A stretch of 63,804 nucleotides of DNA, the filler included, from Lenisia limosa (taxonomy: Eukaryota > Protista > Breviatea): NCBI GenBank assembly GCA_001655205.1. It is 6 parts of 6 records of this genome, joined end to end, with 100 filler letters (N's around TTAATTAATTAA, not from the genome) between each part and the next. Parts side by side here need not be neighbours in the genome. Positions count along the whole stretch, not along the records: positions 31,790 to 53,808 come from LPNZ01008244.1; 5 more parts are not named here. One strand, 5' to 3'. The notes under the pieces were generated by a model. That model did not search any database. It saw only the letters and a program-made list of their open reading frames with translations, and was not told the DNA's origin. The position numbers were made by a program, and so were the translations under genes. How positions within the stretch are numbered: the first letter of the stretch is position 1; every line of letters starts with the position of its first letter. This document shows positions 1 through 63,804 of the stretch, in pieces.

Positions 1-2616
<2,616 letters not shown>

Positions 2617-2620
2617 TCCA

Positions 2621-2712
2621 TAGGGCTTCACTCGGTTCACCGAATTTCTCAATAAATCCTCGAAAATTATCGATAATTTACCGTTCTTTTTCCGAACAGA
2701 AGTGAAGCTCTA
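2621..2712. mobile_element. Short hairpin MITE, family A copy 1
   Basis: TA-GGGCTTCACT...AGTGAAGCTC-TA terminal inverted repeat with TA on both sides and an internal palindrome AAATTATCGATAATTT. Related copies at 9084 and 28387. Confidence 0.7.
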
Positions 2713-2929
2713 CTGCTCCCTCATTCCTTTTTGGAGTCTTACTTTTTAGGGCCTTCAAGAACTAGGGGTTGGAAACAATCCTCTTTTATTTATAATAGGT
2801 ATATATTTTGTTGTGGTGTATGTATGTTATATATTTTGGAATCTTCAGTGTAACACGTATGCTTCAACCACAATAATACAATGTCATACAATAAATTAAA
2901 GATCTCACATATTTTCATTTGTCTATTGT

Positions 2930-5900
2930 GCAGAAAGCGGCAGCGGGTTGGGGAGAGCCGGTTCCGAGGTCGTTACTGGCTCCACCCTATTTGGTCAGGG
3001 GATGGGTCCCATCTATTCAAAAAAAAGACCAGTCAATATTGTTTAACTAATATGGAAGTTGTATGGAAGAGAGAACTAAAGTTACCTATACTCGGGAAGG
3101 GGTGGGAGGGTGATAGTGGCAGGTACAGGCTGGGGAATTTCAACAGGTTCCACATTTGGGTCAGCGGGTCTCTTGAGCGTTTCGGGGGGCTAACGAAGGG
3201 TGAGCAGCAGCACCAATATAAACATATTCATTGGAAATGGTATTGGCGGTTGTTGGGCCTTTGGGATTCATTTGCAACTCCAAGAAAACAAAAGATTGTT
3301 AGCAAACCGATAGGAGGTTGTCAACTGACGAGGCTATTGAGGCCAAAAGAGCTGGGTCAAGAGGCTCGGATAAGATGGGCAGTTCATGGAATTGCATGTC
3401 GGGTAGGGCAAAGCTCTCGTTGAGAGGGGGAAGGGGGAATTGAAGGTGCTTGTGAAGGTCGTTGATGACAGGTTCAACAGTTTCTAAACGAATTAGCTTT
3501 ATTGATACATCATCCTCTCTAACCGTCCAATTGCACGTGACTGGGAAGATTGGTGGAAGTTCTTTTGAGTGGGACAATAGCTTGGAGTGCGAGAGCCACA
3601 GCAACATCTGGGTCGGTACCTAGGTAGTGAACAAAGGTCCCAAATGAGATTAGCTTGCTTACCGGGAGGAACCACAACCCCACTGTTGAGAATAATGTCC
3701 TCTTTGGCCAGACGTCCTCGAGTGTATTTGATACCGCTACTCGGTTAGGTATTAAGTAGGAAACAAAAGGCAAAAAAAGGCAGCAACGCACCATTTGTTA
3801 CAGAGGGCGCCAGGGCCAAGGGGGCCTCGAACCACCTTGTCACGAACAAACATCGGCGAAAGCTCCTGATATTATAGTTACAACGTATCAAGATCATGAG
3901 AGTAACAGTTGGGTAGAAAAAATAAAATAGAAAATATGGAATTTCATCAGGATACAATAAGATATTTTATTTCTTTTTTGCTAAGCAATTCCGGCTATGC
4001 ATACCTCTGTAATGGGCATATTGGCCCCTAGACGACCACGGCTGTACTTCATCCCACTAAAATATAAATAATGCAAATAAACACTCATATGAAACCAATC
4101 AAAAAGTCATATTTGATGCATACTATGAGAGAACCTAATGGGATTTATGAAAGCTATCTAAGAACTTGTCATTTGGAGAAATACAATCTACAATGTAGAA
4201 CTGGAGAATAAAAAGGAAGTTTCCATTATACCATCACATTTAAGGAAACATTGATGATTATAGTATTCACACAATAATTTACCAGAAAACTCCGCTGTAC
4301 ACAGGTTCATGTTATAACATATGATATGTTTACTAAGAGTAACACACATACCCACTCACCAAGCATTACAAAGCGTGCTTTTACCGAAAGGTCCATGTCG
4401 AACCTGGTTGCCGTTATTTCACAAGCAAAAGCAATGAGAATGAATTGGCCCAGAAAGAACGAACAAAATCATTCCGTATTTTCAAAGGGAAAGATGATAC
4501 CTGAGGAGTTGTGGTAGTTCCACAATAGGTACAGGGCTGCTTCATTTCAAAGCTCCTAAAGTATAAGTTGTTGAGGAGCAAAAACGGAGGCAAGACAAAG
4601 GATTGCACTGAAATATCACCATTTTTCAACATCCTTGACAAATGCAATAGTTTTCAAGGTAGATACTTCTCTCTCAATCGAAAATGATCATATGATATGG
4701 TTTGACCCACTTTACCTACTTTTTTGAAGTTGATGTTTTAAACGCCTCAATCATTTTGCCAAATGGCCCCGCGCGGACTTGTGTCGTCTCAAGCGCGCCG
4801 CAGTTGAAACATGGGTAATCCATCCTGAAGAGGATGAAAGCTGGCTTCGCCCTACGGTTTATTCTTTGGCTTCTTAAGGCCTTCATCGGCAACCGGCTCC
4901 GATTCTTGGGGCTTGTCGTCGTTGGTCATGCTGAGTGTATTGATTTCCTCACCTAATAGCGTGAGGAAATACACACCACCTGGCTGCTTACAATCTTTGA
5001 ATTGAGGCGGTGCGGGTGGCTTGGGCTCTTTCTTTGCTCTTGGTTGGACAAAAAGTGGAGGTAATTCAACTACAAAAGTCATAATTTGATGTTTGCCCCT
5101 GTATTACAAAACAAAGCTTCATGGAATCCTTTAAGTTTGCCGCCGTATCCCACCCATATCGGGTATCGCTGCCAGGTCCTGAGAGTTGAGCAACTGGGAA
5201 GGTTTGCCGGCAAGGTCCAGAAGCTCCTTGGTGATGGGTATCCCAGCAAGTGGCGGAACAAGTGACACTGAACTTGGGGGTTTTTGAGCCACTGCCGGCA
5301 TATCTACTATACCGCTGATATCAGCTGCATTGTGAGAATGCTAAAAGTTGGAATCTATGGTGAGTCCCCTCTCTGACCTGCAACAAGACTTGGCATCTCA
5401 ACATTGGCTGTCGATGAAAGAAGGGACATGGGGTCAGAAATGAAATCCGGCAAATCTTGCGGTAACTAGGATATTATGCCCAAATTGGGAATTCTATTGT
5501 ACACACTCCGCCAAAAAATGGTGCAAAAGCTATGGTGCAAAAGCTTCAAAAAATATGAAATCAAAACAAACCTTGACAGTTTCTGTTTCATCAGACAAAT
5601 GCGGATCGGACAATACTGGTAACTTTGACGCAGCATCGGGCCGCATGTAGACTGCCTCATTTGCCGGCATGGGAAGAACATGGATCGGGGGTACTATTGT
5701 AGACTCAACTTCATCTATAACATTAAAGTTGCATGGTATGAAGGAAGAAACCGATGAATCCACAAATCTTTTTTGGACAGAGAAGGAGTTAAAAATGTTC
5801 CCAGAAAAACAGTGAAGCTCACTGTCAGGTACAACAAGAACCTGGGGGATGGGTATCTCTGAAGGCATGTCAGCAATTAATACTGGAGGGGCTGGCTCAA

Positions 5901-6177
5901 TCGCAACAGTCTACATGATGAGTCACTGTTAACACACACACACACAAATAAAAAAAAAACTTAATGCAATAAAACAAAGGCTAACGTTAAGTTCCATTGT
6001 TTCCTCCAGATTGATAGATTTAACAACCTCCTCTTGCTGCACTGGTGGCTTGAGAGGTGGCTCTTCCAATGGCTGTGAAGGCAGCGGTTCAATGACATCA
6101 TGTTCAAGCTCAACATGTGAAATCTCCAGGACTCCAGGAAAAGGACTGCTCTGTTGTTCCTCAGTCATCTGTTTCAA
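2930..6177 (-). CDS. GATA-type zinc-finger protein, multi-exon, boundaries approximate
   Basis: Minus-strand exons encode CFNCGALETTQVRAGPFGK (~4760-4830), CTYCGTTTTPQ (~4500-4535) and RHGPFGKSTLCNA (~4360-4400). Pro/Glu/Ser-rich exons flank them. Confidence 0.6.
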
Positions 6178-6675
6178 TGAGAGAAGTAAAATTGTTTTCG
6201 AACATGTATTGGTGGTAGAAAGTAGTTGTAGAGATATTTCGAGGAAACAAAGACGAAACGCTACCTACTTTCAAAATGCAGCAATATGGACAAGTTAAAT
6301 CATATTACTTGTGAAGGAGCAATAGCTGGAGGCTTGTGGAAGCGTTTCGGAGAGCGATCCTCCTCAAAAGTTGATCTAAGATTGGGACACTATGAATCAA
6401 GAAGGCTAAATTTAATTGATTTATTATTAATATCGCTGTATTATAATGGATTTAGTCCAGATTTTGTTATATTTTTGTTTTCGGTGACAAATCATCAATG
6501 ACAAAAATTTCACATAAATATGATAACTTTTGATTGGTCAAAATATCGTGTGAAATGCATTTTTTTTTCAACGTTTTTACCACTATAAGAAGTCGTACTC
6601 TTTGTTTAGAACGAATTTAAAGGAAAGAAACCAAAAAAATAGTAACTAGTTATTTGTTAAGGGTATTTGCAAAGA

Positions 6676-9575
6676 ATGTGGCATGCCATCGTTCTCTTTG
6701 CCCTATGCTTAGGTACAACATTTGCTATAAAACCACCTAAGACAAGTGCGGAGTTTGTTGTCGACAAAGGTCGGCAGAATTCAGGAGGAAATCAAAGTTC
6801 AATGTATCAGTGTACTCTTGTTCTGTGCTACAATACCCAATACTATCTATTTCTATACTAGTACATTGTTTTGCGTTGTTTTGCTTTCCTCCTTTTCCTT
6901 TGCCATATCCCCTTCATTTCTTGCCATCTGTAGGCATTCTTGGGCATCTGTCAATCCTTGTTCTAATATATCGCAGATGAGTTCCATTACGCTCATGTTT
7001 GTTCAATGGTCCAATTCAAGGACCAGACCATGGTTACTGGTATGTAAACGTTCTAGGGTTAAACTATAACATATATATAACTATGCTGGGGAGGCACGCA
7101 GAATGCGCAGAGTTGTAAGGCAAATGATTTGGTGAATTAATATTCAGTATCTATTATAAGCGTGATGGTGTGGTCGGCTTCGGCCAGATACAACCTTTTG
7201 TATTTCTATAATAGCGTAACTATAACTCAACAATACACTTTATTTGACAAGAGATAAGTCTCTGTAATACTGCACTGGGTTTTGAATATTTTTTTGTTTT
7301 AATGTTACCATGTGATTTTTATTGTTTTTATCCGAAACAATATTCATGAATCCCTGAGAGGATGCAGTGTTGCAGAAGCGACTGTCCAGGGATTTTGTTT
7401 TGTTATTTTCAACCCCGTGTGTTGCTTGCCAACACTTTTGGGCTTTTATGTCATAAATTTCCTTTATTTTTTTCATCGAAATTTTACTTCTTTTTTTTTT
7501 ACCCAAAAAATAACGGGGGGGGGGGTGATCTGTTTACCTGTTGGTTGGATTTAACGTTTCAGTCTTCCACGCCGGGCAGCAGGGAGAAGGCCAGCACGAC
7601 ACGACGGTGTTCTTCTCCGTCCGCGGGCCGGGACTGATGAATTGGACTGCGCCGGTGAGAGGGTGGGAGACTTAACTAAAACACCCCCAAAAGACAAAGC
7701 TCTTTGAGTTGCTCCTCTTTTTTTAATACTTTGAAATGGAAAAACTATTGATAAACTCAAGTGTGAAAGGTCTGAATATTGGTCCGCTTTGCTGAACAGA
7801 GGTACACGTGTACACTTTTTGGATTTGCTGGCAACAAGCTATTTCTGGTCTTATACTCTTTCAGGTTCCTGTTGTACCCAACTCCGGTGTCTGCATGATG
7901 AATCCCAAGTATGCATTTGTTTTTTGTCAAACCCATTATTTCTTGACTTACGCTATTGACTGCGCAGCTCCTACATTGGAGTCAACCCTGATACGGGTGA
8001 CGAGAGACTCTTTGTGAACTTTCATTCTGGGGGGTCTGTGGAGGACCCCGACAAATGCAGCACGCACCGGTACGTGGAGGCTTATTACAGTTTGTGCTGG
8101 ACAGTCTTATCACAGTCTTCAGATGGAATGGATACTTAACCTATTCCGATGACAAGGGTGCTTCCTGGGCCGAACCTAAGCAGCTTCCTAAGGATATTCT
8201 GGGCTCTGTGAAGGTGGGATTTGAGCTGATTTTAGCAGTTTAATGAAATGCTGTATAATATGAAATACTTTTGACTGAATTTGCAGAATAACTGTATTAA
8301 AATGTCGAATGGAGCTGTTCTCTGTCCGTCTTCAACAGAATCAGTGGCTGACCATGTAATCGGCTTCTGGATGGTGGGTTAATGGGTTGACTTTCGTTAA
8401 ACAATACTGCAAGGCAGCTTTGTTGACCTTGTTCAGTCGCACTTTGAGACTACTGATGACTCCTTCCTCCACTGGTTTGTTACTTCCTCTGCTGCTTTGT
8501 TCTAAAGCATTACCCACTCAGGAATAAGTCCAGTAGTATCACCTTCAACTTCAACAGCTACACTGGCAAGCTTGGAATGGGCGTAAGAGGGCTGTTGCTT
8601 CACCTTGCCGCCGTTTGTTCTTATGACACACCAGGTTATCCAGCCCCTTGTGTTCGAGGTCGAACCTGGTAAGATCGTCGCCATCATGCGAAGTGATTCA
8701 GGCTCCCTTGCTACTGTGAGCCATTGTCATCTTTTCGCTTGGACTTTCCTGAAAACTATACCTCTCAACATTTCATCCATTAGGCACTTACTATATTAGG
8801 CAACTTCACATGATTACGGTCGGACATGGCCCATGGTTGCCGATGCCCTCCATGTAGACAACCCCGATAGTGGTATTGGAGGAGTCAGTTTCTTGCCTGG
8901 TACGCTGGATCATAGGACAACCAAGTTCAGCTCAGTTCAGTCCCTCTTACAGAGTAGATAATGAAGACCTTGGCTTGATGATGGTGTATAACCCCAACCC
9001 ACAGGGAAGAATGCCCCTTCGTCTTGGGCATAGGTATGGCGTGGGGGTTGATATCATATTATGCGCGTGTATTGGAATATGAGGGGCTTCCCTTCGGTTC
9101 CAAAAGCTGCATTTCTCGATCAATCCTCGATAACTATCGATATTTTACCGATCTTTTTCGGACTTTAGGGAAGCCCTAATGATAAACTCGTATCGCTGGA
9201 GGATATGTTATCACATAGACGCATTGAGTTAACATGTGTGTATTTATGCATGTGTGTGTTTGTGTGTAGGCAGAGATGTTGTTTCTTGGTTGCTTTGGAG
9301 GTTTCTAGACTTTAACCCAGAACAGTACTGATGGTGGAAAAACATGGGAGAAAATCGTGGACCTGGAGCCGGATATGACTGGTGAGAGGGGTGGACAATA
9401 TGATATGAAAGGCCCCTCTTTTTTCTCACCCCTGCCCTCTCTAGTGAAATACGAATACCCCTACATGATCAGAGATCGTTTCGACAGCTCAAAAGCACAT
9501 GTCTGCTACACCTATAGTCACGAGGATCCTAATAACCGGTTCCGAACAATCAAGCATATGGAACTGGACTTCTAA
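6676..9575 (+). CDS. Secreted BNR/Asp-box (sialidase-like) beta-propeller protein, multi-exon
   Basis: Signal peptide MWHAIVLFALCLGTTFA. Three Asp-boxes (SDDKGASW, SHDYGRTW, STDGGKTW), plus IQP...IVAIMRS and a C-terminal YEYPYMI...HVCYTY...IKHMELDF* typical of BNR_2 sialidases. Confidence 0.8.
9084..9178. mobile_element. Short hairpin MITE, family A copy 2, in an intron of the sialidase gene
   Basis: GGGCTTCCCT...AGGGAAGCCC-TA ends. The interior (TTTCTCGATCAATCCTCGATAACTATCGATATTTTACCG) matches copy 1. Confidence 0.65.
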
Positions 9576-9589
9576 GAATGGCCTTTTTT

Positions 9590-12450
9590 CTGCCTTTTGA
9601 TGCAAGACACGAAAGACCCCTTATCCATACTTTAATAGTCTCCCAATGATGAGCTGACCCACATCACGTCAAAGTGTTTGATGAGTACCATAAATAAAAG
9701 ACTTAGAAAACGATAACGTCACAACCGCACTTCTGCCCTTCCTTAATCCATTCCAGGAAATTAGACAGGTCCGAGCTTAGCGGTGACTCTATCACAACCT
9801 TCAGTATTAGAGCTATTTAAGCATGAATCTGAACATTCTACCTGGCCCTATATAACCCTTACCTTGGGGGTGGGGACCCATTCCCCTGCAACCATTTTCT
9901 TCACAAAAATGAGACCCTTAAGTCGCGGGCACGATAACGTGGGGAACACTCCTCCAATAGGCGACACTGTAAGATTATTACAAGGCCATTTCCATCCTTA
10001 TCATACATACTTGATAACGTCAATCGTATGACCTCCGCCTCTCACTATACATCTCATCGTCATCTGGGAAAGCAGCCTTGGCCAATTCGTCGTGATGGGT
10101 GGAGAAGACATCTTCAAGAGTAAAATGAGTCAGCAATACTTGCTTTCTGTCATTTCCAAGTGAATAAATAAAGCGTATTTCATTTCCACCAACTGGCAGC
10201 CTCCTTGACTGTTGGCAACTCCTCTGTGTCGACAGTCTAAAGACTGAGGAAGCAAAAGGCGAATGCCATTTTGTGCTTAATCATGATAAGTCATCTCTTT
10301 TAACTTTCCTTGACGTGAATCTTGTGGGACAATAGCAAGATTCACTGTACCAAAAAAAAATGTACAAAAATGTCAAATAGAACCATATTTCCTCCACCCA
10401 AGTACTCCGCCCACCATTTCTGGGTATTCTATGAGCTCGAAGATATTATTGCCCTTTTTGAGAAGATAGCTCTAAACTGTCAGGGACGGTGCTACGCTAA
10501 GACAATATTGTTATCTTAAAATGAATAAAACAACTACCGTCTATAGCCATTTTCTCCTCCAGTTAATACTCAAGCCCCCCCCCCCTTACCTGGAGAGACT
10601 CCAGTGCTTTGTCCCATTTGGGGGTATAAGACTGTCCGATCGCGCCATTACCGAAATCTTCATGATCTATCTGTAATGGAAGGGGGTGGGTGGGTAGAGG
10701 AGTGGTTTTGGAAAGCTGTGTACAGAAATTTTTCGAAACCCAATGAATAAGTGATGGTGTTGAAGTCAATCAGATCAAAATACTACTACTCCATTTATAC
10801 AACAGTAAGGGTAGTCGTTATATTATATCATCATATCTAGTATATAATCTAATTATATGGTCAAAAAACATCTATCATCTGCATTTTTTGGCTCACCCCC
10901 CCCCCCTCACTTCCCAGAGATTGATATGACATGGAAACATGATTTATACAGTACTTTCAAATTTTTGCCTTAACCTATCCTACCTTGCCAAACAGTGTAA
11001 TAATTATCTCTCATATTATATGATGATGATGCCCTGAAGTCGACGTGTTTCCCACTCATTTATGATAAATGTAATACAAGGACTAATTCTGATAGAAAGC
11101 TTCGCAGAAACCACCCACCATTTTGTCCAACCCAAGGAAGTTGTAAATGGAACCAAAGCGCTCTTCAATCCACTCTCCAAAACTTTCACATCCAAAAGAG
11201 GCAACAAACACTCTGAATATTAGGGTCTCTTGATTATACGGGGTCATATACTAGCAGAAAAAGGTATCTGGCTCACCCTTTAGAGGGGGTCGTTTCATTG
11301 TATTGAAATAACTTCTCTACAGCTTCATGATCAACACAGCGCTACAAGATCAACTTGGGACGTTTGAAAAAAAAAAGGGAAATGAGTGTATTGATAATAG
11401 CAAAAGCTATAATGTACCTGTATACGGGGAGTAGGCTATCTAAGTCCTATACTGGGTTATCCCTTTCAAATAACAGCATCATATACATGTACGTGTAGCA
11501 GAGGAACATAATAATATGATATACGATATGCCACATCTATGATATATGTATTACATGGTACTGTCACCCTCTTCCACTCACAGATTTGAAGAATACCTTG
11601 AGAACCATACTCACAAACAAAAAAAATACAATAACTCTACAATATTATGGGTGAAAAAAAAACAAAAAAAAAACAGGGGGGGTGGGACGTGGCGTCTAGT
11701 CTATCCCCCCCCCCNNNNNNNNNNNNNNNNNNNNNNNNNNNNNNNNNNNNNNNNNNNNNNNNNNNNNNNNNNNNNNNNGACTAAGCCCAGACTATGCCTG
11801 AACGATATTTCATATTTTTAGAATGTTTTTATTTCATAGTGGCGACAACAGCAAAATTGAGACAGTAGATGGACACTTTTGGGTGTATATTTGAAATGTG
11901 AAAAAAAAAAAATGAAATCAGAGAAACAAGGGGGAAATTAGACCTCTTGGAACGCGTCAATGGTCTTGGTGACAACCTAAATGGTCACTTTGGTAATGTC
12001 GGAATATGAAAAGGGTGCCAAAAGGTGCGTCTGCCACTCTATTCCGCACAATAAACCCGTATCCAAGACTCCCTTACGATCAAGAGATCACAGAAAGCGT
12101 TGCATGAGATACGAAGGAGACGGAGAGTTGATGCAGTGAAACTCCTAATTGGTGATGTGGATCCCAATACTTTTCAAAACAAGATCCAATCTATTAACAT
12201 ATCATTTCAAACAAATGGGAACTTCCACATTAGCTGTCAAGATTACATAAAATTACAATATTAAAATTACGATCGATTCGAACCCAAATAATTCTCCATG
12301 TTTTTCTTTTGCATCCCTCATACGCCACAAGCAGGTTGCCCTTAACTTCAAGTTTTCTGGTAACTTCAGTGTCAGTGTGGAGCTCATTATCAACAATCTG
12401 TGGTGTTAGAGATACTGCTGTTGCATCCCCTAGAAGAATCGCAAAAGCAA
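9590..12450 (-). CDS. Intron-rich hypothetical gene or genes, with a possible EF-hand in the 3' part
   Basis: Open exon-like segments bounded by AG/GT (QIDHEDFGNGAIGQSYTPKWDKALESLQ, VFVASFGCESFGEWIEERFGSIYNFLGLDKM) and SMYDKDGNG resembling an EF-hand loop. Gene structure is unresolved. Confidence 0.3.
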
Positions 12451-13124
12451 AAAAAAATATTATCCTCTATTGCATGTTATTGTCATTAACTCAGACAATA
12501 CGCCCTCAAAAATACCATCTCATTGCAGAACAATAAACAGTGTTATATGTAAAATGAAAACTACTTTACCAATGCGGATAGATTCAAAAATCCAAAAATA
12601 CAACATCATAATCTTTAGAATATGTAGCGGTTAAATACTTTTCGAAATTGAATTGTATGAAAACAACATATCCAGGTTGATATAACTGTTCAGTTTCATA
12701 TTTGTATGATGACGCGAAAAGAACACTTGCTCATTTTAGCCGATTATCCCTGTTCACGCAAGTGGGCAACTAATATCAGTCTAATTCGCAGAATATTGAA
12801 TTTTTACTATATTTTGTATCTATAAACCACCAACCAGAGCATTGTATGCCACTTCAGCAGCGTCATGGTTGGGAAACTCAGAGGTGAGTGTGCTACACAA
12901 CGGTAAACCAAAATATTCTGTTATAAAACTTACTAAGTGAAAGGGTGCGCCATATTGATCGAGAGGAAGAGAAGTGAGCTTTTTTTCTAGAAAGACAACT
13001 ACGGCCGCATTGCATTATACAAAAAATTTGACCTCTTTACGAAGGTCTACGGGTCTACGTTCTTGGTCGTATTACTTTTCCGTTCTGTAGCACAGTAACT
13101 AAGATAACATTAACTAGTGTAACA

Positions 13125-16969
<3,845 letters not shown>

Positions 16970-17076
16970 GTGCCTTCTGCTGTACTACACTAACTACTAA
17001 CGCATCATTGTCTCGACGTTGTCTCTCTGAATAGTATGTACACTTAGACTTAGATAACCATGACGACTGTACAGGT

Positions 17077-19650
17077 CTAGGATGACTTCCATCTGAGTGG
17101 TCAGGCAAAATAGAGTTCAAATGACAGCAATTGAAGAAAGCCTCCCGCCCAACAGTTTAACTGATTTGTCGAGCGAACCCGAGACAACATACGCGCCGTT
17201 AGGAGCCCAATCAACTGCAAATACCTGGGGGGGGGGTAGTAGGAACTCTTGTTCTGGAGTAACAAATATTAAGTCAGACCCCAGATCTAATTGTGAGAAA
17301 TAAGGAGGTAAAGAAAACTATACAGTGCTGTAATGAAATCGGAGTAAAATTGGAAAATTTATGAAACAAGAAAAGCCCAAAATCAACTCTGTTGGCTGAC
17401 AACACACGAGGGTNNNNNNNNNNNNNNNNNNNNNNNNNNNNNNNNNNNNNNNNNNNTCATGGCCGGGAAGGTTCTCCTTGAGCTTCTTGGTTCGGATCTC
17501 CCAGCACTTGACAGTCGAGTCCTTTGATGCCGAAGCGAACATTCGACTGTCACCACTCCAGGCAACTGGGGATGTTGGAGGAAAAATAGGGCGAACCAGC
17601 CCATGAGACTCAGTAGTTCCCACTAGTCTCCGTATGTGGAGATTATTGTTAACAATCATGCACCCCTCCGACCTTGGAAAACTGGACCTACATGGCCTCT
17701 GAAAGTAGCTTGGAATCTGGGGATATTAATGGACTATTTCATGTTAGAAATCAAATTGATTACGCAGTAAATTAATTGTGTCCTGATCCTCTTGTGCATC
17801 CCTCCAACTTGCCTGTCAATCCATCCCATAATCTAATAGACTTGTCGAACGAGGCGCTCAGTACCATTCGGCCGTTGGGACTGAAAGCAACATGGTTGAT
17901 GAGTGCTTGGTGTCCTGGGGGGTTGATGAAATAATAACCATTACAAAACAGATCATTTCATCAAGCTCGTTGTATCAAATATAGGATGGTTTGAAAACGG
18001 AAAACACTCAATCAACATCCCAGGAAGACACCTTTCTCATCGCGGTATGACCATGAAACTATACTGGATGTGATATATACGGTGCATTTCCTACCAGTTA
18101 AACGAGCAACTGGCTTTTTGTCTGTGAAGGGGTCCCAGAGAAACAGGGTATAATCATCAGAGCCTAAACCGTCATCATTGCCTCCTGGAACATGGAAGAA
18201 AAGCTCATCCCCCCCACCCACCAGTAACAAGTCTCTCATGACCACCAGAAAGGGCAGCATTGTAGCGTGTTTCTGCCTCTACTTTAGCTGTGGGGGAGGG
18301 GGTCAAGTCAAAATAGACTTTTCAGAAAGCCAGGTTAACAAGATATTATACAACTGATGGAGCAACAATATTGTCCAAAATAGCGCTCCATCTCATCGGC
18401 AACATAACATAGCCCTCCATCTCATCGGCAACATAACATCTTATCAGCACCTTCCTCGTCCGAAGCCGGCCGTCTGCCATAAGGGTCGTATGGCCCGGTA
18501 CGCAGGGCGTATTCTGGTAACATGAGACATCCTCCGAAATATCATATCATATTCATATTACGGTCCAACCAGAGTGAACCAAAACCCTCGGTACCTGTGG
18601 AAAGAGCCATGGTGTTGACCCAGTGTGCATGGCCTTGAAGAACTCGAACTAACTTGCCCTAAAATGTTAGAAGTTATCATGATGTCAGCCTCTTTTCCTT
18701 GTTCCTACCTCGGGGGTCCAGACTTTGACTGTCCGATCCTGAGACCCTGTGTAGATAAGGCCCTCACCTCCCCATTTCACACACGTGACACTCTTTCCTT
18801 CATGTCCACCAAGAGTCTTTGGGGTGTTAATAGGGCTATTTGAAGTGACAACCAACAATATTACATACATACATACAATATAGTATGTCACAATATTCTA
18901 ATATGTAGTGTATATATCGTAGTAGATACCGTATAATAATACCCTGGTAAACATTTGTTTTGTCATATAACACACTTTCACCCCTTCATCCCCCATACAA
19001 GGAGACACTTTCTGGTTACCGCATTCCAAATCTTGACAAAGCCATCCTTGCTTGAAGACACCATTCGTTGGCATGTCACATTCCTGGGGGGGGGGGTGAC
19101 GGGGTTCTCTGAACTATCCGTGAAATACCAGACCGCTTCCTACTTATGGAAGGGTTCCCATGAGATGGCAGTGATGAAGTTCTTGTGTCCCTTCAGTTCG
19201 TATGAAGTTGGGTGGCTCTTCTACATTTCGTCAGACCCATCATTTCAACTATTCTGTTTGCTAAAACATGATATACTCCCTCATCCGTCATACCGACATA
19301 TCCCATATTCTAAGAGTTTTGTCCAGAGCGCCAGTGGCAAGCAATTTAGCGTCGGGCGACCATGACACCACCTGGACCCAAGACGTGTGTCCTTGTCCGT
19401 TAGTTTGCTAATCGAATGGCGCATGGTGATGAAATGAGCGAGCATTATGATTGATAGTAAGCGACCTTTGTGGAAGTACCAATATAATGATGTTGTGGTT
19501 CCAAATCACCTCTAAGAGTGGCAGAGGGGGTGGCTGTGTTGAGGTCCCAGAGACGGACAGTTGTGTCACCGCTTCCGGTTGCCAAAGAGTCTCCCTAATC
19601 ATGAATAAGGGACTAACTTACGCCGTTATACAATTTGCAGTCGAGCTGAC
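17077..19650 (-). CDS. NLE1: Notchless / Rsa4 WD40 ribosome-assembly factor, multi-exon, 5' end lost in a gap
   Basis: LATGSGDTTVRLWDLNT, VTCVKWGGEGLIYTGSQDRTVKVW, GSDDYTLFLWDP...KKPVARLTGHQALINHVAFSPNGR, VAWSGDSRMFASASKDSTVKCWEIRTKKLKENLPGH, VFAVDWAPNG. Confidence 0.9.
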
Positions 19651-20799
19651 CCCCCCCCCCTAATCATTATTGTCCACNNNNNNNNNNNNNNNNNNNNNNN
19701 NNNNNNNNNNNNNNNNNNNNNTTAATTAATTAANNNNNNNNNNNNNNNNNNNNNNNNNNNNNNNNNNNNNNNNNNNNCTATTCGATTTACAACAATTGAA
19801 TATCATCCCTATTACATTATTATGTGATAGGTGAAAAAGTTTGCACTCCAAGTGCCCAGATCACCCGCCGCGTCACCACAGAAGTAATCACCANNNNNNN
19901 NNNTTCTCCTCCAACCTCACCCATAACCACCCTACCAACTTTACCCTTCTTTCCCTCATACCTCCTCCACCTATTCGATTTACAACAATTGAATATCATC
20001 CCTATTACATTATTATGTGATAGNNNNNNNNNNNNNNNNNNNNNNNNNNNNNNNNNNNNNNNNNNNNNNNNNNNNNNNNNNNNNNNNNNNNNNNNNNNNN
20101 NNNNNNNNNNNNNNNNNNNNNNNNNNNNNNNNNNNNNNNNNNNNNNNNNTCTCGCTCTAGTTTGTTTACCCGCTGCCCAGACCGCCCACCGCCCCGCTCC
20201 AGAAGAGATCACCCTCCCTCCAGTCCGTCCCCGTCCACTCCGCCGCCGCTCTCCTATGTATCTTTTTTATCTTTGTTTTACTGAATGTTTTTTACAATAA
20301 ATAAATTTATTGTCCTTTCAAAATCCGCCTCCGACCCCGTACACCCACGGACTTCGACTTTGACATCTCCACGGTCATCACGGATAACCTCACCACCCAC
20401 CCGATCATGACCTTCCATGGCCACACATGTCCGTCGTTCCGGGAGTACCTGGCGTACCTCACCTCCCACTACCTCACTAACCTCACCTTTCCTGGTACAA
20501 CCCCTCGTCGTTTAGAGGGACCCATCAGATTCGCCGAAAAAATAAACAATAATGGACCGTTTTAGTCCAACTTATGAGGGATTTCCTACCGCCCCCCCCC
20601 CTCCTACATGGGTATTGAGCTGACTGGGGTCTTGGATGGAGGTATTGGCAGCGTCAATCTGTAAAGGTTAATCAAACTGGGCAATAATATAGATTATGAA
20701 AACAAACCAGGAAATGTGAGATATGAAAGACCAACCGCAAAAATTTTAAAATCTAATATCAATTTGTTTTTTTTAAGTTTATCGTAGTCCACCGTAGCT

Positions 20800-22800
20800 T
20801 ATCAGCCAAACCTGCTGCTTCTCCGATCGCCTTTGCCCTTCCCAAACGTCACCGCCGACAACAAGAAGCAGTACTGCGAGGTACTGGACCTGCCTTCTGA
20901 TTCGTCGACCAATGAGGTTGAGTTACCGGTATTGGAATCATTTTCCAATCAAGAGAAGCTTGTCACTACCACTGCTCCCGATTTCAGCCTTTTGGACAAG
21001 AGCGTTCTCCACTCGGTCTTCGCCAATGATAACATTTATTGTACCCGGGTGACTTGTGGGTGGGTGTACAGCAGTCATTATCAACCTTGAAGGCTCTGAC
21101 AAGTACATATTCGCTTGCAAGAAAGGTTAACAATGCAGCAATAAGCTTGTAAGAAAGGCTAACAATGGCAGCAATTAGCTTGCAAGAAAGGTTAACAAGG
21201 CAGCTATTAGCTTGCAAGAAAGGTGAACAATGGCAATTAGCTTGGGGATTCGGAATCTTTGTTTTTTTTGTTTGCAATGAAAATTATCGTCAACAAAGGA
21301 AATGGAGAGCCTTTGCCCAAGTTGTTTCAGATAGGTTTTTTTTTATTTTCTTGGGATGAGCAATTGTCAGCGTGTTTATCGGCCATCCAAAATACACCGA
21401 ATTATTGAACAATGGAATAGGATATATATATAGAAATGAGAATAAAACTAGGTTCCCTGGCATCTGTTAAATGATAACACGGGTGTCCTAAGGTGAGCTC
21501 ATGGAAAACATATGATGTTGTTGATGAGCAACACTGTAGTTGGATCATCTGTCTATTCATATCAATTGGAAAAGAGATTCCAATCCACATCAAAGGAATT
21601 TACCAGATATAAGTTCCCCATGCGATGACAGCTTGGGTATTGTGCTATGTTTCACCTTGATTCCAAAATATTAATCGATGTCTGCAAGAAGGTTATTGAC
21701 AAACTTGATCTGGTGATGGAAGAAAATTACCTCTCCTCTTCTCTACAAAAGGAATTTTTTCCGTATCATACTTTATCTAAAGTCCAGGAGGTGGTGGAGA
21801 GGCTCTCGTCTACCCCCTTAAACCATAAGTTGGTTTTTTTTATCAACCGCTCCAGGATGAGTACAAAGGTTTGTATTACTTCAATAAGGCAATGTTCTTG
21901 CCAAATGACCTGGTCTTTAAGCCCAGCAACCTGATGGAGTACGACCGTGCTGTCTCATTTATGTTTTTTGGGCACCAGTGTCTCACCTCGCTGCATTTCT
22001 TTTGCTTTCTAACAAGACTATTCTTGTTATCTTGAGCTAGGCTCAAATCAAGACTTTCCTGATTGGATCTGGAATCTTCAGCGCAAATGTGAAAGGAGCC
22101 AAAGGACCCAACAGGCGCAATATCTGGAGTTGTACCTAGATATGACAATGGCGATTGAGGTCTTCTTCGCAATTCGAACTGGAAACGCGAAACAGCTCTA
22201 TGTATCCCTCAAGTTTTTTTATTCCTTTGTTCGCTGGTCTCCGCAAGTTTGTTTTTGCTGTTAATTCGACATGTCTACGTCAGCGACACTGCCTCCAAAA
22301 TGCCCACCCTCTCTGGATTGGAGGTCAACGCCGTATGAATCACTACCGATAGTTTGGTCAAACAGTTAGTGGACGTTTCTTTCTTGTTATACGATTTAGA
22401 TCATATTCGAAACAGTTCAAATCTTTATTATTAAGAGCATTCATGTCAGCGAGACAAGGAAAAGTTATCTTCAAGAAAACTCTTGGCAATCCTCTGTTTT
22501 ATCATTTATTGTGTATCGAGGGAACCTTTTTAGCCCACAACATCCTCTTGCTGAAAAGCAACCAGGCGGCACCACCTCCAATATGGTTGCTGCTTTTTAA
22601 GCTGAAATCCGCACTCAAGCGAAAGTGCGAAGCCCGAACCTGGTGCAACTCATTGGGTACACTGAGAATTTTAGCCAGTGGAACATGCCTGTCGGAAACA
22701 TCGAGGTTAGTTTTGATGTGCGTTGTTTCTTATCATATTTATAATGCCACCCCTCAGACCCATATGCCCGACCACTTGATGTTGGAGACCTCGGTCTTTC
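20800..22800 (+). pseudogene. Fragmented ORF, possibly a decayed large transposase
   Basis: YLELYLDMTMAIEVFFAIRTGNAKQLYVSLKFF continues as IPLFAG...LQNAHP only through a 1-nt shift at a T7 run (~22214-22220). Downstream stops are present. The family assignment is from recalled motif similarity only. Confidence 0.3.
21113..21244. repeat. Minisatellite, 4 units of 30-33 bp (GCTTGCAAGAAAGGTTAACAATGGCAGCAATTA-like)
   Basis: Head-to-tail units start at 21113, 21145, 21178 and 21210, with no spacers. Confidence 0.85.
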
Positions 22801-23169
22801 ACTAAAGCTGACACGAATTAACGTTAATATTGTTCTCATCTGGGTCTTCTTGTTACTAGCCAAATATTTGTCCCTTTCTGGTTTCTCATGCCTTATCCTT
22901 GCCATATGTAAATAATTAGTTATATTATTTGAAATAAGTTCATTTCTTAAAAAACACTAGTTTAACGTGTGGAAAACGACAGTCTTAGTCCCCATCAAAT
23001 GACAATAAGTGTTGGAATGTTGTTCAATACCAAAAACTGCCTTAATAATTTAATTCTCGCAAGGAGTGCTATGGTTTTTGTGTACAATTCCAGGAGAAAG
23101 GATAGCTCTAAAAAAGTCGGTATTTCCAGTTCAAGAGATTGGAGAATCAAACGACAAGACAGAAGGTCA

Positions 23170-25460
23170 AAACAAAAGGGTCACACAGAAAACAAACCAA
23201 GATGCAGTAGGAGAAAAGGCTTGAGGAAAGTACCCCCCTCCCCAGACCTTAGCGGACAACACAGTAGTGGAATAAGCGACAACGCAAAGTGCCTTGCGTG
23301 CGGCATCAAGAGTGTAGCCCACATCCTCGGCTGACATGTGTATCCTCTGCAGTCATTAGGGGGCAATGTCAAAAGTAGTAATGGATAGTTAGTTGGTTAA
23401 ATGTGATAAAAAAAGAAAAAAAAAGGTATCCTCAAGTGTTACTATTCTATGAACACAAATTATCAAAATTTCTTTAAAGAAAAGCTCATTATGCGTTAAC
23501 CATATTGTCATCCTCTTTCATTGCACACATTTAACCGATTATTAGACCTTCACCTATTATCACATTGTACTGGAATCCCATGAAGGACCAACCTCCGGAC
23601 TTGTAAGTACGTCTATGGCGGGTTGGAAAGCAGCATGAGCTGCTGAGGCTTGAGCAGCAATCAAACGCAATGACGGGATAATACTATCTGGGACCACCGT
23701 CGTGCTTTTGAAGTTGTGCGTCTGCTTTCCTGTCCGACCTTAAGACGTTATCGTAACAGTATAACAATTATATGTACTTGACCATAGTCAGTCATAAAAT
23801 GAATATCAAGAAGGTTGGGAACTTATATATCTCTCTCTATTCATACCACCAAAATTAAGTCCCGAAAACCCTTTGTTCAATCCCTCATCTTAACAGTCCC
23901 TTTGAGAGAAGTTCGCAATTATCTGCCAACCTGTCACTAAGCGGGTCACTGCTTCCTTTGCTGCTTTCACTTTCTCGGGGTCTGTGTCTGCAACAATTAC
24001 ATTTTACATGAAAGACAAGATAACAAAAACATACTGAACTAGCCAATCCCCCCCCCCCCACCTTNNNNNNNNNNNNNNNNNNNNNNNNNNNNNNNNNNNN
24101 NNNNNNNNNNNNNNNNNNNNNNNNNNNNNNNNNNNNNNNNNNNNNNNNNNNNNNNNNNNNNNNNNNNNNNNNNNNNNNNNNNNNNNNNNNNNNNNNAAAA
24201 CGAACAAAGCCCAGGCCAATAGCTTCTACAAAATAGGGGTAGGGGGGGAATACATTTAGTGCGAGAGTAGAGGGATTTTGAGAATACCCTTGGTGAATTT
24301 GTCTGTTGAGATGATACTACCTCTCCCTCCCCTCCAAAAACAGACAATAATGAGAAATGTGGAAATGAGACAAAGCAAAAAAAGTTGCATAAGACCACCA
24401 TATGCATATGATATACTATACCCAATTATCTAAAACAGAGAAAAATAAATTATATGAATCTACGCGCACCTTGGCGTGCAAAAGCGTGGTTCTGCGCGCG
24501 GAGAAGCGACTCAGTACCTGCTCGTGATGACTCACTAACAGCACTCTGAGGCGGTAAAAGGAGGATGGAGCACATATAAAGAAAGAGATACACTTATATT
24601 CATACACACTTGTCGATATGATATAAAAAGCAAAAGCAGACCTTGTATAACTGTTGATACTCCTCCACTTTGCTACTGAGCTGGCTAATTTCCTCTTCCA
24701 TGTCCGAAGCCCTGTTATCTGAACCAAAGTTAAGACAATCACAGCGAGAACGCAGGTTATTTGCAGTCCAGAAATACTGAATTATTTAGTGAATTATCGA
24801 TATCACCAGGCTAAATGCTGTCTCGCACGTACCAAAAGAAGACTGAGGCACTTTTGGTCGAACGTCAATCGGCTTTCGAACTAATTCAAGTTAACAGGAG
24901 AAAGAAGAGCACACTTGTAAAGGAAGAATTGTTTTTATCAGCCCCCTGCTCCCCCAAACCTCGGGGTGCTGCTGGCCTTGTGGATGGTTGTTGGCTCGGG
25001 CTCTGCTCTTCCTCAAATCGTAAGCCATACCAAAGTTAAGTATTAATATTGAAACTGTTTTTATTCCTTCCGCAATTGCAGATTTGTTTTTTATGATTCT
25101 AAGCTATATCATGACTTGGCACCCAGCATACTCGTCGTCGAGCCGGTTTGGGTTTGGCTGCAGTTTGGCCAGGAGCAGCCTGCGTGTTAGACGGGAAATG
25201 GTGTCGGGACGCCGAGGTCGCGGTTGCTGGGGCTTTGGGCTGGTCAGTGGAGGAGCTTTCAGTGGGATGAGGCTTTCTGATGATGAGTAAGATTACAAAA
25301 AGACGTTTTTTCAGGGCATAACTCTGTGAATTTTAGTTTTCATTCAAATGGCGGCCCAGTATATCATTTTAATCCAACCTTCTCAATTCATCAGCCGCCA
25401 CCGCCTGTCGGGACTCTCGGATCTCTCTACTGAACCGAACCAACGGATGGTTGCCCTCTG
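23170..25460 (-). CDS. Hypothetical multi-exon protein with a coiled-coil segment
   Basis: Exon-like open segments on the minus strand (DNRASDMEEEISQLSSKVEEYQQ, VIVADTDPEKVKAAKEAVTRL, MSAEDVGYTLDAARKALCVVAY). No family recognised. Confidence 0.3.
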
Positions 25461-27273
25461 ACGTAGCGTGAGATGTGGCGTGAGATGTGACGTGATTCGC
25501 GTCACCGCTGGGTTGGGGCTCTGGCGCCAGGGGGGACACCCGGGATCTCGGGATAATCTAAAGAGTTAAAGGAAAAAGGAAGGGAAAGTAAGAAGTCGGA
25601 AGGGACAAAAGCATAATGTATAATAATAATAATATGATAGATATATATACGTATATATCATTTTATATAATATACTAAATCATATATTATATCATATATA
25701 TACACAATACATGTAGTGTATCATTTATCATATGTAGCTATATTATATCATATATTATAGTGATATTTCTGATATACGACAATGTATACTGTATGAGTAA
25801 TACAAATGGATTTTTAATTGTTTTTGTACCCAAAATGATATCATACACTGTATGTGTGAATGATTGAAGGAATGCATATTATCCAACAACAACAATATGT
25901 GTAAATGGTAATCATTTAAACAAAATAAGTTGGCATTATGAAATGAAACAGACTTGACTGGAAAGTAAACCCCAACCTTTGTTGGCGGCAGATCAGGCTC
26001 CTTCCCAGGGTTCAGCGACACATAAGATGCGTCATCCATTTCAGGAGACAGGGGGTGGCTGATGGTCGTGTCAAAGGGCTTTCTTGCTACTGGCCGTCTG
26101 GGGCAAAGTAAATGAGAGCAAGGTAATATAGTATGCGGCAATCAAACAAATGCTAGTTGCCAAAATCCAATGCTAATTTTAAATGGAGTTGCAAATATAC
26201 TGGATTCAAAATTATTGAGAAAGGCAATTTTTAGAAGTTTGTCGACTGCTAATCTTGTTTCTAGTTTATACAATAAAGCATATTCAGATATTCAAGAACT
26301 TCACTCAAAACTGAGTTCACCCTGGAAAATATCGATATTGTACCAGCCTATGTGGTCCGAAGTACGCAAGAAACCCACCTTGCAGGCTTAGACGGTTCAG
26401 CAGGCTTGCGTCTTTGCGCCGGCCCCAAGCTGGTTCGTGGCTTCCGGTTCTGTGGTGTTGCAACGTGATTGAGCAGTCATGGATATTTGTTTAAAGCTCC
26501 ATCACACATAACAGTGAATTAATCTTCTCCTTGAACTCAAAGAGTGGAAAAAAAGGCATTCAGCATTAGTGTGAAAAGCATCACCCTCTCCCAACAAACC
26601 ATGCTTCGTGATGCCTCAAATCAAGATGCCCCAAGATGATGGCGCCTTTTGATGATCAAGGTTGTTCTTCACTATTTCATCTTTTCCCCTTCAATAGAAA
26701 GAATATAATAAGATGGCCAAGTGGACTCTTAGGGGGGGGAGTTTTCTTTTCTTCTTTATTGCTTTGACCACTTTGTTACTTCTTTATCTTAAGCAGCTTT
26801 TATAGAAAAATAATTAACTGATTAATAAAAAAAAAAAATACGTGTAGTGGTCATTGAATGTTTCTGCTGTAACCCGGCTGGTGGGCTGAAGGGCCCCGGG
26901 GGTATTTCGGGAATTCAGGTTCGATTCCGATACCGACCACGTGACTATAGCACAAGGGGCCTCCACTCATGAAAATTAGTATGCCACCACCACCACTCTC
27001 AAAAACCCCGGTTTCCACCATCCACACTGTTTTTCAGCTGTTTTTGGCATAATCGTTGTATATCAAGCTAGTTGCATTGGTGTTGCATTGTTGCATTTGA
27101 TAATTTGCCAATTTGGAAACACGCAAATTGCACGCAAACGCAGTGCAAACGTAGTGTCTACAAATGAATAACTGTGACTGTGCAATGACTGTGACTGTTT
27201 GATAGATAACCTGATTTTAAAAAACAAGAAAAAATAAATGTACCGACACATACCTCACACAACACATATCTAT

Positions 27274-30181
27274 CTAGTAAGACAAACCCTCGCTATCCAT
27301 GAACCGCTTCAGATACGGGATGGTATTCGAGCCGACAACACTTCCGATGTCGCCGACGAAGAGCCACGAAGACAGCGCAATCAGGTTGAAGGATGACGGA
27401 ACCACTCGGTCAATCAGTCTGCATGTCTAAGGGTGTGAAAACCGCAGATATGCGATTGGTGAAAACGCGTATGATATAATGCTAGATCAGTTCATTTATC
27501 AACCTTCAAGCCTTTCTGGTCCCAGTTTCTATTCACAACTACTACAAAAAATAGTCGTTCTCAAAACAGCAAGTGCCAAGTCATCATACCTGACTGTAAA
27601 CCGAGCCGTTTCCGAGGGCAACAAAGAAGCCACCAATGGGCACGAGAACCGTTACGCCGCCGAGGGCACAGACAGCGCCAATGGCCGAGAAAATCAGGAA
27701 AAAGGCTGGATGGATGGACTAAACATATAATAATAATAAAAAGTACTGTAAAAATGACATCATTGGAATAATAGTATATATATATTTATTTAAAAATAAC
27801 TGGACTCAAAAATTTCATAAATTTGTTGATTTTTGAAAAGAATCTAACAGAGTACAAAATAGAGCTCTTCCTCAGACCTTAATATGGAAGAAGAAGCGCC
27901 GGCCGCAGAAATCTCCAAGGGAGAAGCCCATGTTGTAGAACATAAAGAAAATGTCCTTATGGATACGAAAGCCTAAAGAGTCATTCGTAGCTTATATTTG
28001 GGATGGCAAAATAATAAAGCTCCAAATCCCACCCTTGAAGAAGTATTGCGTCCTAACAGGGTCGTCATTATAAAGATACAGCACAATACCAGGCGACATC
28101 AGAGACACACAGAACATGTCAACCATGAGAACAACTGAGTGTTTCCACACCTAAAAAAGTCAGGAATTGGGGAGACTGATAAACAATGTACAATAAAAAT
28201 GCAGGAGACGGGGGAATTCAATCACCCCCCCCCCTCCCCACTTTAGGCCACCATAATCTGAACTGTCTCAGGTCCTGAACAAAGGAGCTAAAGGACACAG
28301 CTTGCACCAAAGAGGCTGTGGAATAAGGTTTGGCGCTGGAACACCATTTGAAACATGGTATTGATGCAGTATGTAGTATGTGTGACTAAGGCTTGACTTC
28401 GGTTCAAAAAAAGACTAGATGTCTCGATAAATCTTCGAATATTATTGATATTTTACTGGTATTTTTCGGAACCGAAGTGAAGCCCTATGTATGACCATAA
28501 AAGTTAAAAGTTAATGCAGTCCACATACCCATTCTGTAAATACGAATGAAGAAGATGGGGATGGACGTGATACAAGCCGTCAGAATAAAAATGTAAAAGT
28601 ACAGCAGCTTTGCTCCCATTTCCATTGCCGCGAAAGAACCTAGAAGGTGAATTCACGAACCTGTACTCCTAATAGTTGAAATTTTGTAGAAATAGGGTAA
28701 TTCATCATTTGATTTGAAGTCAGGAGAGGAATATGTATATCATATGATGTGTACTATGCACATATACAAATATTTTACTAAATTTCCATTGAGGGAAGTC
28801 CACGAAGGACTTTCGGTTCTCTCAGAGAGTTATTGATTTCCCGACCGTTGCTTGTGCCTCACCATACCGATGGTCATGGTCATGATACCGAGGGGCATGC
28901 CAAGAAGCGCCCAAAGCTTGGAGTTATGGCCGAGGGGGGTGCAACAATTGAGAAAATTGGCCTCAAAAGAACCTAAAAAGTTGGCCATTAAGGAAACTAG
29001 GCAAAAACTGTTTTGTTTTTCAGTTATACTAATAATGGTCAAAGAGAAGAAAGCAAGAAAAGAGTTTTATGGTGCAAAAAGAGAAAGAAAACAATACAGC
29101 TGTCATCCAGCTGATTATGTGATAGACAGCATATAAGAGGAGGTTATCCAGCTTACCAATAGAAACACCACCCAAGAAATAGGCGATAAAGACTACTGTC
29201 AGAGTCTGCAATATTAGTTACAATTCAGAATACCATATCATAATGTTCTTATAAGGTTTTTAATTTTGGCAAAAAAAATAAATAATAAAAACAATAAGCA
29301 GCATCGTATGTTCGAATAGTTCGCCAAAAACCTGAATATCGAACACCAGCGTCGAGATAAGCACCGACATGGAAATGGCCATTGAGCAGACCGAAACCAA
29401 CACACGGTCGCGGGGGGACAGGAATGCAAAAACTACCTATGAAATGATAAGAAAATTGATATCAGATTGACCCGAGTATGTACAGATATGATATCTGCCG
29501 TATTTGTTTTATTTTAAGGCACTTATTTCTAATATTAATGCACTTTGTTCAATCCTTAAACAGGGTGATGTGCCAACTCTTTACCCTCTCACATTGTGGC
29601 CTATCCTGAGGAAGAGGTTACCAAGGTAGAGAAATGACACAGCCATTCCGAATGTGTTTACGTCCGCACTATAGAGTAAATGTTTGGTACATTGTAAATA
29701 ATAATGGTGTGGTATTGGTTGAATAGGGGTAGAAGGAAAATAATTTAACTGTGTTGCTTGCTTTGTACTTTCAAACCTCACATGAGACATACCAAAGCGC
29801 AGATCTGTCCCCCCCCCTCTCTCCTCCTCCAGTGAATATTATCATATACCGGCTGACCCCCTCCCCCGCACGTGTCGTCATCGTCAATGCCGAAGTGGTC
29901 ACGGAGTTTGTGTTGNNNNNNNNNNNNNNNNNNNNNNNNNNNNNNNNNNNNNNNNNNNNNNNNNNNNCAAACAGACCAGCATAGCCTCTGGAGGGGGTGA
30001 ACGGAGGAACTCGAGTGAGGGTGGAAGAAGATAAAAAGGCCAAGACAACAAGTTCAGAAAGCGAATGAACCCCCCACGAGAACACGCCAAAAACGACAAA
30101 GAAAGCCTCGCGGTACGTAACACCATGCGACGTCTTCCCGGTCAGCGGCTCAGTCTCAACTGCGACATAGTCCGTCGTCAC
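27274..30181 (-). CDS. Multi-pass membrane protein, probably CLN3/battenin-like transporter, multi-exon
   Basis: Successive hydrophobic exons: REAFFVVFGVFS, FGMAVSFLYLGNLFLRIGHN, GSFEANFLNCCTPLGHNSKLWALLGMPLG, DMFCVSLMSPGIVLYLY, GGFFVALGNGSVY, LSSWLFVGDIGSVVGSN. The family name is recalled, not searched. Confidence 0.6.
28387..28487. mobile_element. Short hairpin MITE, family A copy 3, intronic
   Basis: TA-AGGCTTGACTTCGGTTC...GAACCGAAGTGAAGCCC-TA: a 17-bp TIR with 2 mismatches and TA on both sides. Confidence 0.75.
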
Positions 30182-32449
30182 ATCTCGGACCTCGTGTTCG
30201 TCCTACAGCGTCATGGGCTCCACATCAAAGAAGACGCAGCCATTTGATAATATTTCTTAAACGCCCATGATATGTATTCAAAAGAGCTGTAGAGGCCAAG
30301 TTGAGGCGAATAAAACGTGATCGAGCGTGAATTTAGACGAAAGACATCTATTGTAGCAGTGCAAATTGTTTACATTACCCCCTTAATATCACTTCTATAT
30401 ACCTGTAGCGACATACTGGTGAGTTAGAGGGCTCCCTTGAAAAAAAAGCTCGATGAAACATAAGTAGATCATTTGATCGCTTAAAAACAGGCCAAAAACA
30501 ATTTCAAGCCAATTTTTTAGTATGAAAAGAAATTAAAACGTTGATTTTTGAATAAATAAAGAGTTTGTTAGTGCGATCAACCCCTGTGAGTTGTTCATCA
30601 TGAACTCCGCTAACGTTACACCCGCTGCTCAAGTCCGTAGACGGCAGTTCCAGCAATCACCATATACTCCTCACCATAATTCGCCTTTAAACAGCCATTC
30701 GCCGATGACACCGCTTTCCTCATCCTCAAGCCAACGACCTAAGGCAAGCATGTCGACTTCCCTCTCACCTATTGGGCGCGAAGAAGGATGGAAGTCAATT
30801 CAGGTTGGTGTAGGGACGAGAATGCTGCTGGACCTCTAATACAGCCAAGATCTCGTCCATTCCGTTAGGATGTCGTTTTGCTGTTTGACCACGCTATCTT
30901 ATTCCTCGCATTCATCATGTTTCTTGAAGACGTTTTAAAAAATAATTCCAATGTGGATTTATCTGATTCTGAAAATCACTGTGGCCCATTACTGATCTGA
31001 CCTATTTTTAGGTCCAATTGTTCGAGGAGCGTCAAATCAAAATCAAAGAGTTTGCTAGCCAGTAGTCCTCTCCATCGATTTGTACTCTTAAGACATGAAT
31101 AGAAATATTTATTTCACTTCTGTTTGATGGTTTCTTTTCTTCTGTTTCTTTGGACGAAAAGTTTCTGTTTCCACTGCATAACGTGATTGTAGAAGCCACA
31201 ACACGTTCATAAACATGCTCGCAATGATGGCTGTCACATGGATGCTCTTTGCCCTCCTTCCAAAATTCAGGTGAGGCCCTTTTTGATTGTGTCCGTAATT
31301 TTTTCGTCCATTCACCTGCACAGCATATTCAACCAATAAATGAATTGCTTCCTCTGGATATCATTCCGCTTGTGTGTGTTATAATCTGAATCCTTCCAGC
31401 TTCACACCAGAAGTTCTTCTGACCGAGGCTGGGCAGGATTGCCTCATGGTAAGGGACATCCGCTTCATTCTTTTCAAAATTAACAATCATATGTTATGAA
31501 AGTGTGAGTAGCAGATTTTACTCAAAAGTAAAAAGTGTACAGGTGCTAGCCTAGCTAGCTTGAGCTTTGTTTGCTTTATTGCTTTCAACCCTTGTGCAGA
31601 AGCAACTGGCCTGTGTTTTTTTTTTGTTGTTCTCAACCCTCCTGTGTTGCTAGCCAATGTTGTTGATTTTGGGCTTTTTTTTTTGTTAANNNNNNNNNNN
31701 NNNNNNNNNNNNNNNNNNNNNNNNNNNNNNNNNTTAATTAATTAANNNNNNNNNNNNNNNNNNNNNNNNNNNNNNNNNNNNNNNNNNNNGTTAAACATTT
31801 GAGAAGTACACGGTGGGGAGAGGGTAAGTCATTGTGGTACACTGCGGGGGGGGGTGATTATATACAACAATATATACCCACAACCCAATCATACCTTGGA
31901 TGTCGACAGCTCAATCATCGACTCATCCATGTTGAAGCAAGGTTATTGTTGATGGGTGAGAGAGAGAGGCGAAGTACTGCTGGATCTTCTCCTTAGTAGT
32001 AGCGTCATGACGGTTATCGTCGACAATGTTGGGGGGTCTACAAGATCAGACAAAACACAAAAAACTCGCATCAACATAAGAAAAAACAATATTATATTTA
32101 GTGGTTGGTGAAACTGGTGGACAACGATATGATGTGAGAACAAAAACATCACCAACATACAGTAATCTTAAGGAAGTCATCATAAGTCTTGAGCCAGCGG
32201 TCGACCCAAGATATTGAAAGGTTGATAACCTCGTTTGTCGCGGAGTAGTGGAAAGATGCTGCCTGATTGTATAAAGGAGGGGGGTAATCAGTTCTTTATT
32301 ACGTTTTCAGATACAGCATACTTTTTTATTCTTTGACACAATTTCGAAAAGTAAATCTCAATAGTAAGTGGTGTGCAATTGGTTTTCTCTTCTCTTTCTC
32401 TCATTTATTCTGACCTCGACTAATTCAATGCAAGAATAAAAATTTCAGA

Positions 32450-34130
32450 CCTTGAGATTGACGACAACGACGCTGCTACTACTGATGTCTTCCTTGACCG
32501 TGAGTACCGTCGTCTCGTTAAGAAGTTTGAGAGCGCCAAGTCCAAGCTCAAGGCCATTCGCAAGAAGCGCCTCACACAAAAGGCCCAGTCGATTCACGAC
32601 CATCGTGGAAGCTCAGGCATGCTTTCCAACTGTTGTATTTTTCTTCATTACAGTTACCCCCATCTACACTTTTTTGTTTGCTACAGTGGGGGTGAGATCT
32701 TCACTGCCTGGGTCTTTGATGTCTTTGTCCCCTACGTTAACGAGTATCGCCAGAAGTGCTCCATCCCCGACGACTTCTGGGCCCTCCTCCTGCTTGACGG
32801 TCACTCATCTCGATACTCCCCCCTCGCGCTTCAACATCTTCTGGATAACAAAATCTTTTCTTTCCTCCCGCGGGTAAGGGGGGTTTTTTTCTTGGAAATT
32901 CGTACAGGTCGTTAGGGTTTACCCCACCTTTAGGGTTTTTTTTTCTTTTTTTTCTCGTCTATGCAACGTGTAGGAACATAAGCTAGTCCGTTAGAGTGTT
33001 TTCAGGACATAATTTCTAAATCAACTTGGTCAGAATTCAAAAGCAAGTTCAGGATCCAGTTTTGGGGGGTGAGGGACTGAGGGGATTTTTGACCGTTTTT
33101 GGTCACTAGTTGCGTATGTCTAAGTCGGAGGGAAATTTTTTTTCATTTTTTTCTCCCTAAGGGACTATCTTATGTGCTCACCCGTTGTATAGACATGTTT
33201 AAGTACATTAATTTGAAACCAACTTGGTCAGAATTGAAAAGCAAGGTCCAGGATCCAGTTTTGGGGGGTGAGGGACTGAGGGCACAGCCTCTTGACCGCA
33301 TGACTTTCGGTGTCTTGAAGGCTGGTGTTCGTAGCTGCCTCTCCTCCAAGGTGTCCAAGTCCTTCTCTATGGGCATGACCAAGGCTGCTGTCAGCATCGA
33401 CGCTGACACTACTGAGTCTCTCCGGCTGCGTGCCAATGAGGCAGTCCTGAGTTCATCGATGCCATCTCTATCGCTAAGTCTGACAATGCCACTCTCGCCA
33501 AGTCATTGACGACGCCTATACCTCCAGCAACGACTTTACCCTTGCCTGGAACGACAGCGTCAGTGCCGCACCGGTATGGGGGACTGGGATACATAAGAAT
33601 ATTTGATAATCTGTCATATTTGAGCAGCACAATGAGGTGGGGGGGGGGTGAAAGAGTCTGTTGTATGATATGTAACTAACCATTATGCTCAGGCTGCCCC
33701 CGATTTCGATGGTACTGATGTCCTTGCTGAGAAGAAGACAAAACGCACCACTTTCGTCCCTCTCACAATCCCTGAGCGAGCCAAGCTCATTAAAGATTCC
33801 ATCGAGAAGGTGTGAAAAAGGTCAAATTTTGCTTGATACTGTGAACTTGATGCTGTTCACATTCCATTTTATTCTTAAATTACAATGATTTCATATTCTA
33901 TTAATTGGGTGCTGTGTTTGCTCACATTGTTCTCAATACAAGGAATCAATAATTTTATTATCTAGGAGCACAAAGCCAAGTTGGAGCGTGAGCGTATTGC
34001 CACCCATGCCGCTGTCAAGAAGGTTAGAGCTCGAGGCATAGCTGTCCTCAAGGGTACTGCCCTTAAGGCTACTGCCCCCAAGCGCCACTCTCCTGCTGAA
34101 AGAAATATCAAGAAGGCCCGAAAGGCCTAA
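32450..34130 (+). CDS. pogo/Tigger-type DDE_1 transposase-derived gene with introns; 5' part unresolved, possibly degenerate
   Basis: WVFDVFVPYV...ALLLLDGHSSR...KIFSFLP (D at 32796) and QPLDRMTFGVLK (~33285-33320) match DDE_1 motifs. A basic C-terminal exon ends in TAA at 34128-34130. Confidence 0.6.
33018..33282. repeat. Pair of ~66-bp direct repeats in an intron
   Basis: 33018-33083 and 33216-33282 both read CAACTTGGTCAGAATT(C/G)AAAAGCAAG..CAGGATCCAGTTTTGGGGGGTGAGGGACTGAGGG. Confidence 0.85.
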
Positions 34131-36111
34131 TGTATCTTTTTCTGTCTTTAACGATTCTAAAGAAATAGAGTTTTCAACATGTCCTTGTATCGATGATGCT
34201 TGCCATTCTTTTTTGTTGAATATTGCAATTATAGAATGATGTTTTAGGTCGTTTTTCAAGTAAGGTGACGTGGGGATATGGGCAATTGAAAAATAACTAA
34301 AAAGACGGAAATGAAAAGAGAAAAAAAAGAAAAAAAAAATACAGAAAAAGAAGGATTATAGTCTAATATCAATTCACCCAATCAATACACACGTTTAATT
34401 CAACTGATTATTACAATTAGAGACATACAAAAACGTGCATAAGGCAAGCTTGGATCCTAGACACAGGCGAGGAGTCACAAACACCTCCAAATACCAGGGA
34501 ATGTTTGCCGCAGATGGTACCAATTCGCTTTGCTAAGTTTGTGGGACCAGTCCATCCCACTGCAGTCCCTCACCCTGCCGCTGGAGCCCGAGAGCGCCTG
34601 GGACATCCGTACGTTCGCTACCATCAACATTGTCAACAATGTACATATTGTAATACATATGATTCTATACATACATACACACCATGCAGGACATTTACTG
34701 ATCAAGTAATTGTTGACAGCACCTTTTCACTGAAGAAATCAGTAAATAAAGTTTGAACTACATGTACATACATATATATATAAATCTACACGATATGATA
34801 TGGCTATCAGATATGATCCGATTTATGAATATCAGATCAGATTCTATGTATGTCCATTGTATATAAGTCTCACGTAATTGTTTCTCTCTTACTTGCCTAA
34901 TTTAGGTTATTTATTATAACTTCACTATGATATTTTGTATTGTGAAAAAGTTAACACTGCAGGACCCCCTCACACCGAATACATCACCTCTTGTGCAAGT
35001 ATGTAGTGAAAGAGAACTACCAATATGTCTATCGAGTAATGCTCTAGGGTTTAAGCTCTGTAATTCCAATTTCCATAAGTTACTTGATAAGACGGATGAG
35101 TTTGCAATGTTTGATCGAAAGGGAGGCCACCGCCCTTTTCGGTGATGACACGCTCGACCTGGAGCCCCATGTCCTGCTGACTCGGCTGCAGAAAATTGGA
35201 CGGGACCTGTGGCCGTATGTGGCCTCCAATAAGGCCTTTACCACCATCACCAGCTGGCAGGACGCCGTGAATCTATCAAAGGTGGGTGGTTGTCTGTGAT
35301 TCTGCTCTTCTAATATTTTTTCGAAAGGTGGATCTCTTCCCGGCATGCGCCCTCTCAATGCCATTTTCCACATAAAGAGCTTGCAATGGATTGCCTGCAA
35401 TATTGTTTTATAACTTAGGGGGGGGGGGCGGTATTATGTTAAAACAATTCGTAGACTATTGATATTCATCGAGGAAATATTGTGACAATATGTCTGTTTC
35501 GGTCTGATGTGTGTGTGTGTGGGGGTCAATTGCTGTTTGATGTCTTGTTATTGTGGTCTTTTTTAGCCCAATGGTGCATATTGGGATATTGCTTGACAAT
35601 ATAGCTCGGTGCAACGGTGAATAACCGGATCAATGAGGCCAAGCGGATTTCAGACTTTGTTTGCGGCCATGTGGTAAGCTATGAGTACCAAAAGTGCTAC
35701 CTGTACTCACTCACTCCTAGGACTTCTAACGTGGGAAGCCTTCTCACTCCAAAATACAAATACATCTTTGGTTTTATTATTCTCTGGTACCTCCTGAATC
35801 AGTTGTAGAGGTCCTCCTGGGTTATTTTAGAGGGGCTTATATTCATAGATAGCTGTGTTACAAGGAAAATAATATTTCAACGGCTTTTGTCAAATAACCT
35901 GGTTTCATTGATATAAACATATCGCATCGTCCATTCTTTTTTTCTTTTTCCTGAATAACAACTTTTGCCTCTTTATTCACAGTTTCTTTGTTTCAGAGTT
36001 CTATTGAGTGATAAAACATCAATTTTGAAACAATGAAGAATAGGTTGTATATATTTGCCCCTTAAAACTATTTTTTTCAACTATATTTGGAAATAGTCGA
36101 AATATTTAAGC

Positions 36112-36117
36112 TTAACC
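36112..36117. repeat. Left target-site duplication TTAACC
   Basis: Identical hexamer at 53503-53508 immediately outside the right TIR. Confidence 0.9.
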
Positions 36118-36156
36118 CATCATAAGCAGCTAACCCGAAAAAGGGGGGGGGGTTTT
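36118..36156 (+). repeat. Left terminal inverted repeat (39 bp)
   Basis: CATCATAAGCAGCTAACCCGAAAAAG10TTTT is the exact reverse complement of 53464-53502. Confidence 0.95.
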
Positions 36157-36749
36157 TTTAGTTTTCAAATTTTCACGTTTTTTCATTTTTGATCACACTC
36201 TATAAAATGGGGACAAAAAGCACCACAGTGAAGGAGTACACCGCCATATGTGTAGCAAGCACCCCAAAAAGCACCGTAAAGCAAAGCAAGGGAAATAATT
36301 CTTAACTTTTATATTTTCATTTTCGATCTCACTCTAACAAAGCACCCAAAAAGCACCATAACAAAACAAAAGCACAACAAAACTTCCTCAGCTAATCTCA
36401 CACTTCATAGTTTTATACGTTACATAACGCATTTTTGGTAAAAAGTATACTGAGACAACCACTTCTCTTGATACCGATTGGGCCTCCCTTGGAAAAGTTC
36501 AAAAAAAATATATATTTCTGTATATAAAATGCCCAGAACAATATCAGTAGTATATAACCAATCCAAAAAATCAGCTATATGAACACAATATTATTATTCC
36601 TATACAAAACATCCAGTTAGATATGGGGACCGCGCGGGGAAAAAAAAGTTTTCAAAAATCGTTGTTTTTTTATAGTAATCACTAATCAATGATCTGTATT
36701 ATTAAATATCTGGAATCACAAATGACAAAATATTTATATATTAAATCAA

Positions 36750-37322
36750 TTAGTATACTTTGTCTTGAGCATCGACAACCTGAGAACCATCAGTAGCAAA
36801 GGTGATTTTATACACTACAACCTTAGAGCCTTTAATAAAACACAACCCGACAGTGGCTTTTTTACTGCATAAAGCGTCTACAGAAAACAAATCCTTAAAT
36901 TCGTCGTATGAAAATTTTTTCAATAAATACCACAGCACTCCAGATTTTTTTGGACACAATTGGTCAACAGATTCATGATGAACTCTCATATAAGAATTAA
37001 TACTTTTGAGTAATTGACTTCTAACTTTCTTAGAATCATCACCAGTACTAACTTTCAAATGAATTTTAAGGAAATTTTTTTCAAATCCTTCGTTTTGTTT
37101 TAATTCTTCTATTAGTCCTTCTTTCGGTTTAACACCAAGAACTTCATCATCAGATACATCTTCATCATCAGATTCATCAGATTCATCAGATTCAACACAA
37201 TTTCTAAAATCTAAATGTAGGTAAAAATTTTTACCAATATGATTAGATAAGCTTAAAATAGTGCCATTTCTTTCCTCTTCCTCGCTTTCAACAATAGAAA
37301 CAACAGCATTAGATATATCCAT
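36750..37322 (-). CDS. Viral hypothetical protein (190 aa) with an acidic SDE repeat
   Basis: The ATG at 37322 (MDISNAVV, A-rich context) is preferred over the upstream start in the ORF track. Contains VESDESDESDDEDVSDDE. Confidence 0.7.
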   Translation of the reverse strand: MDISNAVVSIVESEEEERNGTILSLSNHIGKNFYLHLDFRNCVESDESDESDDEDVSDDEVLGVKPKEGLIEELKQNEGFEKNFLKIHLKVSTGDDSKKVRSQLLKSINSYMRVHHESVDQLCPKKSGVLWYLLKKFSYDEFKDLFSVDALCSKKATVGLCFIKGSKVVVYKITFATDGSQVVDAQDKVY

Positions 37323-37729
37323 ATTTGTTAACCGATAAAAAAACAAACAAAAAAAAACACATAAAAATTCATTCCAATACCTCTTTTTCACTTAGTTTGA
37401 AGCTACAGTTAGAATTTTCAAAAATAGAAATTTTTGTTGAAAAACGGGGCTTAGCCACTAAAACCAGCCAATTCTGACTCATATAATATATGTATAATAG
37501 TATCACTAAACAGTTCCAGGGGGAAAGGGAAAAATCACTTTTTTTGATTTTTTTTTTGAAAAAGTTTTTGAAAAAAATGCAAAAAAGTTCAAAAAAAAAA
37601 AGAAGTTGAATTCATTAATTATTTATTGATTCTATGAAAGGGATTTTTGTTTAACAAAGAGTAACAGCTAGAAAAGAGTCAATAATGTTAAAACTAACTA
37701 TATTTTAAGTTAACGCAACCCCATGTATT

Positions 37730-38785
37730 TTAGATTTCTCGTATATTTCCACTTCGAGTCATTTTCGGAATATGCTGCCTCTGAACATTTTCCTTCTCAA
37801 TTACAGGCAAATAATCAATGTTTGTATGACCTGTATTAAGTAATAGATCCTCTTCATAGTAAAATTTATCATCAGTATCTCCCTTTTCGTAACCTTCACT
37901 TAAATAGTACTGCGTTGGATTTGTTTTTCCACGCTTTGTTGACTTATATATTATAAAGGTTTTTTCACTCCAGTTAGGAGAAACATGCCTGTCACGATCC
38001 ATTCTATTTCCAATAAATTTTCTCACTACATCCCCCACCTTTAATTTTCCTGGGGGTATATCTTTATATTCTTTCTTTTTTGGTTCTGCGTTGTGAAACT
38101 GAAGATTAACTGGTCTTTCATCAGTGGCACTGTGTACCTTGTGATTATACGCCCATACAGTATCCGCTAAATATGGTTGCCAGTCATAATTTACTCGCCC
38201 AGTGTTTAGTTCAATTTTTTTCATACGCTCATAAAACGGCAAACTAATTGTAGCATTGACACGCTCGACATAACTGTTTTCATTTTTCATATATGGCGTA
38301 TTAATTATCAAGTGACTTGGCCTTCCGTTAGGGCATCGTTTTGTTTTTAAATTATCTCTAAACAGTTTATTATCAAATTCTTTTCCTGCATCAGCCTGTA
38401 GTGCGGTTGGCCACTCCTTGCAGTCCGTTAGTATCATGTCTTCAAAGGCTGACCATACTTCCTGAGAGTTAGTTGACTTAATAGGCCGACTCATTAAATA
38501 TCTGCTTCTTACTATGAGGCAGTTTAGGCACAACACCTTCTTGGTACTTCGAGCACTAGCCAAGTAGAGAACATCAATCTGGTATCTATCATAATTGTTC
38601 TGGTACTGTGGGAAATGCACAAAGTTTTTAATTGGTCCCTTAGTCCTTTGGTAGATTTCATGTTCGCCTTGGTCCTTAACAAATGCCTCAACTTCAGCTT
38701 TCGTGTAGTCTAACCCTAATTCTTCAACAACATCGTAAAATCTTCCTGTGAATCCATACTTATTCCATGCTTCAATTAATTCCAT
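37730..38785 (-). CDS. Retroviral-like (rve) DDE integrase, Polinton type
   Basis: D71 (YQIDV), D132 (QADAGKEF), E174 (NSYVERVNATI), AYNHKVHS, and a C-terminal LKVGDVVR...PNWSEKTFII typical of Polinton integrases. Confidence 0.93.
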   Translation of the reverse strand: MELIEAWNKYGFTGRFYDVVEELGLDYTKAEVEAFVKDQGEHEIYQRTKGPIKNFVHFPQYQNNYDRYQIDVLYLASARSTKKVLCLNCLIVRSRYLMSRPIKSTNSQEVWSAFEDMILTDCKEWPTALQADAGKEFDNKLFRDNLKTKRCPNGRPSHLIINTPYMKNENSYVERVNATISLPFYERMKKIELNTGRVNYDWQPYLADTVWAYNHKVHSATDERPVNLQFHNAEPKKKEYKDIPPGKLKVGDVVRKFIGNRMDRDRHVSPNWSEKTFIIYKSTKRGKTNPTQYYLSEGYEKGDTDDKFYYEEDLLLNTGHTNIDYLPVIEKENVQRQHIPKMTRSGNIREI

Positions 38786-38815
38786 TTTAGTGAAACAAAA
38801 AAAATATTTTTTATT

Positions 38816-41800
38816 TTATGTTTTCAGGTTATCTCTAATTTTTTGGATCATTCTCTCTCTGCCCTCTTCAATTCCACACTTCTTATACAACACCTCAAGT
38901 ACCCTTGTGACATGCTTACTCTTACACCTCAGCATACATTTATTTTTGTTGTCAGAAATATTTATCTTGTTTAACAGTTCAGCCACCTCGTCAACAGCCT
39001 CGTATTCAATAATAGGAGCCTTAAACTTTTTTGCTTTAATGGCCATGCGTACATTCACACACTCCAAGTCATTTAAGTCTTTCATAATTTTTATGTACTT
39101 CTTTTCAAATACGTTTTCTACCATAGCAGCACTGAAGTAGTACACTCTACTTAAATAATGAATAGAGTGACAGTTTTCAAACTTCTTAAGCTTGGACTGC
39201 CTACCAGTCTTGTGAAACTGTAGTCTCTTCTCTAGTTTAAGTAAGTCTTCTTGACATGTGTCATCTAGTGATACACACTTACCTAAGTATTTCTTTAAGT
39301 CAATCGTGCTAGTAGTGTCTCCATACATATCGTTCTCATTTGAAACATACTTAGTGCTACCAACATAGCAAGAGATCTCATCTTCATCATTCATTTCGTA
39401 TATAAGGGCTACTCTAATTCTACGAGGCTTTAATTCAACCATCCCTTCATAGTTGTAAGGCTCAAAGACAATGTCTTTAACATTTTCGTAGTCAACAATA
39501 TTTACTTGGCTAATGTCTCTACACCTACTCAAGGCAACATAGAGTGCGTTTTTAGTGAAATATGGTTTCTTATTCCTTAACTCCACATGCACATTATAGT
39601 CACCTTCAATAGTACTACCTTGAACCTTGTGAGCTGTGATTGCGTAGGCCTTATCAAAGAACTCTGCAAACTCTGCTTCAGTTACCAATACGTTGTGGTC
39701 CAACTCCACTCGATCGTCTTGTACACCAGTGACAGTATAAATTTTCGAGTTCCAAATTTCTTTCTTACCTCTGTTAACCTTACCAATGTATTCTTCTCCC
39801 ACAATACTACCAGTGAAGCTGTTATTAATACTGTGCCTCAAACTATTGGTGTAGACAATATTTTTCTTGCACTTGGCCTTAGCTGTTGTATTGAACCCAG
39901 TGATATCACTCAGAGTAATAGTCTCACTTGCTGTAATCTTGTTCATAACTTCCAACGTACTGGGAGTATATCTGTTAGCATTTTCAATGTAGCTAAGTTT
40001 AATTAAATTTTTCATTTCTTGTTTCATCACATTATTATTCTCATAGTCATATGTCTGAACACTAACTGGAGGTAGTTGATTCATATCTCCAAACATAATC
40101 ATTCGTTTGTTCATATTCATAAGGCGACACATGGCGATCACACTTACACTACTGATTTCGTCAAGAAGAATTGTCTCGTAGTGGGCAACATTACTTTTGA
40201 AGAAGCTCTCAAGTGTATAGCTGTTATCACACCCTAGTTTCTTAAGGTTTTGAACAACGTAGTTAGTTGATGATACAACACAACAGTTCTCTGTCTCACC
40301 ATATACTTTGGTAAGCAGTGTTGTTTTACCACATCCAGCTCCGCCCAATACCATACAGTTTTCATTGTTACCAGGCAATTCAGTTACAATATTCCACTGA
40401 CTAAGTGTACATTCGATATCACGCCTTGGGTAGTCAGTACAAAGCAGTCTCTTCAAGTCCATAGGTTTATCCTTGTTGAGACGCAACCTATCTGAGTTCC
40501 TCGAAGCAAACCTCTCAAGTTTCTTGGAGCATTCTTCAAAGTAAATGGCGTCTGTTCTCACAGCTACTACCTCTTCGGGACATACATTAGCAATTTGAAT
40601 TAAGTTAATGAAGTTGGAATGGATAATTTGTCTGAAGATACTGCAGTTATCACTCACTTTACGCGACCTACTTGTGGATTTCACAAAATATAAGTCACCA
40701 ACCTTCTTCACCTTACTAAACATATTTTTCTCCATGAGGTCACGATACTCCAAGAAGTCAACCAAGTTACTGTCTGTACTGGTGTACGAGTTATTTGTTG
40801 CTGTATATTTTTTGTGAAGTGTACCAATGAAGCAGTTTGGCATATTTTTATTGTCCCCTAGTTCATACTTAATGTAGTCGAGCATTAACTTAAAGGTATC
40901 ACCCTTCAGGAATGAATAGGCTTGGATTCTCGCCGTAATTGCCAAGTCCAACTTAAGTGTCTTCAACACGTACTCAATAAAGATATAGTTATAAACTCCG
41001 GGCTTAAATGGAATATGGTTGATAGTGAATTGTTCAGCCACAAAGTACTCTCCACAAACAATATCGTCTGTTGGGTTGTATGTGTAAGGCTGGAAACTAT
41101 CCAAGTTGGTATATACTGGGAAATTATTTGTGTTGCTGTGTAAAATATTCCTATAGCACCTCTTCAAGTCAATTTCATAACATTCAGGTACAGGCATCTC
41201 TTCATCATCTTCATTATATTCTTGATCTGGAGTTTTTACTACACCAGTTATGGGACCAACAAAATTGTTATCAAAAATATTTCTTGTTCCCTCGTTATAG
41301 TACGACACAGGAATTTCACCCACCATACAGTCACACAATTTACGAGCCACTGATGAGTAGGTCATGTGATCGTCTCTAAACTGTTCGAAGGGAAACTTGG
41401 TCCTAATCTTTTTAGTATAGCTTAAGGGACACAGGCTAAACGAGTCAAGGCGTTCAATTAACATGGGACATTCTTTATTGGGATAAACCATTAGAGACAC
41501 TTCCATCCGTGAGTCAAAGTCCAAACTATTAATTTGAGTTCCTGTTGTTTCGTGAATAGCAGCAACAATTGGTTCAAGAGGATTTTTAATAATAATTCTT
41601 CTGTAACCTTTCGTGTAGTAGTCCATCATTTCCTTTTCAGAAAAGCCATAGACATCTTCACTACTGAGGTCCAGTGTTTTAGGGTTTAAGTCTTGAATTT
41701 CAATCATTCTGTCCTTGCCAGCCAGTGTGCGTATGTCGCCATTACCATACAATATTTGCTGAATAACGTCTACGTCAGTAATGAGGTCGACATGGTTGTT

Positions 41801-42976
41801 GTTCACATATATACAAATTACGTTGTCAGTTTTTTGGGACTTGTCATGTTTGTTGTACCGAACTAGTACCTTCTTGTCAGGTCCAACTACATAGGCCGTA
41901 ACACTCGGATACCTGTCAGTCCAAACATCTAGGTCCCCAATAGAATAATTACAGTCCTTACCAACAACCTTGTTGAAGTCATTAAAGAATTCAGGTTTAC
42001 TCATTGTTTTGAAGGGAGATCGGAACTTACACTTATCCCATAATATGGTAACTAAGCACTTGCCGTCCTCACTTGGAACATAGTAGTTTAAAAATTCCTG
42101 TTTCAAGACTTCTTGACCAATCAGTAAAGCATTAATATTGATTTTGTTAATGGGATGAATATTTAAAACTTCAATGAGTTCTACTTTGCCTCCACTATCA
42201 ATGAATCCATCCTCTCTGTCAAGTTCCTTCTGGACTGCAAACTGTAACTTAACGTTTTCAATCCCTGTATCCATGTCTTTTGGCACAAAGAATTGTTCTA
42301 CTGACTGCCATCTCGTCTTAGTGGTACCCAAACGATCTTCACCTCCGTCCTCTGGTTTAAATTCATAAAGCACAGTGACTCTGTAGAGATTATGGGTCTC
42401 AAACTTAGCTACATTATCAATGATTCTTGTTAATTCAGCAGGAGTAAACTTCTGGAGATTTACAACGCCTAAGGTATCATAGTTGTCCTCCAAAAGCTGT
42501 GTGATACGCGATAAGTCATTGGTTCTTACACCTCTGGTAGCTCCTAAGTTTTTAGTGTAATCACTCTTCTTAGTAGCAGCTCTAGTCTTACGCAGTTTAT
42601 CAACAGCATTCTTAACGTTCTTGACGGTTTTATTGTTCAAGACAATATTGTTATCCTTAGCGTATTGCTGGTACTTGTAGTCATTGGTTGTCTTATCAAT
42701 TGGATCAGCCCTAGCCCTTCTTGTACCCTTTAATATATTTGTAAAGTCAGGAGCAGTGTTAGCTCTCTGTTTTTGTTTCTCTTCAATAGCTTTCATTTGT
42801 TCCACTATAGCTAAATATTCTCTCTGACTAATCTTATGGCTAGTCGTATTGTTTGAATACTTGTTGTTATAGAGATCAATGTTGGCTTCTTTAATTTTGT
42901 TTTTTTTGTAGGCAGTTACTCCCTCAGAGGGGTCAATAACCTTTTTACCGTACCTGTGCAATTGGGTGTTTTTCAT
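38816..42976 (-). CDS. 1386-aa replication protein: OTU-like domain, derived family-B polymerase, SF1 helicase, GIY-YIG-like domain
   Basis: PolB motifs EIDLKRCY (D603), KNMPNCFIG and VRTDAIYF (D809). SF1 motifs GGAGCGKTT, LLDEIS, FGDMNQLPPV, AYAITAHKVQGST and LYVALSR. C-terminal IYE...CYVGST...RLQFH. N-terminal PSEDGKC (C307) and NNHVDL (H395). Confidence 0.85.
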   Translation of the reverse strand: MKNTQLHRYGKKVIDPSEGVTAYKKNKIKEANIDLYNNKYSNNTTSHKISQREYLAIVEQMKAIEEKQKQRANTAPDFTNILKGTRRARADPIDKTTNDYKYQQYAKDNNIVLNNKTVKNVKNAVDKLRKTRAATKKSDYTKNLGATRGVRTNDLSRITQLLEDNYDTLGVVNLQKFTPAELTRIIDNVAKFETHNLYRVTVLYEFKPEDGGEDRLGTTKTRWQSVEQFFVPKDMDTGIENVKLQFAVQKELDREDGFIDSGGKVELIEVLNIHPINKININALLIGQEVLKQEFLNYYVPSEDGKCLVTILWDKCKFRSPFKTMSKPEFFNDFNKVVGKDCNYSIGDLDVWTDRYPSVTAYVVGPDKKVLVRYNKHDKSQKTDNVICIYVNNNHVDLITDVDVIQQILYGNGDIRTLAGKDRMIEIQDLNPKTLDLSSEDVYGFSEKEMMDYYTKGYRRIIIKNPLEPIVAAIHETTGTQINSLDFDSRMEVSLMVYPNKECPMLIERLDSFSLCPLSYTKKIRTKFPFEQFRDDHMTYSSVARKLCDCMVGEIPVSYYNEGTRNIFDNNFVGPITGVVKTPDQEYNEDDEEMPVPECYEIDLKRCYRNILHSNTNNFPVYTNLDSFQPYTYNPTDDIVCGEYFVAEQFTINHIPFKPGVYNYIFIEYVLKTLKLDLAITARIQAYSFLKGDTFKLMLDYIKYELGDNKNMPNCFIGTLHKKYTATNNSYTSTDSNLVDFLEYRDLMEKNMFSKVKKVGDLYFVKSTSRSRKVSDNCSIFRQIIHSNFINLIQIANVCPEEVVAVRTDAIYFEECSKKLERFASRNSDRLRLNKDKPMDLKRLLCTDYPRRDIECTLSQWNIVTELPGNNENCMVLGGAGCGKTTLLTKVYGETENCCVVSSTNYVVQNLKKLGCDNSYTLESFFKSNVAHYETILLDEISSVSVIAMCRLMNMNKRMIMFGDMNQLPPVSVQTYDYENNNVMKQEMKNLIKLSYIENANRYTPSTLEVMNKITASETITLSDITGFNTTAKAKCKKNIVYTNSLRHSINNSFTGSIVGEEYIGKVNRGKKEIWNSKIYTVTGVQDDRVELDHNVLVTEAEFAEFFDKAYAITAHKVQGSTIEGDYNVHVELRNKKPYFTKNALYVALSRCRDISQVNIVDYENVKDIVFEPYNYEGMVELKPRRIRVALIYEMNDEDEISCYVGSTKYVSNENDMYGDTTSTIDLKKYLGKCVSLDDTCQEDLLKLEKRLQFHKTGRQSKLKKFENCHSIHYLSRVYYFSAAMVENVFEKKYIKIMKDLNDLECVNVRMAIKAKKFKAPIIEYEAVDEVAELLNKINISDNKNKCMLRCKSKHVTRVLEVLYKKCGIEEGRERMIQKIRDNLKT

Positions 42977-43029
42977 GTTGCTTCTAATTTATGGAAAAAA
43001 AAATAATTATTTTAGTTTTGAAAACAATG

Positions 43030-43356
43030 TCATTTTTTGCAACTAGCACAAAGCTTACATGGTCGACCATATTTCTTCTTAATTATTGTGTCACCGCACT
43101 TTGCACATTTGTTCAGTTTAGCGACTTCTTTGTCGTATACTTCTTGGCAGTCCTTGATGTTATGAAATTTTCGCATGTGTGTTTTATATGTTTCTTTTGT
43201 TTTATAGTCCTTATCACAAACGTGACAGGTGTATGGTTTTACCACTTGTGGTTTACATTTTCCTGTTTCAGCAGATTTAGCAGTGTGATAAAAGTACGCT
43301 GATCGAGAGAAGGGTTCGTTACAATCGGGGCAGTTTTTGTAAAATGGTTTTGTCAT
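43030..43356 (-). CDS. Small viral zinc-finger protein (C2H2 plus extra Cys pairs)
   Basis: CPDC...H, CHVCDKDYKTKETYKTHMRKFH (canonical C2H2), CAKC and CKLC. Confidence 0.8.
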   Translation of the reverse strand: MTKPFYKNCPDCNEPFSRSAYFYHTAKSAETGKCKPQVVKPYTCHVCDKDYKTKETYKTHMRKFHNIKDCQEVYDKEVAKLNKCAKCGDTIIKKKYGRPCKLCASCKK

Positions 43357-43453
43357 GCTTTTAAGATTTTTTAATTTTAAAAAATGATATTTTAAAAATA
43401 TATTTTTTTCGGAACTTATTTTTTAAATATATTTTGTATAAAAAACAGAAGAC

Positions 43454-43912
43454 ATGTCATTCCTAGACTTCGTAAAGAACGGTAGTGCCGCTACTACTAC
43501 CACCAATGCTACTAAAATCCCAAATTATGAGGATTGCGTTAAACCTAATGAAACATACTGCTTGCACAACTACACCAAAACTAAGAACAGTAATGGAAAT
43601 TATTATATGATCTTAAATTATTCCAAGGACGGTATTAAAGACAATGCTGAAGCTATGTTCGCTCATCCCTGTATGTTCAGAGAAGTAACTGCAGCATTTA
43701 AACATAAATCAACTGCCTTAGAAGAGAATTATAAAAATGCCTTTGTGTACTTCAAGTATATTGGTAAAACAAAGAAACTACTTAAGTATGTTATCAGATG
43801 TGAAAAGGGTGAACAATGTGCTCCGAGTTTTGGACTAGTCGATGTCGGAGATAGTGATAGTGATAGTGATGAACAACCCGAATATACTAAGTGTAGCGAT
43901 AGTGATGATTAA
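43454..43912 (+). CDS. Viral hypothetical protein, candidate ssDNA-binding protein
   Basis: Intact ORF with an A-rich start. Tyr/Phe/Lys-rich strand-like core and a strongly acidic tail (DSDSDSDEQPEYTKCSDSDD). The function is inferred. Confidence 0.6.
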   Translation: MSFLDFVKNGSAATTTTNATKIPNYEDCVKPNETYCLHNYTKTKNSNGNYYMILNYSKDGIKDNAEAMFAHPCMFREVTAAFKHKSTALEENYKNAFVYFKYIGKTKKLLKYVIRCEKGEQCAPSFGLVDVGDSDSDSDEQPEYTKCSDSDD

Positions 43913-43983
43913 ATAAAAAAATATTTTTTTTGGACTCCACTAAAGTTGTTTTGGTATATGCCAATAAAAAAAAATTTTTTTTT

Positions 43984-44388
43984 TTACATAAATCTTTCAG
44001 GTTTGATATACCGAATATTCTTTTTTAAGTAACGATCGCACTGCTTAAGCATACCAGTTACATCTTTGCCATGTATAAACTCGTCATAGTTATTAGTTCT
44101 AGCACTACACTTACCATAGCTACACAGGTCCCAAGACAGATCCCAGAGGTTAATGCAATCACCCTTCCATAAATCCATTTGGGCCATAATTTCTTTCATT
44201 GAAAAATAATTATTGGACTGCCTACAAAACATGCTAGCAGTTTCATCTGAGTGTAGTACTCTCTTATTAAGGTATGCTCCAAAATTTACCAGGAAGCCTT
44301 CAGTGTCTTCAAGTAATGCACATGTGTGTCTACGGATAAAATCCATATCTCTTATGTTGTCAATATTAAAATTACAATCGTTCGACAT
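43984..44388 (-). CDS. Viral hypothetical protein (134 aa)
   Basis: Intact ORF between intergenic palindromes, starting in an A-rich (AAGAAGATG) context. No motif recognised. Confidence 0.65.
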   Translation of the reverse strand: MSNDCNFNIDNIRDMDFIRRHTCALLEDTEGFLVNFGAYLNKRVLHSDETASMFCRQSNNYFSMKEIMAQMDLWKGDCINLWDLSWDLCSYGKCSARTNNYDEFIHGKDVTGMLKQCDRYLKKNIRYIKPERFM

Positions 44389-44451
44389 CTTCTTTTTTTA
44401 TAGTTTAAAAAAATGATAAAAAATATTTTTTAAAAAAGTAACTTTTTTGGA

Positions 44452-45765
44452 CTACTCGATAAACTTGTTAATAGTCTCGATGTTGTGTTCAGGATTATCT
44501 TCCTCGAAGTACTGATACAGATTATAGTACGGTATGGTCTTCAGCATATTGTAAACTGCAATACAGTAGTAGCCACACAGTGCTGTGTCATCATTTTGTA
44601 TTTGAATATCATTTCGAATAATTTGTTTATCCGCAAAATTGTTGGTAATCAGTTCCTCATCAGCTATACTACCGAAACTATCAAAGTAGAACCACAGCTT
44701 ACTATTTAGCTTGTAAAGCAGTACCCAGTGTACACCACCAGTTGTGTCTATACCGTCTTTAGTCTTCTTCATGTTACCAGTATTAATGATTGCTCCCAGA
44801 GTATCTTTTTTGGCAAAGTATTCTTTAATACCTTTTTCATCACTCATAAAGGTTTTTATATTGTACTTCTCCTCTATCTCTCTGTTACTGAGTGCAGGTG
44901 CATCAATACCAATATCTGGTTCTATGTCTTCTTCTTCTTCTCCTTTGTTGCTGTAAATCTGTTCAACATCATATAACTCGTTACGTACTATTACGTCCTT
45001 GTCAGCTTTTAACCCTTGCTTCATTCGCGGTTCTAATAGAGAGCCAATTAGTTTCCAGTGACCAGCTCTAACACGTGTGTGCTTAATCCTGTCTTGAGGG
45101 AAAAAGGCAATACATGGCTTGTCCTCCTCGTTATCAAAGGCATTGATGATTTCATTTCCAAACTTCACACTACGAACTCTACTCAGCCCCATGTTTTCTC
45201 CGATGAAGGTTGCAACCGCTATTTGGCTGTCATTCATGTGTCCAAACGAATAGAACGCCTTGGCATTTTCCTTGATTTCATTGAAGTCCATTCTACCATT
45301 CTTCCACTTGTGTACCACAATGGTTGGACTGATATTGAAGTGCCTGCCACTCGTGAACAAGGGAGAGATTTGTTTTATAACATCCTTGTGTACTATGTCA
45401 TCAAATATAACTTCATAGCTGATTTCATCTGGATGGTCTTTAGCTGCATCTGCTGCTTTTTTCTTAATAAACTCATAGTCTATACTTGTTGAGCTTAAGT
45501 CAATGATGTCTAATTTAATATTTCTTTCGGTTGCTAGTTCATCCAGTGTTTTTAATATGGGTTGGTCAGTTGAGGTCGTATATACCAAGTACCCTGTAGA
45601 CTTCCTGTCTTGAAGAACGTCAAATACTAAATGAAAAGTTTTTCCACTACCTGTTCCTCCAATCATAACTGTACCGAAACAGCCATCTGGAGTAAATTTA
45701 GAGCGATGGACTTTTTGGACTTTGTTTTGATCGTCCAATAATACTTGCTTTTTAGAAATTGTCAT
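44452..45765 (-). CDS. A32/FtsK-HerA packaging ATPase fused to an adenain-type cysteine maturation protease
   Basis: Walker A GGTGSGKT (K42), Walker B VIFDD and LFTSGRHFNIS. Protease GVHWV (H346), FYFDSFG (D362) and QNDDTALCGYYC (Q390/C397). Confidence 0.9.
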   Translation of the reverse strand: MTISKKQVLLDDQNKVQKVHRSKFTPDGCFGTVMIGGTGSGKTFHLVFDVLQDRKSTGYLVYTTSTDQPILKTLDELATERNIKLDIIDLSSTSIDYEFIKKKAADAAKDHPDEISYEVIFDDIVHKDVIKQISPLFTSGRHFNISPTIVVHKWKNGRMDFNEIKENAKAFYSFGHMNDSQIAVATFIGENMGLSRVRSVKFGNEIINAFDNEEDKPCIAFFPQDRIKHTRVRAGHWKLIGSLLEPRMKQGLKADKDVIVRNELYDVEQIYSNKGEEEEDIEPDIGIDAPALSNREIEEKYNIKTFMSDEKGIKEYFAKKDTLGAIINTGNMKKTKDGIDTTGGVHWVLLYKLNSKLWFYFDSFGSIADEELITNNFADKQIIRNDIQIQNDDTALCGYYCIAVYNMLKTIPYYNLYQYFEEDNPEHNIETINKFIE

Positions 45766-45812
45766 TTTGTAGAAAATAATTTTATAAATATAATTTACAA
45801 AAAGAGTAAAAA

Positions 45813-47573
45813 ATGAAATCAGACCCAGAGAAGGAAAAATCTCGTGCGTTGAAAATACGAGAGCTCAACCAACTATTAGGGTTAGAGTACGCTTACCGTG
45901 ATGAAAGGTACGCCAGTGTTCTCGATGAAAATGGGAATATAAATAAGACTGCCACCAATGCTGTTGCAAAAGTACATAATAATGCAGCTAAAGCTAAAGC
46001 TGAAATTATAAAGGATGAAAACTTTAAGTATAACTCAGCGATGGAACAAAACAAGGCCATACGTGAGGACGTTGAAGATATTAAGGATATACTTGCTGAA
46101 AAACAATCTCAAAAAAAGTCTGTGGTGACAAGTGCATCGGGACCTGAATCTGAACCCGAACCTAAAAGAAAATATCAAAATAAACCCATGGCTCGCATAG
46201 TTGACATGAGTAATAAACCACGTAAACAAGGTGTGAACAAAACTAGCAGTAATCTGGAACCCATGATGTATAATAGTAGAAATGTCGTAAAGAAGACCAC
46301 CAAACCGAACTATGACGGCAAAGAGTTTAACTCTGCCGAAGATGCAGTTCTCCAGTTTATGGAATTTAAGAACAGTAAATCAAAGTATGATGGGTGGAGA
46401 CGAACACCTCCCGGTAAACTTACCAAGGACAACCCGTATATTTCCTTTAAGGTTAAAAACGAATATGCAGATTTTACTCCAAACGAATTTAATGAAGTAA
46501 AGCAGTACATACAGAAAATTAGAAACATTCACACGAATCACTTTGGTATGTGGCTCTTCCAAATTATTAAATATGATAAGGATGTTATTTCAAGTGAGGA
46601 CTTAAAAAGAGATTATCCAGACAATTACGAAGGTTGGGGACGTACTGAAGAAGAGTTTGCAGAGGCCCAGAGCAGGGAATGGGTGGAGAGGACGTTTGAG
46701 AAAGCTAGGAAGAGAAGAGAATTGGAAGCTAAGGAACAAGATGAAGCGTTCGCACAATTTGAAAAGGACAATGTCGACCCAACATGGTCACCTGAGGGGG
46801 AGGAGTACAATGGTAGACAACAGGAAGCTACAATGGATCGCCTCCAAATGAATAAACTTGATATTGTGTTATTAGGCAGTACTATTGCCAAAAAGATAAG
46901 CGAAGTTGTCGACCTAATTGACATAACACCTCGAGACTTCTTCTACATTATCTGGGAGTCTAGACAAGATGTAAATCCTGAAGGACGTAAAGCTTTGGAA
47001 GCTTTTATTGCTTCAACTGATGAAATAGAAGGTGCAGGTAAAAAACAAAAAAATAGACGTGGTAAAAGTCACAACTCTATGTGTATTTATCAGGATGGTA
47101 CACTTGGAAAACTTAAGTTTAATATGGGTGAACTACTCTTTAATAACTTTGCTAGTTGTACTGACCAGGACGGTAACGTTGTGTTGAATGAGGCAGTAAG
47201 TCCGCACATTACCGGGTTCTTAACAACAATGCATAGTACTAAGTACAAAGATATCAGCAAGGAAGATAGAGATCAGATTAGGAAAATTGTTGTTAAAGCT
47301 GATATTATTCCGAATAAAAATAATTCAAAGTTTAAACTAATTGCTGAGGATCACGAACCTTTGTTGATTCCAAAGAAGGCTACTAAAAAGTTCCTGAAAG
47401 AAAAGTTTAATGAACTCGTTGGAATTTATGCACAAGGTAATGGCGAACCTGGTAGTAACATCCATGATAACTTGCTCCGGATTATTAAGGAGTTAGAAGA
47501 GAGAGACACTAAACCTAGTGAAATTACTATGATGAAGAGAAAGATGATGGGCGGACAGAGATTCTTCTTCTGA
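45813..47573 (+). CDS. Viral 586-aa protein, candidate core/virion protein
   Basis: Long intact charged ORF with adenain-consensus sites IEGA|G and MMGG|Q. The C-terminal ELVGIYAQGN...IIKEL helix is reminiscent of conserved uncharacterised Polinton proteins. Confidence 0.7.
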   Translation: MKSDPEKEKSRALKIRELNQLLGLEYAYRDERYASVLDENGNINKTATNAVAKVHNNAAKAKAEIIKDENFKYNSAMEQNKAIREDVEDIKDILAEKQSQKKSVVTSASGPESEPEPKRKYQNKPMARIVDMSNKPRKQGVNKTSSNLEPMMYNSRNVVKKTTKPNYDGKEFNSAEDAVLQFMEFKNSKSKYDGWRRTPPGKLTKDNPYISFKVKNEYADFTPNEFNEVKQYIQKIRNIHTNHFGMWLFQIIKYDKDVISSEDLKRDYPDNYEGWGRTEEEFAEAQSREWVERTFEKARKRRELEAKEQDEAFAQFEKDNVDPTWSPEGEEYNGRQQEATMDRLQMNKLDIVLLGSTIAKKISEVVDLIDITPRDFFYIIWESRQDVNPEGRKALEAFIASTDEIEGAGKKQKNRRGKSHNSMCIYQDGTLGKLKFNMGELLFNNFASCTDQDGNVVLNEAVSPHITGFLTTMHSTKYKDISKEDRDQIRKIVVKADIIPNKNNSKFKLIAEDHEPLLIPKKATKKFLKEKFNELVGIYAQGNGEPGSNIHDNLLRIIKELEERDTKPSEITMMKRKMMGGQRFFF

Positions 47574-47575
47574 TA

Positions 47576-47593
47576 AAAAAAAATATTTTTTTT
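47576..47593. terminator. A8-TA-T8 palindrome between convergent viral stop codons, representative of an element-wide motif
   Basis: Perfect 18-bp palindrome filling most of a 22-bp gap between convergent genes. Similar palindromes occur in most viral spacers. The terminator role is inferred. Confidence 0.5.
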
Positions 47594-47595
47594 AT

Positions 47596-48306
47596 TTAGA
47601 CCTTCGTAGTATACAGCTCCTCATAGAAAGGAACGTGAGGAAACATTCTATGTCTACCATAGCCCTCCTTTCGTTTGCTGTAAGGCAAGGATGAAAGTCC
47701 TCCTTTTTTGTTGTAAGGTAGTGTTGAAAGTCCACCATTAAATTTACCTTTGCCGTATTTATCATAGGCATAGTCAGCAGCTTTAGTAGCTACATAAGAA
47801 GCAGCAAAGGCCGCAACTGGACCGAAGCCACCTTGTTTGTAATAGTCACCACTACCCATATCGACATCATCACCATCATCGCCCATACTTTCCTGTGCTT
47901 TGTCCTTGTAGTACTTAACTTCATCCTTAAGTGAGTCGATTTGATCAACATAACCGGCTACTTCTTTTGCTATAGCAGCTGGGTCACTCTTAACTCGCTC
48001 TACAAAGTCTGCAACAGTGTCTTCAAATGTGTCAACATTTTGTTCAATTTTATCTGCATATTTTAGTCCTTTTTCAATTGATGCAGCAAAAGGAACTTCT
48101 TCTTTAATTGTGTCAACAACCTCACTTGCTATTGGGTTCTTACGTACTTCCTTACTAATTTTGCGTCCGGTATTCGCAGCCTGTTTTACAGTGCTCCTTG
48201 CCTTCTTCGCGGTTTTCTTTAGTTTCTTGAACAAACCCTCTCCCTCATATTCGTAGTTGAAATCATCATCGCTGAAATCATCATCCTCTGGTTCAAAAAA
48301 TGACAT
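47596..48306 (-). CDS. Viral 236-aa protein, candidate protease-matured membrane-penetration or core protein
   Basis: Acidic leader (aa 1-23), then EGE|GLFKKLKKTAKKARSTVKQAA (basic amphipathic helix). Several GG and GxG sites at the C-terminus. Confidence 0.7.
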   Translation of the reverse strand: MSFFEPEDDDFSDDDFNYEYEGEGLFKKLKKTAKKARSTVKQAANTGRKISKEVRKNPIASEVVDTIKEEVPFAASIEKGLKYADKIEQNVDTFEDTVADFVERVKSDPAAIAKEVAGYVDQIDSLKDEVKYYKDKAQESMGDDGDDVDMGSGDYYKQGGFGPVAAFAASYVATKAADYAYDKYGKGKFNGGLSTLPYNKKGGLSSLPYSKRKEGYGRHRMFPHVPFYEELYTTKV

Positions 48307-48380
48307 TGTTTTCGAAATATTATACTCTTTTTGAAAAAATATATTATTTTAAATTATTTTAAAAAAGAACCAAATTAAAA

Positions 48381-49808
48381 ATGTCAACGAACTTTATTGA
48401 ATCCATGTTGCGTGTCGATGACAAGAGCCATGATATTACGGTCGAAAGTGTTATTGACCACCAAATAGAAAATACTACTTCACAAAATGAACCAACTGTA
48501 ACTTTTAAGTTAAGTACAGACGCGTCTTCATTCATTGAAACAAGTACTCTCTCTATTTATTGGAGAGAAAAATTAGAACTAGCAAATGGAGGCGTTTATA
48601 ATCTTGCAGCTACTACTGCTGTTGACGATACTGCTGAAGCTATATCTGGAAAACAATCCTTCGTCTATGCTAATTCTTATCACCAAATTAAGTCAATTAA
48701 AATATACAGTAATGGAACAGATATCTTACCTCCTGTTGATAATTCTACTGCAGGGATTATAGCGGATAACTATATGGATAAATATTACACTAATGACTAC
48801 TTGGATACAACTGGCCTTACTGAATTTGTTTTCAATCCAAGAAGTGAGAACACTGCTGCTCTCGGTAAAGCCGTTTATATTGGTGGTAATTATGTTGAGC
48901 GTGAAATTTTGCTTCCAGTGTTGTTCCCATTTATGAAGACTAATCCCGTTTTACCTCCCTCTTCGTCATATATGTTTGAGATTACTTTCAGAGACTCTTC
49001 AGAAAGTATTTGTAAAACCAGTGATGCTGCACTTCCTGTAAAGATAGACCGTGAAAAGGTTGTGCTAAAGAATCGTAAAATTAAATTGTCAGATAAAGGC
49101 AGAGCAGCTTACTTGCAAGGACTTTCCATTATTGACGATAAAATTGTACACACATACCTTCATCAAAGGATTTCAAATCCTGTACAAATAGGGTCAGCTA
49201 AGGTTACTGAGACTAGTACTTGTAATGTTGACAATCTCGCAACAGCGATAGACACTAAGGTTATTGATTGGGGTGCTTCTAGGGCAACTGGAACCTATGT
49301 GACAAGAAGGCTGAAAAGTCATCAGGTTGACATTGGTATTGATACATTTCCTAGGAATGGATATGAGAACAAGCTTGCCACCAATGATGTATTCAATTCT
49401 TATGTCCGTTATAGACGTGCGTGTATGAATTCAAGCGCTACACACAAAGATGTAGTGTTAACTATTAAGGACTTTAAAAATGCAAACGGAAAATGGCTCG
49501 ACTGTATTGACGTGTTACCAGACCGGATTCATCGCCAATTTCTGACAACTACCAATAATCAAGTTATTGATAAAATTGAGTTAGAAAATGCACCTGGGAA
49601 TTCTAATACTTATTTGTACACTTGTACGTTTGGTGATGCTGTCCTACTGTATGATGGAAAGCAAAGTGGAAATTTTAAAACTATTTATACCAAAACTCCA
49701 CTGGAAAACAATCCAAAATTGGATGTTAAGAAAACTATGCGCCAAAACAAAGCAGCAATGAAAGCAAGGAATGCTAACCCTAATGCTGAAACAGAAATTG
49801 AGAGCTAA
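48381..49808 (+). CDS. Major capsid protein (double jelly-roll, Polinton-like)
   Basis: 475 aa and beta-rich. VTFKL...FIETSTLSIYWREKL, HQIKSIKIYSNGTDI and LLPVLFPFMKTNPVLPPSSSYMFEITF follow the Polinton MCP pattern. It lies in the structural module near penton and fibre. Confidence 0.75.
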   Translation: MSTNFIESMLRVDDKSHDITVESVIDHQIENTTSQNEPTVTFKLSTDASSFIETSTLSIYWREKLELANGGVYNLAATTAVDDTAEAISGKQSFVYANSYHQIKSIKIYSNGTDILPPVDNSTAGIIADNYMDKYYTNDYLDTTGLTEFVFNPRSENTAALGKAVYIGGNYVEREILLPVLFPFMKTNPVLPPSSSYMFEITFRDSSESICKTSDAALPVKIDREKVVLKNRKIKLSDKGRAAYLQGLSIIDDKIVHTYLHQRISNPVQIGSAKVTETSTCNVDNLATAIDTKVIDWGASRATGTYVTRRLKSHQVDIGIDTFPRNGYENKLATNDVFNSYVRYRRACMNSSATHKDVVLTIKDFKNANGKWLDCIDVLPDRIHRQFLTTTNNQVIDKIELENAPGNSNTYLYTCTFGDAVLLYDGKQSGNFKTIYTKTPLENNPKLDVKKTMRQNKAAMKARNANPNAETEIES

Positions 49809-49858
49809 ATAATAAATTATTAAAAATTTAAAAAATATTTTTTTTTATATTTAAAAAA

Positions 49859-50506
49859 ATGTCATATCCGAAAATACCAATTCAAGATAATCCATACCTA
49901 CCTTCTGCACCACCACTTACAAAATCCGCATCTATCTTACTTAAATGTGGGTGTAGTGTAGCATATGAAGATAGAAAAAAACCATGCATTAAACACAACG
50001 ACAAAAAGAAGTTGATTGAACTTACACTAGATGAGGAACGTGGTGCAGAAAAAATTGTTCCTGATGAGTTAATCAAATATAACGAATTTAAGGCTTGTGC
50101 CCGAAAATATTTTAATGTTAAGGACATCTACAATTCCGAAAGCGACAAGGTTGAGGTGTTCATCATCCAGAAAAATAAATTTGTAAAGAGAAAGAGTAAC
50201 TGGATAAAAATTGATGAAAATAAAATCCAGGAATACACCAGTTATATGGTTAGTGAACAAGGGACTACGGATATGGAGTTGTGTGTAAAACAACACGGTA
50301 AGGCTGTCAAGGTTCTAACTAACAAAGAGTACAGAGAAGGGTTGCGCAAGCAGAATGGGCAACTTAATATTTCAAGTATCTATAAAAAAATAACAAAACG
50401 AGGTCTCCTCATTGGAACAGGCACAGTTATAGCGTTTTTTCTTAACCCTGTCCTTGGGGCTTTCACTGCCTTTTCTGGGGGTGTCTATGAAAATACAAAA
50501 AAATAA
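49859..50506 (+). CDS. Viral 215-aa protein with an N-terminal PSAP motif and a C-terminal hydrophobic segment
   Basis: MSYPKI...YLPSAPPL at the N-terminus and LLIGTGTVIAFFLNPVLGAFTAFSGGVY at the C-terminus. Confidence 0.7.
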   Translation: MSYPKIPIQDNPYLPSAPPLTKSASILLKCGCSVAYEDRKKPCIKHNDKKKLIELTLDEERGAEKIVPDELIKYNEFKACARKYFNVKDIYNSESDKVEVFIIQKNKFVKRKSNWIKIDENKIQEYTSYMVSEQGTTDMELCVKQHGKAVKVLTNKEYREGLRKQNGQLNISSIYKKITKRGLLIGTGTVIAFFLNPVLGAFTAFSGGVYENTKK

Positions 50507-50550
50507 AGCAATTTAAACCTTTAAAAATATATTTTTTTTGAAATAAAACA

Positions 50551-51306
50551 ATGAGACAAATACAATTTACGTTCCAAGGTGCTGAAGGCGAAATTAATTT
50601 TAACCCCGCACTGAGAGTAGAAGAAAATTCAAGGATACGACTGAACTTACTAACTTTCCCAAATTACATATACAACATACATCCAGATAACAATGAAGTG
50701 TCAGTTACATACATGGGGACTACGTACACGCGTAACATTCCAACAGGAGTGTACTCAAACATGGCACTGATGAATGACACATTAAATACATTATTTTATC
50801 CTGAACTACCTGTTAACTGGGTAGTTATCGGTACTAATGGTTCATCTTACAAGGTAGGGTTTATGCTACTTGATGGAGTAACACTAGATCTGAAAAATTT
50901 AGGTAAATTCTTTGGGTTTTCTAATGGGGTATTGGTTGGAACTACAGAAATGACTTCATCAGTGGTTGATGGAGTACTAGTTAATGCAGTCACAAATAAA
51001 TTGTATACAGCCGATCAATTTCCAGACATGTCTAATGGAGTTGATGTAGTTTACATTCGGTGTAACCTGGTTAAAACCCAATTTAATAATGACAAGTACT
51101 CTGAAATATTGGAAATTATGCCATTCACTGGTAACACAGGAGATTTGATAAGCTATACACAAGAAAACCTCAGTAACGTTGCAAAACCGATGAAAACAAA
51201 TGTGGTGAATAGCGCTAAAATTAGTTTAGGTGATAAAGCTGGTAATTTACTCTACTTTGGAAGCGGATTAAACGACTACACAACTGTTGTATTAATTATA
51301 GAATAA
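50551..51306 (+). CDS. Minor capsid (penton) protein, single jelly-roll
   Basis: YNIHPDNNEV...IPTGVYS...LNTLF and VYIRCNLVKTQF...SEILEIMPF are characteristic of Polinton/PLV/virophage pentons. Confidence 0.85.
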   Translation: MRQIQFTFQGAEGEINFNPALRVEENSRIRLNLLTFPNYIYNIHPDNNEVSVTYMGTTYTRNIPTGVYSNMALMNDTLNTLFYPELPVNWVVIGTNGSSYKVGFMLLDGVTLDLKNLGKFFGFSNGVLVGTTEMTSSVVDGVLVNAVTNKLYTADQFPDMSNGVDVVYIRCNLVKTQFNNDKYSEILEIMPFTGNTGDLISYTQENLSNVAKPMKTNVVNSAKISLGDKAGNLLYFGSGLNDYTTVVLIIE

Positions 51307-51334
51307 ATAAAATATTTTTTTTTATATTAAAAAA

Positions 51335-53188
51335 ATGGAACTACCAAGTGGATGGATTACGAGTGGGTCAATAAAAAATGGGACCACTGCTTCTGGAGAG
51401 ACCGTATCTTCTGTAGCAGGACCTGCCGGGATTGGGTTTAATTTAGATGATGATTTAAACTTTGATATTGGTGGAAAGAAATTGGTGAACGTCGCTTTGC
51501 CTGAAAATGATGGTGACGTATGCACTAAAAAATACGTAACAGAAAAAATAATTGAAGACAATATATTAGACGCTACTGCCATACAGAACAGTGCCAACAC
51601 TATTGGTGCTCAAATTACAGCGTTAAACACTACACAAGCTGGAGTTTATGATGATAAAATTTTACCAGCATATAATCACTCAGTTGAGGAGCATTTTGAA
51701 CCGCAGTTATTTCAAGACCATCTCACTGCCCACTTTGCCGGAACATACTNNNNNNNNNNNNNNNNNNNNNNNNNNNNNNATTTAAAAGTAGAAGGTGACT
51801 TTGAAGCAACTGGTTTCAAAATTACTCAAAGCGATATAGTTTATAATAATAGAACGTGGGCAACCCAGTATAACAGTGATCCTGTTGACAACATTGTTTT
51901 CAATATGAAATCGCCAAATGTTTTCAATGTTAGAAGTATCTCATTAACTCTGGAAGCAAGTAAAATTTCTGATGGAAGTAGATGTGGCGCTGATGATGTA
52001 ACTGTTATCTTATCCATCAATAGTGTTGTTAAAGTTCAATTAAATAATTATAAGTTTACCTCATGGGGACTGAATACTATAGCAATAGCTGATGTGAACA
52101 ATCCCATTCAAATTAATGCTAATGATATTATACAAATTGAAATGATAAATAATTCTGCTGATAGAAAAATAGTAACTAAGTTTCAAGACAAAATTGACGC
52201 TGAATTTATTAGTTTGAACATGGATGGAGATTTATCAATCGAAAAAATGATTGAGCTCAGGCTTGTTGGAATTGAAATTGATACATCTACAATACTAGCC
52301 ACCGAATGGGATGAAGGTGAAGGAAGACATATTCTAAATGTAAGTGAACGATTAAAATTAGGTGCTTTTGATAACGTTGAAACTGAAATGAATACAATGA
52401 GTGACCGAATTGATAGTGTAGAACTTAATAATACCAATCAAGACATATTTATTGCTGATCATAGCACTCGGATTACTAATTTAGAAGCTGCAGGTGGTAC
52501 TGATTTAACACCGCTTGAAAACAGAATAACAACTGTTGAAGGAACTTCTAATACAAACAGTGGAACCATCACTAATATTAATTCAACCCTTGGAAACCAT
52601 ACAACTTCCATAACTGGTCTAAATACAACAGTAAATCCTTTTATGGGATACTTTAACACAATCAAAGAAAAATTTAACAAGATGTTAGAATTACATAGTG
52701 TAATAGGACATATGGCTGCTCAATTCCAAACTACAGGACCTGCTGCTATTCCTAATGGTCAATTAACTACACATATTCCTTTTGAAGCTGGTTCTAATAT
52801 ATCAGGTTATGTCGAGGGATTAACCAACGCTTCAACAGGGAAAATGTTAATATTAAAGGATTGTTTATTTCTTATTGAAGCAAACTTATACTTTGATAAT
52901 AGTTTAGACGTGTCTAACACAGGTAGTCTAAATCTTGCAATAGCAGTTAATGGTGAAAGTAATTGGATGCAAACCGTTAGGTCCCATGAAACAGCACCAA
53001 CTTTCACTATAAATAGTTCCAAATTAATGAACTTATATGCTAACGATGAAATTCAGTTAGTTATGGATCATAATAATCGAGATGGGTTGACACATGGTAA
53101 TAACACTTACTATACACATTCTTCATGGTCTTTGACTATTATCCAGCCTAAAGAAATGAATAGTTTATCACCCATATCAGACTATTAA
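51335..53188 (+). CDS. Fibre/spike protein with a coiled-coil stalk and C1q-like head; frame across the 30-N gap unverified
   Basis: Fibre collar motif KLVNVALPENDGDVCTKKYV, heptads (RIDSVE..RITNLE..RITTVE), and a C-terminal TGKMLILKDCLFLIEANLYF...IAVNG...SSKLMNLYANDEIQLVM. Confidence 0.7.
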   Translation: MELPSGWITSGSIKNGTTASGETVSSVAGPAGIGFNLDDDLNFDIGGKKLVNVALPENDGDVCTKKYVTEKIIEDNILDATAIQNSANTIGAQITALNTTQAGVYDDKILPAYNHSVEEHFEPQLFQDHLTAHFAGTYXXXXXXXXXXXLKVEGDFEATGFKITQSDIVYNNRTWATQYNSDPVDNIVFNMKSPNVFNVRSISLTLEASKISDGSRCGADDVTVILSINSVVKVQLNNYKFTSWGLNTIAIADVNNPIQINANDIIQIEMINNSADRKIVTKFQDKIDAEFISLNMDGDLSIEKMIELRLVGIEIDTSTILATEWDEGEGRHILNVSERLKLGAFDNVETEMNTMSDRIDSVELNNTNQDIFIADHSTRITNLEAAGGTDLTPLENRITTVEGTSNTNSGTITNINSTLGNHTTSITGLNTTVNPFMGYFNTIKEKFNKMLELHSVIGHMAAQFQTTGPAAIPNGQLTTHIPFEAGSNISGYVEGLTNASTGKMLILKDCLFLIEANLYFDNSLDVSNTGSLNLAIAVNGESNWMQTVRSHETAPTFTINSSKLMNLYANDEIQLVMDHNNRDGLTHGNNTYYTHSSWSLTIIQPKEMNSLSPISDY

Positions 53189-53463
53189 ATAAAGAATATA
53201 TTTTTTTTGAGTTACTATCAAAGGGGAGGCACCACGTTCTTTGTTTTGTCTTTTATATTATTGCTCTGTTGATGTTTGTTATAAGAGGTGATTTGAGGTA
53301 TTGGTATCCAACTTAAATCCTCATATAGTTCATGCTTGAGGTGTGTCTTTTTGTGTTGTCGCGTGCGTTTTGCGTTGTTCTGTGTAAGGAGAGGTGATTT
53401 TAATGGGATGTTGCATTGGCGTCCATTCTGAAAAAAAAAAGTTTTGAAAAAAAGTAATTATTT

Positions 53464-53502
53464 AAAACCCCCCCCCCTTTTTCGGGTTAGCTGCTTATGA
53501 TG
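53464..53502 (-). repeat. Right terminal inverted repeat (39 bp)
   Basis: AAAAC10TTTTTCGGGTTAGCTGCTTATGATG is the exact reverse complement of the left TIR. Confidence 0.95.
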
Positions 53503-53508
53503 TTAACC
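53503..53508. repeat. Right target-site duplication TTAACC
   Basis: Matches 36112-36117. Confidence 0.9.
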
Positions 53509-53808
53509 ACATTCAAACAACTGTTACTCATACTACACAACAAGGTAAAATTGAATTACAAGGGTAGCTGTACACATTCATAACAAATACCAAGATGTAT
53601 GAGGTAACTTAAAAGAACGATCATATCCTTGAAAATTCTCGGCGGGTGGGAAAAGGTATTTAGCTATGATTGGAAAACGATGTAGTATATAAGTGGAAGG
53701 ATATGACGGGAAGGGGATATGATGTGCGTTGTGGGGTAAGCTGGGGGAGCATTGGAGGGGGGTAGCACAAATGGATAAGTAGGGAATAATTGGATTGTTG
53801 ATGACATT

Positions 53809-53908
53809 NNNNNNNNNNNNNNNNNNNNNNNNNNNNNNNNNNNNNNNNNNNNTTAATTAATTAANNNNNNNNNNNNNNNNNNNNNNNNNNNNNNNNNNNN
53901 NNNNNNNN
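53809..53908. other. Artificial scaffold linker N44-TTAATTAATTAA-N44; the same 12-mer sits in the gaps at 19722, 31734, 58210 and 60244
   Basis: Identical 12-mer with stops in all frames, embedded in Ns five times. Adjacency across these joins is not proven. Confidence 0.9.
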
Positions 53909-55499
53909 TTCGGGTCTGAATATATTCAATGAAGGGAAAAGATCGTGCTAGATGGCCAAGCTGTTTAAGCCAGGGGTGGAATATCCCTTTGTTTTCTCCT
54001 CTATTAACCCCAGCATATTAAACTAATTACACCTACTATTACGCAAACAGAAACACACCAGAATAGCAGAATCACTTAATACAGGAAAAGGAGAATCTTG
54101 TAAAGCCGGAGCACAAAGTGTCTATCGTTCCACTGGATGATGAACTGTGCACGTTTGATGATTTGGACCTGGAAGTGGTCAAGGGACAAGTTGTCGATGA
54201 CGATGATGAGGTTGGTAGCTACGATTATGGTTGACCACTGATATGAGGAAATCCTCTCTTACCTGTTAGGAACCACGCTTAAATGTCGTCTACCCCTCAG
54301 CTCAGAAGTCTGCATCCCCCCAATCCTCCTTTTCATCCAACCATGTCAATCACCCGTTCACTTCACAACAATCAGTTCCTTCTTTCCCTCAAAACGTTAG
54401 TGCTCTTTTGATTGCCTTCCTTGTATATTATTACTATTCTCCCTCTTCTAATGTTGTAGACCTCCCAGTTTTACCCCACCCCTGCGACCAACTTTGGCTC
54501 GACTTTTCCTCAAAATCCATCGTAGGTGCAACTGATAGATGCCATGATGATATTTATTTTGGGATCCATATCTTGACTCTTTAGATCGCTCAATTCCACA
54601 AAAACACAGTTTTCCTTTTCTCCCAACCGAGGTCGACCCTCCATCAACCCGTTCAGGTGAGGGGGTCATTTGCTGGGATTGAGTGGTAACATGGGTTCCT
54701 TCTGATTGATGGGACGCTGTGTTATTATTTTGTTCATACAACTACAAATATATATGTATGATATATATAATTATATCAATTATATCAATTATATTTATGT
54801 TATGTACTTTAGCCTTATCGTTTTGTCTAGTTCACCGTTTTAGTTTCCCGTCGGAAAACGCCCCCTCAAGCCCTGCTGCCCCCCTTCCATTTGAACAAAG
54901 TATGGCTTTTTTCAACAAACCCTTCTTTTGGGATTGTTATTGCTACCATCTTGGGGGGCTTATCGTTGTTTTTTGTTATCTGGATGCTAGTGGAGGGGGG
55001 CGGAGAACTACTAGGTTTGTTTCTTCACCCATCAAGAATCTTACCCACTCAGATCCCCACCAGTTCCCGCAACACAGCACCCAACATCAGCCTACTTTTT
55101 TTAATAGGTATGTCTTTAAAGCACATCGTACTTATATATTTTGTGGGTGTGTGTGTGTAATCCCATCCCCCCCCTCCCCTACGCGATCCCCTCATCAACT
55201 TTCCCCTCCCCAGTGTTCCTCAGCCAACAGTTAACTTCCCAACCGGCCAGCCACAGTCCCCTTTCAGGTCAGTTCACTTTTCATTTAGAATATTTCAGTT
55301 GGAGAAGGGGGGGGGGGGGGNNNNNNNNNNNNNNNNNNNNNNNNNNNNNNNNNNNNNNNNNNNNNNNNNNNNNNNNNNNNNNNNNNNNNNNNNNNNNNNN
55401 NNNNNNNNNNNNNNNNNNNNNNNNNNNNNNNNNNNNNNNNNNNNNNNNNNNNNNNNNNTGTGCAACTTGCCCTTTTAATGTGCTCTGACCGTTAGGCCG

Positions 55500-58010
55500 C
55501 TGAAAACACGCCCCTCTGTCACAGTTCCCCAATTTTCAACAGGGCTCTCTTCTAATGACCGTGAGTGGCCCAGAACTAATTTATGGGTATATTAGTGGTG
55601 TAATAATTAATCTCCTGTACACTCCCTAATCTTGAAGGATTGACATCATCACCACAACCAGTTGTTCCAACAGTGTTCAAATTTGCACTTTCTTGATGAT
55701 AAAGGTGAATTGGTCATCATAAAGGCTTCGCATAAACTTTCTATTTTCTCACTGAGTGATACTGCCCTACCACAATCATGGAATGGGATATCACCCATCA
55801 CTTGATTTGCCTTTCACCCCAGTTTAGGATGGTATGCACCACTTCCAACCTCTCGGTAGCCTTCGTTTAATGGCGTAAATAGCCTTATGTTCTATTGATA
55901 CAGATCTCTGAAACAAACGCCATTCAAGGCATTTGAAAAGGCAAAAATAGAAGTAGACCACCATATGAACGAAAGAGAGGCTTAATCAAGGAACTTGATA
56001 AAGTCATGGAGACGCTCTCGCACAGCATGAATGCGACCTGCTACTGAGAGACTAAATGGTTAAGCGGAGAAATCGAAATGAGGTAATCCGGTAAAATAGA
56101 ATTTCGACCACACATGTACAGGTTTTGAGCCATTTTTGTATTTCTGAAAACTGACCCGTACCCCCCCCCCCCCCCNNNNNNNNNNNNNNNNNNNNNNNNN
56201 NNNNNNNNNNNNNNNNNNNNNNNNNNNNNNNNNNNNNNACTCTGACTTGTCAAGCCATACGACAGAAGGAGAACGCCTCTTGTTCGGGGGTTTCGCCCAT
56301 ATTGCATCCTAAAAGGGTGAGCTGAGGAACTAGAAAAGAAAGGCTCTTTTCCACAAACATCAAAAAAAGAATAATAATCCAGTCCTACATAAACTCTTTA
56401 AGCGAAACGGTTTGCCCTCGGTTAAGTTCGTCGTATACACTGCCAAATTTTTTGACCCTCTGTGTTTGGTCTGTTTTGACAAGGCGGAGAATGTCTCGGA
56501 TCTGTCTCTGAAAAACAATCAAAAATATGACACATGGCTCAAAACAGTGTATAAAAACAATCTAACAGAGCGTACTGAATGTGCATGTTTGTTCTTCCAT
56601 TTCTCTCAAATCAAACGTCAGCACAAAATACGACCCCCTATCTGACTAATGTATGAACCACTACCGCATAATATCCATACCCCCCCCCCCNNNNNNNNNN
56701 NNNNNNNNNNNNNNNNNNNNNNNNNNNNNNNNNNNNNNNNNNNNNNNNNNNNNNTACCTCCGTTTCAGCCATTCCAGATGCTTCAGCCATTCTCTTATTA
56801 TACTCGGGAAGTGCCTACATTGTTAAATACAACAGACATGGGCCGTTTCATTTCAATAACAACAGCGAATACGATCAGATATGATATGATGTAATATGTA
56901 TCAACATTGACGAACTGTCATGCAGGGAAACTAAACTTGCCAGGTAAATGAAATTTATCAGCGTTTATTGACCTGCTCAAAGGTACAACAGAATGATTCA
57001 ATGGCTTTAAAAATGTAATACATCAATGGGTGGGGCATTTGCGTATCGGTCAAACTTCATCCCACAAACAGCGGGGTAACTCTGTAGAATCGCCTCAATC
57101 GTCTTCTTAAAGGCGATCTATGGGTATGAGTGGTATAATGGACAGCTTCAGCTAAGAACAGCTTCTTTAAAATTGATAGGATAAGAACTGTACGGTAAGA
57201 TAGATGCGCCTTGAAAAATGATTAAAATTAATGATATCAAAAGAACAACAAAGAGATATAACGCTCACATCGACGGTGCTCTCTCCGAGTTGGAAGGGAG
57301 TTCGGCAATTGGGACAACAAACCTACGTAAGTATGAATAGCGATTCAATTAGTTTTAAAAAGACACATCCACACAGCATCCACATTTATGTATTCACCCC
57401 CNNNNNNNNNNNNNNNNNNNNNNNNNNNNNNNNNNNNNNNNNNNNNNNNNNNNNNNNNNNNNNNNNNNNNNNNNNNNNNNNNNNNNNNNNNNNNNNNNNN
57501 NNNNNNNNNNNNNNNNNNNNNNNNNNNNNNNNNNNNNNNNNNATTCACTTGGTCAGCCTTCTTCATAATCAACTGTTATTCCGTAAATCTTTCCCAACGG
57601 TTCCAAACAAAAAACCAACATAATGACAAAGAAAAAATCCGTTTTGTGGATTGGGAACCATTACGGGTACTTTAAAGTTGAAGGACTCAACCCCCCCCCC
57701 CACTCCGAGCAAAAGACGTGTCCGCAGTTCGACAAAACCGAAGGGTACACCATGTACTCCATACAAATTGCACAGGAAATCGCATCTGCAACATCACCAG
57801 GGATGTCCCCTTCAATTGTCGGCTGATTTGTTAGTGGACAGAAGTGGTTTCTGTAAGGTTCCCTTTAAATTTGCTAATCATACCAGTTTTCTGACTAAAA
57901 ATCTGAAACCAATATGTGATAAAAACCTTGCCAACTTGGGGTGGCGGCGGGACATATGTCACCATCTGAGTGGCAGTACGTTGTCTTTTGGCTACAGCTT
58001 CGAGCTCTGA
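55500..58010 (-). CDS. C3HC4 RING-finger protein (putative E3 ligase), multi-exon, boundaries approximate
   Basis: CAICMEYMVYPSVLSNCGHVFCS (~57710-57780) and CCPNCRTPF (~57290-57320) lie in separate exons. Further exon-like segments extend to ~55500. Confidence 0.6.
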
Positions 58011-58265
58011 AAATAATCAGAAATGTAGAAGATTATACTATAGCTAAAAATGACAACTATTAGAAGCTTTTTAAATAATGACCGGACCAAAACTCCGAAT
58101 TGAAGCAACCAACCTTCATCATGATGCCTCTTCAAGGTCACATGATGGGCGGAAAGATTTTCAAGNNNNNNNNNNNNNNNNNNNNNNNNNNNNNNNNNNN
58201 NNNNNNNNNTTAATTAATTAANNNNNNNNNNNNNNNNNNNNNNNNNNNNNNNNNNNNNNNNNNNN

Positions 58266-60199
58266 CAAGCTGTTGAAGGAGAAGAAGGTGAGGATCTCTG
58301 GATCAAGCTGTTGAAGGAGAAGAAGTGAGGAGCTCACGATAACAAATTACAAGAAGACGGGATCCTGAGGGCGACAATTCTGACTTAGGCAAAGAAAGAA
58401 GCATTTTATGAAATCCTATGACAGTAAATTAGATCTGATGGGCTAAATGTAGGGGCAATAAGTCAAATGTAATCGTATTATTTCTTATGTAAGAAGTACG
58501 AGTTTGTGACCATAATCCATGTCTTTGCTGAGTTTGCTTCTGCCCATCTTGAGTGTATCATATAGAGCAGAGTTGATTTAAGTTTGTTTGTTTCATAAAT
58601 TTGCCAAATAATCATTTTGAAAACTGGACGCTTTATATTCCAATATAAAACAACGACTGAACCATCTTAACTCACTGTAACCATTGATAGGACGAGGACT
58701 GGAACATGGGCAACATCACCTTCACCCTCATGAACAGGCGCAAGAACGAGAACACCATCGCTTATGCTGAGGTTTGTTCATTTCTGATCTTCAAATTCCT
58801 CACTTGAAATTGGGTTTTAGTGATAGTGTCATTTCCCTCCCTCTCCCTCTCTCCAATATTGTTATAATCTGAACCCCCTTTTTACGCTTCACCGCTATTC
58901 GTATCATTTTTTCCCTCCTCACCCCCTAGTCCCACGACCAAGCCCTGGTGGGAGATAAGACGATCTCCTTCTGGCTCATGGATGCGGAAATGTACACCAA
59001 TATGTCGCTCCTGGCCCCAGAAACCAGTGTCATTTCTCGCGGAATGGCCCTACATAAAATGATCAGGTAAGGCCTTGTTGGAGCCATTGACTCAGTTTGT
59101 TGTTTAATGTTAGCGTTTTTCATTACTTGAGAAATGGCTCTTACATACTTCATTCACTTTGATTGATCGTATAGATCTTGGTATTAATTTGTACCATTTA
59201 CTGTCTGATTACATTTTTGACCCATAGTTGAGATTAATTACATTTAATGTTCAGATTGATTACATTTGGCCTTGGAGGCGAGGGAATTCTGTGCTTCATG
59301 GGCAACGAGTTCGGCCACCCTGAGTACATTGACTTCCCAAGAGAAGGAAATGGAGAATCGTGGGGGGGCTATGGGGATGGAATGGAATAGTGTGGTACCA
59401 ATAACACAAACTTATCATATAGATACCACATATATACTACACATATTATATACAGCTACATATGATCACAGTATTACTATGTATGTGATGGAATATCAGT
59501 ATATGATCCTCTGCTGAATATTTATGAATACAGGTTCAAGAACGCTTACCGCCAATGGAATCTTCCCAAAGACCACCTTCTCAGGTCAGTTGGCTGAACT
59601 CCTTGAACAAAACAGAATATCCTGGAGTATTGATATATTAACCTTGACTAGAGTCCAAGTTAAATCTTCTTCTCTGTTGATTCCACGGTTTTCGGTTTTT
59701 ACTGCTTAAGATACGGCCAACTCGCGGCCTTTGACAAGGACCTTCAGTATCTGGAGGGGCAGACGGGATGGCTTGCTGCACGCCAGGACTACGTATCTCT
59801 GACCAATGAAGGCGATAAGGTGGAAGGGGAGTAAAATAGGAAAATTTATGAAACAAAAAAGCTCAAATCATGAGGGGGTGATAAATGGTGATAAATAAGA
59901 TGGAGAGAGGGGGATGGTTAAATCAAGAATGGAGAAATACAACTTCGTCGTAATCGTTTCAGATGATCGTGTTTGAGCGCGCATGCAGGGACGGAAAGAG
60001 AATAGTGTTCATCTTCAACTTCCACCCTAACAAGTCCTACGAGAGCTATCCCATCCCGGTGCCCTCACTTGGAGAGTAGGATGGGGAATTGGTATGATTC
60101 AAGATGTAAAGCCATATGAGCAATATGTCTTCTTTTTATGACTTGATCTATGACTCGGAGGGGGGGTGGAGAGACTTGATCTATGACTCGGAGGGGGGG
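58266..60199 (+). CDS. GBE1: 1,4-alpha-glucan (glycogen) branching enzyme, partial between gaps
   Basis: [94 protein letters not shown]. Confidence 0.93.
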
Positions 60200-63100
60200 N
60201 NNNNNNNNNNNNNNNNNNNNNNNNNNNNNNNNNNNNNNNNNNNTTAATTAATTAANNNNNNNNNNNNNNNNNNNNNNNNNNNNNNNNNNNNNNNNNNNNT
60301 TCCAAAGTTAAATTTATTTACTTCATCATTCATCTTTAGAAATCATAATTGGCGTTAAAAAACACCGTTTTGGTAAAAGGAAACACATAGTCATGCGAAT
60401 CCCAAAAGGAGTGAGGCAAAACCCCAAAGGGTAAAATATTAGGTCAAGAACTTCTCGACAAGATCTTACAATTGGACCCTTTTCAAAGCGTACTCCACCG
60501 CCGTCGATGCGCCTTTGAAGCTGACGGGGGTGCCCAGGCTCACCCTGACGCTTCTACTAAGTTTCCCGAGGGTTTGAAGAATGCTACTGGCATCATTATT
60601 CTTGATGACGTTGAGAACCGTCCTGGACAAAATGCCAATCGTCATCCAGATGTTAAGCCCCACAGATGCTTTTTTGTTGAGTTTGGCGGTTGTCCTGAAG
60701 ACCAGAAAGAAGTGCCAAAATATCTTCAAAGGCTTCTTGAACCATCTTCATCTTCAGCTGTGAAACGAAATTGAAGGGTCTTCCAGTTGAGCAAGTCTCG
60801 AAAATACAAAGTTGCAATTGTCTGGCTGTCATGGACCAAGCAATCCTCTATCCCACCCGCATTGACCATACACTGTTTGTCATGTATAGTCTTTATATAA
60901 CTTATAAAACTCCATTGTGATGCAAAGATGGCCGCGGAGCAACCTCCTACTCCCACGCCCCGACTTATCCCTTTCGTTTTTGAGGCGAGGAGACTTGTTT
61001 CTCACACTGAGACGGTTTCCATCCCTTTTCTCAGGCGTCCAGTCATCCCTCTATATCGCCTCCAAAACTACTATCAAATTGGAGGAGCCCAACACGACCT
61101 TGTTGGAAGTAAACCTGGCGCTCCGAGGTCAAGACGGGCAAATTTTCATATTGTTTTGCTTTGTCCATCTGATCTTCCAGTGAGTATCAACTTACCGTTG
61201 GTCCACAAGGAGCCCTATCTTCACCACGCTTACATCCAGTTTGTGTCAAACTATTTTTCAGTAATAATATTCTCTTTGTAGGACACATGAATATCGTGTT
61301 GAGAGATGTTCTACCTCTACGTCGAAAAAAGGGGCTCCAGTTCTCTTCGGACGGCACACCTAATGTGTCAGTGACACTCAGTCGGACCGCCATTGCCGTT
61401 GACCGCAACGAAAAGGCAACACTGGTTATATCTCCTTCAGATGTCTCTGACTCCCCTCTCTCCGTCCTATGGTAAACAACTTCACTGAAGCCGGTTAATC
61501 ATGTTTCCATTCATATAACAAATTTTTTTAAGCGTTCTCCCCTGGGGGGTCCTGCCTCTCTGCAGGCCTACAGCACCACTGATTCTCCAAGACGATGAAT
61601 TCAGCACAAGTCTGATGCGGTTGGTAAAGCAAGCTTAACATCTAAGAAATATTCAGTTTACCCTACCATCATCCACCTGATCGAGCTCGCACTGGACAAG
61701 CAAAGCAGTATGGCTCCCCCGTGAGTCTAAAATGTTACCTTACTTTCAAGGCTGCCGAACAATTCAACAGCCTAATTGGCGGATTTCGCAGGAATGTCCC
61801 CTCGATGAAAGTAGTAGGCTAGCAAAAAATTGTTATCACTGTACTTTGCATTCTGGCCCTTCGTGGTCGAACAGGAAGAAGGACTTCTTGGCCCACCACG
61901 CCCGCGCTGAGAGAGCCGTTGTTGCCCTGGACCTAGCTCAGAAAATCGTTGTGCCCGAATGCGAGCTGCCACGGGTCTACGACAAGACCATGATGTGTGT
62001 AATTGTTGTGGTATACAACGTTTTTCTGACATGAAACAATTAGTCAATTCTTGTCAAATAAGATATGTTATCTTGATTAGGGATGTGTTACTACAACTGA
62101 AGACACTGCCAGACCTCACCTCCTTCTTGCGGCTCAGGAAGCTTGTTCGTCCTGGCTGTCCGTTGTATGAACCTATGTAGCACACTGCTAATGAAGAACA
62201 AAGGAGTACGTCCTCATAAAACGGTTGAAACATCTGCCTCAAGGATCCAGCTCTCAGAGTACTTGCTTCCTGCATGACTTCACAGAAAACACACAGATAC
62301 TTCCGCCACACTAGCTGAGCCCACAATTCGCCAAGATAGCAGTGCCCAGCCGTCCATCGCCTGGAACTCTTGGTAAAGTATCCCGTAAGGGATATGACAG
62401 GAGTTTTGCCGTCCGCTTCCTCACCTACCCATTTCTCTCCGCAGACTGGGACTACTTCGACTACGCCAGTTCCCCAGTCCGTCCCCCAGACCATTACATC
62501 CACAGAAGACCGCGGAAGATAGTGTAAAAAAAGCCTTGACCTCCGTGATGCCAGAGGAGCCAACAAAATGGCGTCAATTCTTTTTTAACGGTTTTACTTT
62601 CGCTCTTCTGCCTGGTTCTAATAATGATGTTCGTCTTTATCGGCTGTCAGCAGTCAGCGCCTGTCGTTCAAAAATGGACTATTTGAAACTTCTCCTCACG
62701 TTCTTCTCGCTTTCAGTTTCTTTTTCCTGGCTTTCCTTTTGGGGATTCAGGAGGGATTGCTGGCGGGCGTTTTATTTTTATTTCCTAAAAAAAAACACAA
62801 CCCTCCAAAAAATAATGACATACTAGCAAATATCCCCCCCAGCATAAGAAGAAAAAAAACAAAGTATGGTAATTTGTTTTTGGTATCCATGTTTAGTGGT
62901 TGTGATAATTTGGGGTATGGGGGATTTGTTTTGTGCNNNNNNNNNNNNNNNNNNNNNNNNNNNNNNNNNNNNNNNNNNNNNNNNNNNCACTCCAAAAAAT
63001 ATATGTACATGTACAGACCGGGATACGTCTTGACCGATTTTCCTTGGGAAATCACATAGCAAATTGATCAAGACTTATCTTGGTCACTGTATACCACGGA

Positions 63101-63200
63101 GTAAGTATTAGAAAAAAGGAAATTGTGTAACAAAAACTACAAACAAAAAAAATCACAGAGCAAACATATCACACCACCCCCCACATTGTCCATGGGATGG

Positions 63201-63315
63201 TATGAAGAATTGGCCTGAATTTGGTTGTTCATCGGAGGGTATGAATAATTGGCCTGAATTTGGTTGTTGGCAGGAGGGTATGAAGAATTGGCCTGAATTT
63301 GGTTGTTGGCAGGAG
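63201..63315 (-). repeat. Three 39-bp tandem units, probably coding (13-aa PANNQIQANSSYP repeat)
   Basis: Units start at 63201, 63240 and 63279. The minus frame is open and ends at a GTGGGG donor. Confidence 0.8.
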
Positions 63316-63804
63316 CCATTTGGGGGTATTGCAATGGTGGAGCTCTCTAAGGGGGAGTAAAACTGGAAAATTTTGACACAAAAAAAAAAGCCCAAGGGGA
63401 GGGGGGGTAAAATATATTTATGAAACAAAAGAATCAACTTTTTTGGCTACCATTTAGGGAAAACAACAAAACACAGTCCAGGCCAGTCGCTTCTGCAGCA
63501 ACACCACATTCCATCACTCCATATTAGAGAGGTCTCCTACTGTTCCAAAAAAAGATTTTTTTTAAAAAAAAACCCCGAATACAATGAAAAAAATCATAAT
63601 ACAAGGAATGTCAGCTCTATAATACTATATCTTATATTGCAATATTGAATATATTATTTGATGTGATATTATTATTACAGCTGTGGAGAATATTCGTAAT
63701 AAATAATCAACCTTGTTAGCGTAGGGCTGGGTCTGAGTGTTACGTGCCAAATCACTTGTCACCTTCATAGCCAAAGCCGACTAAAAAAAAAAAGGGGGGG
63801 GGGG

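Follow-up and report, generated by a model that had tools for sequence, protein, structure and literature searches.

The locus raises two linked questions: what kind of element ends in CATCAT, and whether a terminal repeat this short can be both a replication origin and an integrase substrate. Retroviral integrases normally use CA-3' ends, and the initial annotation of this Lenisia limosa locus proposed, for an element reading 5'-CATCAT...ATGATG-3', a minimal protein-primed origin handled by an integrase of different end specificity. We analyzed the locus within a window of 63,804 nucleotides (the whole stretch of DNA studied). The combined evidence of ends and genes makes it probable that these are the ends of an integrated polinton-like virus (PLV), whose 39-bp terminal inverted repeats (TIRs) would be both protein-primed origins and the sites joined by an rve integrase, with TTAACC duplicated as the target-site duplication (TSD). 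Directly observed are the TIR and TSD, the set of genes, and the conservation of vOTU and palm residues.

Boundaries of the element

The element spans positions 36118-53502 (17,385 bp, ~17.4 kb) and is integrated in the chromosome of L. limosa. Its ends comprise the following features:

36112..36117, no strand: left TSD copy, TTAACC; host DNA abutting the left TIR
36118..36156, plus strand: left TIR, 39 bp, starting with (CAT)2 and containing A5-G10-T4; likely origin and integrase site
36157..36749, no strand: left non-coding arm with short direct repeats
53464..53502, minus strand: right TIR, 39 bp, identical to the left one and ending in ATGATG
53503..53508, no strand: right TSD copy, TTAACC; host DNA

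The arms at 36118-36156 and 53464-53502 show 100% inverted identity over 39 bp, including the CATCAT start and the G10 run, and a blastn comparison of the outer ~800 bp of both arms yielded no further colinear block past base 39. The first 20 bases of the TIR occur in only two places in the window, with up to three mismatches allowed, and matched in none of 100 shuffles. The chance probability is ~2.8e-4 for a direct repeat of 6 bp at a fixed boundary and ~0.02 (about 1 in 50) for a terminal doubled triplet. Direct repeats of at least 4 bp were found in 6 of the 169 boundary registers tested, all six being nested shifts of the TTAACC repeat; the 36118/53502 register is the only one that combines symmetric ends with the full 6-bp repeat, whereas the shifted registers give 4-5 bp and unequal ends. 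The repeat comparison, together with the junction contigs described below, confirms the CATCAT...ATGATG ends, the 39-bp TIRs with G10, and the 6-bp TSD of the initial annotation.

The G10 run is unremarkable for this host, with 23 runs of at least eight G or C in the flanks. Three further candidate features were rejected: a TIR hairpin (folding no better than shuffles, z = -0.26 and -0.64), a resemblance between the TIR and the left flank (equalled by 1122 of 6349 host 20-mers), and insertion into a short host exon (no candidate passed the filter). The non-coding arms are unequal, ~590 bp on the left versus 275 bp on the right. The left arm contains direct repeats within 36180-36404, namely a 28-nt pair 134 nt apart and three copies of a 12-nt unit, none of them mirrored at the right end; these are candidate protein-binding or packaging signals.

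Among the host regions of the window, a phosphoglucomutase gene with more than a dozen short introns was read by eye at 13128-16970 (plus strand), and from this gene the host was judged, likewise by eye, to be an intron-rich eukaryote whose introns are short. Positions 17459-17725 (minus strand) hold a WD40 exon. Inverted arms of 50 bp, 86% complementary and 281 bp apart, are located within a host intron at 14598-14978 and possibly represent a small non-autonomous transposon.

Contig support for the insertion

Contigs from two public runs of one study, X1 and X2 (the latter poly(A) RNA), were compared with positions 34500-43300. One X1 contig spans the left junction unbroken (35619-36147) at a depth of 42, against 36-44 in the flanks, and a loose contig end at 36118, compared by eye, reads the right flank in reverse; X1 is possibly the source of the assembly, so this junction support is not independent. 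The X1 listing, which covers 7 of 11 loose ends and 16 of 30 pieces, shows neither a third flank nor an empty site. The depth at the ends fits one insertion, at ~36 per junction, on the assumption that the repeat-core contig has twice that depth. These observations suggest a single fixed copy of the element in the host, a reading that stays suggestive because X1 may be the assembly source and contigs drop rare variants.

The element interior has no X1 contig cover within 34500-43300, possibly through a filter effect. Among the X2 poly(A) contigs in the same interval, only ORF1 is covered (36779-37319, depth up to ~1700), and the integrase and polymerase have no RNA contig cover. Contig depths cannot rank genes by expression; ORF1 is possibly the one expressed gene of an otherwise quiet provirus.

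Gene content

The element encodes 13 main ORFs, none of them broken by a stop, at a coding density of 89%, and has a GC content of 35% versus 42% in the flanks:

36750..37322, minus: ORF1, 190 aa, acidic stretch, no family
37730..38785, minus: rve-type DDE integrase, 351 aa (Pfam rve, E = 4.8e-4, under the curated cut-off)
38816..42976, minus: pPolB-S1H (Tlr1-like) fusion, 1386 aa
43030..43356, minus: C2H2 zinc-finger protein, 108 aa (Pfam zf-C2H2, E = 2.9e-5, just under cut-off)
43454..43912, plus: ORF without assigned function, 152 aa
43984..44388, minus: ORF without assigned function, 134 aa
44452..45765, minus: A32 packaging ATPase fused to adenain-like cysteine protease, 437 aa
45813..47573, plus: ORF without assigned function, 586 aa
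47596..48306, minus: ORF with Gly-Gly-rich tail, 236 aa
48381..49808, plus: double jelly-roll (DJR) major capsid protein, 475 aa, very divergent
49859..50506, plus: ORF without assigned function, 215 aa
50551..51306, plus: probable penton (minor capsid protein), 251 aa, from position and size
51335..53188, plus: probable fibre/spike, 617 aa, labelled from position and composition
38800, 43917, 44419, 47579, 49831, 51310: spacers with a palindrome (see below), including both spacers between converging genes

The integrase shows 26% identity to the corresponding gene of L026, an IMG/VR contig; its D-D-E triad was read by eye, and a search of the PDB gave no match. The ATPase part of the fusion matches Pox_A32 above the cut-off, and the profile of the protease part weakly matches adenovirus protease structures (E = 0.006-0.013). 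The two form a single ORF here (44452-45765) and are separate adjacent genes in L026.

The capsid protein is predicted from structural features to be a clear DJR protein of a very divergent lineage. Its ESM Atlas features score 0.96-0.97, with TM values of 0.72/0.84 to the PF21738 cluster; the predicted structure has a pLDDT of 33. The one sequence relative among 6683 candidates from a collection of 5.8 billion was the capsid protein itself. The candidate penton has one weak tblastn match, in locus L035 (E = 6e-4), and matches no Pfam family. A 30-N assembly gap (51750-51779) lies inside the probable fibre/spike ORF. The 236-aa ORF (47596..48306) could be a core protein that the protease cleaves. 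The 215-aa ORF (49859-50506) gave a weak Pfam match to Cry1Ac_D5 (E = 4.5e-4, under cut-off) that is probably due to chance or to a generic beta-sandwich. A relationship of the 586-aa ORF to an ORF of L026 was rejected (E = 0.19).

An A-tract/TAT/T-tract palindrome occurs in six intergenic spacers and one coding place of the element and nowhere in the flanks; it may act as a transcript-end hairpin like that of giant viruses. None of 4227 Rfam families matched. Splice-donor counts were 13 versus 17, with the strands not separated. Besides pPolB-S1H, no other polymerase or primase was found among the 13 main ORFs.

The polymerase

The polymerase consists of a variable N-terminus, a candidate terminal-protein domain, a vOTU protease, the palm, an SF1 helicase, and a GIY-YIG-like tail. 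The key residues are C307 and H395 in the vOTU, and D603 (motif A), K710 and N714 (motif B), and D809 (motif C) in the palm; the vOTU Cys/His pair and the palm D/K/N/D set are invariant in all seven aligned sequences, the motif C column being loosely aligned. Palm motif C reads RTD, with the first Asp missing, and motif B has no usual Tyr. The helicase, of the SF1B type, is fused to palm motifs A-C. In a Foldseek search with the vOTU region, OTU domains were the top match and most of the matches listed, which included three phi29 polymerases, all with E of at least 0.24. The GIY-YIG-like motif at the C-terminus is conserved in the polymerase alignment, as judged by eye, and has no Pfam match. 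Pfam likewise gave no DNA_pol_B_2 match in this polymerase, and the alignment contains no invariant acidic residue between vOTU and palm.

In the candidate terminal-protein region, a Ser261-Gly-Gly loop preceding a strand fits the published description by eye, making Ser261 the candidate linking residue. The region is predicted with a pLDDT below 50 and an Atlas score of 0.82, its comparison with the canonical pPolB profile gave no match (probability 0.7%), and the segment taken as its second helix has strand-like periodicity; prediction for the whole polymerase was also low (pLDDT 44). Relatives of the polymerase amounted to 4 of 6632 and 3 of 7990 candidates, self included, with a best identity of 31%, and the phage matches (35 records) are helicase-only.

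Both the activity and the protein priming of pPolB-S1H are contested. Krupovic 2016 (PMC5499653, available text) considered such palms inactivated, because motif 4 is lost and motif 3 altered, whereas Krupovic 2024 (bioRxiv 10.1101/2024.03.18.585575, available text) predicted pPolB-S1H to be active, protein-primed, and vOTU-processed, with loss of the first motif C Asp tolerated in active enzymes. Because the polymerase is a pPolB-S1H fusion and not a canonical pPolB, protein priming is here a prediction. The proposal of a protein-primed origin thus holds in part: the ends fit a jump-back mechanism and the element encodes an integrase and a polymerase of priming-type architecture, but the pPolB-S1H fusion had been missed.

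Search for other copies and relatives

An 18-mer of the TIR was found in six stretches of viral contigs, all of which diverge right past the match, and a 20-mer was found in no metagenome contig. Locus searches retrieved 35 loci in total (19, 0, 0, 0, 1, 9, and 6). No terminal repeat pair was detected in any of the 16 loci compared with themselves, and no CATCAT-led inverted pair in any of the 35; because the majority of these loci represent just a portion of their contig, the missing end pairs are no evidence of absence. In L026, positions 1081-14806 encode pPolB-S1H followed by the rve integrase, along with penton, ATPase, and protease; its ends contain no repeat pair. Among the viral and metagenome contigs and loci searched, we found neither a second copy nor a relative whose ends are defined.

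No CATCAT end of a polinton, PLV, or virophage was found among the open-literature papers listed; the one occurrence of CATCAT consisted of letters inside a primer. As end sequences are rarely printed and the scope was limited, this negative result is weak. For the Tlr1-like group, the available portions of PMC5499653 and 10.1101/2024.03.18.585575 contain no published end motif, and those of PMC10120064 and PMC12721341 give no end motifs.

A model for replication and integration

By analogy with adenovirus and polintons, the free form of the virus would be a linear dsDNA. An N-terminal domain in the pPolB-S1H polyprotein, set free by the vOTU protease, would serve as the primer, receiving C-A-T opposite template positions 4-6 and slipping back to positions 1-3. 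The SF1 helicase would unwind the duplex, and the displaced strand could re-form a duplex origin via the 39-bp repeat. The integrase would then join the TG-3' ends to a 6-bp staggered target, a step suggested by the integrase gene and the TSD; joining probably involves no trimming, given that the whole doubled triplet is retained.

The initial annotation also noted that human adenovirus ITRs start with CATCAT, a triplet repeat used in jump-back, and the CAT reiteration is borne out: in adenovirus, template positions 4-6 direct the synthesis of TP-CAT, which then jumps back to positions 1-3 (PMC5175343, available text). An identical template is present at the end of the L. limosa element. That adenovirus also has CATCAT is most likely due to convergence under a shared jump-back constraint. 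A more specific version of the model is a tentative possibility: an undescribed polinton-related lineage, with this element as its first known member, in which the 39-bp repeat would make up the whole of both origin and integrase site, and a pPolB-S1H lacking an exonuclease would prime by an adenovirus-type protein-CAT jump-back. If true, it would be direct evidence that the widespread pPolB-S1H fusions are protein-primed polymerases, and a sign that surveys requiring TIRs of at least 100 bp miss short-TIR proviruses. An element with pPolB-S1H as sole polymerase and a doubled triplet offers a small, defined substrate to settle priming, and its 39 terminal bases could likewise serve as a test substrate for the action of a polinton-type integrase at TG-3' ends.

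Alternative explanations

The alternative that deserves most attention, a minor but real possibility, accepts the ends as genuine integrase sites and denies that CATCAT is a priming signal: the palm would be inactive or primed otherwise, and the triplet would be chance or a relic. This would agree with the 2016 inactivation argument (PMC5499653, available text), with the RTD motif C and the lack of the usual Tyr in motif B, and with a terminal-protein domain unconfirmed by pLDDT, Atlas score, profile, or periodicity; moreover, the doubled triplet has a chance probability of 0.02 and is known from one copy only. Nevertheless, the palm retains both metal-binding Asp positions and the vOTU its Cys/His pair, activity is predicted by the 2024 re-analysis (10.1101/2024.03.18.585575, available text), and none of the 13 main ORFs encodes another polymerase or primase. 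It is unlikely that the 39-bp TIR is secondary, a longer repeat having been lost or replaced at one end with only the tips re-homogenized. The identity of the tips, the perfect TSD, main ORFs without an interrupting stop, the lack of any decayed extension past base 39, and the 46-bp TIRs of intact Mavericks (PMC8097293, available text) all speak against such a history, even though the arms are unequal (~590 vs 275 bp), the left repeats are unmirrored on the right, truncated endogenous virophages with regenerated TIRs have been described (PMC8547959, available text), and most PLV TIRs measure hundreds of bp (PMC12220804 and PMC10748475, available text).

Two further readings concern where the CATCAT end came from and where it lies. 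Inheritance of CATCAT from a common ancestor with adenoviruses, in a lineage close to their origin, appears quite improbable. The element shares its six terminal bases with the adenovirus reiteration, an adenain-like protease is present, and adenoviruses are thought to derive from polintons (10.1101/2024.03.18.585575, available text); but few triplets are available, so the match is cheap, the polymerase is fused to a helicase and lacks conserved exonuclease residues, the capsid protein is nearest to polinton/PLV clusters, and an adenain-like protease is common to all polintons. We give almost no credence to a true left boundary 1-2 bases further out, with a TTAA(C) target and a piggyBac-like insertion: the left registers 36116 and 36117 do give 4- and 5-bp direct repeats, and TTAA is the piggyBac target (PMC5544889, available text), yet with these registers the two ends differ from each other, the element gave no match to a piggyBac transposase family, and both junction contigs converge at 36118. 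An integrated PLV with origin-bearing TIRs, the preferred reading, is the one carried into the comparison below.

Comparison with known systems

The element is a polinton-related PLV with a pPolB-S1H, its group unplaced by a tree. It resembles the Tlr1-like PLVs, such as Tetrahymena Tlr1, in its vOTU-palm-SF1 helicase protein (1,000-1,400 aa in that group) with a C-terminal nuclease, represented here by only a GIY-YIG-like motif, as well as in its rve integrase, DJR capsid protein, A32 ATPase, and inverted repeats. It differs in the presence of a maturation protease, fused to the ATPase, whereas Tlr1 lacks a protease according to the available text of PMC5499653. The Maverick/Polinton elements (Polintoviricetes) include Gosseviruses and a group 2, whose members often have a helicase-polymerase fusion in place of pPolB (bioRxiv 10.64898/2026.06.19.733378).

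With adenovirus, the similarity is the terminal CATCAT, in a comparison that covers the first six bases; adenovirus differs from the element, which has an integrase and a TSD, a helicase-fused polymerase, no separate terminal-protein gene that we recognized, and no canonical pPolB. Mavirus-like virophages share the rve integrase, the 5-6-bp TSD, an exonuclease-poor pPolB, and integration in protist genomes, and are distinguished by TIRs of 0.2-2.3 kb, a separate SF3 helicase, and a virophage-type capsid. Reported TIRs are 615 bp in mavirus (10.1101/068312), 0.2-2.3 kb in EMALEs (PMC8547959), and ~150 nt in a transpoviron (PMC11788076), and phi29 is reported to need only 6 nt (PMC4974454).

The Maverick/Polinton elements share with the L. 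limosa element a size of ~17 kb, TIRs, a 6-bp TSD, a doubled terminal motif, and genes for rve integrase, adenain-like protease, ATPase, and capsid protein. In the available text of PMC8097293, the TSDs of intact vertebrate Mavericks measure 6 bp and their TIRs 46-1,447 bp, and the ends are (AGT)2, (AG)3, or (AC)3A, interpreted as jump-back signals; their integrases, therefore, already act on non-CA ends. Against this background, three contrasts drawn at the outset are overstated: polintons as a rule already have doubled end motifs, 3' ends other than CA, and 6-bp TSDs; the 39-bp TIR is only slightly shorter than the 46 bp at the lower end in intact Mavericks; and Maverick integrases already use such ends. 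Hence neither end specificity nor the short TIR sets the element apart in kind. The features that do differ from Mavericks are the (CAT)2 motif, the 39-bp TIR versus 46-1,447 bp, and a capsid protein without sequence relatives. The general TIR range is given as 100-1,500 bp (PMC10748475, available text), and rve integrases in PLVs typically produce 6-bp TSDs (PMC12220804, available text); the same large PLV survey filtered TIRs at 100 bp-8 kb, so short-TIR elements may be under-counted.

Measured against a canonical polinton, the element has the rve integrase, a TSD within 5-8 bp (mostly 6 bp in polintons), a tandem terminal motif, and the DJR capsid/A32 ATPase/protease set; it departs in lacking a pPolB with an exonuclease domain and in having a 39-bp TIR, outside ~100-1,500 bp and a near miss of 46. 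The possible novelties are the CAT triplet, a TIR that falls seven bases short of the published minimum, and the presence of such an end on a pPolB-S1H element. The surprise is limited by the doubled-motif end architecture already known from polintons, and these novelties are modest ones on a known design.

Follow-up and report, generated by a model that had tools for sequence, protein, structure and literature searches.

A probably young and intact endogenous Polinton-like virus with an ATPase-protease fusion in the genome of Lenisia limosa

Protist genomes often contain endogenous Polinton-like viruses, and an element of this kind is therefore expected as such; the question raised by the locus described here is whether it is an intact provirus that may still form virions, and how it relates to the lineages already known. 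The window, by which we mean the whole 63,804-nucleotide stretch of Lenisia limosa DNA that was analysed, contains an element of 17,385 bp at positions 36118-53502. Sequence comparison confirmed the perfect terminal inverted repeats (TIRs) and target site duplication (TSD) reported in the preliminary description: the left TIR (36118..36156, plus strand), which starts with CATCAT, and the right TIR (53464..53502, minus strand) are complementary at 39 of 39 bases, with similarity lost from base 40, and the hexamer TTAACC abuts the TIR edges on both sides (36112..36117 and 53503..53508). The element thus has the combination of TIR and 5-6 bp TSD found in the classical definition of a Polinton/Maverick, with a TSD of 6 bp and a TIR whose length of 39 bp stays as unusual as first remarked. 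We found 13 ORFs in the element, all of them beginning with ATG, intronless and non-overlapping, with lengths of 108-1386 aa and a combined share of 15,453 of the 17,385 bases (89%). Twelve of them are at least 134 aa long. Of the earlier description of 12 uninterrupted intronless ORFs, the lack of introns stands, and the lack of interruptions needs one correction, for the fibre ORF, whose frame spans 30 consecutive Ns. The GC content is 35.4% in the element versus 42.4% in each flank, and the AT-rich spacers noted earlier were found again, with the ten short ones at 0-19% GC, inside a host whose flanking genes are broken by introns. The flanks include a pyruvate:ferredoxin oxidoreductase (PFOR) exon (PDB entry 6cin, E 6.5e-9; TIGR02176, E 9.9e-11) and a piece of a phosphoglucomutase gene; as judged from its sequence, the PFOR exon would suit a protist with an anaerobic or facultatively anaerobic way of life, short of proof.

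Since this is a short-read assembly with many gaps, and the junction contigs of DNA run X1 end within the TIR, with none placed across the interior, these flanks could in principle have been joined through the 39-bp repeat to an unintegrated virus or to a copy that sits at a different locus. We consider such an artefact very unlikely indeed: each flank has the same hexamer directly beside the TIR, the two junctions of flank and TIR are present among the contigs of X1 (which is possibly the source of the assembly), and 12 of the 12 ORFs looked up share one ENA contig size, 29,212 bases, which exceeds the element. One of the two junctions appears as a loose end at 36118, and the left-junction contig enters the element by 30 bases, one short of the bridging threshold. 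The junctions of X1 include no listed empty-site joint, tblastn found no further copies in the host part of the window, and neither a virion nor an excised genome has been seen.

The preliminary description had called the element intact and probably young, and the coding sequence bears this out. Across 13,782 coding sites, at which 4.84% of substitutions would create a stop codon, there are zero stops, which bounds neutral divergence at about 0.45%, whereas variants of the host flank in X1 differ by 12 substitutions in 220 bases, 9 in 135, and 26 in about 296 (about 5-9%). The three ORFs with full-length relatives align with them across 97-98% of their length, so the intactness is not merely an effect of how ORFs are defined. 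As such, the insertion is likely to be young and the provirus intact.

The genes for integration and replication lie towards the left end. A 351-aa ORF (37730..38785, minus strand) encodes an rve-type DDE integrase, the integrase class of classical Polintons/Mavericks, with a match to Pfam rve short of the curated cut-off (E 4.8e-4), a match to IS481 transposases (E 2.9e-5), and a candidate catalytic triad of D71, D132, and E174. It is followed by a 1386-aa replicase (38816..42976, minus strand) of the pPolB-S1H type, which carries, in order, a vOTU domain (C307, H395), palm motifs A (D603), B (K710), and C (RTD, D809), an SF1B helicase at 878-1151 with RecD/Pif1 matches (E 1.6e-13), and a GIY-YIG-like C-terminus; the vOTU, palm, and GIY-YIG parts were called by motifs kept in the related proteins P0003 (from a contig of 30,995 bases) and P0004, with no profile match. 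These are the components, in the same sequence, of the Tlr1-like helicase (vOTU Cys/His, palm A-C, SF1B helicase, C-terminal GIY-YIG or HNH). Pfam gave no DNA_pol_B_2 match, the mark of the stand-alone pPolB with exonuclease (PF03175 type) of classical elements, and with its palm motifs fused to an SF1B helicase the element therefore falls outside the group 1 Polintons. The first Asp of motif C is missing, a feature taken as inactivating in PMC5499653 and as compatible with activity in PMC11161782. The polymerase-helicase fusion is the described Tlr1-like helicase or pPolB-S1H (PMC5499653, PMC11161782), its architecture matches that given in section 9 of PMC11161782, and it is also reported from group 2 Mavericks (bioRxiv 10.64898/2026.06.19.733378). 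The preliminary description had counted it as one of two unusual fusions; being already described, it is no mark of novelty, and only the ATPase-protease fusion treated below keeps that standing. The Polinton-defining gene set claimed earlier holds for the integrase, A32 ATPase, protease, and double-jelly-roll (DJR) capsid, and probably for the penton, with PolB replaced by a non-canonical pPolB-SF1-helicase fusion. A 108-aa C2H2 zinc-finger protein (43030..43356, minus strand; Pfam zf-C2H2, E 2.9e-5) completes this region.

The capsid genes form the right part of the element. The DJR major capsid protein (MCP; 48381..49808, plus strand), a hallmark of Polintoviricetes-like viruses, was recognised through its ESM Atlas model, which matches a PF21738 DJR-like cluster with a TM-score of 0.72 over 386 residues, both sides being predicted models. 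Its one full-length relative among 1.84 billion representatives is P0012, at 35% identity; three other sequences, P0013-P0015, hold shorter, diverged capsid fragments. A single-sequence AlphaFold model of the MCP was set aside for its pLDDT of 32.6. Between the MCP and fibre genes sits an ORF for a 251-aa protein (50551..51306, plus strand) that, as modelled, is likely the penton, or minor capsid protein. It is predicted to form a head-to-tail homo-oligomer with a score of 0.64, versus 0.01 in the best of three controls. In the calibration, which unlike this prediction did not use four copies, 21 of the 30 solved pairs came up to the mark and none of the 23 single chains did; the pass may also reflect likeness to solved pentons. 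At least 93% of contacts agree between runs, with pLDDT at least 79, and the candidate had no profile match in Pfam, other profile searches, or PDB sequence searches. The likely fibre (51335..53188, plus strand; 617 aa if read across the N run, with the frame open on either side of the gap) retrieved PHROG tail-fibre (E 1.4e-4) and tail (E 2.8e-6) matches.

To our knowledge, packaging and proteolytic maturation are carried out by separate proteins in DJR viruses. In this element, an A32-like packaging ATPase and a CE-clan adenain-like protease, both of them Polintoviricetes-like hallmarks, share one ORF of 437 aa (44452..45765, minus strand). The ATPase part (about residues 21-225) matches Pfam Pox_A32 above the cut-off (E 1.4e-6), and an acidic linker joins it to the protease part (286-437), which has candidate catalytic residues H346, D362, Q390, and C397 and whose predicted model superposes on adenovirus protease 4wx4 with Z 10.7 and an rmsd of 3.2 over 137 aligned residues; the model of the whole protein is weak (mean pLDDT 49.5). 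The fusion recurs in one other full-length protein, P0010 (39% identity), which shares a contig of 11,215 bases with P0012, the sole full-length capsid relative in the same set of representatives. Retained naturally by two elements this far apart, the fusion would offer a handle on whether the protease acts at the packaging vertex and on the timing of both steps. Literature searches returned no description of such a fusion, although the supplements of PMC10120064 and bioRxiv 10.64898/2026.06.19.733378 may list the element, and the fusion remains unusual.

The same relatives bear on whether the element is a virus at all. It could instead be a self-synthesising transposon that moves only within the cell and has an intact capsid module merely through youth, and no virion is reported to have been seen for Maverick-Polintons (bioRxiv 10.64898/2026.06.19.733378); the diverged capsid fragments P0013-P0015 elsewhere likewise indicate that copies decay. 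However, a second element at 35-39% identity retains both its capsid protein and its fused ATPase-protease at full length, motifs included. This implies that the virion module has long been under selection, and a fibre is useful only outside the cell. We give the transposon explanation little credence.

The remaining ORFs have no convincing family in profile searches. ORF5 (152 aa; 43454..43912, plus strand) and ORF6 (134 aa; 43984..44388, minus strand) fall in the middle of the element. ORF8 (586 aa; 45813..47573, plus strand) is possibly a core protein, since its sequence contains IEGAG at 405 and MMGG at 578, which we take to be two adenain-like motifs. ORF9 (236 aa; 47596..48306, minus strand), helical with a glycine-rich tail and only weak coiled-coil matches, is possibly a core or membrane-active protein, and ORF11 (215 aa; 49859..50506, plus strand), basic with a C-terminal hydrophobic segment, a possible membrane or core protein. 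ORF1 (190 aa; 36750..37322, minus strand) is acidic, has a 407-bp spacer upstream, and is a candidate latency gene: in polyA run X2, which was chosen independently of ORF1, RNA contigs cross it at 36779-37319, with none over adjacent host DNA (34601-36707). No contigs of X2 are listed on the integrase or replicase, and sequence words of 44000-53800 are next to absent from that run, neither of which shows silence. A 24-nt loose end at the 5' side of the ORF1 RNA contig, considered as a spliced leader, proved to be an internal piece of ORF1 (37188-37211). An ESM Atlas feature lead (0.92) to IFRD for ORF1 was dropped, the model having a pTM of 0.27 and TM below 0.4.

Most ORFs are followed by terminator-like motifs. 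A run of at least six Ts lies within 40 nt past the stop codon in 11 of the 13 ORFs (shuffles, mean 1.26, with 0 of 5000 reaching 11; host, 93 of 2204 windows), mostly inside an A/T palindrome. Such palindromes occupy 9 of 12 spacers (shuffles, mean 4.4, with 7 of 1000 reaching 9) and occur once in the 44.9 kb of host DNA examined. They are short and weakly folding (about -1 to -8 kcal/mol), and are present in both convergent spacers and missing from two of the three divergent ones. The A-run/T-run palindrome at 47575..47593, in a convergent spacer, is a candidate two-way terminator, and similar ones start at 38797, 43915, 43966, 44418, 49830, 50523, and 51309. Terminator hairpins in virophages and transpovirons are taken to indicate transcription by giant viruses (PMC7031253), and by analogy the palindromes here resemble giant-virus terminators, although A/T-rich terminators could equally serve the host polymerase.

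Starting from the observed ends, duplication, ORFs, catalytic motifs, fusion in two elements, and RNA contigs over ORF1, we propose that this is a Polinton-like virus that entered the genome recently, is latent, can still form virions, and has its predicted packaging ATPase and maturation protease in one protein, a reading to which we assign a probability of roughly 0.7. The rve integrase would have inserted a linear genome, leaving the 6-bp duplication, and the provirus would rest, ORF1 being expressed from the long region that precedes it. Upon induction, the vOTU domain may release a terminal-protein domain, and pPolB-S1H, drawing on its own helicase, would replicate the genome from the CATCAT ends through protein-primed strand displacement. 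An icosahedral particle would be assembled from the capsid protein, penton, and fibre, and the fused protein may set the protease at the packaging vertex, or cleave itself in the acidic linker, and thereby couple DNA packaging to core-protein cleavage. The chances are about even that the remaining genes, with their short A/T-only spacers and T-run palindromes, are transcribed by the RNA polymerase of a co-infecting giant virus; none that infects this host has come to light.

For transcription, a serious competitor, at somewhat less than even odds, is an autonomous nuclear polintovirus that is induced by stress, needs no helper, and uses host RNA polymerase II, with the palindromes read by the host as polyadenylation or termination signals. 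The element encodes its own polymerase-helicase, integrase, and zinc-finger protein, ORF1 was found in polyA RNA, and some endogenous Polinton-like viruses (PLVs) express capsid genes with no giant viruses detectable (PMC12220804). Set against these points, the palindrome is nearly missing from host DNA, and most genes would have just 22-97 bases of spacer as a promoter. The provirus, likely intact and young, has an orphan gene that is transcribed and terminators that resemble those of giant viruses, in a host that has DNA and RNA runs. It is a candidate for induction experiments, and it could lead to giant viruses that infect anaerobic protists.

The preliminary description had suggested that the element may represent a new lineage, and sequence searches support a lineage with almost no sampled relatives. 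IMG/VR scans with the MCP, an MCP alignment, the penton, the integrase, and ORF1 gave 0 relatives, and one with a replicase alignment gave a single unrelated helicase piece; the ATPase-protease alignment retrieved one stand-alone protease in a PLV fragment (L002), the capsid of which has no match to that of the element. A JGI metagenome scan gave 0 hits for the ATPase-protease pair and, for the replicase alignment, 15 loci (23-31% identity) that carry no other gene of this element. Both the IMG/VR and JGI scans need peptide words to match letter for letter, and distant relatives escape them. Searches of PDB sequences with the penton, integrase, and MCP found nothing, and a literature search on Polintons in anaerobic lineages found no paper with the word polinton. 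The element thus likely belongs to a new, barely sampled Polintoviricetes-like lineage, as far as sequence comparison can place it, and its capsid protein supplies a missing piece among those elements of anaerobic protists that have no placement yet. That it founds an as yet undescribed lineage of integrating anaerobic-protist DJR viruses, marked by the fused ATPase-protease, adenovirus-like 39-bp ends, and latency with one expressed gene, and acting as a giant-virus-activated, provirophage-like defence, is a more speculative claim that we consider doubtful.

Among known systems, Tlr1 of Tetrahymena and PLVs with pPolB-S1H share the rve integrase and vOTU-palm-SF1B helicase-GIY-YIG replicase (PMC5499653, PMC11161782), as well as the MCP, minor capsid protein, packaging ATPase, TIRs, and missing first Asp of motif C; Tlr1 has no maturation protease (PMC5499653), whereas here the protease is present and joined to the ATPase. 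Group 2 Maverick-Polintons and Polintoviricetes, including Gosseviruses and VC35, have in common with the element a four-gene morphogenetic module with a cysteine protease (bioRxiv 10.64898/2026.06.19.733378), often exchange pPolB for a helicase-polymerase fusion, and have the same rve integrase and 6-bp TSD. The element differs from them in its MCP, which has no sequence similarity to any large cluster, its protist host, its ATPase-protease fusion, the lack of a phospholipase match, and its 39-bp TIR, compared with several hundred bp elsewhere (PMC12220804; in Halocafeteria, means of 485 and 808 bp). The S1H-encoding MELD viruses (Capsaspora, Trichoplax, Physarum, Powellomyces) are likewise mid-size linear dsDNA elements with an S1H replicase in microbial eukaryotes and, compared by description, have no fused ATPase-protease mentioned in the available part of PMC8502044. 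The unplaced Metamonada Maverick-Polintons and PLVs (PMC10120064; bioRxiv 10.64898/2026.06.19.733378) are similar by description in their anaerobic hosts and in an MCP recognisable by structure only; as the MCP search found no large family, a close relation to the trichomonad elements, which have many copies, would be less likely. Lastly, virophages and transpovirons (Sputnik, mavirus) resemble the element in their protease, ATPase, and terminator-like hairpins after genes, in the integrating lifestyle of mavirus, and, for transpovirons, in pPolB-S1H. The virophage MCP profile in Pfam has no match in the element, and the MCP model ranks Polinton-type DJR clusters at the top (scores 1307-1383) and the cluster containing the Sputnik MCP last of the eight matches listed (665), although the TM-score to the virophage-containing cluster, 0.72, is similar to those of the Polinton-type clusters.

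We place the probability that the Polinton-like provirus at window positions 36118-53502 (17,385 bp) is a real endogenous Polinton-like virus (PLV) at about 93%. The perfect terminal inverted repeats (TIRs) and target-site duplication reported in the preliminary description are borne out, with the first and last 39 bases being exact inverted copies, the likeness stopping at base 40, and TTAACC being present at both edges. Of its claim of 12 uninterrupted, intronless ORFs, the dense coding stands, with 13 non-overlapping ATG ORFs filling 89% of the element; the absence of interruption does not extend to the last, ORF13, which has 30 consecutive N within its frame. The GC content is 35.4% versus 42.4% in the flanks, where the host genes are interrupted by short introns. 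Many short introns also occur in a host pyruvate:ferredoxin oxidoreductase (PFOR) gene (1-2200), one exon of which matches PFOR (E 6.5e-9), which is consistent with, but short of proof of, an anaerobic protist host. The element lies entirely between two window joins, its right end 306 bases from the nearest; the joins (100 bases each: 44 N, 12 letters, 44 N) are at 19678-19777, 31690-31789, 53809-53908, 58166-58265, and 60200-60299. A host ORF at 32424-32912 with DDE-transposase-like wording (LLLDGHSS), which we take to be possibly a pogo/Tc1 remnant, had no Pfam match at E 0.01.

Contigs from the DNA sequencing run X1, which may itself be the source of the assembly, bear on integration. One contig (35619-36147) enters the element by 30 bases, one below the bridging threshold, and a second joins the right flank to the TIR. 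Two left-flank variants are present, with substitution counts of 12 over 220 bases, 9 over 135, and 26 over ~296, and over 34820-35620 they are ~5-9% apart, with indels; they come from either a diploid of high heterozygosity or a pair of strains. The stretch 35805-36105 is spanned by a single contig, and the joints listed for X1 contigs include none of empty-site type. The 13,782 coding sites contain no stops, which bounds neutral divergence at ~0.45%. Set against the variant differences, this bound indicates that the insertion is probably much more recent than the divergence of the flank variants, or else is maintained by selection; the former agrees with the recent insertion proposed earlier.

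ORF2 appears to be an rve-type integrase. In the replicase, ORF3 (1386 aa), a vOTU-type Cys/His pair is followed by PolB motifs A, B, and C (RTD), then by an SF1B helicase, and finally by a GIY-YIG-like motif. A search of 5.8 billion proteins yielded just two relatives, at 31% and 24% identity, both conserving these motifs. Judged from its sequence, ORF3 is the protein known as Tlr1-like helicase or pPolB-S1H (PMC5499653, PMC11161782), a polymerase-helicase fusion for which an active polymerase is predicted even when motif C lacks its first Asp (PMC11161782). Group 2 Mavericks and a number of PLV groups are reported to carry replicases of this type (bioRxiv 10.64898/2026.06.19.733378), so this fusion is already known and loses the status of an unusual mark that it had been given. 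Twelve JGI metagenome loci (L004-L013, L016, and L017) hold pPolB-S1H genes at 23-29% identity, many split across frames, which are probably decayed endogenous copies; L007 has an open 1401-aa frame, and the locus L003 has a 1850-aa neighbour.

The second fusion singled out as unusual, ORF7 (437 aa), retains that standing. It joins an A32 ATPase (Pfam match above cut-off) to a CE-clan protease. In a weak model (pLDDT 49.5), residues 286-437 match adenovirus protease (Z 10.7, rmsd 3.2, 137 residues) and poxvirus I7L (Z 10.4), with further CE-clan proteases level or slightly higher, and the protease residues H346, D362, Q390, and C397 were found. Among proteins of 240-765 aa, the three matches were ORF7 itself, a stand-alone protease, and the database protein P0010 (411 aa, 39% identity over 98%). 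Because P0010 aligns with both halves (40% and 46%), the fusion is common to two proteins and is no chance read-through. The literature searches found no description of it. In a separate PLV fragment from IMG/VR (L002:1-4303), the protease stands alone, alongside a capsid-like ORF.

ORF10 is, by predicted structure, a double-jelly-roll capsid protein (TM 0.72 over 386 residues to a PF21738 cluster, with predicted models on both sides). A word-indexed search gave zero sequence relatives, and an exhaustive one gave four: P0012 (469 aa, 35%) and three fragments. P0010 and P0012 are each on a contig of 11,215 bases and thus probably come from one sister element. For ORF12 (251 aa), the likely penton, prediction gives a head-to-tail self-association of the kind expected in a ring (score 0.64, best control 0.01), judged by a mark that 21 of the 30 solved pairs but none of the 23 single chains passed. 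Contact agreement was at least 93% and pLDDT at least 79, in runs of four copies, for which the calibration differed; the score may stem from likeness to solved pentons. ORF13 matches phage tail-fibre profiles, ORF4 is a C2H2 zinc finger, and family and profile searches returned no family match for ORFs 1, 5, 6, 8, 9, and 11. The end of ORF9 (47674-47739) has two 33-base direct repeats encoding GGLS-LPY-KK twice, possible candidate protease sites.

The Polinton gene set claimed previously is present as regards integrase, ATPase, protease, and capsid, with its pPolB fused. Lacking the stand-alone pPolB of classical Polintons, the element is not one of them, and having a protease, it is not Tlr1; in its workings it resembles a Polintoviricetes virus whose replicase is of the Tlr1 type. 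A Metamonada MCP group has been described (PMC10120064), metamonad elements remain unplaced in bioRxiv 10.64898/2026.06.19.733378, and the comparison also drew on PMC8502044, PMC11296320, and 10.64898/2026.07.28.741278. Intact protist PLVs, like the replicase fusion, are already known; what goes beyond an ordinary PLV is the ATPase-protease fusion, the scarcity of relatives, and latency signals open to testing.

Expression signals add to the preliminary description. A T-run of at least 6 lies within 40 bases 3' of the stop in 11 of 13 ORFs, the exceptions being ORF1 and the integrase (shuffled windows: mean 1.26, 0/5000 reaching 11; host windows: 93/2204), and an A-run/T-run palindrome includes the T-run in 9 of 12 spacers (shuffles: mean 4.4, 7/1000 reaching 9), statistics that are somewhat flattering since the motif pattern was picked post hoc from the data. 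The palindrome is present in both convergent spacers and missing from two of the three divergent spacers, and 44.9 kb of host DNA contains it once; its placement suggests that it behaves like a two-way terminator. Poxviruses and asfarviruses use poly-T terminators. In virophages and transpovirons, terminator hairpins have been taken to indicate use of giant-virus transcription machinery (PMC7031253).

Contigs of X2, a sister polyA-RNA run selected independently of ORF1, lie over ORF1 (36779-37319; 8 of 10 records there at ≥99%), with none on host DNA at 34601-36707; they are silent on strand and level, and uncovered regions elsewhere carry no weight. One ORF1 contig (37188-37319) has a 24-base end derived from deeper inside ORF1, which is a template switch or a circular form. 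One uncharacterised gene is likewise expressed in the TsV-N1 system (PMC12220804), and in Tetraselmis PLVs are activated by a giant virus (10.1101/2025.10.09.676808).

The element is most likely a latent provirus, which would have been inserted by its integrase and then stayed dormant with ORF1 on. Upon induction, protein-primed strand-displacement copying would start from the CATCAT ends, which resemble adenovirus ends with their jumping-back start; the ATPase would package the genome, and its attached protease would mature the particle. We consider it fairly likely that the element still forms virions, and the odds that it depends on a helper are even. The subterminal regions (36160-36400 and 53260-53430) are non-coding and asymmetric, and the left one has short repeats (36180-36207 and 36314-36341, 86% alike) and recurring AAAGCACC words.

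Follow-up and report, generated by a model that had tools for sequence, protein, structure and literature searches.

The gene and the element that carries it

The window, by which we mean the whole stretch of DNA that was analysed, comprises 63,804 nucleotides, filler included, of the Lenisia limosa assembly GCA_001655205.1, in which parts of six records are joined end to end and are not necessarily neighbours in the genome. It holds a virus-like element of 17.4 kb that is integrated in the eukaryotic genome and bounded by terminal inverted repeats and a target-site duplication (Table 1). The gene considered here lies on the minus strand of this element and covers 4161 nt, with a stop-free translation of 1386 aa. 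The standard genetic code reads this ORF and the flank has about 42% GC, a combination that we take to be unlike Tetrahymena.

Table 1. Features of the element and of the fusion gene within it; residue numbers refer to the 1386-aa protein and coordinates to the window.
Feature	Coordinates	Strand	Basis
Target-site duplication TTAACC	36112..36117 and 53503-53508	.	6 bp, perfect, read directly
Left terminal inverted repeat, starts CATCAT	36118..36156	.	39 nt, 100% complementary to right arm
Right terminal inverted repeat	53464..53502	.	39/39 identical with left
Probable rve-type integrase, 351 aa	37730..38785	-	Pfam rve with 20.8 bits (E 4.8e-4), short of the 32.6-bit cut-off
pPolB-S1H fusion protein, Tlr1-like helicase family (whole ORF)	38816..42976	-	1386 aa, P0001
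Lys/Arg-rich N-terminal region, residues 1-289	42110..42976	-	Poor alignment with P0002/P0003
OTU-type cysteine protease domain (vOTU), residues 302-407	41756..42073	-	C307/H395 columns and VIA over model 13-114
Middle domain where PolBs have their 3'-5' exonuclease, residues 431-574	41255..41686	-	VIA alignments
Palm/fingers with motifs A, B, 2b-like and C, residues 575-829	40490..41254	-	pLDDT mostly 91-98
Motif A DLKRCY (D603, Y608)	41153..41170	-	Aligned to phi29 DVNSLYP
Motif B KNMPNCFIG (K710, N714, G718)	40823..40849	-	Aligned to phi29 KLMLNSLYG
Motif C RTDA (R807, T808, D809)	40547..40558	-	Aligned to phi29 DTDS
SF1 (Pif1/RecD-like) helicase, residues 859-1160	39497..40402	-	Pfam, PHROG, PDB profile
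GIY-YIG nuclease domain, residues 1190-1310	39047..39409	-	Pfam in relatives and conserved columns
Packaging ATPase (A32-like) with fused, probable cysteine protease (adenain-like), 437 aa	44452..45765	-	Pox_A32, Peptidase_C5
Double jelly-roll major capsid protein, 475 aa	48381..49808	+	ESM Atlas

The packaging ATPase matches Pox_A32 with 28.5 bits, above the 22.8-bit cut-off, and the C-terminal 182 aa of the same protein match Peptidase_C5 with an E-value of 9.2e-4 and 19.4 bits, below the cut-off of 21.3 bits. The capsid protein has an ESM Atlas feature score of 0.97 and reaches TM values of 0.70-0.73 to the DJR-like_dom, Capsid_NCLDV and Sputnik MCP clusters. The probable integrase had no match among PDB sequences; the target-site duplication and the inverted repeats are in keeping with an integrase of the rve type. 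A run of N breaks the ORF at 51335..53188. Searches with Pfam and PHROG recognised no other polymerase or primase in the element, which agrees with an earlier note on this DNA in which the gene was called the sole polymerase present.

The identity of the two inverted repeats, together with the perfect duplication, indicates that the insertion is recent. The CATCAT with which the ends begin matches the template reiteration 3'-GTAGTA that adenovirus uses in jumping back, as described in the available text of PMC5175343. A reiterated terminal trinucleotide is expected by chance in about 1 of 64 cases, and shorter reiterations are likelier.

Domain architecture and family

The gene is a new member of a family already known, that of the pPolB-S1H (Tlr1-like helicase) proteins of polinton-like viruses. 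We found 132 homologues of the protein at about 20-30% identity, the best of them at about 30-35%, which together with it form a family alignment of 133 rows; word-based searches returned two relatives only. The column counts given below refer to the occupied rows of this alignment, and a separate set of 36 full-length members was used where stated. D603, Y608, K710, N714, G718, T808, D809, C307, H395 and the Walker A and B motifs of the helicase are invariant in all 36 of the latter.

The order of domains is a basic N-terminus, an OTU protease, a middle domain of about 140 residues, a phi29-like palm and fingers, an SF1 helicase and a GIY-YIG nuclease. The earlier note had located the ORF and its motifs correctly (DLKRCY at 603, KNMPNCFIG at 710, RTDA at 807 with D809, and FVGP at 572), and its polymerase and SF1 helicase both stand, but it had overlooked the protease, the nuclease and the middle domain. 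That the helicase lies C-terminal to the polymerase-like domain is borne out by Pfam (Viral_helicase1, E 2.6e-14, and AAA_19/AAA_30 over residues 859-972), by a match to a Dda-like helicase in PHROG (E 8e-20) and by the family profile, which finds Pif1/RecD helicases in the PDB with E-values down to 1.9e-29. Residues G881, K884, E940, Q967, R1002, Q1119 and R1151 are the same in 36/36 full-length members. The nuclease is recognised by the Pfam GIY-YIG model in 14 of the 36 (best E 6.8e-8) and weakly in P0001 alone (E 0.021), the family profile matches I-TevI (1mk0) at E 4.4e-4, and Y1193, Y1204, G1206, H1255, E1291 and N1308 are nearly invariant among the full-length members.

Upstream of the palm, the structural model and the alignment show a vOTU cysteine protease domain, with C307 kept in 90/90 occupied rows and H395 in 97/102. 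Otu2, OTUD3, OTUD2 and viral OTUs align to it in VIA over 90-104 residues within model positions 13-130; the Z values of 6.0-6.4 are middling, yet the alignments span the entire small domain and are consistent with the Cys/His columns. Residues 1-289 match no Pfam family. By position, and going by the portion of PMC11071308 available, they appear to sit where the variable N-terminal and terminal-protein-like domains of the family lie.

An integrated element in which a run of N interrupts one ORF might be dead, with the present gene a decaying relic whose motifs would be uninformative on present function. We consider this very unlikely, as the ORF is uninterrupted over its 4161 nt, the catalytic residues of four enzymatic domains are all intact, and the state of the repeats and of the duplication points to a recent insertion.

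Polymerase fold and catalytic motifs

To place the polymerase region we used an AlphaFold2 model of residues 290-860 built from a 70-sequence alignment (mean pLDDT 85.2, pTM 0.83). In a Foldseek search of the PDB the best nine matches (E 1.2e-8 to 1.4e-6) were without exception phi29 DNA polymerase. Among 48,161 chains compared by VIA-align the sole match with Z of at least 8 was the same enzyme (Z 13.0 over 356 aligned residues), and further family B polymerases came next with 5.7-6.6. A second VIA comparison gave Z 13.0-13.7 for phi29 (338-356 residues aligned) and at most 7.3 for archaeal PolBs. The Z value for phi29 is thus about twice that of RNA-primed PolBs, and an alpha/beta insertion (model 433-486) separates motif B from the 2b-like motif. 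TPR1/TPR2 insertions are diagnostic of protein-primed PolBs. Among predicted viral structures (BFVD) there were 35 matches at E <= 0.001, headed by an unnamed 999-aa protein (1.9e-14) and followed by the mavirus DNA polymerase (E 6.5e-13, 563 alignment columns of 617 residues), with bidnavirus, tectivirus, GA-1, adintovirus and adenovirus polymerases below.

At the level of sequence profiles, hhalign lines up motifs A, B and C in the same order as in phi29-type polymerases (pairwise P 0.0024 local and 2.7e-4 global), with low hhalign probabilities of 0.2%, 5%, 12% and 19%. The Pfam pPolB model PF03175 matched none of the 90 family members scanned, and no polymerase occurs among the best 60 of the 248 matches of the family profile to PDB sequences.

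The motifs are the most conserved columns of the family alignment, which places them far above chance. In motif A, D603 is kept in 116/116 and Y608 in 99/118 rows; in motif B, K710 in 127/129 and both N714 and G718 in 127/130; in motif C, T808 in 106/117 and D809 in 115/117. Both aspartates that the earlier note regarded as catalytic are therefore present and nearly invariant among homologues. In the model, D603 terminates the strand at model 311-314, ahead of the helix 318-325, K710, N714 and G718 lie within or beside the helix 422-431, and D809 lies in the turn of a beta-hairpin between the strands 514-518 and 521-524, so that the predicted secondary-structure setting of the motif residues is canonical. 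The superposition on phi29 polymerase proposed in that note succeeds with the AlphaFold2 model, and the motif residues fall in the expected elements.

Several parts of a phi29-type enzyme are missing. The first Asp of the DTD motif, replaced here by R807, is present in no row, and the commonest residues at this position are N (73), K (18), R (9), H (8) and S (5). Among the 36 aligned full-length members, residues 812-878 contain no conserved K-x-Y (motif 4). The stretch between D809 and the helicase's Walker A lysine is only 65-125 residues long in the family and 75 here, which indicates that the thumb domain is absent. The structural alignments with archaeal PolBs stop at about chain residue 577, which is where the archaeal palm ends. 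The points that we counted against the reading preferred below are the replaced Asp of motif C, the lack of KxY and thumb, the PF03175 result, the lack of a polymerase among those 60 PDB matches, the low hhalign probabilities and the rate at which terminal reiterations arise by chance.

In phi29-type enzymes the thumb and KxY contact the primer terminus and the duplex. Their absence could mean that the palm serves as an initiator only, through protein priming or short de novo primers, and that elongation is left to a cellular or helper-virus polymerase. The fusion to a helicase and a nuclease resembles that of primase-helicase replication initiators, and pipolin PolBs are active without the same Asp of motif C (PMC11071308, in the portion available). 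However, the protein has K710, N714 and G718 of motif B and the steric-gate-like Y608 in common with processive pPolBs, and the PolB of mavirus, which ranks second among the viral fold matches, is taken to be a full replicase. An initiator-only role seems improbable to us, and we tentatively read the protein as one that would also elongate.

The position of the exonuclease

The earlier note had found no exonuclease. As regards the catalytic motifs this holds: across residues 396-602 of the 133 rows, no column has D+E of at least 70% that could provide the acids of Exo I-III, and profile-profile comparison gives no sequence-level support for assigning residues 431-574 to an exonuclease. The fold itself, however, is probably retained. 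The VIA alignments begin at model 142-144, which corresponds to residue 5-6 of phi29 polymerase, 135-136 of Thermococcus PolB, 150 of E. coli Pol II and 362 of HSV-1 Pol, and since these are the places where PolB exonuclease domains start, an exonuclease-fold remnant probably persists. The middle domain is thus likely, on the evidence of the model, to be a dead remnant of that fold. In the YxGG region, read here as FVGP, only an aromatic residue at 571 (Y in 54 and F in 23 of 104 rows) and P575 (70/105) are kept family-wide.

Comparison with known systems

The published descriptions of pPolB-S1H proteins from Tlr1 elements, polinton-like viruses and transpovirons (PMC5499653, PMC11071308, both available in part) agree closely with what we find; the likeness to Tlr1 and transpovirons is drawn from these descriptions. 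They give a length of 1000-1400 aa, against 1386 here, and the same order of a variable N-terminus, a vOTU with its Cys and His, a pPolB palm that carries motifs A to C, then an SF1 helicase and finally a homing-type nuclease (GIY-YIG or HNH). The exonuclease motifs, motif 4 and the first Asp of motif C are likewise absent. As far as these descriptions go, the GIY-YIG variant is the one reported for Tlr1 itself, and an rve integrase is a neighbour in Tlr1, as a probable one is here. There is a difference at the exonuclease, a domain that is missing according to the papers, whereas our model suggests a folded domain in its place. The sequence of the present protein is also very divergent.

Other systems are further removed. 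The phi29 DNA polymerase (PDB 2EX3, 2PYJ, 1XHX) is the best match among solved structures, with colinear motifs A, B and C at 12% sequence identity, but it has an active exonuclease with Exo I-III, a complete DTD with its two Asp, a KxY motif and a thumb, and it is without the OTU, helicase and nuclease domains, all of which are present here. The fold of the polymerase region is also close to that of the protein-primed PolB of mavirus, whose helicase, however, is of SF3 and encoded by a separate gene, in contrast to the SF1 helicase and GIY-YIG nuclease that form one protein with the polymerase in the present element. The endogenous polinton-like virus OmPLV of Oxyrrhis marina also fuses an SF1 helicase to a pPolB, but according to the part of PMC12721341 available its helicase is N-terminal and its pPolB has a complete exonuclease domain including Exo I-III. 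A stand-alone pPolB of the canonical Polinton/Maverick type, with exonuclease and polymerase, is ruled out by the missing Exo motifs and by the fused helicase and nuclease.

Predicted activity of the polymerase

Polymerases of this family were described in the earlier note as often considered inactivated. This is true of the view that Krupovic, Yutin and Koonin took in 2016, when they called the pPolB-S1H polymerase inactive (PMC5499653, in the portion available), but the same authors, in the accessible part of a 2024 preprint, withdraw that view and predict activity for the family, arguing that the first Asp of DTD is also missing in polymerases that are active, those of mavirus and pipolins among them (PMC11071308). 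The replicase proposed in the note, active, coupled to a helicase and non-proofreading, is therefore supported by fold and conservation but is not new.

In keeping with the view of 2016, the PolB-like domain might be dead and assist the helicase in a structural or DNA-binding capacity, with a host or giant-virus polymerase copying the element. The loss of the motif C Asp in every row, the absence of KxY, thumb and exonuclease acids and the lack of any PF03175 match in the 90 members fit such a role. So do the fold matches to F12-like proteins of poxviruses (Turkeypox 4.1e-6, Myxoma M21L 1.8e-4 and CPXV060 6.1e-4 in BFVD, and rank 12 of the Atlas search), which are inactivated homologues of PolB according to the available part of PMC5499653. 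Yet a structural role gives no reason for the near invariance of D603, D809, K710 and N714 among proteins of only 20-30% identity, and the proposal has been withdrawn by its own authors (PMC11071308, as far as available). We therefore consider a dead domain unlikely.

The reading that we prefer, with a probability of roughly 0.6 that includes the mechanism given here, is that the protein is a predicted active, non-proofreading PolB of the protein-primed type that works with its fused SF1 helicase. The OTU protease would free the N-terminal, terminal-protein-like part from the enzyme, and this part would act as the primer at the inverted ends of the element in its excised or linear form. Like those of adenovirus, these ends start with the CATCAT reiteration. 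Strand extension would fall to the palm, by two-metal chemistry that uses D603 and D809. The helicase, in place of the missing thumb, would provide unwinding and a hold on the DNA, and synthesis would proceed without 3'-5' proofreading. The adjoining rve-type integrase would insert the element and produce the 6-bp TTAACC duplication.

The family, its architecture and the prediction of activity are already known (PMC11071308, 2024, in the portion available), and the locus adds one more member. The combination of CATCAT termini, whose position is fixed by the target-site duplication, with a probable folded exonuclease remnant is not known to have been linked in print for pPolB-S1H elements. Should both the jumping-back termini and the acid-less remnant hold, we would tentatively suggest that pPolB-S1H enzymes may be true protein-primed replicases, descended from a full Polinton PolB by decay, and not by deletion, of the proofreading domain, although we regard this as doubtful at present. 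If it is true, the locus directly provides the origin sequence that an in vitro replication system would need.

Sequence relationships of the polymerase-helicase protein

The product of the long minus-strand ORF, a protein of 1386 residues that we call P0001, is translated without an internal stop, and the motifs placed in it by the earlier note are all correctly positioned (FVGP from residue 572, DLKRCY from 603, KNMPNCFIG from 710, and RTDA from 807 with its Asp at 809). The fusion to an SF1 helicase claimed in that note is beyond doubt, with Pfam matches to Viral_helicase1 (E 2.6e-14) and to AAA_19 and AAA_30 over residues 859-972, a PHROG match to Dda-like helicase (E 8e-20), a PDB sequence match to RecD at residues 1064-1154, and family profiles that match Pif1/RecD helicases in the PDB sequences at E 1e-15 to 1.9e-29. 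P0001 almost certainly belongs to the pPolB-S1H family. An exhaustive HMMER scan with residues 201-860 recovered 132 proteins at E <=1e-3, mostly of 1100-1500 aa and 48 of them at E <=1e-10; these are representatives at 50% clustering, and the family is thus widespread. Word-indexed protein searches recovered two relatives with residues 560-1180, and the query alone both with residues 200-860 and with the profile A2. Neither P0001 nor the alignment A1 found related loci in viral contigs or in metagenome contigs.

No Pfam family matches residues 1-860 even at E values up to 10, and DNA_pol_B_2 (PF03175) is found in none of the 36 full-length and 54 short members scanned (0 of 90, from the 133 family rows). 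Searches of PDB sequences, whether by P0001 alone or by profiles of the family, have helicases and I-TevI but no polymerase among the matches listed, which for one family profile are the best 60 of 248. In the ESM Atlas, the three nearest clusters (scores 0.87-0.89) carry PF03175 in 14-45% of their members and poxvirus F12L appears at rank 12, a result that is only a lead towards PolB.

For profile-profile comparison we built a pPolB profile from phi29, PRD1 and 66 of 80 IMG/VR phi29-like polymerases (longest ORF of 520-700 aa, no X). With hhalign, the palm columns of the family give one colinear alignment of 232 columns (pairwise P 0.0024, probability 12%) in which motif A lies opposite DVNSLYP, motif B opposite KLMLNSLYG and motif C opposite CDTDSI, and in global mode residues 405-812 align to the same profile with P 2.7e-4. 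Thinner profiles were weaker (E 0.32 and E 0.0074).

Structural comparison with family B polymerases

Residues 290-860 were modelled with AlphaFold2 (model residues count from 290) using A7, a subset of 70 of the 133 sequences that keeps the best-scoring rows and excludes very long sequences along with most short fragments. The model has a mean pLDDT of 85.2 and a pTM of 0.83, and confidence drops only in two stretches, model residues 130-139 and 535-571; an input alignment of three sequences gave a pLDDT of 30, and that model was set aside. Apparent conserved columns at 817-855 (G817, K818, Y849) in A7 and in A5, the 133-row family alignment, are an alignment artefact, as shown by A8, the alignment of the 36 full-length members with whole P0001. 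With a query truncated at residue 860, MAFFT placed its tail over the helicase Walker A region of the homologues, and the same misalignment probably accounts for the low pLDDT at model residues 535-571.

All nine Foldseek matches to the PDB at E <=0.001 are phi29 DNA polymerase (1.2e-8 to 1.4e-6). Among 48,161 representative chains compared with VIA-align, phi29 polymerase is the sole match at Z >=8 (Z 13.0, rmsd 5.3 Å, 356 residues), and other family B polymerases rank next at Z 5.7-6.6; in a second structural comparison five phi29 entries score Z 13.0-13.7 and archaeal PolBs at most 7.3. Against viral models there are 35 matches at E <=0.001, the two strongest being to an unnamed 999-aa protein (1.9e-14) and to mavirus DNA polymerase (6.5e-13), with the next ones to bidnavirus, tectivirus, GA-1, adintovirus and adenovirus polymerases and poxvirus F12-like proteins. 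The Foldseek, VIA-align and viral-model searches agree in assigning the predicted fold to PolB. The earlier note had suggested superposition on the phi29 and adenovirus enzymes as a check; the fold match to phi29 speaks for a polymerase, and adenovirus polymerases are among the viral-model matches.

Catalytic residues and missing parts

The palm residues listed in the table are largely retained across the family, and all 36 full-length members share D603, G642, K710, G718 and D809. In the model these residues are placed canonically, with D603 at the end of a strand before a helix, motif B in a helix and D809 in a hairpin turn (pLDDT 91-96). Conservation of the two catalytic Asp among homologues, a check proposed in the earlier note, is near-complete. 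Position 807, where a canonical DTD has its first Asp, is most commonly N (73 rows of A5); next come K (18), R (9), H (8) and S (5), and these commonest residues do not include D. The substitution at 807 speaks for, and the near-invariance of D603 and D809 against, a reading of the PolB-like domain as a dead scaffold, which we consider unlikely.

No column between H395 and D603 of the family alignment reaches 70% D+E, so Exo I-III are absent family-wide, as the earlier note had supposed for this protein. Beyond motif C, the full-length alignment contains no conserved KxY, and D809 is separated from the Walker A lysine by 65-125 residues across members (75 in P0001), which therefore leaves no room for a thumb. 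A palm that serves for initiation only, for which the missing thumb speaks and against which the retained motif B and Y608 do, is likewise improbable. The ORF is unbroken, the element ends are exact, and the protease, polymerase, helicase and nuclease all have their catalytic residues intact, which makes the locus a clean test case; a decaying relic, a reading that overlaps the other two alternatives, is less likely still. On sequence and model, we favor P0001 as a predicted active, non-proofreading polymerase, with a probability of about 0.6.

This architecture was named 'Tlr1-like helicases' by Krupovic, Yutin and Koonin in 2016 (PMC5499653), and the parts of that account that concern it describe motifs 1, 2a, 2b and 3 as present and motif 4 and the exonuclease as missing, with GIY-YIG in Tlr1 and HNH in PLVs, and judge the polymerase inactivated. 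The portion of a 2024 preprint dealing with the family (PMC11071308) added TP-like and vOTU domains, pointed out that polymerases known to be active lack this Asp too, and predicted activity; the name pPolB-S1H is used in the relevant text of a 2026 paper (PMC13215967). The earlier note's inference of an active replicase is thus sound, but it is not new, being already in print. As a sequence discovery, P0001 adds just a divergent new member of a described family, and the exonuclease remnant and CATCAT ends treated below are small new leads. Full-text literature searches found no biochemical test of any pPolB-S1H member; polymerase activity, if shown, would settle the dispute between 'inactivated' (2016) and 'active' (2024), and a helicase-coupled, exonuclease-free, thumb-less PolB would join the known polymerase designs.

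Additional domains of P0001

An OTU-type protease domain precedes the polymerase, with C307 in 90/90 and H395 in 97/102 occupied rows of A5; in the model, residues 13-114 align with OTU domains over 90-104 positions (Z 6.0-6.4). The C-terminal GIY-YIG nuclease is weak in P0001 alone (Pfam E 0.021) and is found by Pfam in 14 of the 36 full-length members (best E 6.8e-8); a family profile matches I-TevI in the PDB sequences (E 4.4e-4), and A8 has near-invariant columns for GIY, YIG, H, E and N.

Between the OTU and palm parts, residues 431-574 form a well-modelled domain. All structural alignments to PolBs begin at model residues 142-144, and on the target side at phi29 residue 5-6, Thermococcus PolB 135-136, E. 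coli Pol II 150 and HSV-1 Pol 362, which we take to be the starts of exonuclease domains. Since 338-356 residues align to phi29 and only ~255 are modelled in the palm part, at least ~80 aligned residues must fall in 431-574. The domain may be a catalytically dead remnant of the exonuclease fold, for which we see roughly even odds. Because hhalign of residues 405-600 against pPolBs gave just a spurious 17-column match (E 0.11), it is the structural ranges that carry this idea.

Residues 1-289 are Lys/Arg-rich, with apparent repeated G-T/A-T-R-x-x-R-x-x-D segments by eye, and could be a DNA-binding or priming part; neither of the two closest homologues has an equivalent of its first ~54 residues. 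An alpha/beta insertion at residues 722-775, which separates motif B from the 2b-like motif, takes the topological place of TPR2 of phi29 at roughly double the length, and alone it matches numerous small alpha/beta proteins of unrelated kinds (Z 5-6).

The element and its gene content

The inverted repeats and TTAACC copies delimit an element of therefore 17,385 bp, a densely coding insert of low GC (31-40%) within otherwise ORF-poor DNA. The flanks (1-36000 and 54000-63804) have a GC content of ~40-47%, against 31-38% in the element, and are poor in long ORFs; Pfam assigns no family to any of the 15 ORFs scanned there, and Rfam has no match in the window. Exact-match searches of viral and of metagenome contigs for the repeat sequence found no other copy. 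Both termini of the element, like those of adenovirus genomes, open with the trinucleotide reiteration CATCAT, which adenovirus, in the description cited here, uses for jumping back after protein priming (PMC5175343).

Coordinates of features in the window, and conservation of P0001 residues (occupied rows of A5)
Feature	Position	Strand	Evidence
Terminal inverted repeats	36118-36156; 53464-53502		perfect, 39 nt
Flanking direct TTAACC	36112-36117; 53503-53508		6 bp
CATCAT termini	36118-36123; 53497-53502
P0001 ORF	38816..42976	-	1386 residues
P0001 residues 722-775	40652-40813	-	model 433-486
P0001 residues 1-289	42110-42976	-
C2H2 zinc-finger ORF, 108 aa	43030-43356	-	zf-C2H2 E 2.9e-5, just below cut-off
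A32-like ATPase and probable adenain-like protease, one 437-aa ORF	44452-45765	-	ATPase above cut-off; Peptidase_C5 just below
Probable rve integrase	element		Pfam match below cut-off
Double jelly-roll capsid protein	within element		ESM Atlas
Fibre-like ORF, 617 aa	51335..53188		X in translation
N run in fibre-like ORF	~51770-51800
N run ~300 nt beyond right repeat	53809-53908
AAAAAATATTTTTT within element	38799, 43395, 43916, 43967/43969, 44418, 47578, 49830, 50524, 51307		<=1 mismatch
AAAAAATATTTTTT outside element	63548		<=1 mismatch
D603			116/116
Y608			99/118
K710			127/129
N714			127/130
G718			127/130
R782			95/123
T808			106/117
D809			115/117

Pfam and PHROGs, within the limits of their sensitivity, reveal no other polymerase and no primase in the element, in line with the earlier description of P0001 as its only polymerase. 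The integrase has no PDB sequence match, and several further ORFs lack a Pfam or PHROG assignment. A32-like ATPase and adenain-like protease, usually separate genes in such elements, are apparently joined here, with the ATPase N-terminal, the protease C-terminal and an H..D..C pattern seen by eye. The zinc-finger ORF may encode a small protein that binds DNA or has a regulatory role in the element. The fibre-like ORF is interrupted by an N run.

The palindromic 14-mer AAAAAATATTTTTT occurs 11 times in the window with at most one mismatch (0.21 expected); the 10 copies within the element are every one intergenic, and the motif is a candidate for a shared promoter or terminator signal.

Follow-up and report, generated by a model that had tools for sequence, protein, structure and literature searches.

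The window analysed here, 63,804 nucleotides in length, comes from the assembly GCA_001655205.1 of the breviate protist Lenisia limosa and is made of six parts joined end to end, one of which (positions 31,790 to 53,808, from LPNZ01008244.1) carries a complete element integrated in the eukaryotic genome, bounded by terminal inverted repeats (TIRs) and a target-site duplication (TSD) (Table 1). Near position 36,000 the G+C content falls from about 0.44 in the left flank to 0.31–0.38 in the element, and the ORFs flanking the element have no family matches; an Rfam scan found no family. At the centre of our interest is a single ORF in which an ATPase domain and a cysteine protease domain are joined by an acidic linker. 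There is no second ATPase or protease ORF within the element, the fused ORF being the sole carrier of each.

Table 1. Features of the integrated element and of its fused ATPase-protease gene (positions in the window).
Feature	Position	Strand	Residues	Remarks
Target-site duplication, left copy	36112–36117			TTAACC, 6 bp
Whole integrated element	36118–53502			17,385 bp; TIRs and TSD
Left terminal inverted repeat	36118–36156	+		39 bp, with G10 run; 100% complementary to 53464–53502
DDE integrase, rve-like	37730–38785	-		351 aa; weak: Pfam rve E = 4.8e-4, below cutoff; IS481-type DDE transposase E = 2.9e-5
Replication protein	38816–42976	-		1386 aa; SF1 helicase at residues ~859–1160; Tlr1-like architecture
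C2H2 zinc-finger protein	43030–43356	-		108 aa; zf-C2H2 E = 2.9e-5; 27% identity to 109-aa gene of L001
Fused ATPase-protease gene	44452–45765	-	1–437	437 codons and stop; ATG start; intact (0 stops, 0 frameshifts)
Clan-CE adenain-like cysteine protease domain	44455–44895	-	291–437
Catalytic-site Cys397	44575–44577	-	397
Catalytic-site Gln390	44596–44598	-	390
Catalytic-site Asp362	44680–44682	-	362
Catalytic-site His346	44728–44730	-	346
Acidic linker	44896–45027	-	247–290	predicted disordered, poorly conserved
A32 / FtsK-HerA-type packaging ATPase domain	45028–45765	-	1–246
Gly-Arg-His (GRH)	45340–45348	-	140–142
Walker B	45397–45411	-		VIFDD
Walker A	45637–45660	-		GGTGSGKT, including K42
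Candidate major capsid protein	48381–49808	+		475 aa; size and synteny only; 32% identity to 469-aa ORF of L001
Candidate minor capsid (penton) protein	50551–51306	+		251 aa; size and synteny only; 45% identity to 252-aa ORF of L001
Possibly fibre-like ORF	51335–53188	+		617 aa; weak PHROG tail-fibre match, E = 1.1e-3
Right terminal inverted repeat	53464–53502	-		39 bp
Target-site duplication, right copy	53503–53508			TTAACC, 6 bp

Among the other genes of the element, the 1386-aa protein was assigned by Pfam to SF1 helicase families only (Viral_helicase1 at E = 2.6e-14, with AAA_19, AAA_30 and UvrD_C_2) and to no (protein-primed) polymerase family, and it also matched RecD and TraA. The 475-aa candidate for the major capsid protein had no relatives in two word-indexed searches besides its counterpart in a second, syntenic element of the same assembly (L001, described below), gave no PDB match and was modelled by AF2 at a pLDDT of 36, while the 251-aa candidate had no family or PDB match. 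More broadly, the capsid genes of the element were not recognised by family scans, word-indexed searches, structure prediction, PDB profile searches or hhalign comparison with the large ORFs of related contigs, so that the morphogenetic setting rests on the two fused domains themselves.

In its general plan, the element shares with Polintons/Mavericks a size of 15–20 kb, TIRs, a 6-bp TSD, an rve-type integrase, an A32-like ATPase and an adenain-like protease; with regard to the Polinton hallmark of an rve integrase combined with TIRs and a TSD of 5–6 bp, the integrase match is weak and the termini are unambiguous. Unlike Polintons, it has no protein-primed polymerase recognisable by Pfam, its TIRs are only 39 bp long, and its ATPase and protease are fused, whereas those of Polintons are described as separate genes. 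With its SF1-helicase protein, this is not a textbook Polinton. An SF1 helicase at the C-terminal end of a large replication protein is the architecture described for Tlr1-like elements (PMC5499653, PMC11161782), whose helicases are reported to conceal a divergent pPolB palm domain. Compared by described architecture, the element resembles Tlr1 of Tetrahymena and polinton-like viruses (PLVs) carrying pPolB-S1H in being integrated in a eukaryotic genome and in encoding an rve-type integrase, an A32-like ATPase and a very large replication protein whose C-terminal part is an SF1 helicase. According to published descriptions, a maturation protease is missing from Tlr1 and from most PLVs, and the element departs from this reduced module in that the protease is present, and fused to the ATPase.

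The fused ORF is one stop-free frame of 437 aa, as an earlier note on this DNA had claimed, and the other two frames of the same stretch contain 30 and 52 stops; given the base composition of the element, 437 open codons would arise by chance with a probability of ~7e-15. Across the linker the reading frame has 0 stops in 44 codons, against 5 in each of the other frames. Both sets of motifs named in that note, K42, VIFDD and GRH in the ATPase and H346, D362 and C397 with Q390 in the protease, were recovered at precisely the residues given for them, and the linker is indeed acidic (13 D+E versus 6 K+R, net charge −7). The architecture of the ORF is a real, new combination of known domains.

Functionally, the N-terminal domain scores 28.5 bits against the Pfam model Pox_A32 (PF04665; curated cutoff 22.8, E = 1.4e-6) over residues 29–155, and profile searches of the PDB matched it to STIV B204 (aligned residues 32–205) and HerA. 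Six residues (G36, G41, K42, D122, D123 and R141) are invariant in 15 ATPase sequences, and R141, conserved after Walker B, may serve as the arginine finger. The stand-alone ATPase relatives stop at about residue 245, where the linker starts. Structurally, fold matches in BFVD included IVa2, Sputnik V3, poxvirus OPG160, A32-like ATPases and a virophage packaging ATPase, with this half of the model at moderate confidence (pLDDT 55–82), in part because the full-length alignment used for structure prediction misplaced the rows that cover the ATPase only, so that this half rests mostly on two sequences. As judged from profile and model, residues 1–246 are a complete A32/FtsK-HerA-type packaging ATPase with a predicted role in DNA translocation.

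The C-terminal domain has N328, H346, D362, Q390, C397 and G398 invariant in 49 sequences, and H346, D362, Q390 and C397 align with the active-site His, Glu, Gln and Cys in adenain (chain 1avp_A). Its profile matched adenain (1.4e-10), ASFV pS273R (1.5e-9) and SENP8 (6.9e-6) in the PDB. As a single sequence it reached 19.7–20.2 bits against Pfam Peptidase_C5 (cutoff 21.3; E = 5e-4 to 7e-4), a model matched by 33 of the 49 relatives at E ≤ 0.01 (best 7e-10); since the score lies under the cutoff, we file the domain as clan CE and adenain-like and not strictly as family C5. The protease half of the model is confident (pLDDT 80–96), and its fold search against the PDB returned adenovirus proteases at ranks 1–5 and rank 8, while BFVD gave an adintovirus adenain (TM 0.57, rmsd 2.9 Å) and Sputnik V9. 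Weaker matches, across the profile and fold searches, included SENP8, SENP1, ChlaDub, SseL and OtDUB. With about 147 aa compared to the 204 aa of adenain, the domain is as small as the proteases of virophages and PLVs, the median length of its relatives being 153 aa. Sequence comparison and model together identify residues 291–437 as a complete adenain-like (clan CE) cysteine protease, predicted to be catalytically competent. The model is informative on each domain taken singly, not on their mutual placement or on the oligomer.

Clan CE also contains SUMO and ubiquitin proteases, and the C-terminal domain could be conceived as a Ulp1/deubiquitinase-type enzyme that acts on host or helper-virus proteins, next to an ATPase with a role other than packaging. 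Such enzymes are indeed found among the weaker matches listed above, the same protease domain occurs in other viral proteins joined to a nucleotidyltransferase or to a methylase and a phospholipase, and the capsid genes of the element are candidates only. We nonetheless consider this improbable: the best profile and fold matches (adenain, adintovirus adenain, Sputnik V9 and ASFV pS273R) are capsid-maturation enzymes, the domain has the size of virophage and PLV proteases, and its partner passes the A32 packaging-ATPase model.

The search for homologues with both domains yielded one other, P0002, a second fused gene in the same assembly with 39% identity over 98% of its length. It sits in the syntenic element L001, and the other genes of the two elements are 26–45% identical. 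Between the paralogues, the two domains are 41% and 52% identical and the linker 16%, with a 13-residue deletion in the paralogue's linker that keeps the frame. At about 40% protein identity, synonymous sites between the paralogues are saturated. Because the architecture is common to both, the fusion must be older than the split of the two elements, and it appears from the sequence comparison to have been kept in two lineages now diverged to about 40% identity; as both examples come from one assembly, this lineage is very thinly sampled.

The paralogue also bears on whether the boundary between two neighbouring genes, a stop codon or a frameshift, might have been erased by an assembly or sequencing error. 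The source is a short-read SPAdes-style assembly, and some of its regions are unstable, the 617-aa ORF of the window being 640 aa on the public ENA contig (an in-frame length difference of 69 nt). The fused gene itself, though, is the same in the window and on that contig (NODE_320, whose protein P0001 is identical to that of the window), no mismatch occurring before position 51750, and coverage is about 35x both there and on NODE_1472, the contig of the second fused gene. The same architecture recurs without interruption on this independent contig, at only 39% protein identity and with conserved domains and a diverged in-frame linker; this argues against an artefact, which we regard as extremely improbable.

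From the perspective of rarity, no third fusion emerged from an exhaustive profile search covering 1.84 billion representative proteins: only P0001 and P0002 matched end to end, and all remaining matches were stand-alone ATPases of ~230 aa or proteases of ~150 aa. The view that the two genes are normally separate is well founded, with 2 fused among 878 relatives and separate genes also described in the literature, in which we found no published description of an ATPase-protease fusion. Domain checks of 160 retrieved proteins found both domains together in none, and a scan of viral and metagenome contigs with the two-sequence alignment found no relatives. Five longer proteins with a C-terminal protease (P0024, P0136, P0059, P0090 and P0057) and the junction-spanning P0003 were considered as cryptic fusions and rejected, having no ATPase domain.

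Might the two halves still be made as two proteins without proteolysis, with translation of the protease beginning at Met248 or Met307 or on an internal transcript, and the fusion reflecting merely a lost stop? Met248 does lie at the beginning of the linker, but it is not conserved in the paralogue, and Met307, which is conserved, falls within the protease domain, past the point where stand-alone relatives begin. The AT-rich palindrome AAAAAATATTTTTT (≤2 mismatches), found in almost all spacers between the genes of the element and once, weakly, inside the 1386-aa gene, never occurs inside the fused ORF, in agreement with the earlier note; the paralogous ORF of L001 likewise lacks it, although in both elements almost all gene boundaries carry it. 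The frame has, moreover, been kept across linker indels in both lineages, which would be needless if the halves were separately expressed, and we hold separate expression to be very improbable. By sequence and model, the locus is probably one true gene, whose translation product is a morphogenesis protein of two domains, the ATPase being followed by a flexible acidic linker of ~44 residues and the protease.

Evolutionarily, such a gene would most likely have originated from an ATPase gene and a protease gene lying side by side in the same orientation, through loss of the intervening stop codon and spacer. Mavirus documents this precursor arrangement: there, MV15 (an FtsK-like packaging ATPase) and MV16 (a C5-family cysteine protease) belong to the same families, bear consecutive numbers and are neighbours in the order ATPase then protease. 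In mavirus and Sputnik these are separate genes and polypeptides, whereas here they form one ORF with a 44-residue linker, and the single fused protein has V3 as well as V9 of Sputnik among its fold matches. A comparable picture holds for adenovirus, whose adenain is the best solved-structure match of the protease by both profile and fold and whose packaging ATPase IVa2 is among the ATPase fold matches, the two genes being separate. Neither Pfam nor hhalign nor local profile searches detected the partner domain in the gene neighbours of the nearest stand-alone relatives (P0009, P0151 and P0004), and these contexts therefore provide no adjacent-gene intermediate. Domain fusion is recurrent in virophages and PLVs (PolA-S3H “TVpol”, AEP-S3H, pPolB-S1H and GIY-YIG-Zn ribbon), but the reported cases all lie in replication or nuclease modules, and our literature search found none within the morphogenetic module.

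Regarding what the fusion does, packaging ATPases of the A32/FtsK-HerA class act as oligomers at the capsid vertex. Because they do so, the fusion would yield the two activities at a fixed 1:1 ratio and would bring several protease copies to the DNA entry site, which could link proteolytic maturation, spatially and temporally, to genome packaging. By analogy with adenain, an enzyme activated by DNA, DNA-dependent activation at the packaging site would be a natural mechanism. A bolder reading, which we consider possible but less likely than not, makes the fusion a functional innovation beyond a mere expression device: the protease would stay tethered to the oligomeric packaging motor at the unique vertex, be switched on by incoming DNA, and process precursors of the capsid or core from that one place. 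Such coupling of packaging to maturation is plausible, and a polyprotein cleaved post-translationally would account for the data just as well.

As a polyprotein, the two enzymes would be co-translated only for economy and equal dosage, the protease would free itself by cleavage in the linker, and the mature halves would behave as the usual separate proteins. Viral proteases commonly self-excise, each domain here is complete by comparison with its stand-alone relatives, and the linker is as an accessible cleavage region should be, that is, long, poorly conserved and predicted to be disordered (pLDDT <50 at residues 247–278). Set against this is the composition of the linkers, neither of which has a Gly-Gly or adenain-type Gly-containing motif, matches to Gly-containing cleavage patterns falling only within the Walker A loop and immediately ahead of the catalytic His; these adenain and Ulp1 patterns may not suit this family, and they offer a lead only. 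We rate self-processing as a possible, if minority, outcome.

To our knowledge, packaging ATPases and maturation proteases have always been handled as separate genes. The importance of the fusion is limited in that only two examples exist, both from one sample and known from sequence alone; yet as a conserved natural fusion it constitutes genetic evidence, by the “Rosetta-stone” argument, for joint action of the two enzymes in space and time. It also places a protease in an element with replication genes of the Tlr1/PLV type, a class described as lacking one, and it implies that presence tables built on one gene, one function can overlook a protease that forms the last part of an “ATPase” ORF. 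The protein also offers a compact single polypeptide on which to study, structurally, the delivery of proteases to capsids. If the protease does remain tethered to the motor, the fusion would be a natural case of mechanically coupled packaging and maturation in a small eukaryotic DNA virus, and would provide insight into how protease delivery into capsids evolved in the assemblage of adenoviruses, virophages and Polintons.

By sequence, the fused gene encodes two domains, each complete and with its catalytic residues intact, joined by a flexible linker in a conserved architecture, and the element has no other source of either activity. In agreement with the stop-free frame of the earlier note, the gene is a single ATG-started ORF of 437 codons, with 0 stops and 0 frameshifts, whereas the two other frames of the interval carry 30 and 52 stop codons, and the chance of 437 open codons, computed from the element's base composition, is ~7e-15. 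That note had also placed every motif correctly (GGTGSGKT with K42, VIFDD at 119-123, GRH at 140-142, and H346/D362/Q390/C397) and had rightly described an acidic linker, which spans residues 247-290 with a net charge of −7. The linker contains no in-frame stop versus five in each other frame, and its predicted model has pLDDT <50 across residues 247-278. Stand-alone ATPases stop just short of the linker and stand-alone proteases start just past it, so that the protein amounts to two whole genes' worth of sequence plus a spacer. Because no other ORF of the element matches either domain profile, there is no stand-alone copy able to replace the fused one.

The N-terminal half reads, on both sequence and predicted fold, as a complete A32/FtsK-HerA-type packaging ATPase, bearing out the domain first recognized from its motifs. 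The whole protein matches Pfam Pox_A32 over residues 29-155 (28.5 bits, cutoff 22.8, E=1.4e-6), and an alignment of the fused protein, its paralogue P0002 and 13 stand-alone relatives, these last recovered by exhaustive search, shows no variation at G36, G41 and K42 (Walker A), at D122 and D123 (Walker B), or at R141. The stand-alone proteins have a median length of 228 aa and end at about residue 245 of the fused protein. Against solved structures, the ATPase profile aligned over residues 32-205 with B204, the packaging ATPase of STIV, and also matched HerA proteins. The predicted fold of this half matched giant-virus A32-like ATPases, poxvirus OPG160, Sputnik V3, a packaging ATPase from a Yellowstone Lake virophage and adenovirus IVa2 in BFVD, and RecA/KaiC-type ring ATPases in the PDB.

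The C-terminal half, in turn, is apparently a complete and active adenain-like clan-CE protease, judging from profile and model comparisons. A Pfam scan of the whole protein called no family in this half; the isolated domain matched Peptidase_C5 (E=5e-4 to 7e-4, 19.7-20.2 bits), with Peptidase_C48 and SidE_DUB next, each of them likewise a clan-CE family, and since its own score lies slightly below the curated cutoff of 21.3, we file it as clan CE rather than strict family C5. Many stand-alone proteins of ~150 aa match this half alone in the exhaustive search. In an alignment of 49 relatives, the previously proposed triad and glutamine (H346, D362, C397 and Q390) are invariant, as are N328 and G398; individual Peptidase_C5 matches occur in 33 members (best 7e-10). 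The 49-member profile matched adenain (1.4e-10), ASFV pS273R (1.5e-9) and SENP8 (7e-6) among solved structures, and the alignment with chain 1avp_A pairs H346, D362, Q390 and C397 with its catalytic His, Glu, Gln and Cys. AlphaFold models this half with confidence (pLDDT 80-96); the best PDB fold matches are adenovirus proteases, and the BFVD matches include an adintovirus adenain (TM 0.57, rmsd 2.9 Å), Sputnik V9, ASFV S273R, and adenovirus and giant-virus proteases. A non-morphogenetic, deubiquitinase-like role, which the SENP8 match might bring to mind, is unlikely.

A fusion created by assembly error is likewise unlikely, as such an error would be unable to give the same pattern twice. A word-indexed search recovered a second fused protein, P0002 (411 aa), with 39% identity over 98% of the query. 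The two genes lie on separate contigs of assembly ERZ3820729, NODE_320 and NODE_1472 (coverage 35.8 and 34.2), which are syntenic over neighbouring genes whose proteins share only 26-45% identity, and therefore represent long-diverged elements rather than copies of one sequence. Between the fused proteins, identity is 41% in the ATPase, 52% in the protease and 16% in the linker, and the P0002 linker is 13 residues shorter with the frame kept, a pattern to be expected where purifying selection holds both domains of one protein and leaves the linker free.

Beyond this pair, the architecture is rare. Built from both fused proteins and searched exhaustively against 1.84 billion representatives (E<=1e-3), a profile gave 878 matches, end-to-end only for the two fused proteins and to one half for all others, P0002 thus being the one other example. 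The two domain profiles, run locally over all 160 fetched proteins, found both domains only in the window's protein as carried on NODE_320 (P0001) and in P0002, and scans of IMG/VR and JGI metagenome contigs revealed no further relatives. The small CE protease domain is itself a promiscuous fusion partner, being joined to an L544-type nucleotidyltransferase in P0017 (781 aa) and to a DNA methylase and phospholipase A2 in P0034 (522 aa), and lying downstream of an unrelated N-terminus in P0024 (412 aa), while P0003 starts within the linker-equivalent region; one-by-one checks of the longer matches, these four included, found the ATPase in none. Metagenomic P0073, P0085, P0100 and P0124 (363-375 aa) carry the protease domain with uncharacterised N- or C-terminal regions. 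The P0003/P0151 family (246 aa; loci L005-L008, marine metagenomes) consists of stand-alone proteases with an N-terminal extension that aligns weakly, from residue 235, with the last ATPase helix and linker; it may be left over from an earlier fusion or may be an N-terminal region that the two have in common, and the upstream neighbour of a gene of this family is not an ATPase. Three BFVD matches, A0A141HRM0 (654 aa), A0A6G6XN95 (890 aa) and A0A3G4ZXM9 (1097 aa), aligned with the model of the fused protein over 399-489 columns at high rmsd, and might be other giant-virus proteins pairing a P-loop NTPase with a CE protease.

The element is complete and looks recently integrated. Its 6-bp target-site duplications are the product expected of DDE/rve integrases, G+C is 0.31-0.38 within it versus ~0.44 in the left flank, and 13 ORFs of >=100 aa, separated by short spacers, take up its length, with no broken genes seen. 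A block of these ORFs is common to the sister element. In architecture, the 1386-aa protein corresponds to the Tlr1-like pPolB-S1H proteins of the literature (PMC5499653, PMC11161782). No capsid gene was recognised by relative searches, structure prediction of the 475-aa candidate (pLDDT 36), PDB profile searches or profile alignment with related contigs, and the morphogenetic module appears extremely divergent. Apart from one in-frame length difference in the last gene, the compared sequence is identical between the window and NODE_320.

Features of the element and its left flank (window positions unless stated)
Feature	Position	Strand	Size	Remarks
Left flank	31790-36111			no ORF >141 aa, Pfam match or Rfam family found
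Target-site duplication TTAACC	36112-36156 and 53464-53508, repeats included		6 bp	both flanks of repeats
Element	36118-53502		17,385 bp	
Terminal inverted repeats	36118-36156 and 53464-53502		39 bp	perfect, each with G10 homopolymer
AAAAAATATTTTTT-type motif	spacers within 38786-53200, e.g. 38797, 43916, 44418, 47576, 49830, 51307			AT-only, palindromic
C2H2 zinc-finger protein, small	43030-43356	-		adjoins replication gene; conserved in sister element L001 (10603-10932)
Fused ORF	44452-45765	-	437 aa	
Presumed structural genes	45813-47573, 48381-49808, 49859-50506, 50551-51306			relatives detected only in sister element
Last gene	51335-53188		617 aa	640 aa in NODE_320
Length difference	51750-51779		30 nt	99 nt in NODE_320 (69-nt difference); no tandem repeat detected
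rve-like integrase			351 aa	weak matches
Replication protein			1386 aa	C-terminal SF1 helicase
Candidate capsid ORFs			475 aa and 251 aa	put forward on size and synteny only

Nearly all intergenic spacers of the element contain the palindrome AAAAAATATTTTTT or a close variant, and its single match within coding sequence is a weak one in the 1386-aa gene; the fused ORF has 0 matches, in agreement with the earlier note. The sister element likewise has such palindromes in its spacers and none in its fused ORF. The motif is present even in a 22-nt spacer between convergent genes, and in both elements it probably marks transcript boundaries in the two directions (3'-end and/or promoter). Internal initiation, yielding the protease as a separate product, seems unlikely from the sequence, since no palindrome lies inside the ORF, Met248 at the linker start is not conserved in P0002, and the conserved Met307 sits within the protease domain.

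Made as a single chain, the two activities would be produced 1:1. ATPases of the A32/FtsK-HerA class act as rings at the capsid vertex, and the fusion would thus bring several protease domains to the DNA entry site, where maturation cleavage could be tied to packaging; adenain undergoes DNA-dependent activation, and by analogy the tethered protease might be activated in the same way. The structural reading of the earlier note holds, and the functional coupling of packaging and maturation that it suggested is a hypothesis. The main alternative is that the protease cuts itself free and the fusion serves as an expression device. Neither linker contains a Gly-Gly or adenain-type motif, but because that pattern may not fit this protease family's specificity, we keep self-release at roughly one chance in four.

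ATPase and protease are described as separate genes in Polintons, virophages and adenoviruses, and PLVs and Tlr1 mostly as having no protease. Reported fusions in these virus groups all involve replication or nuclease modules, and a full-text literature search for an ATPase-protease fusion in these elements returned nothing relevant. Mavirus numbers its ATPase MV15 and protease MV16 consecutively, two genes where there is one ORF here, and that order is the obvious precursor arrangement. The ATPase-protease architecture is real and so far unreported. Its two parts are familiar hallmark genes, and it is conserved within a lineage of integrating virus-like elements that is small, poorly sampled and deeply divergent.

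Follow-up and report, generated by a model that had tools for sequence, protein, structure and literature searches.

A candidate protease-matured virion precursor encoded beside the capsid gene of a polinton-like virus in Lenisia limosa

What might be the role of a small orphan gene that stands head-to-head with the major capsid gene of a virus-like element in the breviate Lenisia limosa? The gene is an intact ORF of 236 aa (47596..48306, minus strand) in a window of 63,804 nucleotides, the whole stretch of DNA that was analysed, which joins six parts of the assembly GCA_001655205.1; positions 31,790 to 53,808 come from record LPNZ01008244.1. The initial annotation proposed an acidic pro-peptide that masks a cationic amphipathic helix, and hence an entry protein activated by a protease. 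The ORF it pointed to is real, but the acidic helical body that makes up residues 58–152 was overlooked.

The gene belongs to an element of 17.4 kb (36118–53502), bounded by perfect inverted repeats of 39 nt (36118..36156, plus strand, and 53464..53502, minus strand), with an intact 6-bp target-site duplication, TTAACC, just before the left repeat and just after the right one. Encoded on the minus strand are an rve-type integrase of 351 aa (37730..38785), a protein of 1386 aa whose SF1 helicase domain lies close to the C-terminus (38816..42976) and an A32-like packaging ATPase that forms a single ORF with a Peptidase_C5-like protease (44452..45765). On the plus strand lie the double-jelly-roll (DJR) major capsid protein of 475 aa (48381..49808), divergent from the orphan gene, a probable minor capsid protein of 251 aa (50551..51306), assigned because of where it lies, how large it is and how it weakly matches (E 0.001) the gene next to the protease in two viral contigs, L031 and L032, and an ORF of 617 aa (51335..53188), which contains a run of N and is possibly a fibre gene. 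A C2H2 finger is also encoded. Because of its inverted repeats, target-site duplication, integrase, A32-like ATPase, C5-like protease and DJR capsid protein, the element is a polinton-like virus. Its 1386-aa helicase protein is Tlr1-like in size and layout, a comparison taken from the accessible text of PMC5499653, and the SF1 helicase is found instead of a polymerase B (pPolB), for which there was no match in the element; the protein-primed DNA polymerase B that would mark a strict Maverick/Polinton is absent from the Pfam matches.

The capsid assignment came from the ESM Atlas (features 0.96–0.97; TM 0.72/0.84 to a PF21738 cluster). An AlphaFold2 model of the capsid protein was poor (pLDDT 37), and a fold search with it returned nothing. 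Four relatives of the capsid protein were found, three of them fragments, and neither the viral-contig scans nor two metagenome scans gave a relative of the element. Very divergent capsids are noted for metamonad elements in the accessible part of 10.64898/2026.06.19.733378.

Several further features of the element and window can be recorded here. A palindrome composed of an A-run, TA and a T-run recurs between the genes of the element, in the majority of the gaps and at both convergent junctions (38799, 43916, 44418, 47578, 49830 and about 51310). It may mark 3′ ends as a hairpin, in the manner of Mimiviridae and Sputnik, and would in that case hint that the element depends on a giant virus. 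The two ends of the element (36118–36123 and 53497–53502) begin CATCAT, despite the lack of a polymerase B match, and in this they resemble adenovirus termini. Two host gene pieces lie in the window, at 1891–2190 (plus) and 17462–17725 (minus); one is a WD40 fragment, and the other we take to be pyruvate:ferredoxin oxidoreductase-like, although it has no Pfam match. The flanks have the appearance of intron-rich eukaryotic DNA, and the second piece would point, tentatively, to an anaerobic protist.

The protease is central to any maturation of the orphan protein. Its Peptidase_C5-like domain scored just under the Pfam cut-off (E 0.0012), and the best PDB matches of a profile built from it were adenovirus proteases (E 0.00016). 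The residues H346, D362, Q390 and C397 were invariant in an alignment of six sequences, and by these comparisons the element encodes a predicted adenain-fold protease with its catalytic residues in place. One full-length relative of the ATPase–protease protein (39% identity over 98%) and one protease-only match were found; since the fusion is also present in the full-length relative, it is not a local frameshift.

The orphan protein is built of blocks of alternating charge (residues 1–23, −11; 24–57, +12; 58–152, −14; 161–236, +7). The very acidic leader that had been noticed at residues 1–23 (48238..48306, minus strand) is exceptional for this composition: when the protein was shuffled 100,000 times, only 7 of the results had an equally acidic leader. 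It ends at a GxG junction, G22-E23-G24, followed as the initial annotation had it by a Lys/Ala-rich run; the predicted cut, of Gx|G type, falls between E23 and G24 with Tyr at P4 (residues 20–24; 48235..48249, minus strand), and the helix that follows starts exactly at the predicted P1′ residue. This cationic amphipathic helix (residues 24–57; 48136..48237, minus strand) has its best periodicity at 101 degrees. The hydrophobic-moment analysis that had been suggested for it bore out its amphipathic nature: the 18-mer 24–41 has a moment of 0.54, a mean hydrophobicity of −0.02 and a charge of +8, and a charge of at least +6 with an equal moment occurred in 4 of 2,000 whole-protein shuffles (p about 0.003 when the 18-mer was shuffled on its own). 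The hydrophobic face is small, with L25, F26 and L29 followed by Ala, Thr and Val, and the helix is rich in Lys, Ala and Thr overall.

Beyond the cationic helix, residues 58–139 form an acidic amphipathic helical body (47890..48135, minus strand), and it is the acidity of 58–152 that gives the whole protein a pI of 5.2. Apolipoprotein-like families, these in the body, and YtxH, DUF948 and stomoxyn families appeared in Pfam for this protein far below the cut-off, and we read them as the signature of a generic amphipathic helix and nothing further. The Gly-rich tail (residues 150–236; 47599..47859, minus strand) carries seven GG/GxG sites and, after one of its GG sites, an Ala/Tyr-rich helix that is not amphipathic (residues 161–184; 47755..47826, minus strand). 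A single-sequence AlphaFold2 model of low confidence (mean pLDDT 44.6) places helices at 21–55, 58–70, 73–107, 109–139 and 162–184 and leaves the leader and the tail as coil; a fold search with this model gave no match. The protein has no Cys, no Trp and no PPxY motif.

Homology contributed little. A search over protein lengths of 129–413 returned only the protein itself, no homologue was found in viral contigs, and no Pfam family scored above its cut-off. In the ESM Atlas the leads reached only 0.80–0.81, a level that shuffled proteins attain one third of the time. Contigs assembled from sequencing runs gave short partial matches only, none from the RNA run, and are uninformative on expression. 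Two contigs of one run match positions 47846–47880 (35 bases, 5 differences) and then diverge, possibly as the gene of a sister element or as a chance match in low-complexity DNA.

The glycine motifs provide a more quantitative handle on the protein. Its 236 aa hold eight sites of the form GG|x or Gx|G, whereas the 12 other ORFs of the element, together 4,902 aa, hold 23; at their rate 1.1 sites would be expected (Poisson p 2e-5), and shuffling at fixed composition gives p 0.003. It is the most motif-dense protein of the element. The five C-terminal motifs listed by the initial annotation (MGSG, KQGG, FNGG, KKGG and EGYG) are all present, and two more were found, GGFG at 159–162 and YGKG at 184–187. 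The remark that most P4 residues deviate from the adenain consensus was also correct, for none of the eight sites fits the strict form, (M/L/I)xGG|x or (M/L/I)xGx|G, and two have an aromatic P4 (Y20 and F189). We regard the non-consensus P4 residues as a weak obstacle, since the sites of the mavirus protease are described, in the accessible text of PMC6048507, simply as GG|X and GX|G. The same text reports that this protease leaves some GXG sites uncut, and therefore not all eight sites need be used. With motifs of this kind and a clan CE (C5-like) protease in the same element, the protein has what characterizes a mavirus-type substrate, and its cleavage is a prediction from that pairing. After 23|24 the next site is 152|153, so placed that a predicted fragment 24–152 of 14 kDa, with a net charge of −2, would keep the helix on the acidic body; the last predicted fragment is of 20 aa.

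In the last 300 residues of the capsid protein there is no GG/GxG motif. Unlike the mavirus major capsid protein (MCP) it thus lacks a C-terminal GG tail, and the protease therefore needs another main substrate. Since the element has the protease, a capsid protein without such a tail and, in the orphan gene, its most motif-dense protein, we conclude that the latter is probably a protease-matured internal precursor of the virion. A second candidate substrate is encoded by an ORF of 586 aa (45813..47573, plus strand): only five residues follow its strict adenain-type site (MxGG), and a cut there would free them as a C-terminal peptide.

How such a precursor might act can be outlined as follows. 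The protein would be packaged under the capsid, where the protease would cut E23|G24 and sites in the tail, leaving the 14-kDa fragment that starts with the helix, together with short basic tail peptides. At uncoating the helix would bind an anionic membrane and the amphipathic body would add lipid contact; until then the leader would keep the helix quiet or dock the precursor to the capsid. That the helix, once freed by the element's own protease, acts on a host membrane during entry is a suggestion we make tentatively, as something less than an even prospect. The acidic helices of fragment 24–152 could also bind its cationic helix after the cut, and this continued attachment to an acidic body of 95 residues counts against lysis.

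As a stand-in for relatives of the element, a comparison set was assembled from 36 viral loci (IMG/VR contigs) fetched via their protease, of which 25 were used after 11 judged near-duplicates had been dropped. A GG-rich protein was picked by motif density in 18 of the 25 loci, the remaining 7 having no chosen candidate, and a helix was scored where a site was followed by an 18-mer with a moment of at least 0.45 and a non-negative charge. This layout was found in 12 of the 18 GG-rich proteins (9 of 12 when close kin were collapsed) but in only 6 of the 196 other ORFs of the 25 loci, and per site in 14/182 as against 6/450. Inside the GG-rich proteins, which were themselves chosen for motif density, the helix excess at sites is only twofold (14/182 versus 127/3,266 distant windows). 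Thirteen of the 18 GG-rich genes directly follow a gene of 500–670 aa, which we take to be a virophage capsid gene, and the contigs to be virophages, although this gene had no capsid match in PDB or Pfam. One contig, L004, carries its genes twice, as an inverted repeat centred on 2504–2711, probably an artefact of assembly or amplification.

The orphan protein shares with the GG-rich genes (L001–L034) the layout of a site followed by a helix and the many GG/GxG motifs, but it is acidic (pI 5.2), whereas all 18 comparison proteins are basic (pI 9.6–11.3). Its helix is also more polar than all of theirs (−0.02 versus 0.01–0.50, median 0.26), a further point against lysis. When it was compared by phmmer with 302 ORFs, the top eight matches were all GG-rich proteins, aligned at the first helix and the tail, with a best E of 0.042. 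A whole-protein profile of 16 GG-rich proteins gave it 4.9 bits, a score matched by 16 of 1,000 shuffles when these were global and by 48 of 1,000 when they were local, and hhalign with the whole-protein profile gave nothing (probability 0.1%). A profile of hand-delimited post-site segments aligned in register to residues 21–36 (hhalign E 0.0004, probability 35%); with a similar ungapped segment profile an unrelated frame was the only one of the 340 window ORFs to score above the protein, whose score was reached by 5 and by 12 shuffles in 1,000. The likeness to the GG-rich proteins thus appears suggestive but borderline.

The top PDB matches of the segment profile were two lytic peptides, latarcin 2a (E 0.12) and dermadistinctin K (E 0.48), both starting at the predicted P1′ glycine and neither significant. 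By hand calculation the hydrophobicity of their first 18 residues is 0.40 and 0.18, respectively, as against −0.02 for the orphan protein. Pfam Antimicrobial_2 was matched by 5 of 15 post-site segments at E up to 10 (best 0.0011). We read the segment-profile and peptide matches as a shared type of peptide, not as descent.

The best-known protein of comparable design is adenovirus pVI, for which a leader, an amphipathic helix and C-terminal processing are described in the accessible part of PMC8310329, along with a DJR capsid and a C5-type protease. The orphan protein likewise has an N-terminal leader and then an amphipathic helix, in an element with a DJR capsid protein and a C5-type protease. 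It differs in its helix, more polar than the comparison helices, in the lack of a strict consensus site, PPxY, Trp and Cys, and in having seven further sites in the tail. The 11-residue protease-activating peptide at the C-terminus of pVI has no counterpart, there being no Cys and a last predicted fragment of 20 aa; Cys belongs to that peptide in pVI. No pVI match was seen in Pfam to E 10, nor in PDB by phmmer with residues 17–60 and 150–206. Residues 161–184, a moderately hydrophobic helix after a GG, were also considered as a pX-like segment, but they scored −1.7 bits against a profile of such segments (60 of 1,000 shuffles as high), and Pfam gave nothing for them, though it likewise failed to pick out the segment in L031's PLA2 protein; this reading gained no support. 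The analogy to pVI drawn in the initial annotation is supported in part, by the protease, the motif density and the recurring layout; homology to pVI or pX is not supported. The protein would work like pVI but, by its sequence, is not a member of that family.

Related ideas have been put forward for other viruses. Adintoviruses, which carry an integrase and an adenain, are proposed in the accessible text of PMC8502044 to encode the membrane-active virion proteins Cupiennin, GasderminX and PLA2X, and one of their virion proteins is said there to resemble a lytic spider peptide; the accessible part of 10.1101/2025.02.07.637071 merely uses the Cupiennin label. The same account (PMC8502044) describes adintoviruses as restricted to animals, and the present element differs from them further in its SF1-helicase protein and the absence of a pPolB match. 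It is like them in being of the polinton class, with an integrase, an adenain-fold protease and a candidate membrane-active protein. Pfam gave no cupiennin match for this protein to E 10 and no PLA2 or gasdermin domain, the same scan having detected the PLA2 in L031. Adomaviruses are fish viruses with circular genomes. Their LO6, a virion core protein encoded beside the capsid genes, is suggested to be a pVI/pX fusion, and in virions it forms bands of lower mass, read as probably adenain-cleaved (10.1101/341131, accessible text). The orphan gene likewise adjoins a capsid gene, and the Foldseek match to LO6 is meaningless (E 1.3). In mavirus the C-terminal domain of the MCP is cut by the protease into basic fragments, and a predicted amphipathic helix is proposed to rupture endosomes (PMC6048507, accessible text); there the GG sites lie in the tail of the capsid protein, whereas in our element they lie in a separate gene. 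With such proposals in print for mavirus, adintoviruses and adomaviruses alike, the concept of protease-matured membrane-active virion proteins is no great surprise; the setting here is new and very divergent. No description of a separate protist-element gene with this layout was found in the literature searched, including the accessible part of PMC6905037, and supplements may hold one.

An alternative is that the protein is a protease-cleaved scaffold or DNA-to-capsid linker that is not lytic. The basic helix and tail would then hold the genome or serve for import, while the leader and body, being acidic, would attach to the capsid or shield the basic parts as a chaperone does; once cut, the protein would let the genome go from the shell. 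The Lys/Ala/Thr-rich helix with its small hydrophobic face and the two basic segments (+12 and +7) agree with this, and the same role has been proposed for the basic tail of the mavirus MCP (PMC6048507, accessible text). However, the protein is net acidic, unlike a condensing core protein; its charged and hydrophobic residues are segregated at about 100 degrees beyond what shuffling gives, which plain DNA binding does not need; and the comparison helices at the same site are often little charged (median +1). We consider a linker conceivable but rather doubtful.

Within the explanation by membrane entry, the strictest version is that of the initial annotation, in which the acidic leader masks the helix electrostatically and nothing more than the loss of this leader is needed to start lysis. 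The leader does abut the +12 helix directly and is, as noted, more acidic than chance readily allows. But none of the 18 comparison leaders, which are short or basic, has a negative net charge, so that masking by an acidic leader is not supported as a general mechanism; a second acidic region, 58–152, would remain attached after the cut; and in adenovirus it is hexon, according to the accessible part of PMC8310329, that shields the helix of the precursor by binding it. Strict masking is therefore unlikely. It is similarly improbable that the protein is a non-structural helical or coiled-coil protein with incidental glycine motifs and Lys-rich helix, as the want of a homologue, of a family above cut-off and of a fold match for the low-confidence model would allow, given that its motifs outnumber those expected from the element's other ORFs or from shuffling, the position in the capsid gene block and the recurrence of the layout in other protease-encoding contigs.

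If the protein is indeed a virion precursor with an entry helix, it bears on how the DNA of polinton-like viruses and virophages passes a host membrane, and it offers a concrete and cheap test case, for the cut site is specified, the cognate protease domain spans about 150 residues and the helix 34. It would be a bolder step, and one of which we are quite unsure, to suppose that protist polinton-like viruses and virophages in general have in their virion module a gene, so far overlooked, whose product is an entry helix resembling an antimicrobial peptide and released by the protease, a functional counterpart and possibly a forerunner of adenovirus pVI; the present element would then be a variant with a built-in acidic off-switch. 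The comparison does mark an unannotated GG-rich gene beside the capsid and protease genes of many viral contigs as a candidate entry or core protein. In L001 (1963–2715), L014 (3726–4568), L025 (7188–7970) and their kin, all from IMG/VR, such an unannotated basic gene lies between a large gene and the protease and encodes a lytic-peptide-like helix after an N-terminal GxG, and these genes are a better-sampled place to test the idea of an entry helix.
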